DNA from: an uncultured Candidatus Saccharibacteria bacterium | Lineage (GTDB): Bacteria; Patescibacteriota; Minisyncoccia; Minisyncoccales; GWA2-38-27 | Direction of reading: 5' to 3' | Length of the DNA: 64,000 bases | NCBI GenBank assembly: GCA_964609075.1 | Contig: CAZSQP010000003.1 | Location: 36,907-100,906 of the forward strand | In this document: piece after piece, positions 1 to 64,000 of the stretch | Layout of the letters: the number at the start of each line of letters is the position of its first letter | Position numbering within the stretch: the first letter of the stretch is position 1 | The notes under the pieces: generated by a model | Database searches by the model: none | Told to the model about the DNA's origin: nothing | What the model saw: only the letters and a program-made list of their open reading frames with translations | Program-made: the position numbers and the translations under genes

Positions 1-693
1 CTTTTTAAGATTCTCTTTTAAAGAGGGCTTTACCTTTTCTATATTTTTATACAACTTGTTAAGAGAGCCGAATCTAGAGATAAGGTCTATAGCTGTTTTT
101 TCTCCGACACCTGCTACTCCGGGAATATTGTCTGAAGGATCTCCTCTTAAGGCCTTATAGTCTCTGAGCTGGGAAGGAGCTAATCCTTTATATTTCTCTT
201 TTACTTTTTCTGTATCATAAAGGATTGTGTCTTTAACTCCTCTTCTCGAAGCGTAAACCTTAACTTTTTCATCTACAAGCTGCAAAAGATCCATATCTCC
301 TGTAACCACAATCGTCTCTAAGTTTTTTTTAGAAGACCTTTTGGCAACACACCCTATAATATCGTCAGCCTCAAAACCCTTCTTTTCTATAACTTTCACA
401 TTGAACTTTTCAAGAGCCTCTTTAACAAGAGGTATCTGGGAAATAAGCTCATCTGGAGCTTTCTCTCGGTGAGCTTTATACTCTTTGTATTCTTTATGGC
501 GGAAAGTGGGAGCTGGATAATCAAAAGCTGCTACAATATACTGAGGATTTAAATCCTTTATTGCCTTAAAGAGAATTAAAAGAAACCCGTAAACTGCGCC
601 AACAATCTCTCCTTCTTCTGTCTTTAAAGGAGGCAGGGCGTGATAGGCCCTGTGGATTAAAGCGTTGGCGTCTATGGCTAAAATTCTCTTCAT
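1..693 (-). CDS. 5'-3' exonuclease (FEN/DNA Pol I N-terminal-domain family); 3' end runs off the window start
   Basis: Reverse-strand translation starts MKRILAIDANALIHRAYHALPPLKTEEGEIVGAVYGF..., typical of the Pol I 5'-nuclease domain. ATG complement is at 691-693. Not in the ORF track because it is truncated by the window edge. Confidence 0.75.
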   Translation of the reverse strand, partial: MKRILAIDANALIHRAYHALPPLKTEEGEIVGAVYGFLLILFKAIKDLNPQYIVAAFDYPAPTFRHKEYKEYKAHREKAPDELISQIPLVKEALEKFNVKVIEKKGFEADDIIGCVAKRSSKKNLETIVVTGDMDLLQLVDEKVKVYASRRGVKDTILYDTEKVKEKYKGLAPSQLRDYKALRGDPSDNIPGVAGVGEKTAIDLISRFGSLNKLYKNIEKVKPSLKENLKK

Positions 694-704
694 CGTCTAT
701 TTTA

Positions 705-1142
705 TCATAAATCAGAACTAGGTGTTATCTTTCTTTTATTCTTTCCTAAAAACTCAAAGTTTAAAACCAAAGTTTCTCTTGGCAGAATATCCTCTATTTT
801 CTCTGCCCATTCTACAACAATAATATTCTTGGGATTGTTGATAATTTCTTTAAAGCCTAAGTCTAGGATCTCTTTAGAATCTTTTATCCTGTAGCAGTCA
901 AAATGGTAAAAATATTCAAAAGGAAAAGGAGCTTTGAGCTTCCTGAAAATAACAAAAGTAGGGCTTAATACATCTTCTTTTATTCCTAGCCCTTTAGCTA
1001 AGCCTTGAACAAAGGACGTCTTCCCCCCTCCTAAATCTCCTTTCAAAGCTAATATTCTGAACTTTCCTTTCAGAATAGACTTGGCTATATCCTTTGCCAG
1101 TTCTCTTGTTTCCTTTTCTGTTTTTGTTGTGTATTCTTTCAT
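705..1142 (-). CDS. tsaE: tRNA threonylcarbamoyladenosine biosynthesis ATPase TsaE (YjeE)
   Basis: P-loop ALKGDLGGGKTSFVQGLAKGLGI and overall YjeE architecture; 145 aa. Confidence 0.8.
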   Translation of the reverse strand: MKEYTTKTEKETRELAKDIAKSILKGKFRILALKGDLGGGKTSFVQGLAKGLGIKEDVLSPTFVIFRKLKAPFPFEYFYHFDCYRIKDSKEILDLGFKEIINNPKNIIVVEWAEKIEDILPRETLVLNFEFLGKNKRKITPSSDL

Positions 1143-1210
1143 TTGACTTCTTTTTTTAAATAGGATAAATTGGAATAACCTTGTTTTATCTTAATATAAT
1201 TTGAAAACAC

Positions 1211-2509
1211 ATGCCAGAAAAGAAAAAAATAACAGGAGAGGTAAAGATAGCAGAAAGAACTGTTAAGGAACTTAAAAAAGAAGTAAAGAATATCCCAGAC
1301 TATAAAGAAAAGATTAAGAACTCTCTTCATCTTAAAACAACAGAATTAGTTGAATTCCTGCTGGCTGGCGCTTTCTATTTAGACGCTTCAGATATCCACA
1401 TAGAACCAAAAGAAGACGAAATAAAATTGAGAATAAGAGTAGATGGAGTTTTACATGACGTTCTTTTCTTCGACAGAAAAACATACAAAAGTCTTCTCTC
1501 TAGAATAAAGCTTTTATCTGGCATTAAATTAAATGTGACCTCACGGCCCCAGGACGGCCGTTTTTCTATTTTAATAGAAAGAATTTCAGTGGAGATAAGA
1601 GCTTCTTCTCTTCCTTCAGAATATGGAGAAGCTTTAGTCTTAAGGATATTAAACCCAAAATGGGTTGTCAGTATGGAAGAATTAGGTTTAAGAGAGGATA
1701 TGCTTAAAACCTTTAAGGAGCAGATTAAAAAGCCAAATGGAATGATAATCTGCACAGGTCCTACAGGATCCGGTAAGACCACTACTCTTTACGCCTTTAT
1801 CCAAAAGATAAACAATCCCAAAATAAAGATAATCACTATTGAGGATCCGATAGAATACCACTTAAAAGGAGTATCTCAGTCTCAGGTAGACGAATCAAGG
1901 GGATTCACCTTTGCTAACGGACTGAGAGCTATTGTAAGACAGGATCCCGACGTAATTCTAGTAGGTGAGATAAGAGACAAAGAAACCGCTGAAATATCCC
2001 TTCAAGCCTCTTTAACAGGTCATCTAGTCTTGAGCACAGTTCACACTAACGATGCTGCTGGAACCATAGCCAGACTTCAAGCCCTTGGAGAGAAACCGGA
2101 GAATATAGCCCCTTCTATTAATGTGGCTATAGGACAAAGATTAGTCAGAAAGGTTTGTCCAAAATGCGTAGAATACAAAAAGCCATCAGAAAAACAGATG
2201 AAAACCTTGAAAAAAGCTCTTAAGAATCTTCCTAAAGAAGTAAAGGTTCCTGATATAAAGAAAATACCGGTAGCTAAAGGATGCAAAGAATGCAGTTTTA
2301 CAGGATACAAGGGAAGAGTCGGTATATTTGAAAGTTTCATTGTAGATGATGAAATGGAAAAGTTTATCTTAAAATCTCCTTCTATAGCTGAAATGAGAGA
2401 AAAAGCTATTAAAAAAGGAATGGTTTCAATGAGGCAAGATGGTTTTATTAAAGTATTAAAAGGAATAAGTACCATAGAAGAAGTAGAGAGGGTAACTGGA
2501 GAAGAATAA
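1211..2509 (+). CDS. Type II/IV secretion-family ATPase (PilB/GspE-like), short form lacking N-terminal domains
   Basis: Walker A GPTGSGKTT, Asp/His boxes, and a C-terminal tetracysteine CPKC...CKEC that is typical of PilB/GspE and absent from PilT. Confidence 0.8.
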   Translation: MPEKKKITGEVKIAERTVKELKKEVKNIPDYKEKIKNSLHLKTTELVEFLLAGAFYLDASDIHIEPKEDEIKLRIRVDGVLHDVLFFDRKTYKSLLSRIKLLSGIKLNVTSRPQDGRFSILIERISVEIRASSLPSEYGEALVLRILNPKWVVSMEELGLREDMLKTFKEQIKKPNGMIICTGPTGSGKTTTLYAFIQKINNPKIKIITIEDPIEYHLKGVSQSQVDESRGFTFANGLRAIVRQDPDVILVGEIRDKETAEISLQASLTGHLVLSTVHTNDAAGTIARLQALGEKPENIAPSINVAIGQRLVRKVCPKCVEYKKPSEKQMKTLKKALKNLPKEVKVPDIKKIPVAKGCKECSFTGYKGRVGIFESFIVDDEMEKFILKSPSIAEMREKAIKKGMVSMRQDGFIKVLKGISTIEEVERVTGEE

Positions 2510-2512
2510 AAA

Positions 2513-2533
2513 GGAGCCCCAAAAAGAGGCTCC
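2513..2533 (+). terminator. Weak hairpin (GGAGCC/GGCTCC stem) immediately after the pilB-like stop; no clear U-tract
   Basis: Inverted repeat ggagcc-ccaaaaaga-ggctcc directly after the stop codon. Confidence 0.3.
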
Positions 2534-2542
2534 TAAACCGGT

Positions 2543-2658
2543 CTTGGGGCTGGGGGAAAACTCAAGTTTTCTACTAAAGCTCAGAATTTTTCCGAGGTAT
2601 AGGTTCGCCTAAGCCAATCTATCCATCTGCGAAAGATTCCTAGTCCCCCAGCCCTAAG
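2543..2658. ncRNA. Unassigned structured intergenic element (about 116 nt) closed by a 15-bp helix; class unknown
   Basis: 5' arm cttggggctggggga pairs almost perfectly with 3' arm tcccccagccctaag. There is an internal small hairpin aaaac-tcaa-gtttt. Lies between the pilB-like gene and ruvB. Confidence 0.25.
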
Positions 2659-2688
2659 ATCAGTTTAACAATACTATTCTAACAAATT

Positions 2689-3720
2689 ATGGAAGATTTG
2701 TCAAGAGAAAAAGACATTTCCCCGCTTTCCCCGAAAGAAGACGAAAGCTTTGATTCTGCTTTAAGACCCAAAACATGGGACGATTTTATAGGTCAGGAAA
2801 AAACCAAAAAGAACCTTCAAGTAATGCTGAAAGCCGCTAAAAAAAGAGGAGAATCTTGTCCTGAACACCTCCTCTTTTACGGAAATAGCGGATTAGGTAA
2901 GACAAGTCTATCATACCTTATATCCCGTGAAATGGAAAGCAACATCAGAACTATTACAGGACCTGCTATCAAAAAAGTAGGAGATTTAGCTGCTATCTTA
3001 ACTAATTTAGAAGAGGGAGATCTTCTTTTCTGCGACGAAGTCCATAGAATGAATAAAATGATAGAAGAATTCCTTTATCCAGCTTTAGAAGACTTTAAGC
3101 TAAGCCTCATTCTGGGAAAAGGGCCTATGGCAAGAACTATGGATTTAAAGCTGCCCAAATTCACTTTTATAGGAGCTACTACCAGAGTAGCCTCTGTTTC
3201 AGCTCCTTTAAGAAACAGATTCGGAGCCACCTTCCAGCTTAATTTCTACACCCAAGAAGAAATAGAGAGCATAATTAAAAATTCAAGTAAATTGTTGGAT
3301 GTTGAGATTGAGCCTGAAGCTATAAAACTGATAGCCGAAAGAGCTCGTTTCACTCCCAGAGTAGCCAATAGATTGTTAAAAAGAGTAAGAGATTTTGCCC
3401 AGGTAGAAGGAGAAGATATTATAGACGAAAAAACAGCAGAAAAAGCTATGAAGTTTCTTGAAATTGATAAAGCAGGACTGGAGCCTGGAGACAGAAAGAT
3501 AATAAAAACTATTGTTAAAAAGTTCAGTGGAGGGCCGGTAGGACTCCAGACCCTAGCTGCTGCTACAGCAGAAGAAGAAGACACTATTCTAGATATTTAC
3601 GAACCTTATCTTATGAGAATGGGCTTTTTAGCAAAGACTCCGAGAGGAAGAGTGGCTACCAAAGAGGCCTACCGCCATCTGGAATTAAAATACAAAGGAG
3701 GACAGGAATATTTGATTTAA
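2689..3720 (+). CDS. ruvB: Holliday junction branch-migration helicase RuvB
   Basis: Walker A GNSGLGKTS, Walker B LLFCDEVHR, and RuvB-specific C-terminal motifs (RFTPRVANRLLKRVRD). Confidence 0.9.
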   Translation: MEDLSREKDISPLSPKEDESFDSALRPKTWDDFIGQEKTKKNLQVMLKAAKKRGESCPEHLLFYGNSGLGKTSLSYLISREMESNIRTITGPAIKKVGDLAAILTNLEEGDLLFCDEVHRMNKMIEEFLYPALEDFKLSLILGKGPMARTMDLKLPKFTFIGATTRVASVSAPLRNRFGATFQLNFYTQEEIESIIKNSSKLLDVEIEPEAIKLIAERARFTPRVANRLLKRVRDFAQVEGEDIIDEKTAEKAMKFLEIDKAGLEPGDRKIIKTIVKKFSGGPVGLQTLAAATAEEEDTILDIYEPYLMRMGFLAKTPRGRVATKEAYRHLELKYKGGQEYLI

Positions 3721-4000
3721 TAACCTTTTAAGTCGGGAAAACTCTCGGCTTTTTAATTTTATTGGATATAATTAAACATAGCTAATATATCCAATTAGTT
3801 ATAATAAATTCAGTTAATAAAAGCATGAGAGACCGCAAAAATATCTCCTTGAAATATAGGAGTTTTTTTCTTTATTTCTAAACTACTGTTTCCTTATTCT
3901 GTGCACTTATGTACAGAATAGAGAAACCAAACCCTGAAAATATTCTCTATTCCAAAGGTTTTGAGTAGAAGCCAATCTTTACTTTTGCTACAATTTAACA

Positions 4001-5137
4001 ATGACCCACAAAATTATTATCCCTCTATTATTTCTTATTCTGCCTGCTTTTGTCTCCGCTTCCGTAGTCATTAATGAAATAGCCTGGATGGGAACAGAAA
4101 CTTCATATAACGACGAATGGATAGAATTAAAGAATAAAGGAAAAGAAAACATAGATCTTGAAGGATGGATTCTTAAGTCAGAAGACGGAAGCCCGGAAAT
4201 AGAGCTGGAAGGTGAAATTAAAGCTAACTCTTTTTATCTTTTGGAAAGAACAGACGACAATACAACTCCAGAAAAAGCTGATTTAATTTACACAGGAGCT
4301 TTAAGCAATAAGGGGGAAAACCTAAAATTAATAGATTCTTCGGAAAAGATAATAGACAAAGTTTTATCTTCTGATGGATGGATGACAGGAGACAACAAGA
4401 CCAAACAAACAATGGAAAGAAATAGCTCCTGGCAAACCAGCCAAGAACCGGGAGGAACGCCGAAATCAGAGAACTCCCGAGGATCTGGAAAGCTCGCGGA
4501 GAAAAGTTCTCCTCAGGCCCTTGCAGAGAAGGAGCCTTTGTCAGCTGAAAGCTATCCTGGAAATATTGTCTTTACAGAAATTATGCCCTCTCCCGAAGGA
4601 CCGGACGCAGAAGAAGAATGGATTGAGATATACAATAAAAACGAATTTAAAGTAAATCTTAATCTTTGGCAGATAAAAGACAAAAAAGGAAGCATAACTA
4701 CTTTTACTTTTCCAGATAAAACAATATCTTCTGGAGGATATTTAATTTTAAGGAGGCCTGAAACAAAAATCACCCTCAATAATTCAGGAGACGGCCTGGA
4801 ACTTATAAACCCTAAAGGAAAAATAATAGATTCTATTGATTATGGAAAAGCTTCTCTTGGTGAATCTTATAGTAAAAAAGACAATGAATGGGCCTGGACT
4901 ACTATTTTGACCCCTGGATCAGAAAACAAATTAACCGAGGACGGGCCTCGGTCAGCTGAATCCGTAGAGGACGGGCCTCTATCAAAATCTCCTTTTAAAG
5001 AAGAGCCGTCTCCAGAAAAAGCGAAAGCTCAGGTTAGTGAAGATATTAGAAATAAGAACTCCTTTTTGATAGCTTTAATAGTGGCTTTGGTTTCAGCTTC
5101 TGCTGTCTTGTATATAAGAAGAAGCTTTAGTATTTAA
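4001..5137 (+). CDS. Secreted lamin-tail-domain (LTD) protein with two LTD repeats and a C-terminal TM anchor
   Basis: Signal peptide. Two LTD signatures: VVINEIAWMG...EWIELKN and IVFTEIMPSPEG...EWIEIYN. C-terminal hydrophobic segment LIALIVALVSASAVLYI. Confidence 0.6.
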   Translation: MTHKIIIPLLFLILPAFVSASVVINEIAWMGTETSYNDEWIELKNKGKENIDLEGWILKSEDGSPEIELEGEIKANSFYLLERTDDNTTPEKADLIYTGALSNKGENLKLIDSSEKIIDKVLSSDGWMTGDNKTKQTMERNSSWQTSQEPGGTPKSENSRGSGKLAEKSSPQALAEKEPLSAESYPGNIVFTEIMPSPEGPDAEEEWIEIYNKNEFKVNLNLWQIKDKKGSITTFTFPDKTISSGGYLILRRPETKITLNNSGDGLELINPKGKIIDSIDYGKASLGESYSKKDNEWAWTTILTPGSENKLTEDGPRSAESVEDGPLSKSPFKEEPSPEKAKAQVSEDIRNKNSFLIALIVALVSASAVLYIRRSFSI

Positions 5138-5203
5138 ATAAAAAAGAGCAGAAGGAGAGAACTTCTGCTCTTAAATATGTAAAGAACTACTTTCTTCTTC
5201 TTA
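5098..5203. repeat. Copy A of a roughly 105-bp imperfect direct repeat (partner at 6268-6373)
   Basis: Carries the intact 3' end of the LTD gene, a terminator hairpin, and a degenerate remnant of the PEP-CTERM coding tail. Confidence 0.7.
5145..5171 (-). terminator. Rho-independent terminator (10-bp stem AGAGCAGAAG/CTTCTGCTCT); U-tract on the minus-strand transcript
   Basis: Perfect hairpin followed, on the minus strand, by TTTTTTATTT. Identical copy at 6315-6341. Confidence 0.6.
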
Positions 5204-5225
5204 TTAGAAAAGATTCTGCAAGAGA

Positions 5226-6227
5226 TTACTCAGACCGCAGGAACGGTTCTATAGCCTTGGCTAATCTTGCGCGCAATACTCGCAGATTGTTGACCAAAAC
5301 CTCATCTTTTTCTGTCTGCATCCGCTGTATTTGAATAGATATCAACCGGTCAATCTGTTTGGTTTTCCTTAAAGTAGTTGTGGCGGCATCGCTCAATTCG
5401 GGTACCATCTTTGCAGATAGAGCAAATGCTTTTGCCGAATCAACCGCGGCCTTTACGTAAAATGGGTTGTCAAACTTATCAAAGGACACTTCTCCTAGAT
5501 ACTTCGGACCGTGTTTGAACTCAAAGGATGGTAAAGTTGGCTGACGAGCAAGCTCCTTTCTTCTTGTTATTATATCAGTAAGCTTTTTCGCTGAAATAGC
5601 AAAAGATTCAGCAGGACTAATTTTGTTTTCGTCTGTTTTTCCGATTTGCCCTGGAAGAGCAGAAATTTTCAGGGTAGTAATAGATGGCCAGCCGAGTTGT
5701 TTGCAATTTTTAGGAACACTGTGTTGATAACATCGAATTTCAAACATATAAACTTCCGGTGTATAGCCAAGCTCTTTCTCTGTCTCGAGAACAAAGGGGA
5801 AGTAAGCACTTTTCGTACACTGAAGCCATCTCCATGGCCCTTTCACGCTTTTCGCACAGTAGATATTAACAATAATAATTTTTCCGATTTTAATACCGAC
5901 ACTGGGTTTTAATGTTTCTCCTGGGAATTCCCCAAGACTGCCGGATCGATGTTTTAATATATCACCTCGCTTTGCCTGATCGTGGCTGAAAACTCCGCTT
6001 AGTCGCTGCCCCTCGTAAGGACAGTAAATCCGCAAAATATCGCCTTCCTTAATCGGTCCCCAGGCTCTTTCTTCGCCAGGACTGATGACATTACTGACAT
6101 TGCCGCTCATTGCATTTGAGACCGGAACCAGGAGAGAAAGTGCTACAACAAACAAGATCATCGTTACGATTCTTGCTCTTTTCATCGTATTCCTCCTTCT
6201 TAGGGTTATTAAGTTGTGAAAGTCCAC
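5226..6227 (-). CDS. Hypothetical secreted protein (signal peptide, no recognised domain); GC-rich relative to background
   Basis: 333-aa ORF with a strong SD (AAGGAGGA) and an N-terminal signal peptide MKRARIVTMILFVVALSLLVPVSNA. About 43-47% GC against a background of about 33%. Confidence 0.5.
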   Translation of the reverse strand: MDFHNLITLRRRNTMKRARIVTMILFVVALSLLVPVSNAMSGNVSNVISPGEERAWGPIKEGDILRIYCPYEGQRLSGVFSHDQAKRGDILKHRSGSLGEFPGETLKPSVGIKIGKIIIVNIYCAKSVKGPWRWLQCTKSAYFPFVLETEKELGYTPEVYMFEIRCYQHSVPKNCKQLGWPSITTLKISALPGQIGKTDENKISPAESFAISAKKLTDIITRRKELARQPTLPSFEFKHGPKYLGEVSFDKFDNPFYVKAAVDSAKAFALSAKMVPELSDAATTTLRKTKQIDRLISIQIQRMQTEKDEVLVNNLRVLRARLAKAIEPFLRSE

Positions 6228-6267
6228 CTAATTTAGAATTAACATATTTTAAAACACCTGTCAATGT

Positions 6268-6373
6268 TGTACAGCTGTTTGTATATAAGGAGAAGCTTTA
6301 TTATTTAAATAAAAAGAGCAGAAGGAGAGAACTTCTGCTCTTAAATATGTAAAGAACTACTTTCTTCTTCTTA
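6268..6373. repeat. Copy B of the direct repeat (partner at 5098-5203)
   Basis: Carries a degenerate remnant of the LTD gene 3' end (which gives rise to the spurious + ORF 6110-6352), the same hairpin, and the intact 3' end of the PEP-CTERM gene. About 90% identical to copy A. Confidence 0.7.
6315..6341 (-). terminator. Rho-independent terminator; duplicate of 5145-5171
   Basis: Same hairpin sequence followed by a U-tract on the minus strand. Confidence 0.6.
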
Positions 6374-7373
6374 GCAGAAGAGATCCTGCCAGAAGAAGAA
6401 CGAGGGTTGCGGGCTCTGGAATATGAGCACCGTAAATTCCCTGAAGATTGCTCCAAACCAGGAATTCGCCATCGACATCAAACTTGGAATTGATGTCCAG
6501 AGTCCCTACCTCTTCCTTGGTGAAAGAGTTGAAGATACGAATTCCCCAAGGACCACCTTGAAAGATGAATCCTTCACTCTCAATAGGGACACTTCCTCCT
6601 TCACTGAAAATAAATTCCTCTTCTGTTGAGAGGTCATATCCGTAAATAGAACTATCGTCCCGTCCATCATGCCAGAAAATAAAGTTTTCTCCAACGGAAA
6701 CACTTATCTGATCACCCGGAGCTTCGCAGACGGTAAATGTTTCGCTGGTGTTTAGGTTATGGGCCCAAATATCATAGTCGTGGAAACCTTCTTCATCAGA
6801 ATAGATAAAAGATTCCCAGGCTACAATATTACCCTTAATCGAAGGTCTTTCTGAAAATCTTCCGCTACCAGCTGAAATAGGAAAATCTTCACCGGTAGAA
6901 AAATTATAACCGCGAATACCCCAGCCGGTTCTGTAGACTGCGATATCTCCATCCATGGAGGTTTCATGCTGAACACCTTGAGTAACAAGCGGAAACTCCT
7001 CTTGGGTGGTCAGGTTGTAGGCGTAAATATCACAGCCTTCACAACCTATATCATCCTTTCTTCTTTGGTCTTCCCAAACAACAAAATTATCCCCAATAGA
7101 AAGAGACGTCTGAGGGTGTACTTCTGTGCAAATGGGGAATTCTTTCTTTTCAGCCAAATTGTAACCGTAAATATCATCATTCAAATCCGTTATATCCCAA
7201 TTACGCCGATCGATCCAGGCAACAAAGTTTCCTTCCACGCTCAGACTAGAAAAAGGAGGATCTATCACATGTTGAGTACGTTCTGTGATAGTAAATCTCT
7301 CCAGATCAGCAAAAACCGGACTTGCCAGAAAAACAAACAGGGTCACTGTCGGAATGATTCTTGCAGCTTTCAT
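6357..7373 (-). CDS. Secreted beta-propeller-repeat protein with a C-terminal PEP-CTERM sorting signal
   Basis: Signal peptide. Six repeats of the type G(D/E)NFV(V/A)W.D.R..DIYGY(N/D)L. C-terminus IPEPATLVLLLAGSLLLRRRK = PEP motif + TM helix + Arg-rich tail. GC-rich (about 45%). Confidence 0.55.
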   Translation of the reverse strand: MKAARIIPTVTLFVFLASPVFADLERFTITERTQHVIDPPFSSLSVEGNFVAWIDRRNWDITDLNDDIYGYNLAEKKEFPICTEVHPQTSLSIGDNFVVWEDQRRKDDIGCEGCDIYAYNLTTQEEFPLVTQGVQHETSMDGDIAVYRTGWGIRGYNFSTGEDFPISAGSGRFSERPSIKGNIVAWESFIYSDEEGFHDYDIWAHNLNTSETFTVCEAPGDQISVSVGENFIFWHDGRDDSSIYGYDLSTEEEFIFSEGGSVPIESEGFIFQGGPWGIRIFNSFTKEEVGTLDINSKFDVDGEFLVWSNLQGIYGAHIPEPATLVLLLAGSLLLRRRK

Positions 7374-7448
7374 TTCCCCTCTCCTTAATCTCAGGGTTCT
7401 TGTTTAAGAACTAACTTTAGTTTACTACTTTTAAAACTCTCTGTCAAA

Positions 7449-10400
7449 TCAAAAGGGAATTATCTCTTTCCATTCTGGAGGAAAAATAACATCTCCAACA
7501 GTCAAAGGCAAGTTTATTGTACAGCTATGACCATCTGAATCTGTGGCTTTTAAGCTTAATGTATAGGCTCCTCTGTTGTTATAATCATGGATTGAGGGCG
7601 GCGTTTTATCCCCTTTGTTTACAACTGTGCCGTCTCCAAAATCCCATACATAATCGCAGTCATCACAATATCTAGAGTCGTTAGTAATCACTTCAATTTT
7701 TTCTCTTTCTTCAAGATCAATTGGACTTTCCACACAATTTGCCTGTCCATCCGTTTCCACATCACAGGAAGTAGGACCGGTTTTAATATCACTGTTCTCA
7801 TCTAAAACCTGATAAGTAAATTCCGGCCAAGGCCAAAAATCGAAGCTAAAAGGAGGATGTTCCCAGCCAGAGTCAGCACCCTCGCTATCCCAAACTTTTA
7901 CTCTCCAATAATGATTGCTATCTACTCCAAAAGGCCTTGAATCACCATCTATGGTTAATGCAGAAGATTCACCACCCGTCTCACAAGTATTAAAATCTAG
8001 AGTAACACAACTATCAATTATACAGTTTCCATTTTCGAATTCATCAAGATTACCACAAATGGATAGAGCAGAAAAATCACTATCGCTCCCCCTTTTAATT
8101 TGGACTTGATAACCAGACTGAGAATCACCGTCCGGATCATCATAATCCCAATTGAATATTGCTCCCATATGATTGTGAAAACAACAATCAACCGGTTCTA
8201 CATCAAGAGGGGTAACGTTGGGAGAATTATTTTCTGAAACAGTAATATCAATATCTGTCTCTGCGAATTTTTCATCATTCTCAATCTCGACATAAGCGCT
8301 GTAATTTCCAGAACTGACATCAGAAGAATAATTACAAACTAAGGTACAATATCCATCTTCGTTCCCATTGGCATTGCCATCGCAAGAAACACTTTCTGAA
8401 TCAACACTTGCTCCACAATCATGATTTAGGATACTAACTGCTCCATGATCACCTTGATACATATCGGAATATTTAAGATCATAGGTAACTTCCACGCTTT
8501 CATCGGAAGTTTTGGTTATCTCAACCTCGCTTTCTGAACCAAGGAAATTAACACCTGAACCTTCAGCTGAATCCAGTTCTACTTTAGAGTTTGCTATCTC
8601 CACATAGTAAGTTCTCTCTGTGCTTTCCTCGACAACCCTATTTCCTTCTGAGTTTGTAAGAGAGGTTGTCATTTCCATTGGATAATACAGACCATGGCAT
8701 TCAGTATCCGTAATCTCATTCTCCCAATAATATCCCTTACAATAACATTTTTCGTCTCCCTGACAGTCAAAATCAAAGGGCCAATAAAAATAGTGCTTCG
8801 TTTTTTCTACATTAGCAATAATTGCTTTATCAAAATAAGTGAAGCAACTTACATCGTTTTTAACTTTAATTTCCGCTTCAACCGGAGCACCTATGCTTTC
8901 TATTGTTTCTCCATCAGCCACCGTACACTCAGATGTTATTTCAACCCCTGTTAAGGAAACTGACTTGAAATTACCATCTTTTTCTCCTGAGTCAGAAACA
9001 GAAACTTCTTCGGAATTATCATCAACGGGGTTGCTTTCATACTCGTACTTATCGTGCACTTCTGGATATGCCGGATTTCCATATGAAACTCCCTCATCTG
9101 TCACTTTCGTTAAAGTACACTCTATAGGACCATCTACTGAAATAGTCATCTCTCTCTCACAATTAACTTGAGTTCCGATACAGGCAGCACTATCTAACCC
9201 ATAATACCAACCATCTGGAATAGTATGCGCATCATACCACATAGGATAAGTATAATTCAGACCAAAATATTCATCTCGATAATAATTATTAGCATTATTA
9301 CAAGCAGTTTCAAAAGCGTATTTCCCTCCTTGATAGGCATAGTAACCCTCTAGACCTGGAGGGCATTCTTCGTCATCAGCTGCTCCGCCAAGAGCGCATC
9401 TTCTAATATTAGAGTTGTTGGAAGAATAATAAACACCTGAGTCATCAAGCCCTGTATTATTCAGCCAATTTACAACAGGCGTTCTTATATAACCTGTTTT
9501 CCTTTCATAATCTCCAGAAGGATAAGAACTGTCTTTTATTACTTCTCCCGGGCTGACATTAGTTGGAGAACCGCTATCAGAAGATATCTCTGTTTCACTA
9601 GAATCTTTCCAGGCATCATGAAAAAATTTGACATACATATCCTGCTCGGTTTCTATTGGAATCCAACTTGTCGATTCTCTCTCGCCTTGATCATTCCAAG
9701 TCCAAGCTGTTTCTCCTTCCCATTGATCATACCAGTACTGACAACATTCTTGATCTCCGCCATCACATTGGAATTTAAAAGTTCCATATCCAGATTCAGG
9801 ATAAGAAGAATCTTCGTAGCTTCCTGAAGAAAGACTCATTACAAGAAATGTTGACAAAAAAGCAAAAACTAAAACAAGTGCAACCCTGTTCCATCTGCCG
9901 TCTCCTTTTTTAAACTTTCTAAAGATTAGGTACAAACCTATACCTCCTATAACTAATAATAAAATTGAAAGAACAATTTTCCACAAAAACATAGGAGGAG
10001 AAGGTATCTCTCTTTCTGAAAAATCGGAAAGGTTATAATCTATCTCTATTTCATCAATTATCTTACCTGAAATACTATATATCCTAGCGACTAGAATAAC
10101 TTCATCATATCTTTTGCCTAGTGCAAATTCTTTTGTAATTGAAATCTTATCACTGGAAATAGTACCCAAGTAGTCCATTTGGGTTAAGCCCATACCTGTT
10201 TTTTTATCTTTAAGAAAAACTAACACCCTACCGGAAAAAAGAGTAGAGGAATCGGTAATATTAGAGAAACAGGCAAACAAGGTGTTTTCTTTTCCTTCTC
10301 GAAGAGGAAAATTCTTAATTCCAGCTGAAATAAATCTAGCTCTTCCACCACCTACAGTAAATCTCGTCTCTGTCATAGATTTCTGTCCTTCTCCTTCAGC

Positions 10401-11939
10401 TTCAACTTTAATAACATAAGCGCCAGGATCCAAATTAGAGAATTGAAACTCTATAAATTGTTCTGAATCAGCTAGAGAAACATCTTTTTCTTTATGGTAT
10501 TTAGAAATTATTGAATCCTCATTTAATAAATCAAAACGGTATATATCTGCAGAAACACTAGCAGAACCTTCAGTAAGCGTACTCTTTAAGGGCAAAGAGA
10601 TTGAAACATCTCCTGGTTCAAGAATAGGGAAAAAGGTAGCTGTGTCGATTAAAAACTGATTTAGCTCTATCTTATTATTTTCGAACCAAAAACCTTCATC
10701 AGTTCCTTGAATTTCTAGGTTTATTCCCCTACCAGAAAATCCAGGAGTATAAGTACTTCCGCTTAAAGATATTTGCTTATCACTGGCAAAATATAAACCA
10801 ATATTATAATTTCCAGCCATAGCGTTTTCCGGAACAGTCCAACTAAATTCTAATTCTTTCTCCTCGCCCGGCCACAAATTAATGTCTTCAAGAGCAATAA
10901 AATCGTCTACAAAATAATTTTTTTGATGAGGTTCTTTATTTGGTCTATTCCGATAAACCTTTATATAAACCATTCCTTCAGCTACCGGATAAGAACCTTC
11001 GTTTAGAACACTTGTCTCAAAAAAGATTTTGTCACCAGCTTTTAAGTCTTTTTGAGAACCTCCTTTCACTAGAAAATTCTTAAATTTAACACCTCCTGAT
11101 TCAAAATAATCAGAACAACTACCGATCTCAGCTTCGGTTTCTCCCTCTTTTATTAAATTAACTCTGGATTCTTTGTTTAAAAACTCAAGCCCGACAAAAC
11201 CTAATAATCTATCCCAGAAACTAGAACCTACTTTTACATTCGTTCTTCCTTCTGATAAACAAGCTTCTGCTAATTCTATTTTTCCTGGAGGAGGAGAACC
11301 GGGATTACTATTAGCACAAATTCCCTCTTCAAAGTTTCGTTCTACCGCTACTGCCCCTAGACTAGTATCTGTATATTTTTTATTTTTACAATAAGAATCG
11401 CAATTTCCCGCTGGACATTGACATTCATTAGGCTCCCCCGGGGGTATACATTGACCTGGGCAGGCATCATCTTGAGTAGGTTCACATTCCTCGGGATATT
11501 CTACTATACCATCTCCACATACTGCACTAGGAGTGGGTGTAGGAGTGGGTGTAGGAGTGGGTGTGGGAGTGGGAGTGGGAGTGGGTGTCGGTGTAGATTC
11601 AGGCTCTGGAGTAGGTGTCGGTGTAGATTCAGGCTCTGGAGTAGGTGTTGGTGTAGATTCAGACTCTGGAGTAGGTGTTGGTGTAGATTCAGACTCTGGA
11701 GTAGGTGTTGGTGTAGATTCAGGCTCTGGAGTAGGTGTTGGTGTAGATTCAGGCTCTGGAGTAGGTGTTGGTGTTGCTGAAGAAGTTGGTGTAGGGGTAG
11801 GAGTAGAAGCCTGAACTATATTAACATTTCCTAATAAGGAATTATTCCCCGTTTTTAAAGTAAAAGTATTTATTAATACAAAGAGACAGAATAGAGCTAT
11901 TCCGCCCAAAAATAAATATTTTAAAAGTTTCTTTTCCAT
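7449..11939 (-). CDS. Giant (1496-aa) cell-surface protein with an N-terminal Pro/Thr linker, Cys-rich modules and two internal TM segments
   Basis: Signal peptide. [10 protein letters not shown] repeats. Many Cys clusters. Hydrophobic segments [21 protein letters not shown] and [18 protein letters not shown]. No recognised catalytic motif. Confidence 0.55.
11581..11760. repeat. Tandem repeat, 30-bp unit x6, plus flanking GT-rich hexamer repeats from 11529, encoding the [10 protein letters not shown] linker
   Basis: Unit taggtgtYggtgtagattcaRRctctggag read directly from the sequence. Confidence 0.85.
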
Positions 11940-12151
11940 TTTTTTATTTAAACTTATTATAATTTATACCTTATTTAAAGTATAACACTCCCAAACAAAA
12001 CAACAAGGAAGTTTTCCACAAATTTTTTATCTTCTTAGAACAGTTTTAAAGGGCCAGCTATTGACAAAAGGTTAAAAAAATAGGAGAATAAAGACAGAAC
12101 AGTTAAGGTTCCTTCAAAATCCATTAACCTGCAATCTGAAAGGAAGACGAG

Positions 12152-13561
12152 ATGAAAAACATGCCGCTTGCCCTAGCAGTATTCCTTGTTTTTACGGCAA
12201 CCCTAAACGCGGGTCAGGTCAGGGTAGAGACACCTTCTGCGGGACCTTGCGGGTACTGCACAGTTTCCCTGCCCGAGAATTACGACCCTGAGAAACTCTG
12301 GCCAACTGTTTTCTGCTATCATGGCAGAAACGGAAGACCCACCACCTTTCCCTATGAGAAGTTCACAGACGGTAAAAACTTCGTCCTTGTCGGTGTAGAC
12401 TATTACTGGAACAGCATGGACACCAACAGCAGGATCGACAGAGATGAAGCCAACGCCAAGCAACTCGTCCAGGATCTCTCGAAAAAGTTCAGTATCCATC
12501 CCAACTATGTCTTCTTGGCTGGCAACAGCGCTGGAGGTTTCTTGGCCAGTGGAATCGCAGAAAAAGATCCTTCCCTATGGGCAGGACTAATGATTCTGGG
12601 TTCCGGACGTTACGAAAACCTCCATAAAAGACCTACTCTTCCCGGTTTTGGCTCCCAAAGACTCTTTGGCGGTTTTCACATCGCAGTCCCCAGAAAAAAG
12701 AGGACGGGACTTAACGGCATGCCTATCTATGTAGGAGCCGGCTCAAGCGATGAAAACCACAAATGGGCTAAGTGGGCAGTTTCCTATTACAAATCGAGAG
12801 GAGCCTCGGTCATTTTTGAAACCTGGTCCGGGGGCCACGGCCATTACCCCGAAACCGAAATTCTCAACAGATGGTTTGAGGAGTTCGGTCCTTTAAGAGA
12901 GGCCAAGGCAAAAACAGCTCAGGCAGAAAAAGCAGAAGAGAGAGGCGACCTGGGAGAAGCATACCAGAATTACAGGGAAGCTGCTTACATCCCGGGCGAC
13001 TACGCCTTGGTTCAGGAAGCAGGACAGACAGCAGAAGAGATCAAAAAGAAAGCTGACGATCTATTCTCTGAAGCAGAAAAAGCCTCCAAGGAAGGAAGAA
13101 AACAAGATGCTGTAAAGGCCTTGAGGAAAGCCTCTCACATCTTCCGGGGATGCGACTTTGGCCTTAAAGCCAAAAGTGCTCTAGTCCCTATCTTGAAAAA
13201 AGACAACACTAATGACACCAAGGCAAATCAACTCGAAAAAAGAGCTCGCAGCGCCGAGAGCAAGGGAGACTACCTCACAGCATTTAAGCTCTATCAGGCC
13301 TACCTGAGCCATTTCCAGAAAGCAAAGCGCTACCCTCTTGTGAGAAAGCACTTTCTGGAACTGAAAGAAGATCCCGATATTAGAAAAGCCTTGGAGAACC
13401 AGAGAGAAGAACTGATGTGCCAAAACTGGTTCAATATGGCTAAAAACTTTCTGAGAGCAGGAAAGGAGAAAAAAGCAAGAGAATATCTCCAAAAGATTCT
13501 CAATAGGGGAGAATCTAAATGGACCGATAAAGCTCGATCCATTTTGGAGAGAATCTCTTAG
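12152..13561 (+). CDS. Secreted alpha/beta-hydrolase (esterase/PHB-depolymerase-like) with a C-terminal helical-repeat region; strongly GC-rich
   Basis: Signal peptide. HG oxyanion motif (CYHGRNG). Nucleophile elbow GNSAGG. About 50% GC against a background of about 33%. Confidence 0.6.
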   Translation: MKNMPLALAVFLVFTATLNAGQVRVETPSAGPCGYCTVSLPENYDPEKLWPTVFCYHGRNGRPTTFPYEKFTDGKNFVLVGVDYYWNSMDTNSRIDRDEANAKQLVQDLSKKFSIHPNYVFLAGNSAGGFLASGIAEKDPSLWAGLMILGSGRYENLHKRPTLPGFGSQRLFGGFHIAVPRKKRTGLNGMPIYVGAGSSDENHKWAKWAVSYYKSRGASVIFETWSGGHGHYPETEILNRWFEEFGPLREAKAKTAQAEKAEERGDLGEAYQNYREAAYIPGDYALVQEAGQTAEEIKKKADDLFSEAEKASKEGRKQDAVKALRKASHIFRGCDFGLKAKSALVPILKKDNTNDTKANQLEKRARSAESKGDYLTAFKLYQAYLSHFQKAKRYPLVRKHFLELKEDPDIRKALENQREELMCQNWFNMAKNFLRAGKEKKAREYLQKILNRGESKWTDKARSILERIS

Positions 13562-13568
13562 CATTAAT

Positions 13569-13595
13569 AGGGTGACCTCGGTCACCCTCTTTTTA
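13569..13595 (+). terminator. Rho-independent terminator (AGGGTGAC-ctcg-GTCACCCT followed by CTTTTTAT)
   Basis: Perfect 8-bp GC-rich stem plus T-tract immediately after the esterase stop. Confidence 0.8.
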
Positions 13596-13635
13596 TACAT
13601 TGCCCTTAAAAAAACATTTTGTTATTATCTAAGAT

Positions 13636-15519
13636 ATGATAGCCTTTTTATTCTTCCTATTTTCAATAATTATCGGACTTTTTTTAATATATTCTTTAAG
13701 GTTAAATCTTTTTTTTGAAGAAAAGCTTACTTGGAGTTTAATTATAGGATCTTTATCCTTAACCTTCTCTTCCTTTTTGCTTTCTCTCTTTTTAGGATTT
13801 AATAGGAACGTAATTTTGATCTCTTTTCTCTTAGTTCTTACTCTGCTTTTAACCGTTCTGAGAATAAGAAAGATAGATATTAAAAACACGCTTCTAAAAG
13901 ATTTAAGAGATTTTAAAAAAAGAATAGATAATAAAAAAATAGTTCCTTTTTTAATTCTCTTTATTATCTTCTTTGCTTTCTTTTCTATTGTCTGGTCTAA
14001 AGTATTTTTTGAAACAGAAGAAGGATTATTCACTATAGCCATAGGAGGAGTTTGGGGAGACTGGGCAGCTCATAATACTTATCTCTCTCATTTCTTATAT
14101 TCAGATCAAATCTCTTTTAAAAATCCTATCTTTGTAGGAGAACCTTTTTCTTATACCTTTATGGCAGACTTCCAGTCAGCTGTTCTGATGAAACTAGGCG
14201 AAAGCAGGATTTTATCTATGATTATACCGGGCTTTTTATACTCTATTTCTTTAATAGTCCTTCTTTTTTACTTTATTCTCAAGATTACAAAAGATAAAGC
14301 TGTAAGCATTCTTTCTGTTTTTCTTTTCCTTTTCGGGAGCGGACTAGGATTCCTTTATCTTTTTAAGGAAATAGATGGAATGAATCTCTTGGAAATTATA
14401 AATCATTTAAAGAACTCTCATACAGCTTTTACTCATATAGCAGATAAAGGAATTCATTGGACAAACTTCATGCAAGCCCTTCTTTTACCTCAAAGGGCCC
14501 TAACTATAGGATTTCCTTTAGCTATAATCTGTTTTACCTCTCTCTACAAAGGAATAAAAGAAAATAGCTTCAAGCTTTTAATACTAGGAGGAGTGGCAGC
14601 TTCTTTCCTGCCCATTCTTCATATTCATTCTTTAATTGCTTTATCTATTGCTTCTTTCTTTTTAATTATTCTTCTTTCTAAAAAACCTTTTAAAAACCTG
14701 ATTGCTTTCTTTACACCTATTATAATTTTGGGCGTCTGGCAAATCTTCCTTCTTTTCCCAGGAGGAGAAAGCAGCATAACTTTCAGGCTGGGCTGGCTGG
14801 CTAAAGACCAGGGGTGGCTTTATTTCTGGTTCAGAAATTTAGGCCTGTTTCTGATTCTTTTCCCTGTAAGCTTATTTTTTGTAAAAAAAGAGCTTAAAAA
14901 AATATATCTTTCTTTCTTTTCTCTTTTTATCATTACCAATCTCTTTCTCTTTCAGCCTCACGATTATGATAATATTAAAATAACTATTTACTGGTTTTTA
15001 CTGACATCAGTTATTATTTCTGTATTTTTAGTGAAGCTTTGGAAAAAAGATATTCTTATAAAGTTCTTGATAATAATTGCTGTCTTTTTTATGACTTTTT
15101 CTACCTTTCTGGATATCGGCCACTTATGGACTAAAAAAGGATATCTCTTTATCTCCCAAAAAGATATAAAAAAAGCTGAAACAATCAGAGAAAACACAGA
15201 TCCTGATTCTGTTTTTCTGACCTCGGACGATCACAATCACTACGTTTCCTGCTTAACAGGAAGACAGGTAGTAGCAGGCTACGGAGGATGGCTTTGGACT
15301 TACGGCATAGATATTTCTCAAAGATTCGGAGAAATAGAAATTATGTTTCAAGGAAAAGAAGGAGCTAAAAAACTGCTTGAAAAATATGGGGTTGATTACG
15401 TTTTAATCGGCCCCAGCGAAAAAAATAAGTTTAAAGCTGAAGAGGATTTTTACAAAGATAATTATTCTCTTTTCTTGAATATGGAGGAAGCTAAAGTTTT
15501 TAAAATAAATGAAAATTGA
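13636..15519 (+). CDS. Polytopic membrane protein, probable GT-C-fold glycosyltransferase
   Basis: More than 12 predicted TM helices and a C-terminal soluble domain. Overlaps the downstream PMT gene by 11 nt, indicating an operon. Confidence 0.4.
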   Translation: MIAFLFFLFSIIIGLFLIYSLRLNLFFEEKLTWSLIIGSLSLTFSSFLLSLFLGFNRNVILISFLLVLTLLLTVLRIRKIDIKNTLLKDLRDFKKRIDNKKIVPFLILFIIFFAFFSIVWSKVFFETEEGLFTIAIGGVWGDWAAHNTYLSHFLYSDQISFKNPIFVGEPFSYTFMADFQSAVLMKLGESRILSMIIPGFLYSISLIVLLFYFILKITKDKAVSILSVFLFLFGSGLGFLYLFKEIDGMNLLEIINHLKNSHTAFTHIADKGIHWTNFMQALLLPQRALTIGFPLAIICFTSLYKGIKENSFKLLILGGVAASFLPILHIHSLIALSIASFFLIILLSKKPFKNLIAFFTPIIILGVWQIFLLFPGGESSITFRLGWLAKDQGWLYFWFRNLGLFLILFPVSLFFVKKELKKIYLSFFSLFIITNLFLFQPHDYDNIKITIYWFLLTSVIISVFLVKLWKKDILIKFLIIIAVFFMTFSTFLDIGHLWTKKGYLFISQKDIKKAETIRENTDPDSVFLTSDDHNHYVSCLTGRQVVAGYGGWLWTYGIDISQRFGEIEIMFQGKEGAKKLLEKYGVDYVLIGPSEKNKFKAEEDFYKDNYSLFLNMEEAKVFKINEN

Positions 15520-16870
15520 ATATTTTAAGAAAAACTGGCATTTTATCTTCCTTTCAATATCTGCTTTCTTAACCCGTTTTTTCTTTCTAGCTTATCCTTC
15601 AGAAACTGTTTTTGATGAAGTCCATTTTGGAAAATTTGCAAGTTACTACTTTAACCACCAATACTATTTTGACATCCATCCTCCTTTAGGAAAAATGCTC
15701 ATTGCGGGCTTTACAAAGATTTTCGGACTCCATCCTGAAGCTACTTTTTCTAATATAGGAGAAGGAGTAAGCAGCGGAGAAATATTTCTTTTAAGATTCC
15801 TGCCAGCTCTAACAGGAGCTTTACTTGTTATCTTAATTTATAAGTTGGTCCTTAAAATAGGGTTATCTAAAAAAGCAGCTTTTTTAGCAGGCTTTTTAAC
15901 TCTTTTTAGCTCCACTCTATCAGTCCAATCAAGATTAGTTTTAGTAGATATATTTCTTTTATTCTTTGGATTTCTTTCTCTTTACTTCTTTTTTGACTGG
16001 GAGAAAAAGAAGAAACTATATGTTCTTCTTATAGCTAGCTTTTTCGCAGCTTTGTCTTTCAGTATTAAATGGACGGGGCTTACTTTTTTTGGATTAATTT
16101 TCCTTTTCAATTTTTTAAAAATATTTAAAACCAAAAAATACAAAGATACAGCTTTTAAATTAATACTTCTATCCTTGGTTTTTGTTATAACCTATTTTGC
16201 TGTCTTCTTTGTTCATTTTAAGATTCTTTACAAGTCAGGAACAGGAGACGCTTTTATGAGTTCCTCATTTCAAAAGAGTCTAGAAGGAAATAATTTAGAA
16301 GATAATGTAAAAGCAGCCGGTTCATTTGAGAAGTTTATAGAATTGAATGAAGCTATGTACAGATATAACTCAACTCTAAAAGCCGATCACCCTTTTGCAA
16401 GTAAATGGTATCAATGGATTTTAGGAAAAGGTTCTATCTGGTATTGGTCAAAAAGCACAAATTCTAAAACAGCCAATATTTATTTAATAGCTAATCCTTT
16501 AATATGGTGGGCTGTAATAGCTGGTGTAATAACCTCTCTTATTCTTTTTTCAAGAAAAACATTCAGAAAGAAAGTACCTCTCGAGATATATATCTTTACT
16601 ACAGGTTTTTTTGTAAATATAATTCCTTTTCTAAAGATAAACAGAGTGACTTTTTTATACCACTATCTTCCTTCTTTGATCTTTGGAATACTTGTTCTTT
16701 CCGCCCTTTATAAGACAGTATTTAAGAATAAATTCTCATCCCATTACCTAATATCTTTTCTTGTTCTCGTCTTTCTAGTTTTTCTTTTGCTTCTGCCTTT
16801 AATTTACGGTTTTCCTTTAGAAAACAACATACTTCAAAAAATCTATTCTCCTATAATAGACTTCCTGTAA
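15509..16870 (+). CDS. Dolichyl-phosphate-mannose protein mannosyltransferase family (GT39/PMT-like) glycosyltransferase
   Basis: Hallmark N-terminal loop FDEVHFGKFASYY...DIHPPLGKML of the PMT family, plus a polytopic membrane topology. Confidence 0.7.
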   Translation: MKIEYFKKNWHFIFLSISAFLTRFFFLAYPSETVFDEVHFGKFASYYFNHQYYFDIHPPLGKMLIAGFTKIFGLHPEATFSNIGEGVSSGEIFLLRFLPALTGALLVILIYKLVLKIGLSKKAAFLAGFLTLFSSTLSVQSRLVLVDIFLLFFGFLSLYFFFDWEKKKKLYVLLIASFFAALSFSIKWTGLTFFGLIFLFNFLKIFKTKKYKDTAFKLILLSLVFVITYFAVFFVHFKILYKSGTGDAFMSSSFQKSLEGNNLEDNVKAAGSFEKFIELNEAMYRYNSTLKADHPFASKWYQWILGKGSIWYWSKSTNSKTANIYLIANPLIWWAVIAGVITSLILFSRKTFRKKVPLEIYIFTTGFFVNIIPFLKINRVTFLYHYLPSLIFGILVLSALYKTVFKNKFSSHYLISFLVLVFLVFLLLLPLIYGFPLENNILQKIYSPIIDFL

Positions 16871-16916
16871 AATAAAAACAGCCCCTCTAAGAAAAGGGCT
16901 GTTTTAAATCTTCCTT

Positions 16917-18524
16917 CTAATTTCCTAACAACCTGCTTATTTGAAACATCAAAGAGTTTATCATCTGACGCATAGAAGCAAGAAGTCTTTGAGAAGCAGT
17001 ATCATTATTTGCTGAGTAGGGGGTTGGACTAGGACTATAATTATATGTTGGTGTTGGTGTAGCTGTTGGAGTTGGAGTTGGAGTTGGAGTTAGTGTAGGA
17101 GTAGGAGTTGGAGTTGGAGTAGGAGTAGGTGAATAAGAATAGGTTGGAGTTGGAGTTGGAGTTGGAGTAGGAGTAGGTGAATAAGAATAGGTTGGAGTTG
17201 GAGTTGGAGTTGGAGTTGGGGTTGAAGTTGGAGTTGGAGTTGATGCAAGAACACAAGCAGCTGCTTTTATCTTTTTTTCTCCAAACCATCCCTCTTTTCT
17301 AATAACTTGTAGTTCGCACACACTTCCAGAAGGGCAATCTGTAGAGTTAGCTTCCAGAATTCTATATTTATAAGTTTTACCATCCCCCTTCTTAATTTCT
17401 TTTGGCTGGCAAAAATATTCTATTATTGCAGGATTACCTTCTCCCTGAGGACACTTATCTTGTTCTGTAATCTCTTCATACTCACCTGCAATCTCTTTCA
17501 CCCCCGTAGTTTCTCCCGCTTTTTCTAAGTTGTTTCCTCCATCAGAATCGCTACAAGCTGGTGGTTCAGCTAAGCATCTTCCATTCTCACATCTGTTCAA
17601 AGGAGGAGGGCATTCTTCTATTACCATTGATGCCTCTTTCATATCGCGACTAACCCCAAATTTTCCCAAAAGGCCCCCCTTCGGCATTTTAAATCCAGTC
17701 TTTTCACAATATCCTTCTTCTACTTCAGTTTTAGAATGACATTTATCACTAACATGTTTCCATTCGCTTTCATCGGTAGGATTGTAGGGACTCCAACTAG
17801 TAGTCTCTCCTTTTTTCTTTATATCATGTCCATCGTTCTTCGGCCCATCTGAATCATAACAATTGGTTTCAGCCCCTGCTACTCCTTTTAAACCACCTCC
17901 TGCCTTTGAAATTCCCTCTCTCACTGCTGACTTTAATTCCTCGGAAGAAAGTTCAATTGTTTGTTTGCCTCCCACGGCCTCTGTCGCCGATGCTAGAAAC
18001 TCATTAGCCATACTTACAATTTCTCCTTCAAATCTTCCGTCAACAGGCAACCCTGCTTCTTCTTGAAGTTTCCTCGTCGCTGCAGAAGTCTTAGATAAAA
18101 AATAAAGGGTCTCCTCATTAAGAGAGCCAGCGCCACTAGAAGCAACTTGGGTTTCTGGAGTAAAGTTAAGTATGCTTTGCCAACAAGCAACATCCTCGCC
18201 TATACTTCCATAGGTCAATGATCTCTCAAATCCACCTTCTTCAACAACTGGCCCACAAAGGATAGCCCACCTTATAAAATGATCTATAGTAGGAGCCTCA
18301 GATGAATAATAAATTGGAGGAGTTACCTCTGGACTAGAACCCGAAACTAATGGGGTAGGAGTTGGAGCCGATCCTTCTTTTTCCTTAATCCCGCTAATTA
18401 AAGATTTAAGCTCCTCTACCTTAGCCCAAAGACTGTTTAAAGATACCGCTTCAACCTGAAACGTAAACCCGAGAATAAAAACTCCTAAAAAAATGATTAG
18501 AAATATTTTGGAATATGGTTTCAT
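16917..18524 (-). CDS. Secreted Cys-rich protein with a C-terminal Pro/Thr (TPTPTP...YSYSPTPTP) repeat region
   Basis: Signal peptide [26 protein letters not shown]; PT repeats. Confidence 0.5.
17041..17262. repeat. Tandem hexamer (gttgga) repeats with an embedded roughly 54-bp duplicated unit, encoding the PT/YSYS linker
   Basis: Read directly from the sequence. Confidence 0.85.
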
Positions 18525-18654
18525 AATTTTATATTAACTTTATCTTATTATATTCTACCTTTTATGTTAATAAAGTGTCAAAAAAAATGTGGAAAACTTG
18601 TTAAAATACTCTTAAAAAATAGACAAAATAAACTTATTCTAGTAGAATTAAGAT

Positions 18655-19368
18655 ATGAGCGGACATTCACATTGGAGTTCAATCAAACATCAAAAAGGGA
18701 GAGAAGACGCTAAAAGAAGCAAGGCCTTCTCTAAAATATCCCGCTTAATCTCTGTAGCTGCCAGAGAAGGAGGGGGAGATCCTGAGAAAAACCCAAAATT
18801 AAGGCAAGCTTTAGACAAAGCCAAGGATTTTAATATGCCCAAAGATAATATTGAAAGGGCTGTCAAAAGAGGAACCGGAGAAATAGAGGGGGGAAGACTG
18901 GAAAATGTAACTTATGAAGCTTACGGTCCGGGAGGAATAGCTGTAATAATAGAAGGAATAACAGATAATAAGAACAGAACGCTAGAAGAGATAAAACAGA
19001 TTCTTAACCAGAATAAAGGAAAGCTGGCAGACGAAGGGTCTGTTAGATGGCTTTTTGAAAGAAAAGGGGTTATTACTATAGACCCCCAAGAAAAAGACAA
19101 AGAAGAGATAGAACTCTCTGCTATAGACTCGGGAGCGGAAGATATATATGCTGTAGACAACTTAATCGATATTTATACAAAACCTGATGAACTAGATAAG
19201 GTAAAAACTAATTTAGAAGGGAAAGAAATAAAGATAAAGTCCGCTTCTTTAGACTGGGTTCCAAAAGAAGAAATAGAAACAGAGAAAAAAGAAGCCTGCC
19301 AGAAGCTTTTTGAACAATTAGACGAAAACGATTCTGTCCAGGATATTTATTCTAATTTAAAATCATGA
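18655..19368 (+). CDS. yebC: YebC/PmpR-family transcriptional regulator
   Basis: MSGHSHWSSIKHQKG... with full-length YebC architecture; overlaps ruvC by 4 nt. Confidence 0.85.
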   Translation: MSGHSHWSSIKHQKGREDAKRSKAFSKISRLISVAAREGGGDPEKNPKLRQALDKAKDFNMPKDNIERAVKRGTGEIEGGRLENVTYEAYGPGGIAVIIEGITDNKNRTLEEIKQILNQNKGKLADEGSVRWLFERKGVITIDPQEKDKEEIELSAIDSGAEDIYAVDNLIDIYTKPDELDKVKTNLEGKEIKIKSASLDWVPKEEIETEKKEACQKLFEQLDENDSVQDIYSNLKS

Positions 19369-19877
19369 TTATTCTAGGCATAGATCCGGGAACCGCTACT
19401 TTAGGTTTTGGAGTTATAGAAAACAAAGAAAAAAGAAAAGTGAGAACTTTAGATTATGGATGTATTATCACAAAGCCTGATCTCTCAGATCCTGAAAGAT
19501 TAAAAAAGATAAATAACCAGTTAAACAGAATAATTAGAGAATATAAGCCTGATGTTTTGGCTGTAGAAAACCTTTATTTTTTTAAAAATTTAAAAACTGC
19601 TATGCCCGTCTCTCAAGCAAAAGGCGTGGTTTTGCTTACAGCTGCCAAAAAGAAAATACCTGTTTATGAGTTTACCCCTCTTCAAGTAAAGATGACTATA
19701 ACAGGTTATGGAAGAGCAGAAAAAAAACAAGTCCAGAAAATGATCCAGACCATGCTTAACCTAGAAGAAAAACCGAAAGACAAGAATAAAAGAAAAGATG
19801 ACGCTACAGACGCTCTGGGTATAGCCTTATGTTATGTCATAAAAGCAGGAAGCAATCTTAAATCTCAAGCTCTTTAG
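19365..19877 (+). CDS. ruvC: Crossover junction endodeoxyribonuclease RuvC
   Basis: ILGIDPGTATLGFGVIE..., catalytic acidic residues present, 170 aa. Confidence 0.85.
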   Translation: MIILGIDPGTATLGFGVIENKEKRKVRTLDYGCIITKPDLSDPERLKKINNQLNRIIREYKPDVLAVENLYFFKNLKTAMPVSQAKGVVLLTAAKKKIPVYEFTPLQVKMTITGYGRAEKKQVQKMIQTMLNLEEKPKDKNKRKDDATDALGIALCYVIKAGSNLKSQAL

Positions 19878-20268
19878 CTACGTTAGGATCAAGGTCAGAG
19901 GTAATTAAATCCCTAATCTTTTTTATCTCAATCCATTTTATCTCAGCTACCTCGTGGGGTTCTTTGGGTTTTGAGGTAGGTTTTTTAGAATTCAAATTGC
20001 ATAAATGATAAACAACAGCTACTGGAAACTGCTCGTGCATCTTAACAGCTATCTGTTTTATTGAATCAACATCATAACCTGTTTCATCTAAAACCTCTCT
20101 TTTAACACATTCCTCCCTTGTCTCTTTAAAGCGCTGCTTTCCTCCGGGAAAAGCCCATTCTAGAACAGAATCTCCTTTTCCTTTCTCCTTCACTTTCCTC
20201 CTTATCATAAGAACCTTGTCATTATCCAGAACTATTCCTAAATTGATAAAGTCTTCTGCTTCTTCCAT
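19858..20268 (-). CDS. NUDIX hydrolase
   Basis: Nudix box GGKQRFKETREECVKREVLDETGY. Confidence 0.75.
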   Translation of the reverse strand: MEEAEDFINLGIVLDNDKVLMIRRKVKEKGKGDSVLEWAFPGGKQRFKETREECVKREVLDETGYDVDSIKQIAVKMHEQFPVAVVYHLCNLNSKKPTSKPKEPHEVAEIKWIEIKKIRDLITSDLDPNVAKELEI

Positions 20269-20270
20269 AA

Positions 20271-21470
20271 TTACTTAATTTTAATAAAATTTCTTTTACC
20301 TACTTTAATTAACATTCCTTTTTTAATATCTATTTCTTTTTTCCAGTCATTTAAAAGCTCTCTGTCAATCGTTACTCCCCCTTGATTAACCAATCTTTTA
20401 GCTTCTGATTTTGAAGAAGCAAGATTAACCTTTACTAGAAGATCTAAAACAGAAAGTTTTTTTTCTTTAATCTCAAACTCTGGAATATCCTCTGGTGCTT
20501 TCTTTTCTTTAAAAACCCTATTAAACTCTTTTTCTACCTTCTCAGCTTTCTTTTCTCCATAATAGAAAGTAACTATTTCTTTTGCTAATTCTGATTTTAA
20601 TTCTCTTGGATTTACTTGTTTTTTACTAAGCTTCTTTTCATATTTTTCTATTTTATTCAAAGAAATTCTAGTCAATAACTTGAAATAAGAGATAATGAGG
20701 TTATCTGGTATAGACATTATCTTCCCATATTGATTTTCCGGTTTTTCTTCTATGCCAATATAGTTTCCCAAGCTCTGACTCATTTTGCGCTTTCCGTCGG
20801 TTCCTATTAAAAGCTCCGTGGCAACTATATCCTGAGGCTTCTGTCCCATCTTTTCCTGTATTTCTCTTCCTTTTATTTCATTAAAAATCTGGTCTATTCC
20901 GCAAACAGTAAGATCTGCCTCAAGTTTAACAGAATCATAAGCTTGAAGAGCGGGATAAACAGGCTCATGAAAGCGGGTCTCTTGTTTTCTTTTTTTTCTT
21001 TCTCTAAAAATATCCCTTTCCATCATCCTGTCTGTAGTAAAATAACTCATTAATTTTAAGAGGTCTTCAGCCGACATTTTATCATACCATTCGCTGTTGT
21101 ATCTGATTTCTGTTTTTTTAAGGTCAAGTATCTTCCCAACCTGCCTTAAATAATTCTTAGCTAAACCTCTTACTTCCTTTTTGCTTCTTAGGTTCCTGGC
21201 CTCCAGTTTTTCGGTAGGATCTCCAAATCTCCCGGTAAAATCACCTACTAAAAAAACAATCTTATGTCCGAGATCCTGAAAATCCTTCAATTTAAGATAA
21301 ATAACAGAATAACCCAGATGAAGATCTTTGGTAGTGGGATCTACTCCATGCTTTATTCTCAATTGCTTTCCTTTTTTTAATTTTCTGGAAAGATCTTCCT
21401 TTTTTATAACTTTTTCCACCCCTCTTTCCAGAATCCTTTTTATTATTTTTAGATCTGTCTTTATTTCCAT
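20271..21470 (-). CDS. tyrS: Tyrosine--tRNA ligase
   Basis: HIGH-type motif (DLHLGY), KMSKS-type motif (KMSQS), and a C-terminal S4 domain. Confidence 0.85.
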   Translation of the reverse strand: MEIKTDLKIIKRILERGVEKVIKKEDLSRKLKKGKQLRIKHGVDPTTKDLHLGYSVIYLKLKDFQDLGHKIVFLVGDFTGRFGDPTEKLEARNLRSKKEVRGLAKNYLRQVGKILDLKKTEIRYNSEWYDKMSAEDLLKLMSYFTTDRMMERDIFRERKKRKQETRFHEPVYPALQAYDSVKLEADLTVCGIDQIFNEIKGREIQEKMGQKPQDIVATELLIGTDGKRKMSQSLGNYIGIEEKPENQYGKIMSIPDNLIISYFKLLTRISLNKIEKYEKKLSKKQVNPRELKSELAKEIVTFYYGEKKAEKVEKEFNRVFKEKKAPEDIPEFEIKEKKLSVLDLLVKVNLASSKSEAKRLVNQGGVTIDRELLNDWKKEIDIKKGMLIKVGKRNFIKIK

Positions 21471-21509
21471 ACAATTTTATTCTAGAATAAAAGGAATAAA
21501 AAGTAAATT

Positions 21510-23447
21510 ATGGCTAAAAGAAAATACAAAAGAAAATCATATAAAAAGAGGAGAGTCTTCTATGCTATTGCTATCAGTTTTCTTTCTTTAATATTCCTAG
21601 CTATATTCTCGGGAGCTGCTCTTTTTATCTATTATGCAAAAGATCTGCCTAGACCGGAGAAGTTTACGGAGAGAGTCTTTGCCGAATCAACTAAGATCTA
21701 CGATAGAACAGGAGAAACTCTTCTCTACGAATTATACGGAGAAGAGAAAAGAGAAATTATTTCTCTAGAAGAGATGCCTGAGCATCTTAAAAAAGCTGTC
21801 ATTGTCACAGAAGACGCCAACTTCTATTCCCACATCGGAATAGATTTTCAGGGAATAATCAGAGCCATAAAGATAAATCTCAGACTGGGAGAACCTCTCT
21901 ACGGAGGTTCTACCATATCTCAACAGTTAATAAGATCTACTTTCTTGACTTTAGAAAAAACAATAAAAAGAAAAGTAAGAGAAGTTATCCTTACTTTAGA
22001 ACTGGAAAGGAGATACTCTAAAGACGAAATATTAGAATGGTACTTGAACCAAGTTCCTTTCGGCCCTAATCTCTACGGAGTACAGGCGGCTTCCAAAGCC
22101 TACTTTAATAAGGAAGCTAAAAATCTGACTATACCGGAAGCGGCCTCTTTAGCTGCCATGATTCAGGCTCCAAGCTATTATTCCCCTTATGGACAAAACA
22201 AAGAAGACCTTCTGGAAAGAAAAGATTACGTTTTAAAAAGATTAGCCCAAGAACACATTATCACAGAAGAAGAAAAAGAAAGATACCAGGAGGAAGACTT
22301 GGAATTTTCTGAAATATCCCAATCAATTAAAGCCCCTCACTTTGTTTTCTACATCTTAAATCAGTTATACGAAAAGTATGGAAGGGATCATCTGGAAAAA
22401 GAAGGGCTTAAAGTCTACACTTCCTTGGACTGGGATCTTCAGCAAAAAGCTCAGAAGATAGTAGAAGAGGGGGTCAAAAACAGCAAATGGGCCAACGCTC
22501 ATAATGGAGCTCTAGTAGCAATAGACTCTGAAACAGGTGAAATACTTTCTATGGTAGGTTCTGCTGATTGGTTCGGAGATCCTTATCCTGAGGGCTGCAT
22601 CTCCGGAAAAGACTGCCTCTTCGATCCAAAAGTTAACATAGCAGCCTACGGCCAAGGAAGACAGCCCGGTTCTTCTTTTAAACCTTTTGTATACGCTACA
22701 GCCTTTGAAAAAGGGTATGATGATGACTATATTGTTATAGACAAGAGAACGGACTTTGGCGTTTATGGAGGAAAACACTATATCCCCCAAAACTACGACG
22801 GTAGATTCAGGGGCCCTGTTACTCTAAGGCAAGCTTTGGCTCAGTCTTTAAACGTTCCCTCTGTTAAAGTTTTAGCTTATCTTGCAGGACAGGAAAACAG
22901 TATAGAAACTGCTAAAAAAATGGGTATTACCACCTTAAACAGAGACCCTTCTTTTTACGGGCTTTCCATAGTGCTAGGAGGAGGAGAGGTAAAACTATTG
23001 GATATGACTTCTGCTTATTCTGTCTTTGCCAGAGAAGGAACTAGAATTCCTCCTGTCTCCATTTTAAAAATAGAGGACTCTAGAGGAAAGACAATAGAAG
23101 AAAACAACAAGAGCCCAAGAAAAGTGATCAGCACAGAATCTGCCAGAATGATTACAGATATCCTTTCCGATAACAAGGCAAGAACCCCTATGTTCGGCTC
23201 AAATTCTTTAATGCACTTTCCAGATTATAATGTAGCTTCTAAAACAGGAACTACTAATGACTACAAAGACGCCTGGATTTTAGGATACACTCCCTCTATT
23301 ACAGTAGGTGTCTGGGTGGGAAATAATAACAATGATCCCATGGCTCCCCAGCCCTCAGTAGTTTTAGCAGGACCTATCTGGCATAATTTTTTAAACCAGA
23401 TTCTACCCAGCCTCCCCAAAGAAAGCTTTGCTTCTCCTGAAAAATAA
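21510..23447 (+). CDS. Bifunctional class A penicillin-binding protein (GT51 transglycosylase + transpeptidase)
   Basis: GT51 motifs (EDANFYSHIGID, GGSTISQQL, RKVRE...LE..YSKDEILE..LN); transpeptidase SSFKP and KTGTT. Confidence 0.85.
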   Translation: MAKRKYKRKSYKKRRVFYAIAISFLSLIFLAIFSGAALFIYYAKDLPRPEKFTERVFAESTKIYDRTGETLLYELYGEEKREIISLEEMPEHLKKAVIVTEDANFYSHIGIDFQGIIRAIKINLRLGEPLYGGSTISQQLIRSTFLTLEKTIKRKVREVILTLELERRYSKDEILEWYLNQVPFGPNLYGVQAASKAYFNKEAKNLTIPEAASLAAMIQAPSYYSPYGQNKEDLLERKDYVLKRLAQEHIITEEEKERYQEEDLEFSEISQSIKAPHFVFYILNQLYEKYGRDHLEKEGLKVYTSLDWDLQQKAQKIVEEGVKNSKWANAHNGALVAIDSETGEILSMVGSADWFGDPYPEGCISGKDCLFDPKVNIAAYGQGRQPGSSFKPFVYATAFEKGYDDDYIVIDKRTDFGVYGGKHYIPQNYDGRFRGPVTLRQALAQSLNVPSVKVLAYLAGQENSIETAKKMGITTLNRDPSFYGLSIVLGGGEVKLLDMTSAYSVFAREGTRIPPVSILKIEDSRGKTIEENNKSPRKVISTESARMITDILSDNKARTPMFGSNSLMHFPDYNVASKTGTTNDYKDAWILGYTPSITVGVWVGNNNNDPMAPQPSVVLAGPIWHNFLNQILPSLPKESFASPEK

Positions 23448-23485
23448 ATCTCCTTTAAAGAGAGTTTTTGTTGATTTTCTCTTTA

Positions 23486-23494
23486 TGATATAAT
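23486..23494 (+). promoter_or_regulatory. Extended -10 promoter element (TGaTATAAT) for the T4SS-like operon
   Basis: tgatataat at 23486-23494, with a possible -35 ttgttg/ttgatt upstream. The ORF-track TTG start at 23498 overlaps the promoter, so ATG 23522 is the more likely start. Confidence 0.35.
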
Positions 23495-23521
23495 TAATTG
23501 AAGATAAAGCTAAAAACAATT

Positions 23522-23920
23522 ATGCCAGATTATCCAAAAGAACAGCTCTGGGAACTCTACCAAGACCTCCCAGAAACCCTCCAGAAAGCCCTCTTTTCCG
23601 AAGAGGTGGCAGACAATATCTATGAGATCTGCCAGAAAAATAAAATAGAAAAAGCTAATGAAATCTCAAGAAACATAGGTTATGTTTTTTCAGGACTTCT
23701 CCCTCCTTCAGAATTTAAAGGGGTTTTATCAGAAGAAATAGGTTTAGACAAAAAGAAAGCAGAAAGCGTTTCAACCGAAATTGAAAGATTTATTTTTCTT
23801 CCTCTTAAAAAGAACCTGGAAGCTCTTTATAAGGAAAAAATAAAAGGTAAAAAAATAAAAAAGAAAGCCTCTTCTAAAAAAACAAAGAAAAAGGATAGCT
23901 ACAGGGAATCTATAGAATAA
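23522..23920 (+). CDS. Hypothetical Lys-rich protein; first gene of the T4SS-like operon
   Basis: ORF in the track (from TTG at 23498); ATG at 23522 preferred. Stop is 1 nt before the next start. Confidence 0.4.
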   Translation: MPDYPKEQLWELYQDLPETLQKALFSEEVADNIYEICQKNKIEKANEISRNIGYVFSGLLPPSEFKGVLSEEIGLDKKKAESVSTEIERFIFLPLKKNLEALYKEKIKGKKIKKKASSKKTKKKDSYRESIE

Positions 23921-23921
23921 T

Positions 23922-24320
23922 ATGCAGTTTACGGTTCCACAATTTATAGAAAGAGAAACTAAAATAGTGGGTCCCCTTACCTTCAAGCAGTTTATTTTTG
24001 TAGGGATTGCCGGGGGTCTTTGCCTTTTTCTATACTTTACTGTTTCTTTCACTACCTTTATAATTCTGACCGTATTAATATTAGGAACAGCTTTTTCTCT
24101 AGCCTTTGTTAAAATTAAGAAGATCCCTCTTCCTGTAATAATCAAGAATTTTTTTTCTTTTCTAACAGAGCCTAAAGTATATCTCTGGAAAAAGAAAACC
24201 AGTCCTCCGAAAATACAAAGAAAAAAAGTTAAAACAATAGAAAAAGAAGAAAAGGAAGAGCCTAAAGTGGTGGGAAGAAGTAAACTTAAAGATCTCTCGA
24301 CAAGACTTAAGATAAAATAA
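23922..24320 (+). CDS. VirB3/PrgI-like small two-TM protein
   Basis: 132 aa with two adjacent TM helices, immediately upstream of virB4. This gene order is typical of Gram-positive-type (MPF-FATA) T4SS. Confidence 0.4.
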   Translation: MQFTVPQFIERETKIVGPLTFKQFIFVGIAGGLCLFLYFTVSFTTFIILTVLILGTAFSLAFVKIKKIPLPVIIKNFFSFLTEPKVYLWKKKTSPPKIQRKKVKTIEKEEKEEPKVVGRSKLKDLSTRLKIK

Positions 24321-24322
24321 TT

Positions 24323-24952
24323 ATGGCCCAGAACACTACCCAGGAATTTCTAAAATTCGATAAGATAAGAGACGGAGTAATAATTCTCAAAAACAAAGGG
24401 CTGAGAATGGTTTTGATGGCTTCTTCTGTAAACTTTGCCTTAAAGTCAGATGAAGAACAACAATCTATTCTTTACGCTTTCCAGAGCTTTCTTAATTCTC
24501 TGGACTTCTCTTGTCAAATAATGGTTAGCTCTAGAAAAATAAATATTACAGGATATTTGGAAAAGTTAGAAGAGATAGAAAAAAAAGAGGAGGAAGAGCT
24601 CTTGCAGATGCAGATCTCAGAATACAATAAATTCATCAGAAACCTTGTCCAAGAAGGATCTATAATGCAAAAAAGCTTCTATGTCACGGTTCCCTTCTCT
24701 TTAGCGGAGACAAAGGGAATATCAACTGCTAAAAAGATAAAAAGAGAAGTAGAACTCACAGAAGTAGAATTTCAAAGAGCAAAGAACCAGCTTCTTCAAA
24801 GAGTAGAATTTGTTATTTTAGGATTAAGGGCTTGCGGAATAGAAGCTGTTCCTTTAAAGAATTTGGAGCTAGCAGAACTCTTTTGGAGTCTACATCATCC
24901 TTTAGAGGCAGAAAGGGGATATTATCCGGAAATACCAACTGACTTAACATGA
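24323..24952 (+). CDS. VirB4/TrbE-family ATPase, N-terminal (CagE_TrbE_VirB-like) segment encoded as a separate ORF
   Basis: 209 aa resembling the N-terminal domain of VirB4. Stop TGA overlaps the next ATG (ATGA). Confidence 0.55.
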   Translation: MAQNTTQEFLKFDKIRDGVIILKNKGLRMVLMASSVNFALKSDEEQQSILYAFQSFLNSLDFSCQIMVSSRKINITGYLEKLEEIEKKEEEELLQMQISEYNKFIRNLVQEGSIMQKSFYVTVPFSLAETKGISTAKKIKREVELTEVEFQRAKNQLLQRVEFVILGLRACGIEAVPLKNLELAELFWSLHHPLEAERGYYPEIPTDLT

Positions 24953-26745
24953 AAATACCTTTCTTAGATAAATTTAAAAAAGATATTCCAGAAGAGGTTA
25001 TTTCTAAAGAACCCCTGCGCATTTCAGATATAGCAGCCCCTTCCTTTATCCAGCTAAAACAGAATTATCTAAAAATAGGAGAAAAGCTAGTTAAGACATA
25101 CTTCGTTTTCTCTTATCCAAGATACCTGCAAACAGGATGGCTTTCCCCCTTGATAAACCTCAATGTTCCTTTGGATGTTTCCTATCATCTTCACCCTGTG
25201 GAAACAGAAGGTATCCTAAAAAAATTAAGAAAACGAGTAACTGAAGTTCAAGCAGAAATAGCAGAAAGGGAAGAAAAAGGACTGATTAGAGATCCAACCT
25301 TGGAAGCTGCCCACCAGAATCTGGAGGAATTAAGGGATAAGCTTCAGACAGCCCAGGAAAGAATGTTCCGTTTTTCTCTTTATGTCACAGTCTACGGAGA
25401 TAATGAAAAAGAATTAAGGGAAACAGAAACCACCTTAAGATCTATTTTGGAGTCAAGGTTGATATATATAAAACCTGCTCTCTACCAGCAGAAAGAAGGC
25501 TTTATATCCTCTTCTCCTTACGGATTAGACATTTTGGGAGTGACTACTTTAATGAACACTTCTCCTTTGTCTTCCACCTTCCCTTTTATTTCCTTTGACT
25601 TAAGTTCTAATGAAGGAATACTTTATGGAATAAACAAGCATAATAATTCTTTGGTTTTATTTGACAGATTCTCTTTACCAAATCCAAATTCTTGTATTTT
25701 CGCAATATCTGGTGCTGGAAAATCATACTTTGTAAAACTTGAAATTTTAAGATCCTTAATGCTGGGAACTGATTGTATTGTCATAGACCCAGAGAACGAA
25801 TACAAGTTCTTATGTGACGCCGTAGGAGGATCTTTCTTTAATATTTCTTTGGCTTCAGACAACCACATTAATCCTTTTGATCTCCCCATTCCAGCAGAAG
25901 ACGAAAACCCAGAGGATGTCTTAAGATCTAATGTGATAAACTTGGTAGGCCTGATAAGGGTTATGCTTGGAGGTCTTTCACCAGAAGAAGATTCTATTAT
26001 AGATAAAGCTATTACAGAAACTTATGCTGCTAAAGATATTACAGCAGACTCTGATCCAAAACAATGGGGCAAAGAACTGCCCTTCCCTACTATGTCAGAT
26101 TTTGAAAGTGTGCTCTCTACTATTGAAGGAGGAGAGTCCCTAGTAAGAAGGATTCAGAGATTTACTACTGGAGCATACTCTAAATTCTTCAACAACCCAT
26201 CTAATGTGGATATGAAAAAGAGAATGGTTGTTTTCGGCATAAGGGATATGGAAGATGAATTAAGACCTATGGCTCTCTTTATTATCTTAAGATACATCTG
26301 GAAGACAGTAACCTCTGAAATGAAAAAGCGCCTTCTAATAATAGATGAGGCCTGGTGGCTTATGAATAATGAGGATGGAGCCTCTTTCCTTTTTGGAACA
26401 GTTAAAAGAGCCAGGAAGTACTGGCTGGGAGTAACTACTATTACCCAGGATATTAACGACTTTATGAAATCTGACTACGGAAAGCCTATTATCACAAACT
26501 CAGCCTTAACCCTTTTGATGAAACAAAGCTCTGCTACTATAGATGTAGTTCAGAAAACATTCAACCTAACAAACGAAGAAAAAATGCTTCTTTTAGAGTC
26601 TCCCGTAGGAGAAGGAATCTTCTTCGCCGGAAACAAACATATTTTAATAAAAGTGAGAGCTTCCTACGCAGAAAATCAGATAATAACCACAGCCCCAGAA
26701 GAAGTTCAGAAGATAAAACAAGCTAAAAAAGAGCTTGAAGGATAA
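24949..26745 (+). CDS. VirB4/TraE/PrgJ-family conjugation-type ATPase (central + C-terminal ATPase domain)
   Basis: Walker A AISGAGKSY, Walker B LLIIDEAWW, and the family C-terminal region (TTITQDINDF). Confidence 0.75.
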   Translation: MKIPFLDKFKKDIPEEVISKEPLRISDIAAPSFIQLKQNYLKIGEKLVKTYFVFSYPRYLQTGWLSPLINLNVPLDVSYHLHPVETEGILKKLRKRVTEVQAEIAEREEKGLIRDPTLEAAHQNLEELRDKLQTAQERMFRFSLYVTVYGDNEKELRETETTLRSILESRLIYIKPALYQQKEGFISSSPYGLDILGVTTLMNTSPLSSTFPFISFDLSSNEGILYGINKHNNSLVLFDRFSLPNPNSCIFAISGAGKSYFVKLEILRSLMLGTDCIVIDPENEYKFLCDAVGGSFFNISLASDNHINPFDLPIPAEDENPEDVLRSNVINLVGLIRVMLGGLSPEEDSIIDKAITETYAAKDITADSDPKQWGKELPFPTMSDFESVLSTIEGGESLVRRIQRFTTGAYSKFFNNPSNVDMKKRMVVFGIRDMEDELRPMALFIILRYIWKTVTSEMKKRLLIIDEAWWLMNNEDGASFLFGTVKRARKYWLGVTTITQDINDFMKSDYGKPIITNSALTLLMKQSSATIDVVQKTFNLTNEEKMLLLESPVGEGIFFAGNKHILIKVRASYAENQIITTAPEEVQKIKQAKKELEG

Positions 26746-27179
26746 TGACAGAAGAAAAAGAACAGAAAGCCCCTTCTCAAAAAGCTCCCCCTAAAGAAAA
26801 AGGCGCTTCAGAGGAAGCAGCTAATGAGATCGAGAGAATAGGAAACTTTATAAGCTTATACGGAATAATAATGTTTTCTATGGCTATAGTTTTAGATCTA
26901 GTAGGCCTCATTCTCTTAGTTCTAAGTTTTTTAGGCATAGGAATCCCTTTGTCCTTTATTCCTGACGTTATTGGTCTTGTCTTTATAGGAGGATTAATGC
27001 TATTGAGTCCTAGTGGAGGAGTAGTAGTTTCCAAAGGAGCAAATAAACTTAGCAAAAAGATAGCTAAAAAAATAGGGAAAAAAATAGGGCTCTCTTTCTT
27101 AGTAGAGCTTGTCCCTTTTGTTGGAGACATAGCCCCCTCCTGGACTGTAGCCGTTTACCTTCACTTAAAAGGCAGTTAA
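26745..27179 (+). CDS. Small polytopic membrane protein of the T4SS-like operon
   Basis: 144 aa with 3-4 predicted TM helices; start overlaps the virB4 stop (TAATG). Confidence 0.4.
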   Translation: MTEEKEQKAPSQKAPPKEKGASEEAANEIERIGNFISLYGIIMFSMAIVLDLVGLILLVLSFLGIGIPLSFIPDVIGLVFIGGLMLLSPSGGVVVSKGANKLSKKIAKKIGKKIGLSFLVELVPFVGDIAPSWTVAVYLHLKGS

Positions 27180-27182
27180 TTT

Positions 27183-30100
27183 ATGGGAAAAAAGAAGCAA
27201 ATAATTTTATTCTGTCTTTTGCTCCTTTTGTTCTCTTTAGGAGCAGATTTTGTTTTAGCTTTAGAAATCAATTATCCTAATTTACCTGATACAGAACCTC
27301 CTCAAGACTTTCTCCAAAGACTTTCTCCAAATGAAGCTCTTCCTTTATATGTTGATTACTTTTTCAAGCTGGCTATCTGGATACTGGGTTTTGTAGCTTT
27401 TGGAGTTATGGTTTATGGAGGAGCTCTCTATTTAATCTCAACAGGAGAACCTGACAAGTTAGTTAAAGCTAGGGAGTTTATTTCTTCCTCTTTTTTTGGC
27501 ATTCTTATCCTTTTAACCTCCTACCTTGTTCTTTCTGTAATAAATCCAGATCTTGTTAATTTAGAAGCTCCAGAAATAGAAGAATTTACAATAGAAAGAG
27601 AACCGGAAGTCCCAGAGCCTAAAATTTTAGCTGCCAACACTTCTATTCACGTAGAGCTGCCTTTCGGAAGATTAATTGAAGGGGACATTTTTGAAACATA
27701 CATTTCAGATCCAAATGCTGTCCAGGGAAGAACGCCGAGATTGAGTAGAATTAAGAGTAATGCTAGTTCCACAATAGATATTGCCTCAAAGCTTTCTCAA
27801 AACAGCCAGCAACTGAGCAGCTTGGCTCAAAGCTGCGACTGTAGCCAGGCAGAACCTGTTTGTCCGAACTGCCAGCCTCAGGGAGCTACTCCTCTCTCTA
27901 ATATTTTGGGTCTTGAAGGAATGGGTGTTTTTTCCCAGATAACAGACAATCTTTCTGATATATTAGGAGAAGGGAATTTGGGTCCAGCTTTAGGTCTTTC
28001 AGAAGCTGTCTCTCGGGGCACAGGAAACATTGGAGAGCTTTCCAGCGTTTTGGATTCAATAGACCAAATTTCAAAAGATTTAAGCTTGTCTCAAAACCTA
28101 CCTCAAGCCTTTGAAATAGGAGGAGAAATAGCTTCTATAACCCAAAACCCCCAAGAACTTACAGGTATGGTCAATTCTATTGAGAATATGAGTCAGATAG
28201 CGGGTCTAGGAAATTTTCAGGAAGCTTTTAATATAGCTACCCAGGCAGCTTTGATAGCGGAGAACCCGGAAAACCTAACTAGTGTTCTGACTTCTGCAGA
28301 AAACATTACAGATATTACAGGAATTACCGGAGACCTTGGAGATACCTATAATATAGGGTATAACATAGCTTCTATAGTAGACAGCCCAAATAGCTATTCT
28401 TCTGTAGTAGGATCTATTGCTAACATCACAGGCATGCTCGACGTTCCGAGAGATCTCTCCGGCGTTTTCAGTACAGCTTATGATATGGCTTCTGTGGCAG
28501 ATAATCCTGCCAATATAGTGCCCCTTTTAAACTCCAACAAGAAAATAGCTAACATCCTAGGAAGCTCTAACAGAATGGAGGATGTTTTTAATGTTGGATA
28601 CAACGTAGCCTTAATAGCAGAGAACCCAGATCAATACTCCACCATAGTTGGAGCCGCCTCTAATATAACGGATATCATGGAAGCCCCAGTAAACCTAGGA
28701 GAGTCTTTCGGTATTGCTTATGATATAGCTTCTATTGCAGAAGAACCATCTAATATCTCTAGAACTTTTTCTTCTTTAGAAAATATAAATAGAACCATTG
28801 ACTCCCCAAATTATCTCAGACCTGCTTTTAAAACAGTTAGAGACTTAGGGTCTATTGTAAGAAACCAGAATAACCTAGAAAGTGTTCTTCTTTCTTCAGA
28901 AGAAATTGCCAGAAGAGTCAATGATTCAGATGATTTATTCAGAGCTTTTGAAAAAGCTCATGAAGCGACTGAAATAGTTGAAGATTACCAAAGATATCCA
29001 GAACTTGTAGAATCTATGGGAAGATTGAGCAGGATATTTGAAAACCCGGCTCATTTAGAGCAGGTTTTAGAAATAGCAAAAGAGAAAGATCTGGCTGAAG
29101 ATCCAGAAGAGCTCGTTGAGGCCTTAAGGGAAGATCCTGATTTCAGACATGTTGTTCCCCAAGAAGATATGGATAAAACTTTAGAGGAAATAGAAAATAT
29201 TGCAGAGAGAACTGACAGATTTGATGAAGTAGAAAGAATAACCAGAGAAGTTGAAAACATTGTACCTAATACAGGTAGTTTAGCTGATGTTTTTGAAAGA
29301 GTAGGAAGCGTTTCCCGTTTGACAGAAAACCCTGATGACTTAAGGAATATCTCTCTTGTATTAGAAGACTTTTCATACTTATCTGAAGACACAGAAGAAG
29401 CAGCTTTTCTTTTAGAAGAGTTCAGAGAAATATCTTTAATTACTCGTGATCTTTCTGACATAGAAAACCTTGAAAACCTAGCTGTAGAACTTAGTTATCT
29501 GGCAGGAGACCATTACGGATTCAACGAAGTTTTAAGGAACTTCGGAGGAGTGGCATCTGTTATCCAGGAGCCAGAAGATTTAAGAAATATACAATATGCC
29601 ATGGAAGATCTTTCTACAATTGTCCCAGAGTTAGAAGGCATGAGCTCTGTCTTAGAGAATTTTCAGGGAATAGGAACCCTTATTCAAGATCCCCAGGATA
29701 TGGGAAACATTAGAATGGCTATGACAGATCTTTCCCATGTTTTTCCTCAAGCAGGAGAGCTTTCTGACTTTTTAGGAGAATATTCTGGTATAGCCTCTTT
29801 AGTTGAAGACCCAACAGACTTTCAGAATATTCAAGCAGCTGCAGACAACCTTTCTGAAATTCTACCTCAGACAGGAAATCTTTCACAATATTTTGATAAT
29901 CTAGAAGGAATAGCTTCTTACGTTCAAGATCCAACTGATTTTCAGGGCCTTCAAGGAGCTCTTAGCGACTTATCTCAAATTCTGCCCGAGGCAGGTCAGC
30001 TTTCTGATTTTTTGGGGCAATACGAAAATTTAGCCTCGGTTATCCAGGACCCTACAGATCTAGCCAATATTCAAGGAGGATTAGAGGATCTTTCTCAGGT

Positions 30101-31493
30101 CATACCTCAAGCAGGAGAGCTTTCTGACTTTTTGGGAGAATATGCCGGAATAGCCAGTATTATTAATGATCCTCTTAACACAACGAATATAATGAATGCT
30201 GCCTCAAATCTTTCTCAAATAGCCCCTCAGCTTTCACCTGTTATGGGAGAGCTTAAAAGCTTAGGAGGGCTTTTTGGAGGACCTCAGGGAATTACCGGAG
30301 CTTTTTCTTCCGGTTCTTGCAACTGTGATACCTGTAAAAGCGTAAGAGGAGAAATAGAAAAGCTTCAGTTAGAAAACGTAGACAGCTTAATACCTTCTTT
30401 AAAAACAGAACAACAAAAGACGATAAGAGAAAGAGAAGACCTGGAAGAACAAATGGACAGATTAGAGAGGGCAGCAAAGTTTATCAATGCTTGCCCTTAC
30501 ACCCTAAAAGAAAGTTTAAGCCGCTTTTATCCAACTAAAGAATCTTACATCTCTAATAGAAGTGGAATTGTAAGGCAATTTCCTTTTTGGGACGACATCA
30601 TAATCCCTTATCTCACAGAACAAAACGAAACAGTTTCAGAATGGGCTTCTTTTCTTTGTATTATTGGAGGAAACATTCTTTCTGTAGCTAACCCAGTAGA
30701 ACATATGGGAGAAGCTTCCATCACAGGAGAATCTAGAACCTGTTTTAACGAAATACCTGTAGGAGACATCATAGAGAGAACTTTAAGAACAGCGAACCTC
30801 ATGACTCAGAAAATGGACCAAATTGTGTCTTTGGACAGAGAATTAATCTCGGAGATAGACAAGCTTCATGTTTTAATAAGCAACTGTACCTCTCAAGCCC
30901 CTCCCTGTTTTTCTGTCTGTATATGCGTTCCCTGTGAACATGGAGGAGGATGCTGTCCTTGCCTTAAATGGTGCGAAGGATCTGCCTGTCCATACGGGGA
31001 GATAAAAGATCAGGCTAAAAAGATTCAGCAGATTATAAATAGGAAAAACGGCTTGAGCTATACTATCAACAACCCGAACCCAGCTTCTCAACAAGGAATG
31101 CAAAATCAAGTCAAAGAGGGTATAGGATTAAACCCTATTATCGACACTATTGTTCCCGCTATCTTGCAAGACCTCCAGACCGAAGTAAGACATCCTATGA
31201 TGGCCTGCGAACCTCAGCAACACGAAGGAAACCTTATCCCCTGCAACAGAGCTGTAGGAAGAACTACTCCTGAAGGATTAATTCAAGGATGCGCTCAAGA
31301 TGAAGAGTTCTTTAACCCCTGCATTGAAAAGTGCTATCTTGAAGAAACCCAAGAAGAATATACCAACTGCCTCGAAAGCTGCCTTCTAATTCAAAAAGGG
31401 GTTTATTCTAATTTAGAGGGATCCGATGAAATTCCTAATTATCATCACGAATTAAACTTTTTCTGTTGCCCCGCAGAAACCTCGCCTAGATAA
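27183..31493 (+). CDS. Giant (1436-aa) secreted protein: N-terminal two-helix pilin-like (TrbC/VirB2-like) domain, a CxC motif, about 25 degenerate ~40-aa helical repeats, and a Cys-rich C-terminal domain
   Basis: Signal peptide; LEINYP; TM-loop(TGEPDK)-TM-INPDL module shared with 31496, 32698 and 51365. Repeats of the type DPxDxxNIQxAxxDLSxIxPQxGxLSDFLGEYxGIASxV. C-terminal Cys clusters CICVPCEHGGGCCPCLKWCEGSACP. Confidence 0.55.
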   Translation: MGKKKQIILFCLLLLLFSLGADFVLALEINYPNLPDTEPPQDFLQRLSPNEALPLYVDYFFKLAIWILGFVAFGVMVYGGALYLISTGEPDKLVKAREFISSSFFGILILLTSYLVLSVINPDLVNLEAPEIEEFTIEREPEVPEPKILAANTSIHVELPFGRLIEGDIFETYISDPNAVQGRTPRLSRIKSNASSTIDIASKLSQNSQQLSSLAQSCDCSQAEPVCPNCQPQGATPLSNILGLEGMGVFSQITDNLSDILGEGNLGPALGLSEAVSRGTGNIGELSSVLDSIDQISKDLSLSQNLPQAFEIGGEIASITQNPQELTGMVNSIENMSQIAGLGNFQEAFNIATQAALIAENPENLTSVLTSAENITDITGITGDLGDTYNIGYNIASIVDSPNSYSSVVGSIANITGMLDVPRDLSGVFSTAYDMASVADNPANIVPLLNSNKKIANILGSSNRMEDVFNVGYNVALIAENPDQYSTIVGAASNITDIMEAPVNLGESFGIAYDIASIAEEPSNISRTFSSLENINRTIDSPNYLRPAFKTVRDLGSIVRNQNNLESVLLSSEEIARRVNDSDDLFRAFEKAHEATEIVEDYQRYPELVESMGRLSRIFENPAHLEQVLEIAKEKDLAEDPEELVEALREDPDFRHVVPQEDMDKTLEEIENIAERTDRFDEVERITREVENIVPNTGSLADVFERVGSVSRLTENPDDLRNISLVLEDFSYLSEDTEEAAFLLEEFREISLITRDLSDIENLENLAVELSYLAGDHYGFNEVLRNFGGVASVIQEPEDLRNIQYAMEDLSTIVPELEGMSSVLENFQGIGTLIQDPQDMGNIRMAMTDLSHVFPQAGELSDFLGEYSGIASLVEDPTDFQNIQAAADNLSEILPQTGNLSQYFDNLEGIASYVQDPTDFQGLQGALSDLSQILPEAGQLSDFLGQYENLASVIQDPTDLANIQGGLEDLSQVIPQAGELSDFLGEYAGIASIINDPLNTTNIMNAASNLSQIAPQLSPVMGELKSLGGLFGGPQGITGAFSSGSCNCDTCKSVRGEIEKLQLENVDSLIPSLKTEQQKTIREREDLEEQMDRLERAAKFINACPYTLKESLSRFYPTKESYISNRSGIVRQFPFWDDIIIPYLTEQNETVSEWASFLCIIGGNILSVANPVEHMGEASITGESRTCFNEIPVGDIIERTLRTANLMTQKMDQIVSLDRELISEIDKLHVLISNCTSQAPPCFSVCICVPCEHGGGCCPCLKWCEGSACPYGEIKDQAKKIQQIINRKNGLSYTINNPNPASQQGMQNQVKEGIGLNPIIDTIVPAILQDLQTEVRHPMMACEPQQHEGNLIPCNRAVGRTTPEGLIQGCAQDEEFFNPCIEKCYLEETQEEYTNCLESCLLIQKGVYSNLEGSDEIPNYHHELNFFCCPAETSPR

Positions 31494-31495
31494 AA

Positions 31496-32701
31496 ATGAT
31501 TAGAGATAAAAAGAAAATATTAATAATTCTAGTTCTTTTTCTCCTCCTCTCTTTTGGTTTTGCTTTTGCCCAAAGAGATCTAGAAGTTGATTACCCCGGT
31601 TTTAATCCCTCTAGCACAGAGGATATTTTACCAGAGTATGTAGAATATATTTTCTATTTTATAGTATCTCTCTCAGGTTTTCTGGCTTTAGCATTTATGA
31701 TCTATGCGGGTACCCGCTATCTAACTTCGGCGGGAGACCCTTCAAAAATGCAAGAAGCCAAAGAACAATTAATTTCAGCTTCCTGGGGAATTCTTATCAT
31801 CTTAGCTTCCTACCTAATATTAGCGAATATAAATCCTCAGTTGACCTTAATAAAATTAGAAGTAGAGGATGTAGGAGAGATGCCTGCTCCAGAAGAGTCG
31901 CCTCCTGTAGCTCCTCCTGCCTATCCCAACTATTTATGGCGTATAAGTGAAATAGCAAACAGCACAAAACTTGTTATAGACCAAGAAAAAGGACTTATAA
32001 AATCAGCGGGACGCCTTCATTCTTTAACTAATAGATGCAACTGCAGTTTAACTAACCCTCTCTGCCTTTGCAGGTCATACATGGGAGGGGGTTGCCAGGC
32101 TGTTTACTGCTATGCTGGTTCTAAAAACCAACCCTGCCCTGACGAAGAAGGAATTAAAGAAGAGCAGCAGAATGTAATTGCCTCTTTCTCAGAATTGCTA
32201 TATTATAGAAAAAGAGCTGTAACAGAAAGAGAAGACTTCCTTTTACATATTAATGATCTAGAAAAGAAGATTCAGTTTTATGAAGAGAGGATATCTGTCG
32301 AGAAAAGCGACTATATTAAAGGAAAGCTTCAGGAAAGTTTGCAGACAGCTCAGGAACAGAGAGAACTTTACTTACAGCTTGAAGAAAAACTTAAAGAACT
32401 TTCTGAGTTAATCGTAGGAGCTTCTCTGGCAGCATCAAAACTCTCTAAACTGCCAGACGGAACAGAAGGAATACCAGGCTGTTTAGAAAATGTTAAAACG
32501 TTGTGTACAGGAACCTGCGCTGGAGGATGCCACAATACCTTGGAATGCTCTCCTATAAGCTGTTCTGGAGGTAATCCCTGCCCTATGCCCCAGATTATTC
32601 AAGAGAAGCAGACAGTTAACTCTTTTGGAAATAGAATTAAAGGGGTTTGCGATCAAATATTAACAATACTAGAACAAACAGAAACTGTTATCGTAAAATG
32701 A
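31496..32701 (+). CDS. Secreted protein: the same N-terminal pilin-like domain plus CNCS...CLC motif, coiled coil, and Cys-rich C-terminus (short paralog of 27183)
   Basis: LEVDYP...TM...YLTSAGDPSKM...TM...INPQL; stop overlaps the next start (ATGA). Confidence 0.5.
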   Translation: MIRDKKKILIILVLFLLLSFGFAFAQRDLEVDYPGFNPSSTEDILPEYVEYIFYFIVSLSGFLALAFMIYAGTRYLTSAGDPSKMQEAKEQLISASWGILIILASYLILANINPQLTLIKLEVEDVGEMPAPEESPPVAPPAYPNYLWRISEIANSTKLVIDQEKGLIKSAGRLHSLTNRCNCSLTNPLCLCRSYMGGGCQAVYCYAGSKNQPCPDEEGIKEEQQNVIASFSELLYYRKRAVTEREDFLLHINDLEKKIQFYEERISVEKSDYIKGKLQESLQTAQEQRELYLQLEEKLKELSELIVGASLAASKLSKLPDGTEGIPGCLENVKTLCTGTCAGGCHNTLECSPISCSGGNPCPMPQIIQEKQTVNSFGNRIKGVCDQILTILEQTETVIVK

Positions 32702-33921
32702 AAAGAATACTACTCATCATACTTTTTCTTTCTTTTTTCTCTCTAGTCGGGATTTGTTTCGCCCAGACTTCTTTAGAAGTAGATTATCCTTCTATTAGAG
32801 GATATGAAATAACAGAAGAAACTGTTACTTTTGGTAAATACATAAAATATATTTATCTTTTTGTTATAGCTATAAGCGGATTCATAGGATTAGGGGTTCT
32901 AATCTGGGCAGGTTTTAAATATATGACTTCTTCTGGAAATCCTGAAAGAATGGGGGACGCTAAAGACTGGATTACTAGAGCCCTAATAGGCCTTTTGATT
33001 ATCTTTCTTTCCTGGATAATAGTTAATACTATAAATCCAGAGCTTACTGTTTTAACAACGAAACCTACCGTTCCTTTCATTTCAGATCTCCCCAGAGGAG
33101 TGGTTTTATGCGAAAAACAGGTTGATTTAAATGGGGCTTGGCAGATTGTCCAAGAATATAAAGACCTTGATATTTCTTCTGATACTATAGATCGAAGAAA
33201 ACAATTAAAAGAAGATTTTGAAACCATAATGCAGGAAGTAATTCCAAACTGTATTTCCAGAACCGGAGCTGTAACAGGACTTACCAGAGATTTTAGATAT
33301 ATCTATCTAGTTCCCACAGAAAATAGAAATTATGGAGCTATAGCTTTTAAAAAATCAGGTTTTAGAGGAGAATTACAGATGTTTATGCCAGTAGAAGGAG
33401 ACCAACCGGTTTTAGGTAGACCAGTTGAGAAAACAATCAACTTAGACGATGTAGCTTCCGTTTACTCTTTTGCCTTAAATACAAATCCTGACCCCTCTTG
33501 GGGTGTTACTCTATACTCTGAAGAAAACTTCAATTACGCCCTTGATAAGCCCTGTGTAGAATATTCTATTGGAGGAGGAAGCTCGAGTGGTTGTGATCCT
33601 GGTAATATAAATTGGATTGAAAGTATAGGAATTGGCGCTCCAACCTCTATTAAAGATCAACTAGAAGGGAAAAGTCCCGAATCTTTAAGAATAGAAGGGA
33701 ATCTACTAGTGATTTTGACAAAAGACCCTAACGCTAAAGCTTCAGATCCTGGAACATATACTGTAAAAAAAGAAAGCGATCCCTCGCTTCTAAATGATGA
33801 TCCTATTATAAACTGGAGACCCTCTATCAGGAATATAAATCCGGAAGATAAGGGTTTGGAGCCTGTAGCTGCGGCCCAAAAGATGATAATCGTATCTTAT
33901 TCAACCGATTTAAGCGATTAA
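32698..33921 (+). CDS. Secreted protein: the same N-terminal pilin-like domain plus a roughly 290-aa non-Cys-rich extracellular domain
   Basis: LEVDYP...TM...YMTSSGNPERM...TM...INPEL. The ATG at 32698 (MKRILLIIL) is preferred over the track start at 32647. Confidence 0.5.
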   Translation: MKRILLIILFLSFFSLVGICFAQTSLEVDYPSIRGYEITEETVTFGKYIKYIYLFVIAISGFIGLGVLIWAGFKYMTSSGNPERMGDAKDWITRALIGLLIIFLSWIIVNTINPELTVLTTKPTVPFISDLPRGVVLCEKQVDLNGAWQIVQEYKDLDISSDTIDRRKQLKEDFETIMQEVIPNCISRTGAVTGLTRDFRYIYLVPTENRNYGAIAFKKSGFRGELQMFMPVEGDQPVLGRPVEKTINLDDVASVYSFALNTNPDPSWGVTLYSEENFNYALDKPCVEYSIGGGSSSGCDPGNINWIESIGIGAPTSIKDQLEGKSPESLRIEGNLLVILTKDPNAKASDPGTYTVKKESDPSLLNDDPIINWRPSIRNINPEDKGLEPVAAAQKMIIVSYSTDLSD

Positions 33922-34370
33922 ACGGGCTTTATTACAATGCTTCTCTCTGGTTCTCTCCCCGTGCTTTCTGTTGTAACATCTCCCCTTTCAGCTAATTCCA
34001 TATGAATAATCCTTCTTTCTGAAGCTGGCAAAGGACCTAGCTTTTTTTCTTTGCCCGATAAAACAGCTTCGTCTGCAGCTGCCCTTGCAGCCTCTCTTAA
34101 ATACCCTGCCTTCTTCTCTTTATAGCCATTAACATCAATATCAATGTAGAATCTTTCCTCTGGAAATTTTTTTCTTAAAACAGACTTTAACAATCTTTGT
34201 ATCTCAGCTAAGGTTTGTCCTCTCTGACCTATTAAAAGTTTAGGCTCTTCTGTTTTAATTTTCACAGGAATATTCTCTTCTACAGGTCTCTGAATTTCTA
34301 AAGAGATACTGAGTTTTGTCCTCCTAAAAAAATCCTCTATTTCTTTTTTAATATCATTGAACTTTTCCAT
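33918..34370 (-). CDS. jag: Jag/KhpB RNA-binding protein (KH + R3H domains)
   Basis: Domain pattern and conserved position downstream of yidC. Confidence 0.75.
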   Translation of the reverse strand: MEKFNDIKKEIEDFFRRTKLSISLEIQRPVEENIPVKIKTEEPKLLIGQRGQTLAEIQRLLKSVLRKKFPEERFYIDIDVNGYKEKKAGYLREAARAAADEAVLSGKEKKLGPLPASERRIIHMELAERGDVTTESTGREPERSIVIKPV

Positions 34371-35070
34371 TGGGCTTCTTTTTAAATACTATATATTGTT
34401 GAACAACAGTGAATATTGTAGTGGTCATCCAGTAAAGACCTATAGCAGAAGGTAGTCTTAAAAGAATAATAGCTGTAATAACAGGGAAAATATATTGCAT
34501 CTGCTTTTGCATCATAGAGGATAAATCTGAATTCTTATTAGTTTTTGTTTTAGGGACAGTCATTCTTGTCTGAATAAACTGAAATATGCCAGCTAAAACT
34601 GCTATATACATTGAAGGTTCCACTAGATTAAGTATGCCTAAGAAGTAAGGGTTTATAGTCTCAGGTCTAGAGATAAAAGAATAAAGCATCTGAAACTCTT
34701 CTCCCGATATTCCTCCTTCAAATGTCCTAAAGACCCAGAATAGAGCTATTAAGACGGGGAGCTGAATTAACAAAGGAAAACAACCAGAAAAGGGATTTAT
34801 ATTTCTTTCTTTATAAAGCTCCATCATCTTCTTGCTCTGCTCTGCTTTGTCTTTATATTTATCCTGGATTTCTTTTATCTTAGGCTGAAGATCAGATAAG
34901 GCTTTTTGAGATTTTACAGCTTTTAAACTTAAAGGAAAGAAGAGTAGTTTTATTAATACCGTCAGGATAATAACAGCTATTCCCAGATCATTCCCGGGAA
35001 TATAGGCATAAAGAAAAATCAAGACATTAAAGAGGGGTTGGTATAGGATTGTTCTAAAAAACTCTATCAT
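34354..35070 (-). CDS. yidC: Membrane protein insertase YidC (short, Gram-positive-type)
   Basis: Conserved YidC core (NINPFSGCFPLLIQLPVLIALFWV). Confidence 0.85.
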   Translation of the reverse strand: MIEFFRTILYQPLFNVLIFLYAYIPGNDLGIAVIILTVLIKLLFFPLSLKAVKSQKALSDLQPKIKEIQDKYKDKAEQSKKMMELYKERNINPFSGCFPLLIQLPVLIALFWVFRTFEGGISGEEFQMLYSFISRPETINPYFLGILNLVEPSMYIAVLAGIFQFIQTRMTVPKTKTNKNSDLSSMMQKQMQYIFPVITAIILLRLPSAIGLYWMTTTIFTVVQQYIVFKKKPNGKVQ

Positions 35071-35276
35071 GGAAGATCTATTCCTCCTTCAAAAAAAGGA
35101 TTGCATCTTAATATTCTTTTTATTCCAGAAAAAGAACCTCTTAAAAGGCCCTTCTTTTCAACAGAGAGGATAAAATACTCAGAGCAGGAAGGATAAAACC
35201 TACAGCTCTCTCCTAATAGAGGAGAGATAAATATTTGATACCCTCTTATTATTTTTATAACTATTCTTTTAACCAT
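35067..35276 (-). CDS. yidD: Membrane protein insertion efficiency factor YidD
   Basis: IRGYQIFISPLLG..CRFYPSCSEY motif. Confidence 0.8.
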   Translation of the reverse strand: MVKRIVIKIIRGYQIFISPLLGESCRFYPSCSEYFILSVEKKGLLRGSFSGIKRILRCNPFFEGGIDLP

Positions 35277-35595
35277 TTAGTTTTGCTTTTTTAAAAAGCT
35301 TTTTTACTCTCTGTTCTATTTTTTCTGTGTCTTTAAAACCGGGGAGAACTACAATAACGCAGTCTGCTTTTTTTGTCATCTTAGGGAGCTCTTTTTTAAC
35401 AGCTTCTCTCAGCTTTCTTTTAATTCTATTTCTAACAGAAGCTTTAGGAGAAACTTTCTTACTAACAACAAAACCGAAGCGAGCGGATCCTTCTTTTGTT
35501 TTTAAATAAAGAGAGTCTTCCTTAAAATCCTTTCCTTTTTCAAAAACCTCCTTAAAGTCTTTTTCTTTCTTTAATCTATTTTTAAAAGGAAGCAT
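35269..35595 (-). CDS. rnpA: RNase P protein component
   Basis: Basic 108-aa protein in the conserved position between rpmH and yidD. Confidence 0.8.
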   Translation of the reverse strand: MLPFKNRLKKEKDFKEVFEKGKDFKEDSLYLKTKEGSARFGFVVSKKVSPKASVRNRIKRKLREAVKKELPKMTKKADCVIVVLPGFKDTEKIEQRVKKLFKKAKLNG

Positions 35596-35596
35596 C

Positions 35597-35731
35597 CTAG
35601 GCGGCTAGTTTTTTTCTCTTTTTATTCCTTCTTCTTTTAATTACTTTCTTTCCTGACTTAGTTTTACTCCTTTTTCTAAATCCATGAGTTGCTTTTCTCT
35701 TTTTCTTTTTTGGATTGTATGTAATAGACAT
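35597..35731 (-). CDS. rpmH: 50S ribosomal protein L34
   Basis: Manual translation of the minus strand: [44 protein letters not shown] (44 aa). Missing from the ORF track because it is shorter than 60 aa. Confidence 0.8.
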
Positions 35732-35939
35732 ATTTTTTTGTTATTTAATATAATGTTCCAGTATAATATTAAAAAGGTTTTTGGTCAATTAATGAGTTTT
35801 TTTATTCCTGGAAAATCCACAGTTAATCCCCAGTTTTTTCACAAAATTAAAATTTTTAGGTTCATTTACTTTTACAATTGGCATGCTATACTTGAATATT
35901 AGAAGATAGAATATAGATATTTTTTAAACTCTAAAAACA
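35732..35939. other. rpmH-dnaA intergenic region; candidate oriC segment
   Basis: Divergent gene orientation. One near-consensus DnaA box (aaATCCACA at about 35808). Confidence 0.3.
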
Positions 35940-37292
35940 ATGACAAAAGAAGAACTCTGGCAATCCGTTCTTGCCCAAATCCAACTTAATACCTCGCAGG
36001 CTAACTTTGCCACTTGGTTTAAGAACACCAATATTGAAACTCAAAAAGAACATAAAGTCGTAGTTTCTGTCTCCAATTCTTTTGTTAAAGAGTGGTTAGA
36101 GAATAAATACCATAAAGATATTATAAAGATACTTCATAATTTAGACAGCCAAATAAAAGAAGTGGAGTATTCTGTAGGGAAAACCCCAAAAACCTCCTCC
36201 AGAAAGGATCCTATATTTATAGAAGAAGAGACAGACCAGTTGGAATTTCAAGAATTTAAGATTAATAAAGAAACCAACTTAAACCCAAAGTATATTTTTG
36301 ATAATTTTGTAGTAGGCCCCTTTAATGAACTTCCTCACGCCGCAGCCACAGCTGTCTCAGAAAGTCCGGGATTAGTTTATAATCCTCTTTTCGTATATGG
36401 AGGAGTGGGTTTGGGTAAAACCCATATCTTACAAGCTGTTGGAAACGAGGTTATTAAAAACTTTCCTAAAAAGAAAGTTAAATATTTATCTTCTGAAAAG
36501 TTTACTTCTGAAGTAGTGGGCTCCATTAAAAATCAGACTATAGATGAATTAAAGAAAAAATACCAGGGAATTGATGTTTTGATTATAGATGACATTCAGT
36601 TTTTAGCAGGAAGAGAAAAAACCCAGGAAGAATTTTTTCATGTTTTTAATGTTCTTTATGAAAAAAACAAACAAATTATTATTTCCTCAGATAGGCCTCC
36701 TAAGGCTATTTCCTCTTTAGTTGAAAGATTAAGATCAAGGTTTGAAGGAGGAATGATAGCTGATATCAGCTCTCCTGATTATGAAACCAGGCTAGCTATT
36801 TTAAAGACCAAAGCAAACGAAAAAAACTACGACTTTCCTGATAAAATTTATGAGTTTCTAGCTTCTTCTGTAAAAAGGAATATCAGAGAATTAGAGGGAG
36901 CTTTAAATAGACTTATAGTTTATCAAAAAGTAAATAATAAACAACCTGATATAGAAACAGCAAAGAGTTTACTTAAAAATCTTCTTTCCTCTCCAAGACA
37001 AATTGTTACTCCTAAAAAAATAATCCAGATGGTAGCAGAATTCTATGATTTAAAAGAAAAAGATCTTTTAACCTCTTCTAGAAAAAAGGAAATTGTAAGA
37101 CCAAGACAGATAGCTATGTATTTATTAAGAGAGGAGCTTAAAAACTCTTTCCCTTTTATAGGTAGAAAGTTTAATGGAAAGGACCATACCACAGCTATTC
37201 ATTCATATAAAAAAATAGTAAAGGAAGTTAAAGATAATAAAAAATTAGAAGAAGAAATAGAATTAATAAAAGACAGAATAGCTACAGCTTAG
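35940..37292 (+). CDS. dnaA: Chromosomal replication initiator DnaA
   Basis: AAA+ Walker A GGVGLGKTHIL and the C-terminal DNA-binding domain. Confidence 0.9.
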   Translation: MTKEELWQSVLAQIQLNTSQANFATWFKNTNIETQKEHKVVVSVSNSFVKEWLENKYHKDIIKILHNLDSQIKEVEYSVGKTPKTSSRKDPIFIEEETDQLEFQEFKINKETNLNPKYIFDNFVVGPFNELPHAAATAVSESPGLVYNPLFVYGGVGLGKTHILQAVGNEVIKNFPKKKVKYLSSEKFTSEVVGSIKNQTIDELKKKYQGIDVLIIDDIQFLAGREKTQEEFFHVFNVLYEKNKQIIISSDRPPKAISSLVERLRSRFEGGMIADISSPDYETRLAILKTKANEKNYDFPDKIYEFLASSVKRNIRELEGALNRLIVYQKVNNKQPDIETAKSLLKNLLSSPRQIVTPKKIIQMVAEFYDLKEKDLLTSSRKKEIVRPRQIAMYLLREELKNSFPFIGRKFNGKDHTTAIHSYKKIVKEVKDNKKLEEEIELIKDRIATA

Positions 37293-37506
37293 ATTTCCCC
37301 ATCTTTTCCAGATGTTTAAAAACTGTTAAATTATCTGTTTAAAAGAAAGGGATAGAAAAAGGAAAAAAACAATTAAAAAGTTTTCCCATATAATTAAACA
37401 ATTTTTTCCTAATCTTTTTCTTCTTTTTTACCCAATAAAATTAAGAATAAAATAAAAGTTTTTAACAATACTAATAATAATAATAATTTAATATATTAAA
37501 AAAATT
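37293..37506. other. dnaA-dnaN intergenic region; AT-rich candidate DNA-unwinding element / oriC
   Basis: More than 85% A+T over about 150 bp (taataataataataatttaatatatt...). Confidence 0.3.
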
Positions 37507-38634
37507 ATGAAATTTACTATCTTACAAGAAAAATTAAAAGAAGGACTGAATATAGTAGAAAGAATATCTTCTAAGTCTTTAACTTTACCTATTTTAAATA
37601 ATATTTTAATTTCTACAGAAAAGAATTTTTTAAATTTAACTGCTACAGATTTAGAAGTAGGAATTAAATGGTGGGGATTAGCTAAAATAGAAAAACAAGG
37701 GAAATTAACTGTACCCGCTAAACTACTCTCTAATTTTGTGGGTCTTTTACCTAATAAAAAAATAAATCTTCAATCTAAAAATAATAATTTATCTATAGAG
37801 TGTGAAAAATATAAAACTCAAATAAAAGGGGTTTCTGCGGAAGAGTTTCCTATTATTCCTAAAATAGAAGAAGGAGAAAAAATTACTGTAAATAGCCAGA
37901 ACCTATGTAAAGGAATAAGCCAAATAGCAGATATTGCAGTTCCTTCTACTACCAAACCTGAAATATCAGGACTATTTTTCTCTTTAGAAGGAAAACAACT
38001 TACTTTAGCTGCTACAGATAGTTTTAGATTAGGAGAAAGAAAAATTTTCTTAGATAAAAAACCTTCGATAAAGAATTTTTCTTTAATTCTTCCTCAAAAA
38101 GCTGCTAAAGAAATAACCAATATTTTTAGTGAGACAAATAAAGATATTAAAATATTTTTTTCTCCGAACCAGATAATGTTCGAACTTCCTATGGAAGAGG
38201 CCTCTCATCCTAAAGTACAGCTTGTTTCTCGATTAATAGAAGGAGAATATCCTAATTACCAAGAAATAATACCTTCTAAAAATGACACTCAGATTATAAT
38301 AGAAAAAGAAAAGATTTTAAACCAGATTAAAAGTGCTAGTTTATTCAGTGGTAAAGTAAATGAGGTAAAAATAAAGGCTGACCCAAAAAAGAAGGAAATT
38401 GAACTTTTTAGTCAAAGCACAGACATTGGAGAATTTAAATCTTCAATTCCAGCTAAAATAAAAGGACAGGCTTGTGAAGTGTCCTTTAACCATAGATATT
38501 TAATGGACGGCTTGATGAGTATTAAGAGTTCTGAGATTTCTTTTGAGTTAAACAAAGATTCAGGTCCTGGAGTATTAAAACCTGTAGGAGAGGAGGGATA
38601 TGTTTATGTGGTAATGCCTATAAAGTCAAACTAA
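37507..38634 (+). CDS. dnaN: DNA polymerase III beta sliding clamp
   Basis: 375 aa with three-domain clamp architecture, downstream of dnaA. Confidence 0.85.
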   Translation: MKFTILQEKLKEGLNIVERISSKSLTLPILNNILISTEKNFLNLTATDLEVGIKWWGLAKIEKQGKLTVPAKLLSNFVGLLPNKKINLQSKNNNLSIECEKYKTQIKGVSAEEFPIIPKIEEGEKITVNSQNLCKGISQIADIAVPSTTKPEISGLFFSLEGKQLTLAATDSFRLGERKIFLDKKPSIKNFSLILPQKAAKEITNIFSETNKDIKIFFSPNQIMFELPMEEASHPKVQLVSRLIEGEYPNYQEIIPSKNDTQIIIEKEKILNQIKSASLFSGKVNEVKIKADPKKKEIELFSQSTDIGEFKSSIPAKIKGQACEVSFNHRYLMDGLMSIKSSEISFELNKDSGPGVLKPVGEEGYVYVVMPIKSN

Positions 38635-39006
38635 AAGAATATATATTTTTTAAAAAGAGAATAGATTTCTATTCTCTTTTTAATTTTATAAGACTTAACA
38701 GACTATTAAAAACAGTAGAAAAGTATAAAACTAATATAGGTCTTTGAAAACCGAACTCTCGGAAAAGAAAAGAGAAATATTATGGATCAAATTGCTGTTT
38801 TTTGGTTTTAGCGTTTCTGATGATTTTAGTGATAGTGTCTAAAAAACACCAGATTCTCCGCAGGCGAGAAATATAAATAATTTACAATGGGAGCGCTATA
38901 AAATAACGCATGGTGCCTATCCCAGATTTGATGAGCATAGGCAACTATACCATTAAGAAACTTTTTAAAAATTCTATAGAAAGAGCAGAGACCCTGTTCT
39001 TTTTTA

Positions 39007-39035
39007 TTGACATAAAATTATTTAGATGATATAAT
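39007..39035 (+). promoter_or_regulatory. Consensus sigma70-type promoter: TTGACA, 17-bp spacer, TGaTATAAT (extended -10)
   Basis: Exact -35 and -10 hexamers with 17-bp spacing, 65 bp upstream of the SPFH gene. Confidence 0.6.
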
Positions 39036-39042
39036 CTAAATA

Positions 39043-39061
39043 CTGAGAAACGGTTTCTCAG
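39043..39061 (+). promoter_or_regulatory. 19-bp perfect palindrome (CTGAGAAAC-G-GTTTCTCAG) at about +1 to +19 of that promoter; candidate operator or 5' stem-loop
   Basis: Read directly from the sequence. Confidence 0.5.
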
Positions 39062-39099
39062 CTAAAAAGCACACTAAAAAAGAAATAAGGAGAGACAAG

Positions 39100-40221
39100 A
39101 TGGCTAACGAACAGACAGAGAAGGCAATAATTAGGGGGCCGTTGATGATTGTGGGGTTGGTTTTGATTTTGTTTGTAAGTTTTTTTCTTGCTCCATGGAT
39201 AAGTTTTTGGGGAAGCCTTGCTGTCTTTTTGGTTTCAGCGGGAATCTTTATCTGGAATTCTCTCAGGAGAATCCCTGCAGACCCTCCTCATGTGGGAGTG
39301 CTGCTTTTTCTGGGAGAGAGAAAGCCGGAAATTATAGGTGAAGGATTGCGTCTTTTCCCTGTCTCAGGACCTCTTACAGATGCTATTCTGGTTGATATCA
39401 CAAAAGTCAATCAGGATTTTCCTGAACAGCTTGTTCGCACCCCTGACAGGGCCGAATTAGCTGTCTCTGTTAGTATTACGTGGCAGCCGGCTTACGGCAG
39501 CTTTAATTTATTGAAAAATTTCATTGACAGCGGCAAAGAAGAAGGTGTGGGGAACATCTTAAGAGACATCGTCAGTGATAGATTAAGAACGTGGGCCTTT
39601 TCAGATACAGAAGGTCCTAGCACTTGGCAGGAGGCCATGGGATCTAGTTATGAGGCTACAGGAATCTTGCTGGAGGCCATTATAGGGGATGAGCTTCCTC
39701 CCGTGCCTTACTTCCCTGTTATACCCCTCCTTAAGTACTTTTCCGGTGTGACGCCTTCGGAGTACGAAAAGGGCAAATGGAACGAAGGCTGGTCTAAATT
39801 AGAGAATCAATTAGAAGCTCTTCCTGTTGAGGAACAAGAAAAAGTTAAGGAGGCTGTAGAGGCGAGAAGAAAGCAAATTCAGAATATGAGAAGGGGAAAC
39901 GGTAAAGTTCCTAAGACAGAACTAGGGATTATAGTTAATAGGTTCACGGTTAACAGTGTGACTCTACGAGGACACACTGCAGAGGCTGCTGACATGAAAG
40001 CTACAGAGGCTCAGCAACGAGAAGCAGAAAAGGAAGAGCTGGACCACATCAGAGAAAGGCTGCAGGAATTGAAAGAATCAGGGATATCAGCCGATGAGGC
40101 TATGAGAGTCATTCAGGTAGAGAGAGGGAAGGTTAGTCAGAGTGTTCAAGTTCACCAAGTTGATCTTTCTCCTCCTCTCCGGGAATTGATTTCTCAAATC
40201 TTCCCTGGTTCCGGCAGTTAA
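39100..40221 (+). CDS. SPFH/band-7 (flotillin/HflK-like) membrane protein; GC-rich
   Basis: N-terminal TM helices, an SPFH core (IPADPPHVGVLLFLGERKPEIIGEGLRLFPVSGP...), a C-terminal coiled coil, and about 47% GC. Confidence 0.6.
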   Translation: MANEQTEKAIIRGPLMIVGLVLILFVSFFLAPWISFWGSLAVFLVSAGIFIWNSLRRIPADPPHVGVLLFLGERKPEIIGEGLRLFPVSGPLTDAILVDITKVNQDFPEQLVRTPDRAELAVSVSITWQPAYGSFNLLKNFIDSGKEEGVGNILRDIVSDRLRTWAFSDTEGPSTWQEAMGSSYEATGILLEAIIGDELPPVPYFPVIPLLKYFSGVTPSEYEKGKWNEGWSKLENQLEALPVEEQEKVKEAVEARRKQIQNMRRGNGKVPKTELGIIVNRFTVNSVTLRGHTAEAADMKATEAQQREAEKEELDHIRERLQELKESGISADEAMRVIQVERGKVSQSVQVHQVDLSPPLRELISQIFPGSGS

Positions 40222-40272
40222 AACAAAAAAGCTCCATCTTAGGAGAGGTGGAGCTTTTATTATATAATATAG

Positions 40273-42603
40273 TTATTTTTTATCTGATGGCTTTCTTCCT
40301 CCCGAGGGGAGATCAGAAGCCTTGCCAGGAGAACTAGAGCTTCCCCTCTTTCTTATTTCTTTTTTTAATTTTCGCCCTCTAAGACGGTCATATACTTTTT
40401 CTTTTTCATATCTTGCTCTAGCCTCTCTCTCCCTTCTTTTTTCTTCCTCTGGGGGCAAAGAAGATTCCCTAATAAGGGTGTCTACACCCTCTTTTGTGGT
40501 TATCGTTCCACCTTTTCCTCCTGCTCTTTTCCAATCATTTAAATAAGCTTGGCCTCCAGGGGTGTAAGCTACTTTTAAGAAAGAAGGGTTAGTTCTTGCC
40601 ATTTCTTTTAGTCCTACTCTTTCTTGAGCTGTTTTTTGGATATTAGCTACATGTTTCCCTCCTTTTGTTTCTCCTATTTCTCTAATAATAGACCAAGAGG
40701 CGTACTTGGCGAGAGCTTCTTGGAGCCCTTCATTATTAAGTGTTTTGTCATCTAAATTTTCAACATCTGGCTTCTTAAGCGCCTTTGCGGCCTTCTTAAA
40801 GGCAGCTTTTGCTTTGGCTGTTCCTTTATCGACCCCACTCTTCATCTGTTCTATAATATCATCTTCGTCTGCGAGATTATTTTGTATTAGTTCTCCAAGC
40901 TGATCATCTTCTATAAGTTCTGGTTTGTGTTTTATAAGGTTATCTAGGCTATTGGGAGTATATCTATCAGTTTGTTTGATTATACTGCGCAAGTCAGTTT
41001 CCGGTAGAGCATTAAGACCTTTTGCTCCCTTAGTCTCAGCTAAAGCTTGAGCACCCGCCATTTTTCCTGTGTAGTTTGTTGCAGATAGAGAAGATACGTA
41101 AGCTGCCATGCTTTTATAGTCTTTGCCAAACCTTTTCTTAATCTTCTCTTTATCCTCATTAACTCTATCTTGTATACCGGCTCCATAAGATAAAGCAGCA
41201 GCACCCAATTTTCTTTTTGCGTAACCGAAAGGAGTAGCAGCCTTTCCTAGAAAAGCTCCAACTTTACCTGCTTTAGTTTTAGCGTCCTTAACGCGCGGAA
41301 TTTGTCTTCTAGCAACCCATCTGGATGCTTTTTTACCCCACTCGCTGGTGAGGGCACGACCAGCGGTCTGTCTCGCCAGGCCTTTCCCTCCTCTTATAGC
41401 TCCTTTCCCTCCTTTTTTGGTTAAGTCAATAACGCTACTAGCTCCCATAGCACTAATGGAAACTGCCATAAAGAAGCCCATCACTAAAAAGATTATTACT
41501 ACCCCAAAAGGAAGTATCTCATTCAACAGTCCCCAATCGCTTTCTTGGCTTTGAATGTCGGTATTAATACGAGCTTCTCCTGTTTTTTGAACAAAGGAAT
41601 TAGTATCTAGCTCGGCTAACATATGAACTGAGAGATAGATAAAGAAAGCAGCTATTACTCCTATAAAACACCAAGCAAGAAACTGCTTCCACCACATATC
41701 AAAGAAAGTTCTTGTTTTAGGAAGGATGTAAGCAACAAAAGCTAAGGGTGAAAGTATTACCGCTATCCAAATAGCTATATAGCGAAAAGCAAAAAGAGCA
41801 GCAAATAAAAAGAAGATGAGGCCAGCTATTATAGAAAAAACAACAAGAACAGCCACCTTGCCAAGGATTCCAAGTTGGCCGGTTAAATTGTTTGCGTCGG
41901 TCTCTGACCAAGCATCCCGGACGCTATTTCCTACCTGACTAAATCCATTTCCCAAACTAGCAAAATCTAGAACGCCATCAGATCCAGAGCTCAGAAGAAA
42001 GTCCATCAGGATGTTAGAGGCATCAACGATAACGCCTAGAAGAACAGGAGCAAAGTTTATCAAAAGGGCTATAATTATCAGGGTGGGTAATGTCTTTTTG
42101 GCCTGATAACTTTCTAGTCTTAAAATAGTAGCTAATCCTATAACGATCAAAGCTAAAACAATCCCCATATTAGCCAAGTTACTAGTTACATTCCACCCTA
42201 GTTCTATAATGGGGTTGTCTAGTCCTGTATAAGAGAGAGAAATAAAGTCAGGGCTCATCACCCATTCCAAGATAAAAGCTGATAAAGAAACCCATAAAGT
42301 AGCGAGAGAAAGAGCTAGGGTAGCTATAAGCGTAGTAATAATTCTTAGAAGGCTTCCTAAAGAAGCTTCAAAAGCTTTTTTAGCTAAGTCTCCCAAAAGA
42401 CTGCTCTCTTTATTCCCTTCATACGCCTCAGATTCTGGTCCTAAATAACTAGAAGGAGAAGTGCCTCCCTGAGCCAGTTTGACAGGTTTAGTTTCAGCAA
42501 TTGTTGTTTGGCAAGTGAAAACAAGAGAAACTAGTATAATTAAAAACAACAGAAATCCCTTTTTCCTTAAAAATCCAGTTAGTATATTCAACTTATCCAC
42601 CAT
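40273..42603 (-). CDS. Large polytopic membrane protein with a long Lys-rich C-terminal tail; VirB6/TrbL-like topology
   Basis: Signal/TM, periplasmic segment, at least 6 TM helices, then about 380 aa of hydrophilic tail. Start placed at the internal Met (MVDKLN) to avoid overlapping ksgA. Confidence 0.35.
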   Translation of the reverse strand: MVDKLNILTGFLRKKGFLLFLIILVSLVFTCQTTIAETKPVKLAQGGTSPSSYLGPESEAYEGNKESSLLGDLAKKAFEASLGSLLRIITTLIATLALSLATLWVSLSAFILEWVMSPDFISLSYTGLDNPIIELGWNVTSNLANMGIVLALIVIGLATILRLESYQAKKTLPTLIIIALLINFAPVLLGVIVDASNILMDFLLSSGSDGVLDFASLGNGFSQVGNSVRDAWSETDANNLTGQLGILGKVAVLVVFSIIAGLIFFLFAALFAFRYIAIWIAVILSPLAFVAYILPKTRTFFDMWWKQFLAWCFIGVIAAFFIYLSVHMLAELDTNSFVQKTGEARINTDIQSQESDWGLLNEILPFGVVIIFLVMGFFMAVSISAMGASSVIDLTKKGGKGAIRGGKGLARQTAGRALTSEWGKKASRWVARRQIPRVKDAKTKAGKVGAFLGKAATPFGYAKRKLGAAALSYGAGIQDRVNEDKEKIKKRFGKDYKSMAAYVSSLSATNYTGKMAGAQALAETKGAKGLNALPETDLRSIIKQTDRYTPNSLDNLIKHKPELIEDDQLGELIQNNLADEDDIIEQMKSGVDKGTAKAKAAFKKAAKALKKPDVENLDDKTLNNEGLQEALAKYASWSIIREIGETKGGKHVANIQKTAQERVGLKEMARTNPSFLKVAYTPGGQAYLNDWKRAGGKGGTITTKEGVDTLIRESSLPPEEEKRREREARARYEKEKVYDRLRGRKLKKEIRKRGSSSSPGKASDLPSGGRKPSDKK

Positions 42604-42622
42604 TAAGATATTATAGCAAAAG

Positions 42623-43426
42623 TTAAAATAAAGTGCCAAATGAATTAGCAAGTTTTACCCAGTCTTTGATAGATAAAGTTTCAGCCCTGGCTTTAGGGTT
42701 AAGGCCCTCTTTTAGAAGAATTCTTTTAATTTTATCTTTATCAACTTCTTTTGAAAGATTATTTAAGAGCTGTTTTCTGGGTTGGGAAAAGCCCAGCTTA
42801 ACTATTTTGAAAAATAAATTGCTGTCTACCTTATATTTATATTCAGGAGTGATCTTTAAAAAAGAGCTGTCTACTTTCGGTTTTGGCCAAAAGGAGTTTT
42901 TAGAAACATTAAAAAGTATTTCAGGGTTTCCGTAAAACTGAACAGAAACAGCCAAGATGCTCATATTAGGAGGAGAAGCTGTTATTCTTTCTGCTACTTC
43001 TTTTTGAACCATTAAGTATATTTCTTTTAAAGAGGCCTCTTCTAAAAGCTTTCTTATAACAGGAGAAACTATATAGTAGGGAAGGTTGGCTACTACTTTA
43101 AAATCTTTAAATTGAGAAAGATCTATTTTAAGGATGTCTTTGTTTAGAACTTTCACATTGTTGACATCAGAAAGAGTTTTCTTTAATATCTTACACATTA
43201 AGGGATCTTTTTCTACGGATATAATCTTTTTAGCTTTTTGAGAAAGCCCTAAAGTAAGAGCTCCTAAGCCGGGGCCTATCTCTAGAACAGAATCTTCTGA
43301 AACATCAACAGATTCTAATATTTTTGAAAGAATATTTTTGTCTACAAGAAAGTTCTGACCTAGCCTTTTAGAGGGGCGAACGCCTTCAAGCAATTCCTTT
43401 ATTTTTTTCTTGGAAGTTAAGTCCAT
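42623..43426 (-). CDS. rsmA: 16S rRNA (adenine1518/1519-N6)-dimethyltransferase
   Basis: LGQNFLVD...LEIGPGLGALT motifs. Confidence 0.85.
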   Translation of the reverse strand: MDLTSKKKIKELLEGVRPSKRLGQNFLVDKNILSKILESVDVSEDSVLEIGPGLGALTLGLSQKAKKIISVEKDPLMCKILKKTLSDVNNVKVLNKDILKIDLSQFKDFKVVANLPYYIVSPVIRKLLEEASLKEIYLMVQKEVAERITASPPNMSILAVSVQFYGNPEILFNVSKNSFWPKPKVDSSFLKITPEYKYKVDSNLFFKIVKLGFSQPRKQLLNNLSKEVDKDKIKRILLKEGLNPKARAETLSIKDWVKLANSFGTLF

Positions 43427-43654
43427 TTCTCTATTTTATCTCTTGTTTCGAGCTTAAACAAGGAGAGGGAAAACTTGTGGATAATACCCTTGACCTTTTT
43501 TAAAAATAGCTATACTATAGGAAAATAATAGAAAAATTAACCTTTTACTATTTCTAGAAAATTACCAGCAAAAATAAGGAAAGTAGGATCTTATCTCAAG
43601 TGTTTTTTTTCTAAAAAAGGATGGTTTAAAAATCCCTCCTTTTGTATTAAAGTA

Positions 43655-44647
43655 TTGTTAACCGTTGTTCTTTTCTCTGGTTTGGTTCTAGGGTCAAATG
43701 CAGTCTTAAAATTCCTTCCTCTCAAGGAATTTTCTTTTTTGACAGCAAATTGTTCAAGTAGTATTTCTTTAAATAAGGTCTTTGCAGAGCCTGCCAGAAA
43801 CTTTCTTACAGACTCTCCTGATGTTGTTTTTTCCCAGGAGAATAGTATTTTAGGGTATGCTCCCCATGCCGTGGTTAATCCTCAGGTTTTAGGAAGCTTG
43901 AGTAGTTCTTCTCAGAATAAAGAGATAAGGGAATATCTTATTAAGGAAGGAGATACTATATCTTCTTTAGCAGAGGAGTTTGATATTTCCGTGGAGACAA
44001 TACTTTGGGCTAATGATTTAAGCAGTAGTTCTATAATAAAGCCGGGAGAAGAGCTCCTTATACTCCCTACTTCAGGTGTTTTATATATGGTTAAGAAGGG
44101 AGATACTTTAAGTACTATAGCTCAAAGATACAAAGGAGATGTTGAGGAAATGGTTTCTTACAATAGTCTTGAGAGCGAAGAAGATATTTTTGTAGGAGAT
44201 ATTATTCTTATTCCTGGAGGAAAAGAACCAAAGGAAACTCCGAAGATTAGTTCCGCGCCTATTGCCGATTCCTACTTTATGTTTCCTTGCGAGGGAGAGA
44301 TAAGTCAAGGACTTCATGGGGCTTTCGGCAATGCTATTGATATCGCTAATAAATGCGGCAAACCTGTTGTAGCTGCTGCTGGAGGAACTGTACAGAGAGC
44401 AGGATGGATAACAATCGGCGGTCAAAGAGTGACCATTCTTCATTCCAACGGAGTAGTAAGTTATTACGGCCACCTTTCAGCTATAAATGTTGTTCCCGGA
44501 CAAAAGGTTAATAGAGGAGAGATTATAGGGTATATAGGAAATACCGGATATACAATTGGTATGACAGGTTGTCATCTTCACTTTGAAGTAAGAGGAGCAA
44601 GGAACTTTTTATCAAACTATAGCGTAGGCAGTCATATAAACTGGTAG
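43655..44647 (+). CDS. Secreted peptidoglycan hydrolase: two LysM domains + M23 metallopeptidase
   Basis: Two LysM repeats (YLIKEGDTISSLAEEF; YMVKKGDTLSTIAQRY) and M23 His motifs (HLHFEV). Confidence 0.8.
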   Translation: MLTVVLFSGLVLGSNAVLKFLPLKEFSFLTANCSSSISLNKVFAEPARNFLTDSPDVVFSQENSILGYAPHAVVNPQVLGSLSSSSQNKEIREYLIKEGDTISSLAEEFDISVETILWANDLSSSSIIKPGEELLILPTSGVLYMVKKGDTLSTIAQRYKGDVEEMVSYNSLESEEDIFVGDIILIPGGKEPKETPKISSAPIADSYFMFPCEGEISQGLHGAFGNAIDIANKCGKPVVAAAGGTVQRAGWITIGGQRVTILHSNGVVSYYGHLSAINVVPGQKVNRGEIIGYIGNTGYTIGMTGCHLHFEVRGARNFLSNYSVGSHINW

Positions 44648-44698
44648 AGCAATACAAAAAAGCGCCTCCTTTGAAAAGAGGCGCTTTTTAAATTGATT

Positions 44699-45067
44699 CT
44701 ATTTTGCGCACTTTGCGCACTTTTCAGCTTCAGGGTAGGATTTTAGCCTCTTCTCCTCTATTTTCTTTCCACAGCTTTCGCATTTTCCATACTTTCCCTT
44801 TTTTATCTTACCTAGAGCTTTATTTACTTTTTGGAGGCGCAATTCAAGACTGTGCTCTATGGGTAATAGGGTAGCGTACTTTTCCACTTGGTCTGCTGCA
44901 TCTTCTAAAGCTTGGCTGCCTACTCCGCTGTCTACTTCTGGAAACCTAGTGTCCCAGTCCCCCTCAAGCTTTTTATCTTTAGAGGCAAAGCTTTCAAGAT
45001 CTGATTCGAGATTCTTCTTTTCTTTCTCTAGTTTTTCTTTTAATTCTTTTTCTAAACTCTTTTTCAT
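44699..45067 (-). CDS. DksA/TraR-family C4 zinc-finger protein
   Basis: Cx2Cx17Cx2C (CESCGKK...KCAKC) at the C-terminus of a coiled-coil protein. Confidence 0.6.
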   Translation of the reverse strand: MKKSLEKELKEKLEKEKKNLESDLESFASKDKKLEGDWDTRFPEVDSGVGSQALEDAADQVEKYATLLPIEHSLELRLQKVNKALGKIKKGKYGKCESCGKKIEEKRLKSYPEAEKCAKCAK

Positions 45068-46881
45068 CTTCCGTATAACTCGTTTAGTTTCTTTTTGGTT
45101 AAGGCATCGACAACACCAGTCCCTTCATTTAGGCCGCTTGGATCAAGTATTTCTTCTCTGTATTTGTTTTGAAAATTAATAACAGCTCTTTGAGTTAAAG
45201 GACCGAACCAACCACTGATTATTCCTTCAGGATAAACATTGGGATCTTGAGAAAGCCATTTTTGAAGCAGTCTTACCTCGTCTCCATGGTCTCCATACCT
45301 CAAGTCTTCTGTAATTTCTGGTCTTGGAGGAATAGCGCCTGATTCACCATAAAGCTCGTTTAGCTTAACTCTTGTGTACCGCCCTGCTTTTCCAGTCCCT
45401 TTTACTTTGCCTTGAGGAGCTAAAATCTCAGAAGCGTATTTTTCCTGGAATTTGGTTACAGCTTGGGTAGTAAGAGGACCGTAAAAACCGGTAACTAGTC
45501 CTCTGGGGTAGGTAGCGGCGTCTTGAGCAAGCCAGGTCTGGAGAACCTCCACCTCGTATCCTCTGTCTCCGTATTCAAGATCCTGAGTTAGTTCTACTGT
45601 GGGTCCGGGGATACCAAGCTTTTCTATTACTTGTTCCATACTATTAAAAGAACTTGTAAAGACAAAATAGTTGTCTGAGACAAGGTAGCAGATTCCAACA
45701 TCGCTTGTATCTAAGGTTTGATATCTAAAATTATGGCCTACGTATCCTGGAAGCTGATTAGCGTTTCTAAAGTAATTAACTACTGGAGGCTTGTCTTCTA
45801 TTACAAGAGCAAAGAGAGGTTTAAAGTCTTCTTCCATACTGGATTCTTGGGAAAGTAGGATATTTTCTAGATTTTCTTTCTCTTTTACTTCTACAACAAA
45901 ACCTATTCTGTTTCCCTGAGGTTGGGAATAAACGAATAAATTAAAGTCATCTTCAACAAGAGAATAGATATTATTAGGATCTCTTATCTCTAGCGCGTCA
46001 AAGAAGTCTTGAAGGTTTAAGAAATTATTTTCTGATGTGTTTTTAAATATTATTCTTTTGAATGTTCCTGTGTCTAAAAATTCTTGGAAAGTCTGAGAGA
46101 GCAAGCTTTCAACTTCATTTAGGTTAGAAATTTCTAAAGTTCTCTTCTCTGAGACAGGGAAGAGAGAGGGAGGTGCTACTATCTCTTCTTTTTCTTTTAA
46201 ACAAACGCCGTTTTCGCAATAAAATCCCTCCTGGCAGTCTTCGTTATTACTACACTGTTCTAGAGAAGGAGCTTCTTTACAATTTCCTTCAGAGCTACAA
46301 ACAAAACCTGTGGGACAATCTTGGTCTGCAGTGCAACCTATATGAGGTTCTGGTCTCACCTTAAAATACCAGTACCAGAAACTTGCTACTCCAGCCAGAA
46401 CAACTAGTATTAAACAGAAAACAACTATTCTTACCCATAGTTTTTCTCTTAGAGAAAGTTTTTTAGGAAGGGGTCTTATAAAAGGAGGGGCTTTTTCTTG
46501 GGGTTTTTCAGCTTCAGGAGGTTTTCTCTCGGTTTTTTCTTTCTTAGGAGAAGGTCTTCTAAAAGACAGAGAAGGTCCTGGGGAGGACTCTTTTCTAGAG
46601 GGAGGAACAGGAGCTGTTTCTTTAACTTTCTTTTTTGTTTTGTTTTTCAGTTTTTCTAATCTTTCTTTTGCTTTCTTTATCCTTTCTGCTGCTGATTCTT
46701 CCGGCTTTTCTTTGTTCTGTCTTATTATTTCTTCTAAAATCTGACTAGGAGAAGCTCCTCCTTTTAAAGCTTTTTCAAATACCTCTTTTTTAGAGGGGTT
46801 CTGTTCAATTATCTCTTCTAGTATTTTCTTGTCTTCAGTCCCTCTTTCTCTGGCTTTTTTGATTGATTCTACTATTCCCAT
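45064..46881 (-). CDS. Membrane protein with a Cys-rich module and two C-terminal peptidoglycan-binding (PG_binding_1-like) domains
   Basis: TM segment LWVRIVVFCLILVVLAGVASFWYWYF and two copies of LxYGDxGxEVxxLQxWL...G.FGP.T..AV..FQ.KY. Confidence 0.5.
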   Translation of the reverse strand: MGIVESIKKARERGTEDKKILEEIIEQNPSKKEVFEKALKGGASPSQILEEIIRQNKEKPEESAAERIKKAKERLEKLKNKTKKKVKETAPVPPSRKESSPGPSLSFRRPSPKKEKTERKPPEAEKPQEKAPPFIRPLPKKLSLREKLWVRIVVFCLILVVLAGVASFWYWYFKVRPEPHIGCTADQDCPTGFVCSSEGNCKEAPSLEQCSNNEDCQEGFYCENGVCLKEKEEIVAPPSLFPVSEKRTLEISNLNEVESLLSQTFQEFLDTGTFKRIIFKNTSENNFLNLQDFFDALEIRDPNNIYSLVEDDFNLFVYSQPQGNRIGFVVEVKEKENLENILLSQESSMEEDFKPLFALVIEDKPPVVNYFRNANQLPGYVGHNFRYQTLDTSDVGICYLVSDNYFVFTSSFNSMEQVIEKLGIPGPTVELTQDLEYGDRGYEVEVLQTWLAQDAATYPRGLVTGFYGPLTTQAVTKFQEKYASEILAPQGKVKGTGKAGRYTRVKLNELYGESGAIPPRPEITEDLRYGDHGDEVRLLQKWLSQDPNVYPEGIISGWFGPLTQRAVINFQNKYREEILDPSGLNEGTGVVDALTKKKLNELYGR

Positions 46882-46891
46882 TGTTTAAGGT

Positions 46892-48397
46892 TTAAATTTT
46901 GAAATCTAAATCAGAAAGATTAGATTCTTTTTCAGGAGTTTCTTTTTTAACCTCCTCTTTTGATTCTTCTGGTTGTTTTTTAGGTTCCTCGACTTCTTTT
47001 TCTGTAGGCTCTTTCTTCGGAGCTTCTTCTTTAATCTCTTCTTTTTTAACCTCCTCCTTAGGTTTTTCTTCTTCCTGAGGCTCTTTTTCTGGAGTTTCTT
47101 TTTTGATCTCTTCTTCAGGTCCTCCTGAAAGCTGTTTATCTATTTCTTTTATTCTATCTACAACACTTGCTGCTTGATTTAAAATATCCTGCCTTCTCTT
47201 TTCCGTATCTTTAATTTTCTTTTCTGCTTGATTCTTCTGGTTTTCTATGTCCCACCTTTCTTTTTCTTTTTCCTTTCTTTTTTTCTCAATTTCCCACCTT
47301 TCTTTTTCTAGCTTTTCTTTCTCTTTGAGGTCTTCTGTTATTTCTTCCTCCTCCTCTATAAGTCTTTTATCTTCTTCTATTTGCTTTTCTTCTTCCTTTG
47401 TTTTTTCCAGAGACTGTTTTATCTCTTCAAGCTTTTGCTGAGTTTCCTCATTTTCTTTTAAAAGAGAGGACTTAACCTGTTCTAGTCTTTTCTGCTTTAT
47501 TTTTAAGTCCATTTTCTCTATTTGAATATCTATATTCTTCTTTTCCTCTTCAATTTCATCTATTTTCTGCTGGATTTCATTTTCTTCCTGCTTAATATCT
47601 TCTAGTTTTTGATCTAATTCTTTTATCTTCGCTTGGCTTTCTTGTATTTTTTTATCCCAAGGCCACCTCTTTTTTTCCTGCTCCCTCCTCTTTTCTTCTG
47701 CTTTCCATCTTTCTTTCTCTATCTTTCTTTTTTTCCTTTCATTGGTAGCCTTTTTTTCTTTTTCTTCAAGTCCTCTTAATTTTTCTTCAAGCTTTTCTTC
47801 TCTTTTAGAAATGGCTTCAAACTTTGCCTTAGTGTTTTCTATTTCTTTTTCAAAGTCCCCCTTTTCTTTTAAAATAGGGTCTTTTTTAGTTGAAAACTGT
47901 TGGAGTTTGTTTTTAAGGTCTTTTTCTTTCTGTTCTAATTCCTCCTTTTTTTCTAAAAGGATCTTTTTCTTGTATTTTGGATCATTTTTTCTTTTTTCCT
48001 CCTCTTTCCTCTTCCTTTCTTCTGCCTCTTTTCTAGCTTCCTCCTCTTTCCTCTTCCTTTCTTCTGCTTCCTTTCTAGCTTCCTCCTCTTTCCTTTTCCT
48101 TTCTTCTGCTTCCTTTCTAGCTTCCTCCTCTTTCCTCTTTCTTTCTTCTGCCTCCTTCTTAGCTTCCTTTCCTTTCCTTCCCTCTTCTTTTATCTTTGTT
48201 TCTTCTAACGTTTCCTTCTCTTCTTCAATTTTTTCCTCGATTTCTTCCTGTCTTTCTATTTGTGCCTCCTGAGGTTTTCGCTCTTGAGGTTTGGGTAGTT
48301 CTTCTTTCGGTCTTTTTTTCTCTAGAGGTTCTCCTTTTTTAGCCCTCTCAATATCCTTCTTCATTGTGCGGATATTTTTATTGTTTTTTTGGGCCAT
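46892..48397 (-). CDS. Highly charged Lys/Glu-rich coiled-coil protein with 14-aa tandem repeats (EEARKEAEERKRKE)
   Basis: Low-complexity K/E composition; DNA tandem repeat present. Confidence 0.45.
   Translation of the reverse strand: MAQKNNKNIRTMKKDIERAKKGEPLEKKRPKEELPKPQERKPQEAQIERQEEIEEKIEEEKETLEETKIKEEGRKGKEAKKEAEERKRKEEEARKEAEERKRKEEEARKEAEERKRKEEEARKEAEERKRKEEEKRKNDPKYKKKILLEKKEELEQKEKDLKNKLQQFSTKKDPILKEKGDFEKEIENTKAKFEAISKREEKLEEKLRGLEEKEKKATNERKKRKIEKERWKAEEKRREQEKKRWPWDKKIQESQAKIKELDQKLEDIKQEENEIQQKIDEIEEEKKNIDIQIEKMDLKIKQKRLEQVKSSLLKENEETQQKLEEIKQSLEKTKEEEKQIEEDKRLIEEEEEITEDLKEKEKLEKERWEIEKKRKEKEKERWDIENQKNQAEKKIKDTEKRRQDILNQAASVVDRIKEIDKQLSGGPEEEIKKETPEKEPQEEEKPKEEVKKEEIKEEAPKKEPTEKEVEEPKKQPEESKEEVKKETPEKESNLSDLDFKI
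47997..48164. repeat. Tandem repeat, 42-bp unit x about 4
   Basis: cttcctcctctttcctcttcctttcttctgcttcctttctag repeated; encodes the 14-aa repeat. Confidence 0.8.
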
Positions 48398-48406
48398 AAA
48401 AGACTT

Positions 48407-50506
48407 TTATTTATTTTTATCTTTTAATAGTATAAGATCTATTTTTCCTTGATCGTTCACAGAAAGTACTTTTACTGAGACCTTATCTCCCACATTGACT
48501 ACATCTCTAACTTTGTTTACTCTTCCCGGAGCAAGTTTAGAAATGTGAATTAGTCCTTCCTGTCCCGGAAAAAGCTTCACAAAAGCCCCAAAATCCATTA
48601 TTTTAGTTACTTCTCCCTGGAAAACCTCTCCTTTTTGGACTTCCCTTGTAATGTTTTTTATTCTCTCTAATGCTTTTTCGGCTGACTCTTTCTTTTCTGC
48701 TGTGATAAAGACTCTGCCTGAATCTTCGATATCTATTTCAGCTCCAGTTTGGTCTATAATCTCGTTAATAACCTTTCCTCCAGGTCCTATTACATCTCCT
48801 ATTTTCTCAGGATTTATATCCACAGTCAGGATTTGAGGGGCATAAGGTGAAAGATTTTCTCTAGAGCTCGGAATAGTCTTTCCCATTGTTTCCAATATTG
48901 TCAGACGAGCTTTTTTAGCCCCCTCTAAGGCCTTTTCCATTATCTCCCCTGTTATACCTTCTATTTTAACATCCATTTGGACGGCTGTAACCCCTTTTTT
49001 GGTTCCAGCTACTTTAAAGTCCATATCTCCGTGGTGATCTTCTGGTCCTTGGATATCTGTTAAAAGTTTGTAATTTTCTTTATCCTGGATAAGCCCCATA
49101 GCTATTCCGGCAACAGGACTTTTAATAGGTACTCCAGCATCCATTAAAGCCAGAGAAGAGCTGGAGATAGAAGCCATAGAGGTTGATCCATTAGAAGAAA
49201 GTATTTCTGAAACAACTCTAATAGTGTAGGGAAATTGTTCAGAGTCTGGCACAATACGACGAAGAGCTTTTTCAGCCAAGCTTCCGTGCCCTATTTCTCT
49301 TCTTCCGGGTCCTCTTAAAGGTTTTGCTTCTCCTGCAGAATAAGGGGGGAAGTTGTAATGATGCATAAAGCGCTTTTTTCCTACAATTTCCATTCCCTCT
49401 AAAAGCTGGCTTTCTCCAGGAGAGCCTAAGGTTAGAATAGAAAGAGACTTGGTTTTGCCTCTGCAGAACAATCCTGATCCGTGAGCTCTTGGAACAAGCC
49501 CCGTCTGGCATTCAAGGTTTCTTACTTGATCTAATTTTCTGCCATCAGCTCTTTTATCTGATTGTATAACATTTTCATGTATTAATCTATCTGTTTCTTT
49601 ATCTAGAAGGTCAATAGAATAATTCATTTTTTCTTGGTCTTCTGGATATTTTTCTTCTAGAAAAGAAGATATTTCCTCTTTTAATTTATTTAGATCTTCA
49701 GATCTTAGCATTTTGTCTTTCTGGAAAATAGCTTTTTCTAGCTTTCCTTCAAGAAGCTTCTTTATTTCTTTTTCTAAATCAGGAAAAGAAGGAGGCTCAA
49801 AAGATACTTTTTCCTTGCCTATTTTCTTTTTAAGCTCTTCTTGAAATTCAATTATATCCTTAAGGGCTTTTTCTGCTTTAGAATAAGCTTCCATTACCGC
49901 TTTTTCTTCTACCTCTTCAAAGTCTCCTTCCATCATGTTAATAAGGAGCTTTCCTTCTTTCATGGTAGCAGCAAAAACCATATCCAGTTCATTCTCTTCT
50001 TTTTGTTCGTAAGTAGGATTAATAATGTATTGGCCGTCTTTTCTACCAACTCTGACACAACTTAAAGGTCCTCCCCAGGGGATATCTGAGATAGAGAGAG
50101 CTATAGAAGCTCCGATTAACCCTAAAAGATCGGGGTCGTTTTCTCCATCCCAGGATAGAACGGTAGCTATTACCTGAGTTTCGGCTTTAAAGCCTTCTGG
50201 AAATTGGGGCCTTATTGCTCTATCTATTAATCTAGCATTACAGACAGCTTCGTCTGAAGGCTTCCCCTCTCTTTTTATAAAGCGAGATCCTTTTATCTTA
50301 CCTGCAGCGTAATATTTTTCTTCATATTCTACTTTTAAAGGGAAAAAACCGAGATTTTCTTTGGTTTCTCCCATAACGGCTGTAACCATTACAAGAGTAT
50401 CTCCGCATCTAACAAAAATACTCCCATTAGCTTGCTCAGCTAAGTCTTTTTTTTCTACAATTATTTCTTTTCCTTCTATATTTAAGGTAAATTTTTGTTC
50501 TTTCAT
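48407..50506 (-). CDS. pnp: Polyribonucleotide nucleotidyltransferase (PNPase)
   Basis: Two RNase PH domains followed by KH and S1 domains, 699 aa. Confidence 0.9.
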   Translation of the reverse strand: MKEQKFTLNIEGKEIIVEKKDLAEQANGSIFVRCGDTLVMVTAVMGETKENLGFFPLKVEYEEKYYAAGKIKGSRFIKREGKPSDEAVCNARLIDRAIRPQFPEGFKAETQVIATVLSWDGENDPDLLGLIGASIALSISDIPWGGPLSCVRVGRKDGQYIINPTYEQKEENELDMVFAATMKEGKLLINMMEGDFEEVEEKAVMEAYSKAEKALKDIIEFQEELKKKIGKEKVSFEPPSFPDLEKEIKKLLEGKLEKAIFQKDKMLRSEDLNKLKEEISSFLEEKYPEDQEKMNYSIDLLDKETDRLIHENVIQSDKRADGRKLDQVRNLECQTGLVPRAHGSGLFCRGKTKSLSILTLGSPGESQLLEGMEIVGKKRFMHHYNFPPYSAGEAKPLRGPGRREIGHGSLAEKALRRIVPDSEQFPYTIRVVSEILSSNGSTSMASISSSSLALMDAGVPIKSPVAGIAMGLIQDKENYKLLTDIQGPEDHHGDMDFKVAGTKKGVTAVQMDVKIEGITGEIMEKALEGAKKARLTILETMGKTIPSSRENLSPYAPQILTVDINPEKIGDVIGPGGKVINEIIDQTGAEIDIEDSGRVFITAEKKESAEKALERIKNITREVQKGEVFQGEVTKIMDFGAFVKLFPGQEGLIHISKLAPGRVNKVRDVVNVGDKVSVKVLSVNDQGKIDLILLKDKNK

Positions 50507-51006
50507 TTTTTTAATAAGAATTTATTAGGTGATTTTTCTAAGTCAACGAATTCATCTGCTTCTTCTCTCAACTGAGAAGAAGAGGATCTTCCAAAAGCCA
50601 GAACTTCAACCCTTTTGCCTTGATTTTTAAGATATTCCACTAAAAGTACAAAGTCTCCGTCTCCTGAAACTAAAACTAAAGTGTCTACATTGGGAGAGAG
50701 CTTTATAGCGTCAACAGCAAGACCTACATCCCAGTCAGCTTTTTTAGCTCCTCCATAAAACTCCTGTAGATCTTTTACCCTTATTTCAATACCCAGCTTA
50801 GAAAGAGCCTCGTGAAAGGCCTTCTCTTCTCCTGTTTTTGTCCTTACAACATAAGCAAAAGCCCGGATGAGGTTCCTTTTGCTGACAGCCAGCTTTAGTA
50901 CTTCTCCGAAATTGACCCGGGCTCCGTAGAGGTTTTTAGCTGAATGGTATAGGTTCTGGACATCTATTAAAACTCCTACCCTTTGTCCGCTATGCTTTAT
51001 TACCAT
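50503..51006 (-). CDS. NYN-domain (LabA-like) predicted ribonuclease
   Basis: VGVLIDVQNLY...LVSGDGDFVLLVEYL pattern of NYN/PIN-like domains. Confidence 0.7.
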   Translation of the reverse strand: MVIKHSGQRVGVLIDVQNLYHSAKNLYGARVNFGEVLKLAVSKRNLIRAFAYVVRTKTGEEKAFHEALSKLGIEIRVKDLQEFYGGAKKADWDVGLAVDAIKLSPNVDTLVLVSGDGDFVLLVEYLKNQGKRVEVLAFGRSSSSQLREEADEFVDLEKSPNKFLLKK

Positions 51007-51273
51007 TTACTTTTTAAGCCCGATTTTTTTAACCAGGCTATTATATTTCCTTTTATCTTCCTCTTCTAGGTATTTTAAGAGCTTTCTCCTTTTAGAAACC
51101 ATTTTCAAAAGCCCCCTTTTTGAGTGAAGGTCTTTAGCGTGTTTCTTTAAATGGGAGAGAAGCCTGTTAATCTCTTCTGTCAACAGAGCTATTTGAACTT
51201 CAGCAGAACCTGTATCTTTGTCGTGAAGCTTATATTTCTCTATAATTTTGGTTTTTTCTTCTTTAGTTAACAT
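51007..51273 (-). CDS. rpsO: 30S ribosomal protein S15
   Basis: [14 protein letters not shown]...[16 protein letters not shown]. The internal Met start is preferred over the track start at 51327, which would run into the tRNA. Confidence 0.85.
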
Positions 51274-51318
51274 ATCTTCTTTTATTATACATTTTTTATT
51301 TAAAATAAAAAGAGGTTG

Positions 51319-51391
51319 TGCCCCCACTAGGGCTCGAACCTAGAACAAACTGCTTAAGAGGCAGCTACTCTTCCAATTGAGTTATGGGGGC
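51319..51391 (-). tRNA. tRNA-Lys (anticodon CUU)
   Basis: Manual fold: acceptor GCCCCCA/TGGGGGC, D-stem ACTC/GAGT, anticodon stem GCTGC/GCAGT with loop CT-CTT-AA, T-arm CTAGG-TTCGAGC-CCTAG, discriminator A. Confidence 0.8.
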
Positions 51392-52201
51392 GCAAGATAG
51401 TAGGTTCGTCTCTTTTTCTATTCTATAAGACGAAGAGTTGCTCTCGCACTCAATTTTCCACCAACCTTCTCTTAGTCCTGTCCAAGTGTTAACTCCAATT
51501 ACCCAGAAGAAAGCATTTACAATAAGCCAGGCAGCGTAAATAAGAATGAGGCCTATTGCTACAGACTTAAAGAGAGTTCTCGCCTTAGATAGAGTATCTG
51601 GTCCTCCTTTTCCGCTGTAAGCTAAAATAAACATAAATCCTCCTATAGCTATCATAAAAGCTGCTGCCAAAGGAACTATTCTGAAGAGAACATAGTTGAC
51701 TATTCGGGAGAACATTACAAAAAGATCGCAAAAGGTGCAAGGACATCCAGGCGTTCCACAAGGAACAAGACCTTCTGTGGGACATCCTGTTCTTCCAGAT
51801 CCAACCGTACCTATCATTCCTGTTGAAGGGGTAACTCCTTGCTCTCTAGCTGCTCTTCTTACTTCTTCTGGATCAACGCCAAAGTCTTCTTCAAACATTC
51901 TGTCTAAACCTTCGTCAATTCTCTCTGAACTAAGATAATCATCCCAGAAGTTTTCTTGTTCTTCTGGGGGAAGATCATTGAACAATTCTTCCGTATTATA
52001 CTCTTCTGGGTTTTCAAATACATCAGAAGGGATTACAGGAGTAAAGTCTTCTTCCTCGCCTGCTGGGAATTCAGTAGGAGTATCAGGATCATATCCTCCG
52101 GTATCTCCTCCGTTAACATCTCCCTCCATAAGAGAAGCATAAGCTACTCCTGCTGTTGAGAGGAGGAGGGCTATTAATAGAAATAGAAATACCTTTTTCA
52201 T
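51365..52201 (-). CDS. Secreted acidic protein with a Cys-rich segment and a C-terminal copy of the two-helix pilin-like domain
   Basis: Signal peptide. ...GCPTEGLVPCGTPGCPCTFC...TM...AYSGKGGPDTLSKAR...TM.... The 3' 27 nt overlap tRNA-Lys. Confidence 0.45.
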   Translation of the reverse strand: MKKVFLFLLIALLLSTAGVAYASLMEGDVNGGDTGGYDPDTPTEFPAGEEEDFTPVIPSDVFENPEEYNTEELFNDLPPEEQENFWDDYLSSERIDEGLDRMFEEDFGVDPEEVRRAAREQGVTPSTGMIGTVGSGRTGCPTEGLVPCGTPGCPCTFCDLFVMFSRIVNYVLFRIVPLAAAFMIAIGGFMFILAYSGKGGPDTLSKARTLFKSVAIGLILIYAAWLIVNAFFWVIGVNTWTGLREGWWKIECESNSSSYRIEKETNLLSCAPITQLEE

Positions 52202-52253
52202 ATTTTTTAATTATACTATAGATATAAAGAAAAGGGCAAGCGTACCTGCCTTT

Positions 52254-52328
52254 TTATTTCAAAGCGCTGCAGTAGTTTAAGGCTATAACAAGAAAGACGG
52301 CTATCCAAAATCCCTTTTTCCAGTTCAT
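52254..52328 (-). CDS. Possible 24-aa small hydrophobic peptide (MNWKKGFWIAVFLVIALNYCSALK)
   Basis: Strong SD (AAAGGAG) 6 nt upstream of the ATG, followed by a hairpin with a T-tract. Not in the ORF track (too short). Confidence 0.2.
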   Translation of the reverse strand: MNWKKGFWIAVFLVIALNYCSALK

Positions 52329-52392
52329 TCTTTTCTCCTTTTGAAGGTTCTAATAAGAGAATATTACCTCTTTTTTATCTTTTTGTCAATTA

Positions 52393-52416
52393 AGAGCGGC
52401 TCTTTAAAGCCGCTCT
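52393..52416 (+). terminator. Hairpin (9-bp stem AGAGCGGCT/AGCCGCTCT) with a T-rich tail on the plus strand
   Basis: Read directly; a second hairpin with 12-bp arms lies at 52426-52484. Confidence 0.35.
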
Positions 52417-52498
52417 TTGTTTTCGCCCGCGCATACTTTCCTTGTCTACCCCTTGTTGACAGAGGATACATCAGTATGCGCGGGGAAGAACCTTTTTG

Positions 52499-52571
52499 TA
52501 CCCCCGGCAGGATTCGAACCTGCATCTTATGGGCCGAAACCATACACTCTATCCAGTTGAGCTACGGGGGT
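52499..52571 (-). tRNA. tRNA-Arg (anticodon UCG)
   Basis: Manual fold: acceptor ACCCCCG/CGGGGGT, D-stem GCTC/GAGT, anticodon stem TATGG/CCATA with loop TT-TCG-GC, T-arm GCAGG-TTCGAAT-CCTGC. Confidence 0.8.
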
Positions 52572-52648
52572 AAAGCTTTTTTAATTTAGCACAAGATAGC
52601 CCTAAAATCAATTGATAAAAGGAAGATTTTAAGTTAAGCTAAACTATT

Positions 52649-54094
52649 ATGAAGATACCAAAAGAGATAAAGAGGGTTCTGGATAAAATAGAGAAAGAAG
52701 GATATGAGGCCTATTTAGTTGGAGGCTGTGTTAGAGATCTCTTCTTAAAAGAAAAACCTAAAGACTGGGATATTGCTACTGATGCTAAGCCTGATAAGAT
52801 AGAGAAAATATTTTCTAAAAGTTTTTCCAATAATAAGTTTGGTACAGTAACCGTGGTAACAGACTCTAAAGACTCTTCTTTAAAGGAAATAGAAATTACG
52901 CCCTATAGGATAGATGAAAAATATACAGATAAAAGGCATCCTGATAAGATAAGGTGGGCAGAGAAGATTGAGGATGACTTAGCCAGAAGAGATTTTACTG
53001 TGAACGCTATAGCTTTAAAAGGAAAAGAAATTATAGATCCCTTTTCAGGTCAGGAAGATATTAAGGATAGAATTATTAAAGCTGTAAGAGATCCCAAGGA
53101 GAGGTTTTCAGAAGATGCTTTAAGAATGATGAGGGCTGTAAGATTTGCCACTGTTTTAAATTTTAAGATAGAAAAGGAAACAGAAAAAGCTATAAAAGAT
53201 AACGCTCCCTGGCTCCAGGCTATATCAAAAGAAAGGATTAAAGACGAATTAATGAAGATTATAATGTCAGAAAGAGCAGCTCAGGGAATAGATCTTTTAA
53301 GGGAGCTTTCTCTTTTAGAATATATTATCCCAGAGCTTGAAGAGGGGTATGGCGTTTCTCAGAACAAGCATCATATATATAGTGTTTATGAGCATTCTGT
53401 GAGGTCTTTGGATTATGCTGCTAAACAGGGTTTTAACAAATACGTAAGGATGGCAGCTCTTTTGCATGATATAGCAAAACCAGAAGTCAAAGAAGGAGAA
53501 GGAGAAGAAGCTACTTTTTATAATCATGAGGTTGTAGGAGCTAGGATGACAGCTAAAATACTGGATAGATTGAGATTTTCTAAAAAAGATACAGAAAAAA
53601 TAGTCAGATTGGTTCGTTATCACCTCTTTTATTACAATGTAGGAGAAGTTTCAGAATCTTCTGTTAGGAGGCTGGTTAGAAAAGTTGGCTTGGAAAATAT
53701 GGACGAATTAATCCAGCTTAGAATGGCAGACAGAATAGGGTCTGGCGTGCCTAAGGCTAAACCTTACAAGCTGAGACATTTGGAGTATTTAATAGAGAAG
53801 GTAAGCAGAGACCCAATATCTGTCAAAAAACTAAAAGTTTCAGGAAGAGATGTTATGAATATATTGAAGATAAAGCCAGGTCCTAAGATAGGAGAAATGC
53901 TCGATATTCTTCTAGGTTACGTTTTGTCAGATCCTAAGAAAAATAACGAGAAGTTTTTAAAAGAAGAGATTAAGAAACTAGGAAAACTTTCAGATAAAGA
54001 GTTGAAAGTGAAGGCTTCAAAGGTTAAAAAGGAAAGGGACGAACTTGAAATAAAGAGAGACCAGATGACCAAGAAGAAATATTGGGTTAGTTAA
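52649..54094 (+). CDS. cca: CCA-adding tRNA nucleotidyltransferase with HD domain
   Basis: GGCVRDLFL...DWDIAT head domain plus the HD motif (LLHDIAKP). Confidence 0.8.
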   Translation: MKIPKEIKRVLDKIEKEGYEAYLVGGCVRDLFLKEKPKDWDIATDAKPDKIEKIFSKSFSNNKFGTVTVVTDSKDSSLKEIEITPYRIDEKYTDKRHPDKIRWAEKIEDDLARRDFTVNAIALKGKEIIDPFSGQEDIKDRIIKAVRDPKERFSEDALRMMRAVRFATVLNFKIEKETEKAIKDNAPWLQAISKERIKDELMKIIMSERAAQGIDLLRELSLLEYIIPELEEGYGVSQNKHHIYSVYEHSVRSLDYAAKQGFNKYVRMAALLHDIAKPEVKEGEGEEATFYNHEVVGARMTAKILDRLRFSKKDTEKIVRLVRYHLFYYNVGEVSESSVRRLVRKVGLENMDELIQLRMADRIGSGVPKAKPYKLRHLEYLIEKVSRDPISVKKLKVSGRDVMNILKIKPGPKIGEMLDILLGYVLSDPKKNNEKFLKEEIKKLGKLSDKELKVKASKVKKERDELEIKRDQMTKKKYWVS

Positions 54095-54095
54095 A

Positions 54096-54169
54096 CGGGC
54101 TGTGGCGCAGCGGCTTAGCGCGCAGCGTTCGGGACGCTGAGGTCGTGGGTTCAAATCCCACCAGCCCGA
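54096..54169 (+). tRNA. tRNA-Pro (anticodon CGG)
   Basis: Manual fold: acceptor CGGGCTG/CAGCCCG, D-stem GCGC/GCGC, anticodon stem CAGCG/CGCTG with loop TT-CGG-GA, T-arm GTGGG-TTCAAAT-CCCAC. Confidence 0.8.
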
Positions 54170-54177
54170 AAGTATTT

Positions 54178-54612
54178 ATGGAACAAAAAGAATCCACTAA
54201 ATTAAGAAGAGTAGAAAGCAGAATAAACAGGCATCTTTTTTTAATTTGTGCTATGGTTACGGTTTTAGTTATGATTTTCTTCTCACTGGAATTTTTTACC
54301 AGAGGTTTTTTTAAGCCAGCCAAAATAGAGCTTTTCTATCTCGGAGTATTAGTGATTTATTCGATTCATAAAGAATTATTGAGATGGCTGGGAAAAAGAA
54401 AAATAGAGCGCCAGGGAGAATATTTTGTCTATAGCTGGATAATTTTAACATCAGTTCTTTATGTAGTTAATTTTCTAGCCAACGGATATTTTTCTTATTC
54501 TGTCTCAGGAAAAGAGCTTGCTGTTTTGAGTAATATGTCTATCCTTACTGTAGAGGTTTTGGCTATCTTTATTTTCACTAGAGCTTTAAAGATAGTCAAA
54601 GCTACCCTTTAG
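54178..54612 (+). CDS. Small membrane protein (4 predicted TM helices)
   Basis: ORF in the track; the internal Met at 54178 is preferred so the CDS does not overlap tRNA-Pro. Confidence 0.4.
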   Translation: MEQKESTKLRRVESRINRHLFLICAMVTVLVMIFFSLEFFTRGFFKPAKIELFYLGVLVIYSIHKELLRWLGKRKIERQGEYFVYSWIILTSVLYVVNFLANGYFSYSVSGKELAVLSNMSILTVEVLAIFIFTRALKIVKATL

Positions 54613-54682
54613 GGCCTATAGTTTAATGGCAGAATACAGCTTTCGCATAGCTGAGATGGTGGTTCGACTCCACCTGGGTCCA
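54612..54682 (+). tRNA. tRNA-Ala (anticodon CGC), G3:U70 present, short or irregular D-arm
   Basis: Manual fold: acceptor GGGCCTA/TGGGTCC with a G3:T70 wobble pair, anticodon stem CAGCT/AGCTG with loop TT-CGC-AT, T-arm GGTGG-TTCGACT-CCACC. Confidence 0.6.
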
Positions 54683-54720
54683 CACTTTTCTTTTTAAAGA
54701 TATGTTATAGAATAAATAGT

Positions 54721-55491
54721 ATGGAAGAAAATAGTTTTCAAATAAAAGGCGCTAATCCCTTTTTCTTTAATAATGACAGTAAGATAGGAGTTCTCCTTCT
54801 TCACGGTTTTACCAGTACCCCTTTTCAGTTCAGGGAGTTAGCTAAGTATTTAACAGATAGAGGGTTAACAGTTTATGCTCCCCTTATAGCAGGACATGGA
54901 ACTTCGCCTGAAGATTTAATAGGAACTAATCCTGAAGATTGGAAGAGATCTGCAGAAAGAGCTTATTCCAAGTTAAAAGAGAAAGTGGATAAAATAATTA
55001 TTATAGGAAACTCTTTTGGAGGAAATCTGGCTTTCTATTTAGCCAAAAAGAAAGATCCTTTGGCTGTAATTTCTTTAGGGACTCCCATTAAATTAAGATT
55101 TGAATTGTTTATTAAATTAAGGCTTTATCTCTACGGTTGGGCAAAGAAGTATTACAGAAAAGCCAAAAGGCATTACAAGATAGACTATACTGATATGCAA
55201 GACGAGGTAACCTATCCTGTGATACCTATTAAAAGTTTGAGAGATTTTCTTTCTTTTTTAGAAAAGGAAACAATTCCCAATCTAGATAAAGTTAAAATAC
55301 CTACTCTGATTATTCATGCTAATACAGATTTTGTAGTAAGTCCTAAAAGCGCTACCTATATACATCAGAACATAGGGTCTTTCCATAAAGAGATATACTG
55401 GTTTGGAAGTAATCATCATGTAGTAATGAACGATGAAAAGAGAGATCAGTTATTCGAGAGGATTTACAAATTCATAGAAGAAGTTACTTAG
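54721..55491 (+). CDS. Alpha/beta-hydrolase carboxylesterase
   Basis: HGFTSTP...GHG and nucleophile elbow GNSFGG. Confidence 0.7.
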   Translation: MEENSFQIKGANPFFFNNDSKIGVLLLHGFTSTPFQFRELAKYLTDRGLTVYAPLIAGHGTSPEDLIGTNPEDWKRSAERAYSKLKEKVDKIIIIGNSFGGNLAFYLAKKKDPLAVISLGTPIKLRFELFIKLRLYLYGWAKKYYRKAKRHYKIDYTDMQDEVTYPVIPIKSLRDFLSFLEKETIPNLDKVKIPTLIIHANTDFVVSPKSATYIHQNIGSFHKEIYWFGSNHHVVMNDEKRDQLFERIYKFIEEVT

Positions 55492-55518
55492 AGGGATAAT
55501 AGTTATCCCTCTTTTTTT

Positions 55519-57255
55519 ATGAAAGAAACTCTTCCTGAAATATTTTACAAGACATCAGAGAAGTTTCCAGACAAAACAGCTTTTCGGTATAAAGAAGAGG
55601 GTATTTATTATTCTCTAAGCTATAAAGAGGCAAAAAAGATAATAGAGAGCTTTGCTATAGGTCTTCAGTCTTTAGGAATTAAAAAAGGAGATAAAATAGC
55701 TTTGTTTTCTGAAAACAGACCGGAATGGGCTTTTACAGACTTGGGAGCTCAAATAACAGGAGCTGTTTTAGTCCCTCTTCACACTACTCTTAACCCAAGG
55801 GCTATAGGAAACCTTATTAATCATTGTGAAGCTAAGATTCTAGTGGTTTCTGGCTCTGAACTTTTGAATAAGGTTTTGATAATCCAGCAGGAACTTAAAA
55901 ATATAGAGAAAATCATTTTTATAGAAGAATTGGAACAGGAGATTAAAAATATATGTAAGAAAGATATTATTGGATGGGAAGAGTTTTTAAAAGAATCAGA
56001 AGGTAAAGAATTAAAGAAGGTGGATCTAAATTTAGAAGAGATTTGTACTATCATATATACCTCAGGGACAATGGGAGAGCCAAAAGGAGTTATGCTTTCT
56101 CATAATAATTTTATCTCTGATGCTAGGGCTGTAACAGAAGTTATACCTATTTCAGAAAGAGATACCTTCTTGTCTTTTCTTCCTCTATCTCATGTTTTAG
56201 AAAGGCTGGCAGGGTACTACACCGCTATAATGCACGGCTCTACTATAGCTTATGCTGAAAGCATTAATACTTTGGCTGATAATTTAAAAGAGATAAAACC
56301 CACTATTTTAATCTCAGTTCCCAGGGTTTTTGAGAAATTTTATGATAAGGTTTGGGATAAAATAGAAGACTCTTCAAAGATGAGAAGAGAAATGTTTTTA
56401 TGGGCCTTAAAACAAAATGGCAAAAGTATTAAGAATAAAATAGCAGACCAATTGGTTTTCTCCAAAATAAGAAAACAACTTGGGGGAAGATTAAGGTTTG
56501 CAGTTTCTGGAGGAGCTTCTTTGAACAAAAGAATAGCCAAGTTTTTTCAAAAAGAAGTAGGGATTGATATTTTAGAGGGTTACGGTTTAACAGAAACCTC
56601 TCCTGTGGTTTCTGTAAATAGAGTGGAAGATGTTAGGTTGGGAACTGTAGGTAGGGCCCTTCCTGGAGTAGAAGTAAAGATTTCTCCAGAGAAGGAAATA
56701 TTAGTAAGAGGTCCTAATGTGATGAAAGGTTATTACAGAAATGAAGAATTGACAGATGAAGTCATAGACAAAGAAGGATGGTTTTATACGGGTGACTTGG
56801 GCTTTATAGACCAAGATGGCTTTTTGACTGTAATAGGAAGAAAGAAAGAACTGATTGTGACTTCTGGAGGGAAGAATGTCTGGCCAGAAGAGGTGGAAAA
56901 TGAGATTAACCATGATGCTTTTGTTTCCCAGTCTATGGTTTTGGGACATAAAAGGAAGTTTGTTTCAGCTCTAATAGTTCCTGACTGGCAGGAAGTGAAA
57001 GAGTATTTATTGGATCATAATCTTTCTGTTAAAGATCCTGATTTAATGATAAAAGATGAAAATATTGTTTCCCTTTTTGAAAAAAGAATAAAAAAGATAA
57101 ACGAACATCTTTCCCGTCCAGAACAGGTTAAAAAGTTTAAACTGCTGGATGAAGAGTTCAGTCAGAAAAAAGAAGAGCTTACTCCTACTTTAAAATTAAG
57201 AAGGCATATTATAGAGAAATACTACAGAAAAGAAATAGAAGAAATGTATTCTTAA
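55519..57255 (+). CDS. Long-chain acyl-CoA synthetase (AMP-dependent ligase)
   Basis: AMP-binding motif TSGTMGEPKGV and other adenylation-domain motifs (YGLTET, GDLG). Confidence 0.8.
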   Translation: MKETLPEIFYKTSEKFPDKTAFRYKEEGIYYSLSYKEAKKIIESFAIGLQSLGIKKGDKIALFSENRPEWAFTDLGAQITGAVLVPLHTTLNPRAIGNLINHCEAKILVVSGSELLNKVLIIQQELKNIEKIIFIEELEQEIKNICKKDIIGWEEFLKESEGKELKKVDLNLEEICTIIYTSGTMGEPKGVMLSHNNFISDARAVTEVIPISERDTFLSFLPLSHVLERLAGYYTAIMHGSTIAYAESINTLADNLKEIKPTILISVPRVFEKFYDKVWDKIEDSSKMRREMFLWALKQNGKSIKNKIADQLVFSKIRKQLGGRLRFAVSGGASLNKRIAKFFQKEVGIDILEGYGLTETSPVVSVNRVEDVRLGTVGRALPGVEVKISPEKEILVRGPNVMKGYYRNEELTDEVIDKEGWFYTGDLGFIDQDGFLTVIGRKKELIVTSGGKNVWPEEVENEINHDAFVSQSMVLGHKRKFVSALIVPDWQEVKEYLLDHNLSVKDPDLMIKDENIVSLFEKRIKKINEHLSRPEQVKKFKLLDEEFSQKKEELTPTLKLRRHIIEKYYRKEIEEMYS

Positions 57256-57919
57256 TCTTGTTTTTGTGGTATAATTTACATATATGAAATTGCCTGATTT
57301 TTTCAAGCCCTTATTGTGATCTTACAACTTTTCTCAGATTGATAAAGAAGAAAACAAAAAGACCATTATTGTAAACACTATAAATTACGGTGATTTAAAA
57401 CACTGGAAATGGATAACTGAAAATTACGGGAAAAAGGAGGTTGTAAAGGTGCTATCTAGTGTTCCTCTTTCTGAATTAAGGCCGGGGGCTAGAAAGCTTG
57501 CCTCTGTTCTTTTCGGTATTAAAGAATTTAATTATGAAAGAAGAAGCATTAAGTAAAAAGGGAAAGGATCTTTTTCCTCCTCTCGAAAATTTTGTGTTTT
57601 ATAAAGATATTCCTCTTTTGAGCACAAGAGAAATAGCAGCTTCAAAAGAATATACTTTATGAAGAAGAGGGTCCTATCCCGTATTCTTTGCTAATAAACA
57701 ACTCTTTCTTTATTTTTTTACAGAAAAAGACCCGTCGATAGAGTTTAATGCCATAGTAAGACAGGCAGGCCCGCACAGCTGAGAATTTTTAGATTGGGTT
57801 ATCTTTTTCATATACTTTGAGTATAGTATGATATTGTGTTAGTAAAAATATTTCCTTATTCCAATACTAATTTATTTGACTTATTAAATATAAGGTTATA
57901 TAATTTTCTTATTAAGATT

Positions 57920-59026
57920 ATGGCTAGATCTAAACTTACAATTCCATGTCATTGGGATAAATCTGTTTTGAATAAAATTTTAGATAAACAGAAATTTTCA
58001 AAGAGCGATATTAAAGTTTCAGAGATATACGGAACTTTAGCTAAAGGCCCTGTGCTACATGGTAGAGCTTGGAATAGTATTCCGAATATAACAAAGAAAG
58101 AAGCAGTAGCTTTTAGAAGATATGTTAAATCACTAGGACTGAAATTTACCTATTTATTAAATGCGCCCTACAGGATTGGAGATAGTAAAGATCTATCAAG
58201 GGTTAAGGATTATTTGAAGTGGATTGTAGAGGAGTTTGAAGCGGATAGCCTAATGGTTACTTCTCATGGATTGATGAATTTTATAAGAGAAATTTATCCT
58301 TTTATTCCCCTGTATATTTCAACTATTGCTGGCGTGTTAAATTTTAATCAGTTGGAAAATTTTTTAGATATTAATCCTTCAAGAGTGGTAGTTCATCACG
58401 ATGCGAACAGGAATTTTAAAGACTTAACTAATCTTGTTAAAAAAGCTCAAGAAAGGAATGTTGAAGTTGAAGTAATGGCGACAGAAAGTTGTTTAAGAAG
58501 ATGTCCTCATAGAGAAGCTCACTATAATCACTTGGGTAGCGGTCGTACTGATGTACCTTTTCACACTATCTGCAACAAGAAAAAATTAATGTATCCAAAA
58601 GAATTTCTTAAGGCAAATTTTATAAGGCCTGAAGACCTTCATTTTTATGAAAAAATAGGAATTAATTTTTTTAAGATTACCGGAAGGTCAAAACCGTCAT
58701 CTTGGCTGCCCAAAGCAGTAAAAGCATACTTAGAGAGGAGTTATGAAGGTAACCTTATGCGCCTTTTAGGTACGGATCCTTCTTTAAAAGTCGAGACTTG
58801 GATCTTTATTAACAACAAATCACTAGATGGATTTTTGGATAGTTTCCCTAGGGATAAAAATGAGAAAAAAGAAGATTTTTATTGTGATGAATGGATTTCG
58901 AAAATGTATACAGAAGGAAGGTTTAAAGTAGAAGATGGAACTAAATATGAATTGAATTCTTCTCGGATGCTCCGTTTTTGTCAGCCTGGTTATCGTGCAT
59001 CATCTATTATAACTCCAGAAAAATAA
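57920..59026 (+). CDS. Peptidase-U32-family protein (Fe-S-dependent hydroxylase family, e.g. UbiU/RlhA-like)
   Basis: Architecture matches U32: LKFTYLLNAP..., ...SLMVTSHGLMNFIRE...PLYIST..., VEVEVMATESCLRRCPHREAHYNHLG Cys motif. Start chosen at the internal Met (MARSKL). Confidence 0.5.
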   Translation: MARSKLTIPCHWDKSVLNKILDKQKFSKSDIKVSEIYGTLAKGPVLHGRAWNSIPNITKKEAVAFRRYVKSLGLKFTYLLNAPYRIGDSKDLSRVKDYLKWIVEEFEADSLMVTSHGLMNFIREIYPFIPLYISTIAGVLNFNQLENFLDINPSRVVVHHDANRNFKDLTNLVKKAQERNVEVEVMATESCLRRCPHREAHYNHLGSGRTDVPFHTICNKKKLMYPKEFLKANFIRPEDLHFYEKIGINFFKITGRSKPSSWLPKAVKAYLERSYEGNLMRLLGTDPSLKVETWIFINNKSLDGFLDSFPRDKNEKKEDFYCDEWISKMYTEGRFKVEDGTKYELNSSRMLRFCQPGYRASSIITPEK

Positions 59027-59112
59027 CAATTTAATTTACAATATTAATTTACAGGAACTAATTTTATATTAGTATGAGTATGAAATAGTTCTTTAAAAAG
59101 AAAGAAACAAGT

Positions 59113-59688
59113 ATGATTTTCTTAATTGGTCCTCACGGTGCGGGAAAAACTACTATTGCTGAGATAATTACCTGTTACAACTTTATTTATTTCGATTTGG
59201 GTAAAATTTTAAGGGATTATCACAAAAGGAAGAAACCAGAAATTGACTTTAGGTCTTGGTGTATGGAAAATGAACGGATTCACGGCCCCCTTTTTACTGA
59301 CAAGATAATTATCAGAGAAATCAAAAGAAGATATAGAGAGATGATAAATAAGGTTTGCCAGCCCCAAGACTTGGTTATTGTGGGAAGTCGTTCTTTCCAA
59401 GGGATAAAATATATTATTAACGAGATGTCCTCTTTTAATGAGCATGAAAATGTAATTATTTGTATTGAGGCTCCCTTTGATGTTTTGAAAGAGCGATATT
59501 GTGCTCGGGAAAAGAGAAAGCTTAGTGATCAGGAATTTCAAGCTATTTTGAACAAAGACAAGCAAATGGGACTGTTAGAAGCGGAAGATCGAGCAGATTT
59601 ACGAATTTCGAACGTAGTTTCTATGCAGGAATTAAAAGAAAGAGTAAAAGATTTAATTGATGGGGAGCTGGGATATTCTATAATGTGA
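59113..59688 (+). CDS. P-loop NTPase / small-molecule kinase-like protein
   Basis: Walker A LIGPHGAGKTTIAEI; 191 aa. Confidence 0.5.
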   Translation: MIFLIGPHGAGKTTIAEIITCYNFIYFDLGKILRDYHKRKKPEIDFRSWCMENERIHGPLFTDKIIIREIKRRYREMINKVCQPQDLVIVGSRSFQGIKYIINEMSSFNEHENVIICIEAPFDVLKERYCAREKRKLSDQEFQAILNKDKQMGLLEAEDRADLRISNVVSMQELKERVKDLIDGELGYSIM

Positions 59689-59694
59689 CATTTT

Positions 59695-60747
59695 ATGGCT
59701 GATTATTTGAAGAAAGAAAATTTTTTTCGAAAGAGATCATCCTTCCAGGATTATTCATTGTCGAATAATAATATTGACAAAGAATATGCTGAGATAATCG
59801 GTGGGTTGTCTTGTGATCAGATGACAAGACTTATTAATCAGTATCCTGACTACGAATACTCTCAACTGCTCAAGATAATAAGAAAAACTTTTAAAGTATC
59901 GAAAGTTGTTTTGGGCTGTGGCTCGGAGGATTTAATTATAAGAATTAATGCTATCTTAAAAAAGAGGGGAGGAATAGGAATTTTCCTCCCTAATTTTTAT
60001 AGGATAATGGAAACTGCGGGAAAATATAAAAAGATTTATATGCAATATGATCTAGATTCTGAGTTCTTAGATTATATAAATGATTCAAGGGTGATAATTA
60101 ACCAAATTAAAAGCTTGTGGATTTCTAATCCTAATCCGATGATTGGAAAAGTAAGTAAGAGGGGTGATATTATCAGATTGATTAAAAATAACAAAAAGGT
60201 TCTATTTATTGTTGATGAATCAGCTATTGATTTTCTTGATAAGCCTTACGATTATTCCGTAATAGATGTCACTCGAGAGGTAGATAATTTAATAGTGGTA
60301 AGATCTTTTTCGAAATTGTACGGGATAGCTGGCCTAAGAGCAGCTTTTGCAACAGGTCGAGCAGAAGTCCTGGAAAAGATCGAAAAAGTTGGTCTCACCT
60401 TTCCTATTAATGGCGTGGCAGAGTATTTTGTGAGAAAACTTTTGAAAAATGAATCAGCAATCAGGAGGATAAAAAAGAAAATCAAAAACAATAAATTATT
60501 ACTGGAGAAAATTTTGTCAGAGAATAGAAATATTGTCTTAAGTAAATCAGTGACTAATTGCTTATTTTTTGGCCACAAAGAGAAAGATATGTTTCCTGAA
60601 TTGTTGAATCTAGGAATTAATGCATTAGATTTGAATAATCAAGATGGTCTTAAAGAAAGAAACTTCGTTAGAGTAACAGTTCACAGTTCAGGGTCTTTAT
60701 TTAAAAATTTGCACAAAAAATTATCAAGACTTGTTAAAATAATGTGA
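59695..60747 (+). CDS. PLP-dependent class I/II aminotransferase-fold enzyme (HisC / threonine-phosphate decarboxylase CobD-like)
   Basis: PLP-lysine motif VVRSFSKLYGIAGLRAAF. Confidence 0.6.
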   Translation: MADYLKKENFFRKRSSFQDYSLSNNNIDKEYAEIIGGLSCDQMTRLINQYPDYEYSQLLKIIRKTFKVSKVVLGCGSEDLIIRINAILKKRGGIGIFLPNFYRIMETAGKYKKIYMQYDLDSEFLDYINDSRVIINQIKSLWISNPNPMIGKVSKRGDIIRLIKNNKKVLFIVDESAIDFLDKPYDYSVIDVTREVDNLIVVRSFSKLYGIAGLRAAFATGRAEVLEKIEKVGLTFPINGVAEYFVRKLLKNESAIRRIKKKIKNNKLLLEKILSENRNIVLSKSVTNCLFFGHKEKDMFPELLNLGINALDLNNQDGLKERNFVRVTVHSSGSLFKNLHKKLSRLVKIM

Positions 60748-60756
60748 TCTTTTTCA

Positions 60757-61836
60757 ATGAAAAAGGATTTTAAGCCATATAAAATAGGAACAGTCTTCAA
60801 TTCTCTTGGAGTAAATTATTCTGGGTTGATCCCGGCCTATAAGGGTGTGGAAGTTAATTTTCCTAGTCGCTTGAATGCGATGGCTCTAGATCCTAGCAAG
60901 ATAACTAGTAATAATAATTTAGTTTATACACCTGGTGAAATTATTTTCGTTGTTAAAATATACAGCAGGGTTACTATTGAAATTTCGAACAAAAAAGGAG
61001 AGATAAGAATATCTTCGTCTTCTCCTCGTCATTCACTTATAAATCATGTAGTTTTCTTGATGCGTAAGGCTTTAGCTATTAATGATGGTTTTTATATTAG
61101 TGTAGAAAAGGAGGATGAAATAAAACATTGTGGTTTGGGTTCTAGTAGTAATTTAATTGCTGCTGTTGCAGTTGCTATTAATGAGCTTTATGGAAATCCT
61201 ATAGACTTAGAAACTTTAGCAAAATATGTAGCCCAGAATCATGGGGAAGAAATAGAAGGAGAAGATAATTATATAATGCCCGTTCAATCTATAGGTGGGT
61301 CTGCGATTGGTGGTTTTTTCGATGGAGGGATGAAGGTTATAACCGGTGAGACGTGTTTAATTAAAAGTATGGATATCTCAAGGAAATATAAGGTTGTGTT
61401 GGGAATACCTAAAGATTTTCAGGAAAAGGATGCTAGAGAACTACTAGATATGGAAATTAATAACTTCGATAAGTTTTTTGATACCGGCCTGAAATTTAAA
61501 AATAAGATTGCCTATAATGTTTTACATAAGCTTCTTCCGGCAATGACTACAGGTGACTTGGGAACTATTGGGGATATTATATTTGATTATCGTTTCAATA
61601 TGGGGAGTATTGAGAATTGCTCTTTTGTATATTCTAAATTGCCAGAAGTTACCGGTGAACTTGTTCCTTTGAAAAAGAAAAAGATTGCGGAAATTTTAGC
61701 TATTTCTTCGGTTGGGCCTGGTATATTTTCTATAACAAAAGAACCTCGTTTTTGTGAAGATGTTTTTAAAGCGAATAATTTAGAAACAAAAGTTGTTGAG
61801 TTAGAAAATAAGAAATATACGGTGAAAAGGAGATAA
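60757..61836 (+). CDS. GHMP-family kinase
   Basis: GHMP motif CGLGSSSNLIAAVAVAINELYG. Confidence 0.6.
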   Translation: MKKDFKPYKIGTVFNSLGVNYSGLIPAYKGVEVNFPSRLNAMALDPSKITSNNNLVYTPGEIIFVVKIYSRVTIEISNKKGEIRISSSSPRHSLINHVVFLMRKALAINDGFYISVEKEDEIKHCGLGSSSNLIAAVAVAINELYGNPIDLETLAKYVAQNHGEEIEGEDNYIMPVQSIGGSAIGGFFDGGMKVITGETCLIKSMDISRKYKVVLGIPKDFQEKDARELLDMEINNFDKFFDTGLKFKNKIAYNVLHKLLPAMTTGDLGTIGDIIFDYRFNMGSIENCSFVYSKLPEVTGELVPLKKKKIAEILAISSVGPGIFSITKEPRFCEDVFKANNLETKVVELENKKYTVKRR

Positions 61837-61839
61837 AAA

Positions 61840-62490
61840 ATGGATTATAGCGAAAGAATTAAAAAATTTTGGGATAAAGAAGTAAAAAACTTTTCTAATG
61901 ATGATCCTTCAGAATATTTATTAAATTTTTTTTCACAAATAAAAAAGAGAAAAAATAGAAAAATATTGGACTTAGGATGTGGTGCTGGCAGAAACACTTT
62001 AATGCTCTGTAAGTTGGGTTTTAAAGTTTACGGTTGTGATTTGAATAGAGAAATGGTTTTAGAAACACGAAGGAAATTACCTGTACATTTTAAAAATAAT
62101 ATTATTATCTGTGATATAGTTTCGCTTCCCTATTATGATAATTTTTTTGATTTTGTGCTCTCAAACGGTATTTTTCATAATGCTGTTTCTTTTCAGGATT
62201 TTGAGAAAGCTATATCAGAAACTACAAGAATTTTAAAAGTAAGAGGTAGTTTAGTAGTTAATGTGTTTATAATGGATCCGACTCTTAAGGGAAACTTAAA
62301 AGTTATTCCTCAAAGTAAAAAATTATATCTTACCCAAGAAAAATTACCTATGGTTTTACTTTCTTTAGAAGAATTGATCAGCGTTTTCAAAAAGAAAAAA
62401 CTCTATCTTCAGAGCTACGGAACAAGAAAAGTAGAGATAGCTACGGGGGAGAGAAAAGTTTTTAAAGGAGTTTTTAAAAAGAGGCTATAA
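61840..62490 (+). CDS. Class I SAM-dependent methyltransferase
   Basis: Motif I ILDLGCGAGRNT. Confidence 0.7.
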   Translation: MDYSERIKKFWDKEVKNFSNDDPSEYLLNFFSQIKKRKNRKILDLGCGAGRNTLMLCKLGFKVYGCDLNREMVLETRRKLPVHFKNNIIICDIVSLPYYDNFFDFVLSNGIFHNAVSFQDFEKAISETTRILKVRGSLVVNVFIMDPTLKGNLKVIPQSKKLYLTQEKLPMVLLSLEELISVFKKKKLYLQSYGTRKVEIATGERKVFKGVFKKRL

Positions 62491-62506
62491 AGTAGAAAAC
62501 ACCGTT

Positions 62507-63064
62507 TTAATCTTTTCTTTTTTTAGTAAGGTGTTTGGCAATTTTGAGATAGTTTTTTCCCCAGATATCTAATCTTTCCTCTTCGGGATATTCTGTTAAG
62601 GTTCGAGATTCGTTTTGGAATCTTATTATACCATTCCATCCTCCTCGAGGATCAGGAACTCTTTCTTCTCTTTCAAAAGATATAGGGACTTTGTATTTAT
62701 ATTCTAAGGTAGTACCATTTGGTTTAGCGTAAACTGTAGCTATTTCGAAATAGCCACTTCTATCCTTTTCGTTATTAAGGATTCTTAGGAGTTTTTTAGC
62801 GGGCAGTCTTTTCTCAATAAAACTAGTATAAGGGCCTGGAATACCTAAGGTATTTATAAACAAACTGTGGTCCTCTCTAATAATGGGAGAGTTTAGATCT
62901 TTTGCTGCTTTAAGGGCGGTAAATCTAGCAATTTCCAGACTACTATCTGCTTGAATTTCAGGATAATCTTTTCTTGCTTGTTTTATTTCTATACCAAACT
63001 TTTTGAATGATTTTACAGCAGCTTTTAATTTCCCTGGGTTTTTTGTTAATATATTTACGATCAT
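62507..63064 (-). CDS. Ham1/RdgB-like non-canonical purine NTP pyrophosphatase
   Basis: VNILTKNPGKLKAA... and ...EDHSLFINTLGIPGPYTSF align with the RdgB motifs (ATGN.GK..E; DDSGL.V..LGG.PG.YSAR). Confidence 0.55.
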   Translation of the reverse strand: MIVNILTKNPGKLKAAVKSFKKFGIEIKQARKDYPEIQADSSLEIARFTALKAAKDLNSPIIREDHSLFINTLGIPGPYTSFIEKRLPAKKLLRILNNEKDRSGYFEIATVYAKPNGTTLEYKYKVPISFEREERVPDPRGGWNGIIRFQNESRTLTEYPEEERLDIWGKNYLKIAKHLTKKRKD

Positions 63065-63160
63065 AACTTATTGACAAAAAAAACTATTTTGTTATTATTA
63101 TTATAGTAGTTTGTCGGTTCTTTTACAAGTATTTTTTGCTAAGAATAAAGAAAGGAGGAT

Positions 63161-63628
63161 GTGATGGATAATCAAAAAATAAGAGAAGCCTGTATTAAGG
63201 AAAAGGAAGAGAAACTGAGGAAGTTAGAAGAATCTTTTGAGGCTACAAAACAGTATGCAGCTGATGCTCCCGGGAGCTCACAATCTCATTCTGATACCTC
63301 AAAATTCCAGCATAGCAACCTAGCCCTTGGAACAGAGATGAGAATTCAGGAAGCAAAAGAAGAATTAAGAATGCTTCAAGCTCTTCCCGGAAGCTCTAAA
63401 GAGAAAGTTTTTGTTGGAGCTTGTTTTGTGCTTAGAGATCTTAATAGCGGTCAGGCTGATAATTACTTTCTTATTCCGAAGGGAGGCGGAGATTTCCTTG
63501 AAGTTGACGGAGAAGAGATAATGGTCATTTCCGAAGAGTCTCCCATAGCTGAAGCAGTTATGGGAAAAAGAAAAGGAGAGGTCATCTCCTTCAGGGAAAA
63601 GAAGCTTATGATTCAGGAGATTCAATAG
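63161..63628 (+). CDS. GreA/GreB-family transcription elongation factor-like protein
   Basis: N-terminal coiled coil plus a C-terminal FKBP-like domain motif (ISEESPIAEAVMGKRKGEVISF). Confidence 0.55.
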   Translation: MMDNQKIREACIKEKEEKLRKLEESFEATKQYAADAPGSSQSHSDTSKFQHSNLALGTEMRIQEAKEELRMLQALPGSSKEKVFVGACFVLRDLNSGQADNYFLIPKGGGDFLEVDGEEIMVISEESPIAEAVMGKRKGEVISFREKKLMIQEIQ

Positions 63629-63718
63629 GCTGGATCATGAGGTGGTTTGTTAAGCGAGCCACCTTTTTTATTTCTTTGGAAATGATAGGATAAAAAATAA
63701 GAAGAAGAATAAAAACAT

Positions 63719-64000
63719 ATGATCAGAAGAGAAGTATTTAAAAAAGAGCAGGAAATAGTCAGTAGAAACCTGGGTTCTGAGCTTAGCAAGATTCCTGATT
63801 TGCCGGACTGGATTAAAGATAAAGATATCCAATACTGGGAGAAACTTCTGTTTTCTGTACATTATTTACCTAAAATATCTCTGGATGAAGGTTTGGATAT
63901 TCCTTTATGGAAAGATAAAAAAGACAGGCCTTATAAGGTTTTCTATAAGAAGATCCGGGAAGGTAAAATAGAGAAAAAAGCTAAAACCTTAACTGGGAAA
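63719..64000 (+). CDS. Hypothetical protein; partial, runs off the window end
   Basis: Open frame from ATG 63719 (MIRREVFKKEQEIVSRNLGSELSKIPDLPDWIKDK...) to the window edge. Confidence 0.3.
   Translation, partial: MIRREVFKKEQEIVSRNLGSELSKIPDLPDWIKDKDIQYWEKLLFSVHYLPKISLDEGLDIPLWKDKKDRPYKVFYKKIREGKIEKKAKTLTGK

Follow-up and report, generated by a model that had tools for sequence, protein, structure and literature searches.

The window, i.e. the whole 64-kb stretch of DNA analysed here, contains a conserved Patescibacteria gene block (tsaE - T2SS ATPase - ruvB - LTD) followed by a lineage-specific island and then by yebC. The seven genes of the island are MID, a PEP-CTERM gene, a gene for a 1496-aa PKD protein, three open reading frames (ORFs) without firm domains, and a PMT-type glycosyltransferase gene. 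The positions of the main genes are as follows.

4001–5137 (+), LTD, a lamin-tail-domain surface protein gene (PF00932, E=4e-33)
5138–18654, lineage-specific island between LTD and yebC (13.5 kb)
5226–6185 (−), MID, coding for a 319-aa secreted protein with a signal peptide
6357–7373 (−), PEP-CTERM gene, coding for a beta-propeller protein of 338 aa
18655–19368 (+), yebC (TACO1 family), which directly follows LTD in most relatives

The LTD protein has 2393 homologues, named as Patescibacteria, Parcubacteria or Nealsonbacteria, and its C-terminus is native to the family; none of its relatives exceeds 58% identity and an exact look-up of the protein returned no record. In 62 of 69 related Patescibacteria loci the next gene after LTD is yebC, at a distance of up to 300 nt (median 26 nt). 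The conserved block is present in 80 metagenome loci, and no homologue of any island gene was found in the more than 80 related loci.

The PEP-CTERM protein contains TIGR04275 repeats and matches TIGR02595 with 18.9 bits (cutoff 16) and PF07589 with 17.6 bits, the latter below the gathering score of 20.7. A C-terminal PEP motif, a hydrophobic helix and a basic cluster are all present (PEPATLVLLLAGSLLLRRRK), and this tail is native to the family, with homologues carrying the same tail including P0007. No exosortase gene is found among the window ORFs. PEP-CTERM and MID-family genes are also found together downstream of LTD in a second Patescibacteria lineage (contig L131), and in a third lineage (L132) the same conserved block has a PEP-CTERM homologue beside it.

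Besides its signal peptide, the MID protein has a beta-rich N-terminal part that contains Cys, and a helical bundle at the C-terminus. It has no Pfam or NCBIfam match and a word-indexed search recovered only MID itself, while a full HMMER search revealed a very small family of seven remote homologues (24–53% identity). Both the N-terminus and the C-terminus of MID align with this family, whose members end at ..EPFL.. and have no PEP-CTERM-like tail or sorting signal. Among 5.8 billion clusters or 1.84 billion representatives there are no relatives above 57% identity for MID and none above 37% for the PEP-CTERM protein. Structural models of MID are of low confidence (pLDDT 39 from the single sequence and 56 from eight sequences), and Foldseek comparison of these with the PDB returned nothing below E=0.01. 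A phage origin of MID was considered and rejected, with no match in phage records, and the possibility that MID and the PEP-CTERM protein are diverged paralogues is ruled out by the lack of detectable similarity (BLASTP E>0.2). MID has a GC content of 42.9% against 36.4% for the window, and the original prediction described it as a GC-rich gene; however, this does not single it out, as the neighbouring PEP-CTERM gene is at 43.0%. The GC3 values are similarly close (.39 for MID and.37 for the PEP-CTERM gene; mean.298, with a mean GC of.364). The same prediction placed one secreted-protein gene with its own Shine-Dalgarno sequence between two repeat copies, and the segment does indeed contain one complete, family-native ORF preceded by such a sequence.

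The two repeat copies, A and B, are in direct orientation and bracket MID. The features associated with them are as follows.

5102–5223, repeat copy A (122 nt): intact LTD 3′ end, terminator, decayed PEP-CTERM tail
5144–5172 (−), terminator hairpin A: 11-bp stem and 7-nt loop, followed on the minus strand by TTTTATTT (5134–5143)
5187–5225 (−), remnant of the PEP-CTERM tail in copy A: untranslated, in frame directly past the MID stop codon
6110–6352 (+), spurious ORF of 80 aa: antisense through the MID start and into copy B
6274–6393, repeat copy B (120 nt): decayed LTD 3′ end, terminator, intact PEP-CTERM tail
6279–6308, decayed LTD-end remnant in copy B
6314–6342 (−), terminator hairpin B: identical to hairpin A and 15 nt past the PEP-CTERM stop codon

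The copies align over 122 columns with 113 identities, seven mismatches and two 1-nt gaps (92.6% identity; blastn E=1.6e-46). The imperfect direct repeat of ~105 bp and ~90% identity that had been reported from the sequence is therefore real, with slightly different limits: its reported right-hand ends coincide with those of the longest exact block (63 nt; 5141–5203 = 6311–6373), and the homology continues for a further 20 nt at 75% identity. Identity is uneven, with five differences in the 20 nt at 5204–5223 versus three in the adjoining 96 nt (5108–5203; 97% identical; Fisher p=0.004). Every difference between the copies lies outside the 63-nt core (9/59 flank nt vs 0/63 core nt; p=0.001), and each copy has private variants on both sides of it. 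The 64-kb window has no further copy of the repeat, whole or in part.

The outer thirds of the copies correspond to the 3′ ends of the LTD and PEP-CTERM coding sequences, in the form native to each family. The left part of copy A is the last 36 nt of LTD and contains the true end of the protein (..LYIRRSFSI and stop), for which copy B has a frameshifted version (LYIRRSFII and stop). Conversely, the true PEP-CTERM tail (LLLAGSLLLRRRK and stop) lies in copy B and a decayed version (SLAESFLIRRRK and stop) in copy A. These translated ends confirm the claim that copy A retains an intact LTD end and a degraded PEP-CTERM end, with copy B the converse, and since each end occurs natively in its protein family, the remnants represent true copies. 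The spurious ORF, also among the features originally predicted, is present and owes its existence to a 1-nt deletion that puts the LTD-end remnant out of frame. Derivation of the LTD end from a repeat element is ruled out by its family-native C-terminus, and the idea that the remnant past the MID stop codon is a lost PEP-CTERM tail of MID's own is rejected, given that the MID homologues end at ..EPFL...

The hairpin in each copy is predicted to be a good intrinsic terminator on the minus strand only. It had been described as a terminator with a 10-bp stem; the assignment holds and the stem has 11 bp. Hairpin A is the putative terminator of MID and probably also terminates LTD from the other side. 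The 29-nt hairpin sequence occurs exactly twice in the 64-kb window, with no third copy (shuffled sequences are expected to contain none), and a scan of a genome contig collection from which the source genome was absent gave 42 matches, to unrelated terminators in unrelated taxa.

The 122 nt of the repeat can also be folded as one extended, imperfect hairpin (DNA z-scores: copy A, −5.8 and −4.9; copy B, −3.6 and −2.7), which together with the ~120-nt repeats found around single genes in chromosomal integron cassettes might suggest a dispersed family of repeats (REP, MITE, attC-like elements or a reused terminator module) located beside both genes by chance. Another Patescibacteria locus (L087) does carry a dispersed repeat, of 46–53 nt. 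However, the fold at the present locus consists of the terminator hairpin plus complementary Arg codons of two convergent gene ends, its outer stem resulting from the fact that both genes end in Arg codons (AGAAGA / TCTTCT), and the outer parts of the repeat are coding ends of the neighbours rather than parts of an autonomous element. There are only two copies in 64 kb, and a 33-nt core sequence has no matches in metagenome and viral contig collections. Neither attC core-site motif (RYYYAAC ... GTTRRRY) is present on either strand of either copy, and the ends of the unique segment (5224–6273) lack terminal inverted repeats, with the best inverted match scoring 5, below the shuffle mean of 6.4. 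No integrase or transposase domain is encoded by the 45 window ORFs, in agreement with the original report of no transposase, and no tyrosine recombinase, including IntI, is present in the 64-kb window. A dispersed family is thus highly improbable.

A second region of homology, absent from the original prediction, is found at the 5′ ends of the two minus-strand genes.

6147–6264 (−), MID promoter, 5′ UTR, Shine-Dalgarno sequence and first 13 codons (−35 box TTGACA at 6259–6264; Shine-Dalgarno AAGGAGG at 6192–6198)
7332–7447 (−), the counterpart in the PEP-CTERM gene: promoter (TTGACA, 17 nt, TAAACT), 5′ UTR, Shine-Dalgarno sequence and first 14 codons

These segments align over 131 columns, with 90 identities, 13 mismatches and 28 gap columns (87% identity over ungapped columns), and include an in-frame 3-nt gap. 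The pair is the best of 990 gene pairs overall, ranking fourth of 990 when the upstream region is scored separately and second of 990 for the start of the coding sequence, and none of 2000 shuffles reached the observed score. Each piece alone is marginal (blastn E 0.05–0.18), and a chance match of similar E-value occurs between the gene bodies. The region upstream of MID is more similar to that of the neighbouring PEP-CTERM gene (score 46) than to those of MID homologues elsewhere (17–26). The homology ends at 6264 and the LTD-end remnant begins at 6274, leaving at most 9 nt between them. Offsets between the two units are 1170–1172 nt for the 3′ flanks and 1182–1185 nt for the 5′ flanks.

Each repeat copy runs without interruption from the LTD end over the terminator to the PEP-CTERM tail, so that these two genes must once have been neighbours in convergent orientation, with MID coming to lie between them later. 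An ancestral arrangement of this kind, LTD and PEP-CTERM genes converging on one terminator, had been proposed; the past adjacency is upheld, but as an intermediate only and not as the ancestral state, as LTD is joined to yebC in 62 of the 69 loci. Likewise, the proposal that MID entered the convergent junction is supported as to a late arrival between the two genes, whereas entry as a self-contained gene with duplication of the target is not favoured.

The explanation that we prefer, tentatively and at somewhat less than an even chance, is a tandem duplication of a ~1.18-kb PEP-CTERM unit in which one interior was replaced and the terminator region was homogenised later. The duplicated unit would have comprised the last ~40 nt of LTD, the shared terminator, and the whole PEP-CTERM gene up to its −35 box. 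In the LTD-proximal copy ~920 nt (5224–6146), beginning within the signal-peptide codons and ending 12 codons short of the PEP-CTERM stop codon, would then have been replaced by the unrelated secreted-protein sequence of MID with its own stop codon, so that the old PEP-CTERM tail was stranded untranslated, and the duplicated LTD end would have been left as a remnant beside the distal copy. The central 63–96 nt around the terminator may have been kept identical or made so later. Gene conversion between the copies is the likeliest cause of the identical centre, and selection may help to keep it so, as each copy now terminates its own gene.

Several features of the locus are consistent with this. 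The units are colinear, adjacent, in direct orientation and homologous at both ends, and the end of the first (6264) abuts the start of the second (6274), as fits a tandem duplication; that the 5′ homology abuts copy B favours duplication of the whole PEP-CTERM unit over a self-contained gene with a giant target duplication. Homology does not extend throughout the unit, however: the proteins encoded in the two interiors (about 920 and 940 nt) are unrelated, and the model needs a secondary replacement to account for this. The outer 3′ parts of the repeat are ~75–85% identical, comparable to the 5′ flank, and this heterogeneity fits one older event with later homogenisation of the centre. The absence of mobile-element features was also counted in favour of duplication. 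On the other side, both termini of MID are native to its own family, so that a foreign gene could have entered whole, signal peptide included, which lowers the diagnostic value of the leader similarity; the 5′ alignment has many gaps; at least three events are needed (duplication, in-frame replacement of the interior, and conversion); and the similar GC contents of MID and the PEP-CTERM gene fit equally well with two arrivals from one donor pool with shared leaders. Neither a genome with two PEP-CTERM copies nor one with an empty site was found in the searched collections and loci.

A simple insertion is less likely but still a serious rival, and it accounts for part of the evidence. A self-contained module (5224–6273; 1050 nt, without terminator) would have entered a 49-nt convergent LTD/PEP-CTERM junction with duplication of ~120 nt of target, caused either by the filling-in of staggered breaks ~120 nt apart or by replication template switching at the hairpin. 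In its favour, a single complete ORF lies between the repeat copies, native to its family and provided with a promoter-like site and a Shine-Dalgarno sequence of its own, and the MID stop codon is 2 nt away from the point where the unique segment begins. MID and the PEP-CTERM gene also share an atypical base composition. The joint occurrence of the two families in the L131 contig suggests that they may travel in the same gene pool. On this model the 5′ similarity would reflect a common donor lineage or shared regulation. Yet a simple insertion gives no reason to expect that the MID 5′ region resembles that of its immediate neighbour most closely, or that the homology ends within 9 nt of the repeat. 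Had 120 nt been duplicated recently, the similarity would be expected to be even along the whole length, unlike the 75% and 97% segments described above, and a duplicated LTD end is found in none of 78 related loci. Target duplications made by transposases are about 2–15 bp, and the 120–122 nt seen here are, as originally remarked, far larger; we know of no insertion mechanism that makes target duplications of 120 nt.

The structure of the locus is also informed by an independent Logan assembly of SRR15425350, which holds the same sequence. Its contigs break inside the 63-nt core, as expected for k=31, and the k=31 graph is a loop compatible with either linkage, with a MID unitig of 1167 nt (the period minus the core plus 60). 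In this unbranched unitig (L001; 5174–6340) the MID 3′ end is continuous with variants specific to copy A, and the MID promoter with the LTD remnant specific to copy B; the novel junction between promoter and remnant is therefore real DNA. An assembly artefact, in which two strains or loci sharing a terminator were misjoined and the tandem layout exists on no single molecule, draws on the metagenomic source and on an exact 63-nt repeat that is unresolvable at small k. It is very unlikely in view of that junction, and because private variants flank the core, so that k above about 75 or paired reads can resolve the copies.

The loop also fits a Campbell-type integration, in which a 1.17-kb circle carrying a junction copy and MID was joined to the chromosomal junction by recombination within the identical core; filled sites may coexist in the population with empty sites and circles. 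A single crossover classically leaves direct repeats of the homology region on both sides of the DNA that it adds, and here they flank all of the added DNA; moreover, the differences between A and B are confined to the flanks of the core, and both decayed halves would have been on the circle and both intact halves on the chromosome. This route nonetheless moves the problem back, as the circle requires an earlier MID already flanked by junction sequence, and it leaves the 5′ homology unexplained. A circle of 1.17 kb would have no replication function, and the 109-kb contig is assembled through the region. Taken together these make a Campbell-type origin improbable.

As the sequence shows, the new gene inherited a duplicated terminator, probably together with the promoter and leader in duplicated form. 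Each of the two minus-strand genes has a promoter of its own, and their terminators are identical. The 63-nt perfect direct repeat could allow RecA to delete the 1.17-kb MID unit precisely, which would restore intact LTD and PEP-CTERM ends. The locus provides a dissectable case in which an ultra-small uncultured Patescibacteria genome gains a gene for a surface or secreted protein without mobile-element machinery, with the previous gene order readable from the sequence itself, and it marks the LTD–yebC junction as a hot spot of gene gain in this lineage. PEP-CTERM-tagged proteins and an uncharacterised secreted family appear to travel together in Patescibacteria, and this may matter for the cell-surface biology of episymbionts. 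A bolder reading, to which we give little credence, is that the shared promoter/leader and tail/terminator flanks serve as a chassis that can be used repeatedly, at a hot spot of gene gain located downstream of LTD in Patescibacteria. Unrelated secreted-protein bodies could then be added, swapped and popped out by homologous recombination without a dedicated recombinase, the 63-nt repeat would make the presence or absence of MID reversible within populations, and the L131 and L132 cases would be products of the same process.

The organization of the locus has partial counterparts among known systems. Transposons and insertion sequences also have a direct target duplication on both sides of the added DNA, but in these it is of 2–15 bp rather than 120 nt, and the terminal inverted repeats and transposase are absent here. 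Integron cassettes such as those with the ~120-bp repeats of Vibrio cholerae similarly have repeats of ~120 nt around one ORF of ~1 kb, and the present ones may also fold back; the MID locus differs in having no attC core sites, no IntI, only two copies and a promoter belonging to MID, and its repeat, unlike attC, is made of the neighbours' coding ends and an ordinary terminator.

The elements e14 and phage 21 insert in the 3′ end of icd in E. coli and leave an icd pseudo-end of ~165 bp. They resemble the MID locus in having long imperfect repeats of a gene 3′ end, of which one is functional and one a remnant. However, the icd elements are many kb in size, use a tyrosine integrase with a short core site, and duplicate the end of one gene, whereas the segment described here is 1.05 kb, carries a single cargo gene and no integrase, and has the ends of two genes duplicated. 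Campbell-type integration of suicide plasmids and episomes likewise generates flanking direct repeats, between which a crossover excises the insert precisely and restores both genes; at the MID locus neither a circle, a replicon nor an empty site is in evidence, and the origin of a circle with MID and the junction is unexplained.

Tandem segmental duplication and divergence (innovation-amplification-divergence) shares with this locus adjacent direct units, here of about 1.17–1.19 kb, with colinear and abutting ends, needs no recombinase, and yields direct repeats that are prone to collapse. The locus departs from the usual course of duplication-divergence in that the interiors are unrelated, one copy having been overwritten, and in that the core is 100% identical compared with ~70–87% elsewhere. 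The repeat and MID are thus best read as the scar of a local duplication with a replaced interior, an ordinary kind of rearrangement rather than a new kind of genetic system.

The genes at this locus are:

4001–5137, plus strand: lamin-tail-domain (LTD) surface protein (PF00932, E=4e-33)
5226–6185, minus strand: middle secreted protein (MID), no Pfam or NCBIfam match
6357–7373, minus strand: PEP-CTERM beta-propeller protein (TIGR02595 above cutoff, TIGR04275 repeats)

MID is bracketed by a direct repeat, as originally predicted, with its limits now placed at 5102–5223 (copy A) and 6274–6393 (copy B). The copies are identical at 113 of 122 columns of a gapped alignment, the remainder being 7 mismatches and two 1-nt gaps (blastn E=1.6e-46). 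Their contents are also those first described: copy A holds the true LTD end (..LYIRRSFSI*) and, immediately past the MID stop codon, a decayed PEP-CTERM tail (SLAESFLIRRRK*); in copy B the LTD end is a frameshifted remnant (LYIRRSFII*) and the PEP-CTERM tail (LLLAGSLLLRRRK*) is the true one. The 80-aa ORF reported at 6110–6352 is present and lies antisense to the MID start. The longest identical block is 63 nt (5141–5203, equal to 6311–6373); this core has 0/63 differences and all flanking positions 9/59 (Fisher p=0.001), and 5204–5223 differs at 5/20 positions compared with 3/96 for 5108–5203 (Fisher p=0.004).

A 29-nt hairpin (AAGAGCAGAAG-GAGAGAA-CTTCTGCTCTT) is present at two places in the window, against an expectation of zero. 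On the minus strand its 11-bp stem is followed by TTTTATTT, and this is a good predicted intrinsic terminator; the plus strand has no T tract. The least probable reading of the repeat is a REP, MITE or attC-like element, as there are two copies only and no third copy of any part in the 64-kb window, the repeat's outer parts consist of coding ends, neither attC core sites nor terminal inverted repeats occur, and searches of metagenome and viral collections gave no match to the core. A hairpin scan of a genome contig collection, which does not include the source genome, gave 42 matches, all unrelated terminators. Among 45 window ORFs scanned against Pfam, none matched a transposase, integrase or exosortase, in agreement with the earlier report of an insertion signature lacking a transposase. 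Elsewhere, a single unrelated contig (L004 and L015; Ruminococcus sp. JAFNSO010000076.1) has two occurrences of the same 27-nt palindromic hairpin pattern. A related genome (locus L087) has a REP-like family of dispersed ~46–53-nt repeats, in tandem immediately downstream of LTD and otherwise scattered in the locus (8786–8880, 13971–14023, 5525–5559, 2521–2550, 8419–8445, 9422–9442); its sequence is unrelated to copies A and B.

In an independent Logan assembly of SRR15425350, segments 5174–6340 and 6344–11613 are present as exact contigs, both of which break within the 63-nt core because the graph uses k=31. Misassembly of the locus is very improbable, since an unbranched unitig (L001) runs across the new junction at which the MID promoter meets the LTD remnant. 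The unitig graph fits a Campbell-type pop-in and pop-out via the 63-nt core, but this presupposes the structure to be explained and is decidedly unlikely.

A word-indexed search with MID returns the self-match only, and seven remote relatives (24–53% identity) emerge from a full HMMER search; all are secreted and none has a PEP-CTERM tail. Both the N-terminus and the C-terminus of MID (..RLAKAIEPFLRSE) are family-native in the family alignment; the remnant following its stop codon is therefore not MID's own lost tail, a candidate that was rejected on these grounds. The ends of the LTD protein (e.g. homologue P0042, ending ..VIKRSFTL) and of the PEP-CTERM protein (homologue P0007, ..IPEPASLTILFAGAGLLILRRR..) are also family-native, and thus both remnants are genuine copies of the neighbours' ends. 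Because the LTD end, terminator and PEP-CTERM tail form a contiguous segment, these two genes were direct neighbours before MID separated them, and the predicted order of events is right. In the searchable data, which include no close relative, identity to the best non-self match is 57% (MID), 37% (PEP-CTERM protein) and 58% (LTD protein), and predicted MID models are poor (pLDDT 39 and 56) with no fold match. High GC content had been taken to distinguish MID, but its GC/GC3 of.429/.391 is matched by the PEP-CTERM gene (.430/.369), both being equally above the window gene mean (.364/.298), so GC does not single it out.

The 5′ region of MID (6147–6264) is similar to that of the PEP-CTERM gene (7332–7447) over a stretch that begins with the -35 box TTGACAG, takes in the UTR and Shine-Dalgarno, and ends at approximately codon 14. 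The alignment has 131 columns (90 identical, 13 mismatches, 28 gap columns), and one gap is a 3-nt in-frame gap in the leader. This pair ranks first among all 990 pairs of gene 5′ regions in the window (score 46, next 40), and none of 2000 shuffles attained the observed score; scored separately, the upstream 100 nt rank 4/990 and the first 60 coding nt 2/990, with a joint chance of ~1e-5 for a pre-specified pair. The MID upstream region scores 46 against its PEP-CTERM neighbour and 17–26 against MID homologues elsewhere. Single blastn pieces are marginal (E 0.05–0.18), and homology of the 5′ regions is therefore graded as probable rather than certain. It stops at 6264 and the LTD-end remnant opening copy B begins at 6274, so that the first unit ends right beside the start of the second; the two adjacent units (~5102–6264 and 6274–7447) have both ends in common and unrelated interiors.

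We tentatively propose that the ~1.18-kb PEP-CTERM gene unit was duplicated in tandem, following which the interior of the LTD-proximal copy (5224–6146) would have been replaced by the MID coding sequence, possibly with a crossover at eight bases (TGTTTGTT) common to both leaders. The outer strata of the 3′ repeat are 75–85% identical, and so match the 5′ flank, which is 87% identical over ungapped columns; this suggests one older event with the centre homogenised later, perhaps by gene conversion; alternatively the centre may have been held by selection on two working terminators. The original prediction had the gene enter with a duplication of about 100 bp, and while its event order stands, its mechanism probably needs revision. 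A simple insertion, in which a promoter-plus-ORF module enters with a ~120-nt target duplication, would account for the complete, family-native MID ORF and the composition common to MID and the PEP-CTERM gene, but is the somewhat less likely of these two readings and leaves unexplained the 5′ homology specific to the neighbouring gene, the fact that this homology abuts copy B, and the uneven identity along the 3′ repeat.

The LTD protein has 2393 homologues, named Patescibacteria, Parcubacteria or Nealsonbacteria, and relatives have a common block tsaE(-) - T2SS ATPase - ruvB - LTD - yebC - ruvC - tyrS(-). Of 80 related metagenome loci, with conserved genes placed by tblastn, 69 carry both LTD and yebC, separated by a median of 26 nt and by ≤300 nt in 62/69. 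Six of the 69 have one extra gene of 1.3–1.5 kb: in five (four distinct contigs, L046 and L047 being one locus) this is a convergent GH76-like gene, a feature of a subclade, and in L109 an unrelated gene. The window interval is 13,517 nt (5138–18654), and its seven genes, encoding secreted or surface proteins and a PMT-type glycosyltransferase, have no homologues in any related locus. The adjacency in relatives indicates a deep ancestral layout of LTD followed directly by yebC; LTD and PEP-CTERM genes converging on a terminator, the ancestor originally suggested, was an intermediate state within a lineage-specific island, preceding MID. The duplicated LTD end is found in 0/78 related loci. In Roizmanbacteria, a CRISPR island is reported to be inserted adjoining an LTD gene (PMC6509639).

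Within the island, the ORF at 12152–13561 (+; 469 aa) is the strongest compositional outlier of the window (GC.479, GC3.513; z = 2.8 and 3.9 vs window genes), has weak alpha/beta-hydrolase matches, and is probably a separate recent acquisition. Related tandem repeats encoding Pro/Thr/Glu/Ser linkers lie in two different island genes, at 11518–11837 (30-nt period, 1496-aa PKD protein) and 17020–17268 (12–18 nt, ORF 16917–18524).

A second Patescibacteria contig, L131 (JGI Ga0373630_0039880, 1–4841; GC.40), carries an LTD orthologue and, downstream of and convergent to it, a response regulator, a MID homologue (P0028), a hicAB toxin-antitoxin pair, a PEP-CTERM protein (PF07589, 25.3 bits) and a dockerin protein, with no flanking repeat. 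In another Patescibacterium (L132; JGI Ga0373629_0049369, 1–4711), the closest full-length homologue of the PEP-CTERM beta-propeller protein adjoins the tsaE - T2SS ATPase - ruvB block on its other side. Accessory genes of the MID and PEP-CTERM types are thus a recurrent feature around the conserved block in Patescibacteria.

Further along the window, a type IV secretion-like cluster (23922–33921; PrgI, a TraC-like protein, a VirB4/TraG-type ATPase, a 1436-aa ORF and two T4SS-pilin-domain proteins) occupies a conserved position in relatives L046 and L048. Its 1436-aa ORF (27183–31493) contains four repeats of 120-nt period (29727–30172), and ORF 46892–48397(-) contains 42-nt tandem repeats (47946–48197). 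The dnaA and dnaN genes are at 35940–38634, placing the repeat locus ~30 kb from the probable replication origin.

Judged from sequence, both minus-strand genes would now have promoter-like sites of their own and identical terminators, and the duplicate copies of the LTD end and of the PEP-CTERM tail are presumably dead remnants. A perfect direct repeat of 63 nt exceeds the minimal homology for RecA recombination, and loss of the 1,170-nt MID unit by this route would therefore be scarless, restoring intact LTD and PEP-CTERM ends. The locus is a new instance of an already known kind of rearrangement scar, and its value is mainly illustrative.

Follow-up and report, generated by a model that had tools for sequence, protein, structure and literature searches.

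What function have four genes of an uncultured, ultra-small Candidatus Saccharibacteria bacterium (Patescibacteria, CPR) that carry a common two-helix membrane module together with partner domains of very different kinds? The window analyzed (the whole 64,000-nucleotide stretch of DNA, positions 36,907-100,906 of the forward strand of contig CAZSQP010000003.1, assembly GCA_964609075.1) had been given a preliminary description in which four paralogous copies of a TrbC/VirB2-like pilin module anchor different extracellular passengers and form an exchangeable-tip system. All four module-bearing open reading frames were confirmed in place, and the loop strings quoted for them are present in the translations. 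No fifth copy was found among the window ORFs of at least 50 residues in six frames. The genes and their predicted pilin modules are as follows.

27183..31493, + strand: protein 1, 1436 aa (translation; BLAST to proteins 2 and 3)
27261..27557, + strand: pilin module of protein 1, residues 27-125 (LEINYP ... YLISTGEPDKL ... INPDL; alignments A1/A2, family HMM)
31496..32701, + strand: protein 2, 401 aa (PF18895, 35.2 bits)
31580..31846, + strand: pilin module of protein 2, residues 29-117 (LEVDYP ... YLTSAGDPSKM ... INPQL; PF18895, alignments)
32698..33921, + strand: protein 3, 407 aa (PF18895, 39.9 bits)
32770..33048, + strand: pilin module of protein 3, residues 25-117 (LEVDYP ... YMTSSGNPERM ... 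INPEL; PF18895, alignments)
51365..52201, - strand: protein 4, 278 aa (PF18895, 28.1 bits)
51449..51787, - strand: pilin core of protein 4, residues ~139-251 (CPTEGLVPCGTPGCPCTFCDLF, helix, SGKGGPDTLSKAR, helix, WTGLREGWWKIEC; alignment A7)

The three N-terminal copies (27183, 31496 and 32698) are clear paralogs, which BLAST aligns at 28-41% identity over 100-127 residues. Each has a signal peptide, the mature N-terminal motif of the module LE(V/I)xYP, helix 1, a loop of consensus Y(L/M)xSxG(D/E/N)Pxx(L/M)xxA(K/R), helix 2 and INPxL, and their alignment (A2) holds 22 invariant columns. The scores of proteins 2, 3 and 4 against Pfam PF18895 (T4SS_pilin) exceed the gathering score of 26.6 bits. 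Protein 1, at 16.1 bits, falls under it and is tied to proteins 2 and 3 by BLAST (E 1e-22 and 1e-18) and by a family HMM (111.9 bits). All 23 diverse module sequences that were compared match PF18895 (best E 2e-12). Hydropathy and AlphaFold2 (AF2) models of proteins 2 and 3 both gave a two-helix hairpin with a short polar loop (pLDDT about 75-84), with helices at residues 45-77 and 82-111 in protein 2 and at 44-77 and 82-111 in protein 3, and thus the modeling bore out the hairpin expected for the module. We therefore assign the module, from its sequence, to the T4SS pilin-family domain PF18895.

This family is large: a cut-off of E<=1e-3 gives 61,007 cluster representatives. The top matches that have one module all carry it at the N-terminus, with a median protein length of 408 aa; the fused pilin form is common in this subfamily in metagenomes. 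Stand-alone members of 130-200 aa that lack a passenger also exist, and matches of 131-214 aa cover the profile to positions 97-100. Because these passenger-less pilins keep INPxL too, INPxL is part of the module itself. Some related proteins hold 2-10 modules in tandem in one chain (4-20 TM helices).

Proteins 1-3 are encoded by the last three genes of an operon that also encodes T4SS components, and a further membrane protein of possible relevance lies elsewhere in the window.

23922..24320, + strand: PrgI/VirB3-like small membrane protein, 132 aa, two TM helices (Pfam PF12666, 34.8 bits vs a cut-off of 27)
24323..24952, + strand: TrsD/TraC-like protein, 209 aa (NCBIfam match to the CD1110 VirB4 model)
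24949..26745, + strand: VirB4 (NCBIfam NF045971, 369 bits vs a cut-off of 325)
26745..27179, + strand: conserved 144-aa membrane protein between VirB4 and the pilin genes (hydrophobic segments)
40273..42651, - strand: 792-aa polytopic membrane protein with at least eight hydrophobic segments (TM segments)

The operon order is PrgI/VirB3, TrsD-like, VirB4 (CD1110 type), the 144-aa membrane protein and proteins 1, 2 and 3; from 23922 to 33921 the genes overlap or are separated by 0-4 nt, and the pilin array begins 438 nt past the VirB4 stop. The operon adjoins rnpA-yidC-jag and dnaA, and rnpA, dnaA, dnaN and ksgA all lie within 17 kb. The PrgI/VirB3-like gene is the first recognizable T4SS gene of the operon, and its position is kept in related loci L001, L003 and L020-L024. 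Residues 7-129 of the TrsD-like protein align with positions 2-125 of the CD1110 VirB4 model (E 9e-8, NCBIfam; TrsD itself E 0.004), and Pfam PF26593 (TraC-like) was found in its orthologs; we read this protein as the VirB4 N-terminal domain encoded by a separate gene. VirB4, the start of which overlaps the TrsD-like gene by 4 nt, matches the 'VirB4-like conjugal transfer ATPase, CD1110 family' (NF045971) as well as Pfam P-loop_TraG (87.7 bits) and AAA_10. The 144-aa protein gave no family match in Pfam and NCBIfam scans. It is 70% and 46% identical to its orthologs of L001 and L003, and a small TM protein occupies its position in L001, L003, L020, L023 and L024. The 792-aa protein likewise had no match in these scans; PF19590 (TrbL_3) was recorded on its positional orthologs, without qualification in L020 and as a faint match in L001. 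It is a weak candidate for a VirB6/TrbL-like channel subunit of the same T4SS. A Pfam scan of 54 of the 56 main ORFs of the 64-kb window (the longest non-overlapping ones, less two short ORFs of 54 and 64 aa) turned up no relaxase and no coupling protein (VirD4), and VirB5, VirB7, VirB9 and VirB10 are not present in the window.

The passenger of protein 1 is the largest. Following the signal peptide and pilin module are a linker, a helix with a C-x-C motif, a repeat rod and a Cys-rich C-terminal domain.

27906..30305, + strand: about 20 tandem 40-residue repeats, residues 242-1041 (BLOSUM62 lag analysis)
30306..31490, + strand: Cys-rich C-terminal domain, residues 1042-1436 (similarity to the L003 ortholog)

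The repeats gave a mean BLOSUM62 score of +1.02 at lag 40 versus about -0.9 at neighboring lags and have a helical sub-period of 3.5 residues; the block is probably an extended alpha-helical rod or spacer. No DNA-level tandem repeat was seen in the block, and therefore the repeats are old. Orthologs of protein 1 have 1427 aa (L001, 66% identity) and 672 aa (L003), the latter lacking the whole repeat block. The Cys-rich domain aligns over 478 aa, at 31% identity, with the C-terminal region of the L003 ortholog, and protein 1 has 30 cysteines in total. The first part of the passenger, the helix and C-x-C motif, is common to proteins 1 and 2 (30% identity over 201 aa).

In protein 2 the signal peptide and module are followed by a Pro-rich disordered linker and a disulfide-rich elongated helical bundle. 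The AF2 model of this ectodomain (pLDDT 82) has helices at residues 146-179, 217-268, 272-321 and 364-400 plus two Cys-rich beta-hairpins, and 14 cysteines are invariant across 21 full-length orthologs. Comparison of the model with PDB folds gave nothing significant (best E 0.057).

Protein 3 starts at the ATG at 32698, which overlaps the protein 2 stop codon (ATGA). Its signal peptide and module precede an alpha/beta region and a beta-rich domain predicted to be double beta/gamma-crystallin-like. The mean pLDDT of the AF2 model is 70; residues 130-275 score 83-93, whereas residues 276-325 are of low confidence. With this model the Foldseek hits ranked 1-17 in the PDB were all beta/gamma-crystallins (best E 8e-4, probability 1.0), with target TM scores of 0.53-0.58 for the better superposed structures. 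The predicted fold resembles both two-domain crystallins and single microbial domains and agrees with the microbial beta/gamma-crystallins Protein S of Myxococcus and the Flavobacterium domain 3hzb. Greek-key-like strings of the form Y/F-x4-F/Y-x-G are visible in protein 3 and in its L003 ortholog. Unlike the beta/gamma-crystallins, protein 3 gave no PF00030 (Crystall) match in the Pfam scan; its relative P0030 carries both PF00030 and PF18895.

Protein 4 is of a different build: a signal peptide, an acidic low-complexity stretch (~residues 25-130), a Cys-rich motif, the pilin hairpin and a short tail. What it has in common with copies 1-3 is confined to the two helices and the G-G-P-D-x-L-x-x-A-R loop between them (28-33% identity over 43-65 aa by BLAST); LE..YP and INP.L are absent. 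In nine orthologs its core has 27 invariant columns, six of which are Cys, including C-x7-C-x4-C-x-C-x2-C before helix 1 and W-x-I-E-C after helix 2. Only the C-terminal 44% is conserved in the orthologs, and the acidic N-terminal 'passenger' is missing in most of them. The gene lies 25 kb from VirB4 in the order tRNA-Arg, protein 4, tRNA-Lys, rpsO, with the same neighbors in L005-L007. We place protein 4 in a separate, distant subfamily within the PF18895 domain family; it has almost no ectodomain, and we consider it a candidate plain structural pilin. In Southlakia epibionticum a pilin gene also adjoins rpsO, and this positional counterpart of protein 4 is non-essential. The score of protein 1 below the Pfam cut-off, the distance of protein 4 from VirB4 and the non-essentiality of its S. 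epibionticum counterpart count against reading all four proteins as pilin components of the T4SS.

Hence, the preliminary picture of four paralogs sharing the loop and INP.L module and bearing different passengers held in part. Copies 1-3 are as it supposed, but the fourth is only a distant relative that lacks two of the motifs, and the passengers of proteins 1 and 2 overlap while that of protein 4 is a low-complexity stretch.

Proteins 1-3 have one-to-one orthologs in the same order in relatives at 80% to ~30% identity, including relatives at 62-75% and at ~30-40%. Module genes were also expected beside VirB4 in related genomes, and they lie directly downstream of it here and in six of the seven related loci inspected. 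VirB4, a small TM protein and two or three N-terminal-module proteins are found beside jag-yidC-rnpA-dnaA in L001, L003, L020, L021, L023 and L024. The passengers evolve faster than the pilin modules, with 27-38% identity in comparisons that give 79% for VirB4 and 71% for DnaA, a pattern typical of surface proteins. Across lineages the first array protein varies from 672 to 1436 aa, has or lacks repeats, or carries an LTD domain (L024), and in distant lineages the protein at the second array position is sometimes without a pilin module. Such differences between distant lineages are domain shuffling over evolutionary time and not a within-genome cassette system. Given their joint inheritance in a fixed order, proteins 1-3 most likely work jointly, each as a separate subunit that the others do not duplicate.

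Like the TrbC/VirB2 pilins (T-pilus, RP4 and F-like), the proteins described here have a cleavable signal peptide and a two-helix hairpin with a short polar loop and are encoded beside VirB3 and VirB4; TrbC/VirB2 is our working model for the use of the module. However, canonical TrbC/VirB2 precursors are ~100-130 aa without fused domains, whereas those here are 1436, 401, 407 and 278 aa, the ectodomains of proteins 1-3 being 284-1311 aa. In VirB2 systems tip adhesion is by a separate VirB5, which is lacking here. Direct TrbC/VirB2 membership was not supported: PF04956 gave only 15-17.3 bits (E 0.005-0.03) versus a cut-off of 27.9, these sub-threshold matches being in protein 3 and five of 23 relatives, and hhalign of a 90-sequence module profile with seven annotated VirB2/TrbC sequences gave a probability of 1.1%. 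Sequence and profile searches with the module found no PDB pilin. Homology to structurally characterized pilins is thus not established at the sequence level, and of the TrbC/VirB2-like assignment what survives is membership in the T4SS pilin family. The clear relatives, judged by sequence, are the Mbov_0395/MMCAP2_0565 pilin-like proteins (NF045849) that single-membrane bacteria encode on conjugative elements (Mollicutes ICEs and Bacillota plasmids) and that are similar in hairpin and loop. Proteins 2 and 3 score 30.7 bits (E 2e-7) and 35.7 bits (E 5e-9) with NF045849, both under its cut-off of 40, and the NCBIfam scan gave no match for proteins 1 and 4. A Pontibacillus protein of this type (tblastn E 8e-4), encoded near a CD1110-type VirB4, reads ...YSGFKYITSQGDPKKSEEAK... 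The Mbov_0395-type proteins are short (151 aa in the Pontibacillus example), stand alone and reside on mobile conjugative elements, whereas the pilin genes here are chromosomal core genes with large fusions. Haloarchaeal plasmid 'pilins' match the module weakly.

The reading we favor, with a probability of about 0.6, is that the four genes encode PF18895 components of the origin-proximal T4SS and that proteins 1-3 are assembled by VirB4, displayed at the surface and in contact with the host. Proteins 1-3 would be exported by Sec/YidC, the signal peptide being cut just before LE(V/I)xYP, and would sit in the membrane as an alpha-helical hairpin whose two termini lie outside and whose G(D/N)PxK...AK loop faces the cytoplasm. 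With such a hairpin the C-terminal ectodomain would therefore be extracellular, and the predicted topology agrees with the earlier proposal in placing the Cys-rich passengers outside the cell, where their conserved cysteines could form disulfides. The positive-inside rule does not secure this topology, since the loop between the helices has no clear positive charge. By analogy to VirB2-type pilins, VirB4 together with the VirB3-like and VirB6-like proteins would pull the hairpins from the membrane. The extracted hairpins would be stacked into a short pilus or a wall-spanning stalk, and the helical bundle of protein 2, the predicted crystallin pair of protein 3 and the rod and Cys-rich head of protein 1 would be presented at the surface or tip for host contact. 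A homopolymer is unlikely, because a helical filament of the VirB2 type could hardly accommodate a domain of 290-1300 residues on every subunit.

A possible but unlikely alternative is that the hairpins are static two-helix membrane anchors that hold adhesin-like ectodomains at the surface with nothing extracted or polymerized. The hairpin may then dock on the VirB3/VirB6/VirB4 membrane complex, and proteins 1-3 would serve as an extracellular cap or a layer of adhesins on a single-membrane-type T4SS that has no pilus, in place of the surface adhesins of Gram-positive conjugation. MPF-FATA (Gram-positive) systems, the type of this VirB4, are generally pilus-less and use surface adhesins, and an adhesin such as PrgB was not found in Patescibacteria (PMC12102498). 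The awkwardness of large passengers in a filament, the 2-10-module relatives, which resemble polytopic membrane proteins more than extractable pilins, and weak matches of the modules to other two-helix TM domains (Htr2 in 8 and Tetraspanin in 5 of 23) point the same way. However, a generic anchor needs no ~13-22 invariant positions (the mature N-terminal LE..YP and INPxL among them) across thousands of proteins, and the passenger-less members, including six small essential S. epibionticum pilins, have nothing to anchor. Another alternative is carrier-mediated export, in which the module is a handle for the VirB4 machine and the fused domains are cargo released onto or into the host cell, for instance after cleavage at the invariant Asn-Pro of INPxL. 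INPxL is near-invariant exactly at the module/passenger junction and in protein 2 is followed by the disordered Pro-rich linker, and the lack of a coupling protein and relaxase has prompted the suggestion of a non-DNA substrate (PMC10633639). We think such export very doubtful, since stand-alone pilins also keep INPxL, there is no evidence of cleavage and the passengers look structural (repeat rod, crystallin domains) rather than enzymatic.

The exchangeable-tip proposal, a common pilin anchor whose passengers are exchanged, or expressed as alternatives, so as to alter host specificity, fared poorly and we regard it as improbable. At a given operon position distant lineages do differ in passenger content, passengers do diverge faster than modules, and it has been speculated that divergent pilin arrays may aid adaptation to different hosts (PMC12102498). 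Within the clade, however, the orthologs are one-to-one and in fixed order from 80% to ~30% identity, and copy 4 keeps its own rpsO locus. As members of a single operon the genes are coupled in translation and not switched separately, the passengers of proteins 1 and 2 overlap in part, and the window contains neither repeats nor recombination sites, and no silent cassettes or extra copies. Lastly, there might be no real module but only a chance or compositional likeness of hydrophobic segments, as could be argued from copy 4, which aligns over only 43-65 residues at ~30% identity. This is refuted by the PF18895 scores, independent profile matches above curated cut-offs, and by a shuffle control: an HMM of 90 unrelated family members with copy 4 left out scores copy 4 at 19-20.7 bits, whereas the best of 1000 same-residue shuffles reached 8.6 bits. 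Loop and glycine positions are also kept across families. The similarity hence goes beyond composition, as had been supposed, and chance has next to no probability.

For the favored reading, assembly by the T4SS with surface display, the type IV pili (T4P) offer a parallel. Minor or tip pilins of T4P have a conserved anchor, able to enter the filament, fused to a large, variable, tip-exposed adhesion domain; genes for several different minor pilins are grouped, and their products function as a complex. The likeness to proteins 1-3 is functional only, fold and machine being unrelated: a T4P pilin has one helix, at its N-terminus, carries a site for prepilin peptidase and depends on a PilB-type ATPase for assembly. 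Inherited together in a fixed order, proteins 1-3 are most likely co-operating subunits like minor or tip pilins and not interchangeable alternatives.

The locus is a chromosomal Patescibacteria T4SS with VirB2-like pilin arrays, a system already described in 2023 and 2025. These arrays lie near virB4 and dnaA, usually without a relaxase (Quinonero-Coronel et al. 2025, PMC12102498), and in S. epibionticum the pilin array and T4SS are essential (Wang et al. 2023, PMC10633639; review PMC12857230). Against an assembled pilus, no pilus or stalk has been seen for any Patescibacteria T4SS, and the role of the Patescibacteria T4SS has been described as completely unknown (PMC11665869). PF18895, PrgI/VirB3, TrsD and an MPF-FATA-like VirB4 (PMC10633639, PMC12102498) are present here as well, as are several divergent tandem pilin paralogs and a location near dnaA, rnpA and ksgA without a nearby relaxase or coupling protein; for the VirB6-like partner there is the weak 792-aa candidate. 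The six essential S. epibionticum pilins are small (~126-185 aa, genes of 381-417 nt where listed), unlike the array members of 401, 407 and 1436 aa with predicted folded ectodomains found here. In the searchable papers, which treat the family as small pilins, we found no discussion of large-ectodomain fusions. Large fused ectodomains on T4SS pilins appear to be an under-described variant of this published system.

Four window genes encode a two-helix pilin-family module of about 110 residues (Pfam PF18895, T4SS_pilin) fused to a passenger domain:

27183-31493, + strand, protein 1, 1436 aa
31496-32701, + strand, protein 2, 401 aa
32698-33921, + strand, protein 3, 407 aa
51365-52201, - strand, protein 4, 278 aa

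The preliminary description of four ORFs sharing a module was largely correct, and all four lie where it had placed them. The correct start of protein 3 is the ATG at 32698, which overlaps the stop codon of protein 2. Proteins 1-3 begin with a signal peptide having an A-x-A-like site at its end, followed by LE(V/I)xYP, a hydrophobic helix, the loop Y(L/M)xSxG(D/E/N)Pxx(L/M)xxA(K/R), a second helix and INPxL. Their modules are 28-41% identical in pairwise comparisons over 102-127 residues, with 22 invariant alignment columns. The part that protein 4 has in common with them is the helix-loop-helix core (28-33% identity over 43-65 residues). Loop residues are conserved among the four segments, but protein 4 lacks LE..YP and INPxL. 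An alignment of protein 4 orthologs showed an invariant CPxxGLVPCGTxxCPCxxC ahead of helix 1 and WxIxC behind helix 2. The pilin reading was right at the family level, as proteins 2, 3 and 4 scored 35.2, 39.9 and 28.1 bits with PF18895 (cut-off 26.6); protein 1 scored 16.1 bits, below that cut-off. An HMM built from 90 other family members gave protein 4 a score of 19-20.7 bits versus a maximum of 8.6 over 1000 same-residue shuffles. Given the PF18895 matches and this shuffle control, the similarity among the four modules exceeds mere composition. Window ORFs of 50 aa or more contained no fifth copy in any of the six frames, and the 144-aa protein encoded behind VirB4 was rejected as a hidden pilin owing to its lack of similarity to the module.

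The relatives outside Patescibacteria with significant similarity were Mbov_0395-type pilin-like proteins. Matches to NCBIfam NF045849 had E values of 5e-9 and 2e-7, under the equivalog cut-off. A Pontibacillus megaplasmid protein, encoded near a CD1110-type VirB4, has the same YxTSxGDPxK...AK loop, and haloarchaeal plasmid 'pilins' matched weakly (E 0.2-0.7). Homology to VirB2/TrbC, which had been proposed at the outset, is unproven: scores with the TrbC/VirB2 family PF04956 were 15-17 bits versus a cut-off of 27.9, a module profile of 90 sequences, compared by hhalign with seven annotated plasmid VirB2/TrbC proteins, had 1% probability, and searches of the PDB with 3- and 23-sequence module profiles found no pilin, the matches being chance ones to membrane proteins (E at least 0.4). 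The evidence for the term 'VirB2-like' consists of architecture (signal peptide plus two-helix hairpin), gene neighbourhood and the family name.

Proteins 1-3 (the triad) are encoded at the end of a tightly packed operon having intergenic gaps or overlaps of 0-4 nt, in which the preceding genes are:

23922-24320, PrgI/VirB3-like protein
24323-24952, TrsD/TraC-like protein, the VirB4 N-terminal domain as a separate gene
24949-26745, VirB4 (NCBIfam CD1110 family, 369 bits versus a cut-off of 325)
26745-27179, conserved 144-aa membrane protein, between VirB4 and the triad

The 209-aa TrsD/TraC-like gene overlaps the VirB4 ATPase gene by 4 nt, and a separate N-terminal gene was found at every related locus inspected. 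The VirB4 ortholog at related locus L001 (1457-5248) is 93% identical over the common part and is 1263 aa long because it contains an intein with a LAGLIDADG endonuclease; the window VirB4 (598 aa) is intein-free. Directly downstream of the triad, on the opposite strand, are jag, yidC, yidD and rnpA, and beyond these dnaA, dnaN, a Band-7 protein gene, a gene encoding a 792-aa polytopic protein, and ksgA. The polytopic protein is a candidate VirB6, its orthologs carrying TrbL_3. A Pfam scan of 54 of the 56 main window ORFs (all but those of 54 and 64 aa) detected no coupling protein, relaxase or integrase. As these are lacking and synteny is conserved, the locus lying between PBP1a/tyrS and rnpA/dnaA, a mobile element (ICE or plasmid) was rejected.

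The locus matches the chromosomal, origin-proximal T4SS of Patescibacteria described by Quinonero-Coronel et al. 2025 (PMC12102498), who reported an MPF-FATA-like VirB4 together with PrgI, TrsD and VirB6, generally without a relaxase, near dnaA, dnaN, rnpA and ksgA, and who identified VirB2-like pilins by PF18895 in 441 arrays of 2-11 pilin genes each. Both the T4SS and the pilin array of Southlakia epibionticum are essential (PMC10633639; review PMC12857230). Few machines have been shown to be essential to Patescibacteria living as epibionts; the T4SS is one of them, and its role has been called completely unknown, attention so far having focused on small VirB2-like pilins. The system with its arrays of pilin genes is known from the literature, and the large-ectodomain triad is an under-described variant.

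The nearest relatives are MAGs labelled 'uncultured Candidatus Saccharibacteria bacterium', and a search for related loci with a 9-sequence alignment gave three close MAGs only. Protein 2 has 21 full-length orthologs of 26-82% identity in which 14 cysteines are invariant. The complete triad, its order kept, follows VirB4 and a small membrane protein at L001 (1427, 397 and 409 aa; 62-75% identity to the window), L003 (672, 406 and 384 aa; about 30-40% identity) and L020 (674, 425 and 420 aa). At L021, L023 and L024 VirB4 is followed by two proteins having N-terminal modules plus one protein lacking a module, and one of the module proteins (L024) carries an LTD domain. At L022 there is only one pilin, of 224 aa, next to a polytopic protein of 705 aa. 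Between the window and L003, identity was 27-38% for passengers, 49-52% for modules, 79% for VirB4 and 71% for DnaA; the passengers diverge faster than the modules, and both faster than VirB4 or DnaA. Inheritance of the triad together, in fixed order and translationally coupled, contradicts the idea of an exchangeable tip in which one pilin anchor carries swappable passengers.

AlphaFold2 models were obtained for two of the triad proteins. The protein 2 model (pLDDT 82) has a hairpin at residues 45-77 and 82-111, a disordered Pro-rich linker (114-142) and a passenger predicted to be an elongated long-helix bundle (pLDDT about 95) capped by two Cys-rich beta-hairpins. Foldseek searches of the PDB with the full model gave nothing significant, only generic helical bundles (best XaxA, E 0.057); as no VirB5/TraC-like structure was among the top 50 matches, protein 2 as a 'fused VirB5' is unsupported. 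In protein 3 (pLDDT 70) the hairpin (residues 44-77 and 82-111) is followed by an alpha/beta region. The top 17 PDB matches to the beta-rich part of this pLDDT 70 model were all beta/gamma-crystallins (E 8e-4, probability 1.0), with target TM scores of 0.53-0.58 among the better-superposed matches, and a related protein (P0030) combines Pfam Crystall with PF18895. Proteins 1 and 2 share the module plus the following helix and a C-x-C motif (30% identity over 201 aa). Residues 242-1041 of protein 1 form about twenty 40-residue repeats with a helical sub-period (mean BLOSUM score +1.02 at lag 40 versus about -0.9 at neighbouring lags), which exist at the protein level only, Tandem Repeats Finder having detected no tandem repeat in the DNA of the gene. 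Behind them is a conserved Cys-rich C-terminal domain of about 395 residues. As the repeat block is wholly missing from the 672-aa ortholog of L003, it probably acts as a lineage-specific spacer.

The protein 4 locus (cca, protein 4, rpsO, NYN, pnp) is kept in relatives, and in S. epibionticum a non-essential 'pilin' likewise adjoins rpsO. Among protein 4 orthologs the pilin core alone is conserved; the acidic N-terminal stretch is found in a minority, and several have C-terminal extensions of 100-150 aa in its place. A tRNA-Lys(ctt) gene (51318-51391, - strand) overlaps the end of the protein 4 ORF by 27 nt, and thus the short non-conserved C-terminal tail may be a local truncation relative to the orthologs. 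The same tRNA gene also overlaps rpsO in the longer version of that gene, which starts at GTG. Upstream of protein 4 there is a gap of 447 bp with a tRNA-Arg(tcg) gene (52498-52571, - strand), which accounts for the spurious ORF 52341-52589.

A profile of the three triad modules was searched against 1.84 billion proteins, and counting of cluster representatives gave 61,007 family members at E<=1e-3 and 8,309 at E<=1e-10. Architectures were sampled in 149 of the best 150 matches, a set biased toward the subfamily of the query. Ninety of these are single-module proteins, the module always lying inside the first 60 residues; their median length is 408 aa (only 6 have 200 aa or fewer) and the extension holds a median of 8 cysteines. 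Hence, C-terminal fusion to an extracellular domain is the normal form within this subfamily-biased sample, in contrast to the small (about 126-185 aa) essential S. epibionticum pilins. We found no discussion of large-ectodomain pilin fusions in the literature that could be searched; the architecture is common among public metagenomic proteins and merely under-described. The other 59 proteins have 2-10 modules per chain, examples among the relatives retrieved (P0035-P0088) being 8 modules in 820 aa and 10 modules in 1775 aa. In such proteins the pilin hairpins are chained covalently.

Insertion by Sec/YidC and signal peptide cleavage would leave each protein as a hairpin having both ends outside, and thus the Cys-rich passengers would be extracellular. 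By analogy to VirB2-type systems, VirB4 with the VirB3-like and VirB6-like proteins would then extract the hairpins and stack them into a short pilus or wall-spanning stalk that shows the predicted helical bundle, the predicted crystallin pair and the long repeat rod outward for host contact. The fixed co-inheritance and translational coupling of the triad suggest that its members act together as distinct subunits, much as minor or tip pilins do. In the main rival explanation the hairpins would stay docked on the membrane complex as static anchors, as would suit the bulky passengers and the multi-module relatives, whose chained hairpins do not fit easily with pilins simply being extracted one by one from the membrane. 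However, the strong conservation of the module and the existence of family members lacking a passenger argue against static anchors. Release of the passengers as cargo at the invariant Asn-Pro is improbable, as stand-alone pilins keep the same motif.

A bolder reading, to which we give a probability of only about 0.2, is that these are not ordinary pilins but an undescribed class of T4SS component, in which large ectodomains resembling adhesins would be inserted or assembled by means of the VirB2-like hairpin. Joined in a fixed heterotrimer, the repeat rod and its Cys-rich head, the disulfide-rich bundle of helices and the two crystallin-like domains would make up a tip or cap through which the essential T4SS of Patescibacteria contacts the host. 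This heterotrimer would replace the separate VirB5 or adhesins of classical systems, and the number of protein 1 repeats would set the reach toward the host.

Other window genes are envelope- or surface-related. A LysM plus M23 peptidase gene (43655-44647, + strand), located between ksgA and a dksA-like gene, could encode the cell-wall hydrolase of the system (the VirB1 role); in L022 and L023, too, ksgA lies close to the T4SS genes and has a LysM-M23 or LysM-CHAP gene as its neighbour. Conserved beside pnp in relatives are the genes of a 605-aa protein (45064-46881, - strand) having one TM helix, a Cys-rich repeat (DUF7107 / Myxo_Cys_RPT) and two peptidoglycan-binding domains, and of a 501-aa protein lacking a family match (46892-48397, - strand; coincident AT skew strongly negative, -0.44), both of which could be associated with the cell wall and act as partners of the envelope machinery. 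Further surface-related genes are:

1211-2509, + strand, T2SSE-family ATPase of type IV pilus or competence type
4001-5137, + strand, Lamin-tail-domain protein (LTD, the domain fused to the module in L024)
7449-11939, - strand, 1496-aa PKD/Ig-domain protein
15509-16870, + strand, PMT-family protein O-mannosyltransferase

As this locus and its relatives show, in much of the family large surface domains, fast-evolving and disulfide-rich, are attached to the pilin hairpin, and these proteins are encoded right behind VirB4. It is plausible that the triad proteins are the parts with which an essential, functionally mysterious machine touches the host; they are concrete targets that antibodies, CRISPRi or tomography could address, and they may give access to host range.

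Follow-up and report, generated by a model that had tools for sequence, protein, structure and literature searches.

The question raised by this locus is what a row of genes encoding a U32-family protein, a P-loop kinase, a PLP enzyme, a GHMP-fold protein and a SAM methyltransferase could make together. An ORF check of the window, i.e. the whole 64,000-nt stretch of DNA analysed, revealed five co-directional, tightly packed ORFs on the + strand between 57920 and 62490, separated by 86, 6, 9 and 3 nt in the order from U32 to methyltransferase (Table 1). The superfamily of all five products was confirmed above the Pfam gathering score: Peptidase_U32 (PF01136, 38.6 bits, cut-off 22.4), AAA_17 (38.6 bits) and AAA_18 for the P-loop kinase (ADK scored below cut-off), Aminotran_1_2 (73 bits) for the PLP enzyme, GHMP_kinases_N (42.2 bits) and Methyltransf_11 (68.8 bits). 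Curated family-specific cut-offs (NCBIfam-type models) were reached by none of the five, and no specific family was reached for the class I SAM methyltransferase.

The initial annotation had described a five-gene cassette behind a 580-bp ORF-free leader. The five ORFs are indeed present, unidirectional and close, but the unit extends past 62490, as the convergent Ham1 gene is co-conserved and the GreA-like gene often so. The window holds one form of a mobile cassette that comprises six to seven genes. The leader was not borne out: most of it is occupied by a decayed DUF6922 gene, broken through a TGG to TGA change. In a near-identical contig (L001; 3 of 7910 bases differ from those of the window, at 57316, 57319 and 57349), this gene is intact and encodes 90 aa with a precomputed PF21956 match. 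TGA acts as a regular stop in the window and ends 14 of 48 long ORFs. The L001 gene call and the N-termini of homologues agree on ATG 57920 as the true U32 start, not GTG 57836. The best promoter-like match, from an upstream region in which such sites are not more numerous than the shuffled expectation, ends 16 nt before this ATG, a position that would imply a very short 5′ UTR. An Rfam scan of the upstream region found no elements. The stretch before U32 is not a regulatory leader.

Table 1. Features of the cassette and its surroundings, in window coordinates.
Feature	Position	Strand	Product	Remarks
DUF6922 small gene, inactivated	57284-57556	+		In-frame TGA at codon 12 (57317-57319); outside cassette
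Best sigma-70-like promoter match, TTGACT-17-TATAAT	57876-57904	+		11/12 consensus positions; consensus match only
U32	57920-59026	+	368 aa	
P-loop kinase	59113-59688	+	191 aa	
Class I/II PLP enzyme	59695-60747	+	350 aa	
GHMP-fold protein	60757-61836	+	359 aa	
SAM methyltransferase	61840-62490	+	216 aa	
Ham1/ITPase-family protein, divergent	62507-63064	-		Convergent with methyltransferase, 16 nt away; sixth cassette member
GreA/GreB-family protein	63161-63628	+		Often adjoins cassette; membership uncertain

The arrangement of the cassette genes is far beyond chance; they are found side by side again in 27 genome loci and 80 metagenome loci. The approximately 100 related loci reveal a unit larger than the window's five genes. 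In its core, a GHMP-fold enzyme is accompanied by an NMP-kinase-like P-loop kinase, by between one and three SAM methyltransferases, by a divergent Ham1 protein and by either a U32 protein or a PrnB-type haem oxygenase, and these cluster independently of gene order. Carriers include Patescibacteria classes, DPANN archaea, CPR2 and Bacillota, among them some gut Firmicutes; the cultured Firmicutes Eubacterium ramulus ATCC 29099 and Lachnotalea glycerini DSM 28816 have such a cluster. Gene presence per locus was counted in 32 well-flanked loci; U32-type loci number 20 and PrnB-type loci 9. No description of the cassette was found in the literature searched; it is an undescribed gene unit common to ultra-small bacteria, ultra-small archaea and some gut Firmicutes. 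The idea of a pathway for a modified nucleoside- or nucleotide-type small molecule, assignable to no known route, holds up, and the cassette is co-conserved across relatives.

The AF2 model of the U32 protein (pLDDT 91) matched the U32 protein Mk0906 (5d88) best among solved structures. Homologue alignment revealed conserved cysteines (C10 and C191-X3-C195-X22-C218) in this U32-family TIM-barrel protein, a putative Fe-S protein, although their spacing differs from the CX6CX15CX3/4C of characterised U32 families. The cassette U32 profile found no characterised U32 protein among solved sequences, and the subfamily is distinct. In many relatives the same place is filled by a PrnB-like, haem- and O2-dependent oxygenase; the two are nearly mutually exclusive (20 vs. 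9 loci) and occur together only in locus L077. The PrnB-like protein matches solved PrnB with E=3e-48. It retains the proximal His and, like PrnB, the tryptophan-binding residues for the amine and carboxylate of the amino acid, equivalent to Ser319, Gly210 and Tyr104 named for FbPrnB (PMC11791213). U32-type and PrnB-type loci are interspersed on the GHMP tree; 67 GHMP positions are at least 90% conserved in both types, with 0 type-specific fixed differences. Since no such difference exists, the GHMP substrate is probably the same in both. The PrnB-like replacement and the uniform GHMP enzyme lend strong comparative support to the early assignment of the U32 protein as an O2-independent hydroxylase, and we propose that it acts as such an oxygenase/hydroxylase on an aromatic precursor. 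In UbiU/V, which are U32 enzymes, the oxygen comes from prephenate, and phenylpyruvate is the proposed co-product (PMC10990095).

A PLP enzyme or an Asp/Glu-type racemase, never both together, is found in 18 of 20 U32-type loci and in 0 of 9 PrnB-type loci. Because of this distribution, the PLP enzyme would be an accessory of the U32 step and not a partner of the GHMP enzyme. It is missing from about half of the cassettes, including every PrnB-type one, while the GHMP gene is constant. It is a divergent member of the HisC/CobD clade to which it was initially assigned, scoring about equally and far below the NCBIfam cut-offs for both HisC (128 vs. 276.55 bits) and CobD (120.6 vs. 290.55 bits). 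The lysine of SFSK is kept, and the Tyr of DEAY is replaced by S, A, T or G in 33/33 cassette homologues; this Tyr is present in all five of the best-aligned solved relatives, including the one Thr-P decarboxylase. In locus L011 the enzyme is fused to DAHP synthase. Bona fide DAHP synthases (279-316 bits, cut-off 268) belong to some U32 modules and, like the MfnA/aromatic-type decarboxylases of some loci and the prephenate dependence of UbiU/V, hint at aromatic chemistry. Speaking against this, no other shikimate genes lie beside these synthases in the loci inspected and, to our knowledge, Patescibacteria are not expected to make prephenate. The role of the PLP enzyme is uncertain: it may remove a keto-acid co-product or carry out chemistry at the C-alpha of an amino-acid intermediate. 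The roles of PLP enzyme and racemase fit no one proven mechanism.

The GHMP protein is the anchor of the cassette. Its best, near full-length NCBIfam match was BetaRFA-P synthase in 23 of 23 members tested, with CPR, Firmicute and archaeal versions agreeing on this. Scores of the window protein were far below the cut-offs of these models (48 vs. 328 and 33 vs. 113.5 bits), and the homoserine kinase model scored almost equally (44 bits). Eight of ten distant relatives score best for the beta-RFAP synthase family, at up to 96 bits, above the cassette members. The motifs PxR[IL][HN]xxxxD, HxG[LMF]GS[ST], N[HF]xEE and SS[VL]GP are common to family and distant relatives, whereas the GGGG loop of the beta-RFAP-like relatives is lacking. 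The His two residues before GLGS takes the position of His-99 of ForT, a residue that binds the pyrophosphate of PRPP (PMC8183095). For the AF2 model (pLDDT 88), the top solved folds include ForT (TM 0.63-0.66), Foldseek ranking homoserine kinase, mevalonate kinase and ForT about equal; the family profile matched homoserine kinases and not ForT among solved sequences. By its family and motif matches, the protein is placed in the beta-RFAP-synthase/ForT-like branch and not with the amino-acid kinases. Beta-RFAP-synthase-like proteins make aryl C-glycosides from PRPP, and we propose that the cassette enzyme likewise depends on PRPP and transfers ribosyl-5-phosphate from it to an aryl or heteroaryl carboxylate. 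PrnB-like::GHMP fusions (L100, P0244, P0242) and fusions carrying a methyltransferase at the GHMP C-terminus (11 loci and further database proteins) fix the order oxygenase - GHMP - methyltransferase; the methyltransferase acts next to the GHMP step.

Other members point to nucleotides. The P-loop kinase, found in 23 of 32 well-flanked loci and absent from Firmicute versions, shows a Walker A GxHGxGKT and '(E/D)xGxI(L/V)R' across 14 cassette homologues. We propose that this adenylate/NMP-kinase-type enzyme phosphorylates the phosphate monoester of the product, from an NMP-like to an NDP-like form. Ham1, a divergent nucleoside-triphosphate pyrophosphatase by family, matches Ham1p_like (56.3 bits) and stays below the XTP/dITP diphosphatase equivalog (103 vs. 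cut-off 203). It adjoins the cassette or lies in the operon, in many gene orders, in 24 of 32 well-flanked loci, and has conserved motifs of its own (REDHSLF, W(N/G)xNY) across 59 copies. Its slot can be taken by a NUDIX protein (L054), an HD/YfbR-like protein (L116) or, in Firmicutes, a HAD phosphatase. In 18 loci, an RHH DNA-binding domain is joined to a DNPH1/Rcl-like domain (E=1.4e-14) whose catalytic Glu has become an invariant Gln; the protein looks like a nucleotide-sensing regulator.

Tentatively, and with a confidence just short of even, we suggest that the cassette makes a methylated, non-canonical ribonucleotide, with PRPP and an aromatic amino acid (probably tryptophan) as starting materials. 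The amino acid would first be oxidised. Tryptophan is the likeliest substrate, since the alternative enzyme is closely homologous to PrnB and preserves the tryptophan-binding residues of the latter. In the window this step would be O2-independent and catalysed by the U32 Fe-S enzyme, by analogy with prephenate-dependent UbiU/V, TrhP and RlhA, helped by the divergent PLP enzyme (elsewhere by the racemase-family enzyme, sometimes plus DAHP synthase); in other genomes a single haem/O2 enzyme of the PrnB family would take over this step. The oxidation may plausibly yield an aryl or heteroaryl carboxylate, e.g. 4-(2-aminophenyl)pyrrole-2-carboxylate formed by a PrnB-type ring rearrangement. That the intermediate retains its carboxylate is a conjecture, because known PrnB releases CO2 itself. 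The GHMP enzyme may then couple the acid to PRPP with release of PPi and CO2, giving a C-ribonucleoside 5′-phosphate or possibly an N-riboside. This would be methylated by the SAM methyltransferase, often GHMP-fused, and converted to the diphosphate by the P-loop kinase, and divergent Ham1 would regenerate the monophosphate by hydrolysing the tri- or diphosphate. If so, Ham1 would determine the size of the pool or prevent the analogue from entering the cell's own nucleic acids, and the product might act as cofactor, signal or antimetabolite.

An unlikely alternative makes the GHMP enzyme a true kinase. The oxygenase would hydroxylate an aromatic substrate (amino acid or amine), whose new hydroxyl the GHMP protein would O-phosphorylate with ATP. 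The methyltransferase would N- or O-methylate, the PLP enzyme or the group II decarboxylase of some loci would decarboxylate, and the P-loop kinase would add a second phosphate. The GHMP protein has an intact motif II, and its best matches among solved sequences and folds are homoserine and mevalonate kinases. The fusion order parallels psilocybin biosynthesis, in which PsiH hydroxylase, PsiK kinase and PsiM methyltransferase act in turn; aromatic-type decarboxylases occur in 8 of 32 well-flanked loci, and CobD-clade enzymes act on O-phospho amino acids. However, this scheme leaves Ham1, NUDIX, the HD nucleotidase, the DNPH1-like sensor and the NMP-kinase-like motif unexplained. In sequence space the GHMP family is linked to beta-RFAP synthases, whose His and Arg signature it carries, and not to kinases, and all PrnB-type cassettes lack the PLP enzyme.

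We give still less weight to an aryl-ribotide route as in methanopterin, in which DAHP synthase, U32 and PLP enzyme would supply a shikimate-derived hydroxy- or aminobenzoate for coupling to PRPP by the GHMP enzyme, the product forming an arm of a pterin-like or other cofactor and tryptophan not being the precursor. The beta-RFAP synthase match, the DAHP synthases inside U32 modules (one fused to the PLP enzyme) and the hydroxylation of aromatic rings by U32 enzymes (PMC10990095) are consistent with it. Yet only 4 of the 20 U32-type loci contain DAHP synthase, pterin-branch genes (MptH/DHPS-like and others) are absent from all loci inspected, and the PrnB-like alternative keeps its amine- and carboxylate-binding residues beside a GHMP site identical in both types.

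RNA modification is very improbable. Here U32 would hydroxylate a tRNA or rRNA base like TrhP or RlhA and the methyltransferase would methylate it, the remaining genes being neighbours or support; TrhP is the sole specific NCBIfam match of U32 (21 vs. cut-off 534 bits), and Bacillus has U32-plus-methyltransferase operons for xo5U. Against it, U32 is of a distinct subfamily and is replaced by an amino-acid-binding haem enzyme, itself GHMP-fused, the methyltransferase is fused to GHMP and not to U32, and free-nucleotide enzymes sit in the operon. Hardly credible is the pair put forward in the initial annotation, an L-threonine kinase (GHMP) and a CobD-like decarboxylase (PLP enzyme) yielding aminopropanol phosphate, even if widened to a serine kinase and ethanolamine phosphate with methylation to follow: the CobD score, Thr-P decarboxylases among the solved relatives of the PLP enzyme and phosphoethanolamine N-methyltransferases among the weak methyltransferase relatives speak for it, but HisC scores as well, the DEAY Tyr is lost, the PLP enzyme is dispensable, tracks U32 and can be replaced by a racemase, the GHMP protein groups with beta-RFAP-synthase-like proteins, and no cobamide genes occur in the loci inspected or among the window genes scanned.

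As to the neighbouring GreA/GreB-family protein (PF01272, 33 bits), it has an unusual tip, 'SHSDT', and adjoins the cassette in 13 of 32 well-flanked loci, one of them on an archaeal contig (L003) that carries S6e and eIF2-gamma genes.

Mapping of the window proteins onto 27 genome loci and 80 metagenome loci, the latter seeded on the GHMP-fold protein, revealed a recurrent cassette. Its constant parts are the GHMP-fold protein, a U32 Fe-S protein or a PrnB-family protein, a P-loop kinase, one to three SAM methyltransferases and a Ham1-family pyrophosphatase; gene order and strand arrangement vary widely between loci. Presence was counted in the 32 distinct loci whose GHMP gene has 4.5 kb or more of sequence on each side. 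Twenty of these contain U32 only and nine the PrnB-like protein only, with a PrnB::GHMP fusion additionally in locus L100; the P-loop kinase is present in 23/32, Ham1 in 24/32 and a separate methyltransferase gene in 27/32 (fused methyltransferase domains left out of the count). In other loci Ham1 is an internal gene of the operon; it separates U32 from GHMP in L049 and methyltransferase from PrnB in L102, and it follows the kinase in L012. GHMP::methyltransferase fusions were found in 11 loci and several database proteins, and PrnB-like::GHMP fusions in L100 and in the proteins P0244 and P0242; the order of the parts derived from these fusions is therefore oxygenase - GHMP - methyltransferase. 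One further fusion, in L011, joins DAHP synthase to the PLP enzyme.

In the window the five plus-strand ORFs from U32 to the methyltransferase are separated by 86, 6, 9 and 3 nt. All five products exceed the Pfam gathering score of their own superfamily, and none reaches a curated NCBIfam family cut-off. The U32 start codon chosen here agrees with the gene call on a near-identical contig and with the N-termini of homologues; the first-start ORF begins at GTG 57836.

Features of the window, with positions and, where assigned, strand
Feature	Position	Strand	Remark
TraG-like P-loop ATPase, then 1436-aa ORF	24949-31493		ORF without Pfam match
tRNA-Pro(CGG) and tRNA-Ala(CGC)	54096-54683		flank the 155-aa ORF
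155-aa ORF	54145-54612		first-start codon overlaps tRNA-Pro 3′ end
FadD-like AMP-forming ligase	55519-57255		directly upstream of cassette
DUF6922 gene	57284-57556		TGA at codon 12 (57317-57319)
Promoter-like site TTGACT-17-TATAAT	57876-57904		ends 16 nt 5′ of U32 ATG
U32 protein	57920-59026	+	368 aa; ATG 57920
P-loop kinase	59113-59688	+
Class I/II PLP enzyme	59695-60747	+
GC-rich hairpin (9 pairs)	59966-59991		T-runs on both strands; inside PLP-enzyme coding region
GHMP-fold protein	60757-61836	+
SAM methyltransferase	61840-62490	+
Ham1	62507-63064		convergent with methyltransferase
GreA/GreB-family protein	63161-63628		tip APxxxxSHSDT(S/T)K

The U32 subfamily ranges over many classes of Patescibacteria, Pacearchaeota, Woesearchaeota, other archaea, CPR2 and Bacillota, the last including the cultured Eubacterium ramulus ATCC 29099 and Lachnotalea glycerini DSM 28816. 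The Firmicute version is without P-loop kinase and Ham1 and adds a group II decarboxylase, an HAD phosphatase, two radical-SAM enzymes, a CatA-like acetyltransferase, a DAHP synthase and MetK. Lachnotalea glycerini and E. ramulus ATCC 29099 carry an extended version of 10-11 genes (L002 8758-18201; L004/L020 8779-20172), in which the decarboxylase is MfnA-like and the radical-SAM pair consists of one MiaB-like and one B12-dependent enzyme. MatE or MFS transporters adjoin this version, which has the appearance of a natural-product cluster and may serve to make a nucleoside. Several CPR loci have large serine recombinases at the flanks of the cassette (L117 11143-12450, L118 220-1782, L006 11480-13162), and in one gut Firmicute contig the cluster is truncated by a recombinase. 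The flanking recombinases and the patchy distribution over CPR, DPANN and Firmicutes thus suggest that the cassette travels on integrative elements. The protein P0242 (883 aa; L116 6001-8652) is a triple fusion, HEPN_Toprim_N::PrnB-like::GHMP, encoded on a plasmid-like contig that also bears a TrwC relaxase and ParA.

The initial annotation placed a 580-bp ORF-free leader in front of the U32 gene. We found this interval to be occupied by a DUF6922 gene broken by an in-frame TGA. Relative to the window, the near-identical contig L001 has 3 changes in 7910 bases (57316, 57319 and 57349), all within 34 bp of the DUF6922 gene; it has TGG at codon 12, and its 90-aa gene is intact. As TGA terminates 14/48 long ORFs in the window and is a regular stop there, the interruption is a strain-level nonsense change and not recoding, and an alternative genetic code was rejected on these grounds and on the TGG of L001. 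The promoter-like site listed in the table is the best one upstream of U32. An Rfam scan of window 54-64 kb at E≤1 returned nothing apart from tRNAs, and six Firmicute loci gave no match at gathering score; a riboswitch or leader RNA was dropped for want of such support. Given the broken DUF6922 gene, the promoter-like site close to the ATG and the negative Rfam scans, no long regulatory leader precedes the cassette.

The window U32 protein matches Peptidase U32 (PF01136) with 38.6 bits (cut-off 22.4) over residues 121-298 of the 396-aa ORF. Its AF2 model (pLDDT 91, pTM 0.90) has a TIM-barrel fold, the best solved match being the U32 protein Mk0906 (5d88; E=6e-9, TM 0.69 on target). The sole match among NCBIfam equivalogs was TrhP at 21.2 bits against a cut-off of 534, and the subfamily profile found nothing relevant among solved sequences. 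The proteins form a distinct subfamily of about 370 aa, with closer members 40-63% identical to the window protein. They have the TIM barrel of UbiU/UbiV, TrhP and RlhA and, like these, conserved cysteines, but as a separate subfamily they carry four to five of them (C10, C191, C195, C218, C322) with the spacing CXn-C-X3-C-X22-C, as compared with the published [4Fe-4S] motif CX6CX15CX3/4C of U32 hydroxylases and CXnCX12CX3C of UbiV (PMC6747719).

The PrnB-like protein that takes the place of U32 elsewhere is a full-length homologue of solved PrnB (FbPrnB, 9DFG, E=3e-48; P. fluorescens PrnB, 1e-43). In the alignment it keeps the proximal His and FbPrnB residues Gly210, Ser319 and Tyr104, with Ala for Gly211; Gly210, Ser319 and Tyr104 (and Gly211) are the contacts of the tryptophan carboxylate and indole (PMC11791213). 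Unlike PrnB (monodechloroaminopyrrolnitrin synthase) of the pyrrolnitrin pathway, the cassette protein is not accompanied by prnA, prnC or prnD, and it is fused to or lies beside the GHMP-fold enzyme. None is encoded in the window, where U32 and the PLP enzyme occupy its place. In the GHMP tree U32-type and PrnB-type cassettes are intermixed, and a comparison of 35 U32-type with 21 PrnB-type GHMP proteins gave 67 positions at which both types share one residue with a conservation of ≥90%, and no type-specific fixed position. The intermixed tree and the lack of type-specific residues argue that the two modules supply the same substrate to the GHMP enzyme. One locus, L077, has PrnB, GHMP and methyltransferase together with a divergent module of U32, DAHP synthase and PLP enzyme.

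Pairs of O2-independent and O2-dependent enzymes are known, UbiU/V with UbiI/H/F and TrhP with TrhO. The U32 side of such pairs has been described (PMC10990095, PMC6599085), and the cassette appears to parallel them, as its U32 is replaced across genomes by a haem, O2-dependent PrnB-like enzyme for what would be the same step. By this analogy the initial proposal that U32 acts as an O2-independent hydroxylase is strengthened. The cassette differs from the known cases in that the O2-dependent counterpart belongs to the haem PrnB/TDO superfamily, not to flavin or rhodanese enzymes, and in that U32 would presumably act on a free small molecule, where the known enzymes act on RNA or a polyprenyl phenol. 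For UbiU/V, prephenate is the oxygen donor and phenylpyruvate the proposed co-product (PMC10990095). Association of U32 with DAHP synthase and a Phe/His-type aminotransferase-like protein would fit such a donor and co-product, and together with the PrnB-like displacement it points indirectly to a putative prephenate-dependent, O2-independent hydroxylation.

A PLP enzyme or an Asp/Glu-type racemase (TIGR00035, 166 bits vs. cut-off 93) is present in 18/20 U32-type and 0/9 PrnB-type loci, and the two never occur together; the PLP enzyme is an accessory of U32. It scores 73 bits for PF00155, above the cut-off, and 128.2 and 120.6 bits for HisC (TIGR01141) and CobD (TIGR01140), below the respective cut-offs of 276.55 and 290.55; the Firmicute orthologue likewise falls below both. 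The family keeps the Lys (SFSK) and the Asp of DEAY, and the DEAY Tyr is changed to S/A/T/G in 33/33 cassette homologues vs. retention in 5/5 best-aligned solved relatives (ArAT, three HisC, one Thr-P decarboxylase). A genuine type I-beta DAHP synthase (TIGR01361, 279-316 bits vs. cut-off 268) is part of some U32 modules, and no other shikimate genes were found beside it. The accessory may be read in two ways. U32 could take its oxygen from prephenate, with DAHP synthase feeding the donor and the PLP enzyme clearing the keto acid, which leaves the racemase unexplained. Alternatively, the PLP enzyme or racemase could labilise the C-alpha hydrogen of an amino-acid intermediate and so complete what PrnB performs alone; this C-alpha chemistry accounts for the mutual exclusivity of the two, but not for the DAHP synthase fusion. 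On both readings, the apparent partnership with GHMP behind the PduX/CobD idea is spurious.

The GHMP-fold protein scores 42.2 bits for PF00288 (cut-off 22.3), has RHCGLGSSS as motif II and is modelled by AF2 with a GHMP fold (pLDDT 88). Foldseek returned HSK, MVK and ForT as top solved matches at E ~1e-15, the best TM-scores (0.63-0.66) being those of ForT. Beta-RFAP synthase was the best and longest NCBIfam match in 23/23 members tested, as it was for the Firmicute and distant archaeal versions; the scores are 48.4 bits for NF040726 (cut-off 328) and 33.2 for TIGR00144 (cut-off 113.5), with the homoserine kinase model at 44 bits (cut-off 194). Mean column identity over 23 homologues is 62%. 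The family is compact, with 304 cluster representatives at E≤0.001 in an exhaustive profile search of 1.84 billion proteins. Among the most distant relatives tested, 8/10 score best for beta-RFAP synthase, with scores of as much as 96 and 90 bits across the full model, near the 113.5 subfamily cut-off. Window protein and distant relatives have in common the motifs PxR[IL][HN]xxxxD, HxG[LMF]GS[ST], N[HF]xEE and SS[VL]GP. R38 and H124 are invariant and align with the same Arg and His of the beta-RFAP-like relatives; they correspond to ForT Arg-19 and His-99 by motif position (the His two residues before GLGS), not by alignment with the ForT sequence. GHMP-superfamily kinases have Gly or Ser at the position of His-99. 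In ForT, Arg-19 and His-99 bind the PRPP pyrophosphate, His-99 via its side chain (PMC8183095). Counted against a placement among C-glycoside synthases are the low scores, the nearly equal homoserine kinase match and the GGGG loop of the beta-RFAP-like relatives, which is missing here and gives way to a different insert. On balance, these sequence features suggest that the GHMP protein probably catalyses a PRPP-dependent ribosyl transfer. It resembles beta-RFAP/RHP synthase (MptG, methanopterin) and ForT/PyfQ (formycin, pyrazofurin) in its fold, in the near full-length curated match, in the shared motifs with the His before GLGS and in having nucleotide-handling enzymes around it. It differs from them in scoring far under the family cut-offs, in the replaced loop, in its partners (U32 or PrnB, Ham1, an NMP-kinase-like kinase) and in its hosts (CPR/DPANN and Lachnospiraceae-type Firmicutes, as against methanogens or actinomycetes).

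The P-loop kinase is similar to adenylate and UMP/CMP kinases and has a Walker A and the motif (E/D)xGxI(L/V)R at the place of the NMP-binding motif; its scores are 21.3 for Pfam ADK (cut-off 26.8) and 30.7 for NCBIfam adk (cut-off 168). Ham1 has the fold and Pfam membership of the house-cleaning ITPases (PF01725, 56.3 bits vs. cut-off 22.5), but reaches 103.4 for the XTP/dITP diphosphatase equivalog NF011396, below the cut-off of 203. The cassette proteins form a subfamily of their own with conserved REDHSLF and W(N/G)xNY, where canonical ITPases have DDSGL and SHR. The Ham1 slot is taken by a NUDIX hydrolase in L054, by an HD/YfbR-like nucleotidase that follows the triple fusion in L116, and by an HAD phosphatase in Firmicutes. 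Directly 5′ of the operon or within it, 18 loci of both types encode a protein (about 185 aa) in which a DNPH1/Rcl-like nucleotide-binding domain (E=1.4e-14) is joined to a C-terminal RHH domain (L014 8761-9327, L057 2227-2784, L099 6277-6852, L118 4878-5459 and 14 other loci); the gene is not present in the window. In contrast to DNPH1/Rcl nucleotide N-hydrolases, its domain has an invariant Gln for the catalytic Glu and is fused to the DNA-binding RHH. The protein is likely a nucleotide-sensing repressor, and its architecture appears undescribed. Kinase, Ham1 and DNPH1-like parts fit a pathway with a nucleoside 5′-phosphate as intermediate or product.

We therefore favour, tentatively and at slightly less than even probability, a route from an aromatic amino acid and PRPP to an unusual methylated nucleotide. 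The amino acid would be oxidised by U32 and its accessory in the window, and by the PrnB-like enzyme elsewhere. The resulting aryl or heteroaryl acid would be ribosylated with PRPP by the GHMP enzyme in a ForT-type reaction, that is, decarboxylative C-C bond formation with an aromatic carboxylate. Methylation and phosphorylation would follow, with Ham1 capping higher phosphates. A PrnB-type rearrangement of tryptophan without decarboxylation would give 4-(2-aminophenyl)pyrrole-2-carboxylate, a heteroaromatic carboxylate of the kind that ForT-type enzymes substitute with ribose 5-phosphate; this detail is chemically attractive and unproven.

The main rival is a psilocybin-like scheme of hydroxylase, kinase and methyltransferase, but a pure kinase model has difficulty accommodating the nucleotide-handling parts. 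A classical benzoate-ribotide route is less likely than this scheme, and RNA modification less likely again. The lowest likelihood attaches to the first suggestion for this locus, an L-threonine kinase with a CobD-like decarboxylase. As in PduX and CobD, a GHMP-fold protein stands beside a HisC/CobD-clade PLP enzyme, but the pair is not co-conserved, since the PLP enzyme tracks U32 and not GHMP; both proteins are below the family cut-offs, the PLP enzyme is without the DEAY tyrosine, and no threonine-kinase NCBIfam model matched the GHMP protein at E≤0.01. Several other candidates were discarded. A methanofuran-like pathway (MfnA decarboxylase, MfnC aminotransferase, adenylate-kinase-like MfnE) leaves U32, PrnB, GHMP and Ham1 unplaced, and analogues of MfnB/D/F are absent. 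For a CoA route through pantoate kinase and dephospho-CoA kinase we found just a weak DPCK match of the P-loop kinase (E=1e-4), and for cobamide nucleotide-loop or lower-ligand genes (CobU/CobT/BzaC-like) no supporting matches. De novo formation of a heteroaromatic acid from DAHP by DAHP synthase, PLP enzyme and U32 is unlikely because the GHMP proteins of the two cassette types are without type-specific differences. An anti-phage defence system was dropped, as PADLOC did not recognise the cassette and returned generic methyltransferase and P-loop matches only.

No description of the cassette was found in the literature searched. Its parts are known enzyme families; new, as far as checked, are the gene combination, the U32/PrnB displacement, the dedicated Ham1 subfamily and the nucleotide-sensing regulator. 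Patescibacteria and DPANN archaea have very small genomes and almost no biosynthesis, so a cassette of six or seven genes that is strongly conserved and shared by horizontal transfer likely matters for their biology. A fuller, rather unlikely scheme would have ultra-small symbionts (Patescibacteria and DPANN archaea) and some gut Firmicutes make a hitherto unknown natural nucleotide, a methylated C-ribonucleotide with a tryptophan-derived aminophenyl-pyrrole or related heteroaryl base. It would begin with interchangeable aerobic PrnB-type haem or anaerobic U32 Fe-S prephenate-type steps, be served by a dedicated kinase, a sanitising pyrophosphatase, a nucleotide-sensing repressor and possibly a GreA-like factor, and yield a new cofactor or antimetabolite used in episymbiosis. 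If this is correct, the U32 protein would be the first hydroxylase of its family to act on a free small molecule and would lend independent genomic support to prephenate as oxygen donor and phenylpyruvate as co-product. For work on this uncharacterised U32 subfamily the cassette is a practical starting point: it has an O2-dependent counterpart in nature, its substrate is likely a small molecule, and some of its carriers are in culture. It brings the proposed prephenate chemistry of U32 enzymes within reach of in vitro tests. It also suggests that a new natural C-nucleotide or C-nucleoside may exist; compounds of this class are of proven interest in pharmacology.

The GreA/GreB-family protein downstream of Ham1 has an unusual conserved tip, where that of canonical GreA is acidic. 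Proteins with this SHSDT tip are encoded in the window and in L003 (1-508), L075, L082, L085 and L016, and the type stands beside the cassette on archaeal contigs bearing S6e and eIF2-gamma genes; a bacterial RNA-polymerase factor is unexpected there. The AMP-forming ligase upstream was not counted in the cassette because its recurrence is too sparse: AMP-binding genes lie within 10 kb of the cassette in a CPR2 locus and a distant archaeal locus (L025 19824-21005; L027 13424-14533) and within 8 kb in 0/32 well-flanked loci. The hairpin in the PLP-enzyme gene scores as a bidirectional terminator-like site and is probably fortuitous. The window surroundings look like a Patescibacteria (CPR) genome, with a GC content of 33-42%, nearest homologues from Patescibacteria, and genes for a type IV pilus ATPase, PNPase, PBP1, a TraG-like ATPase and a giant PKD-domain protein. 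The TraG-like ATPase and the 1436-aa ORF after it may be part of a Patescibacteria type IV secretion region. The true start of the 155-aa ORF between the two tRNA genes probably lies further downstream.
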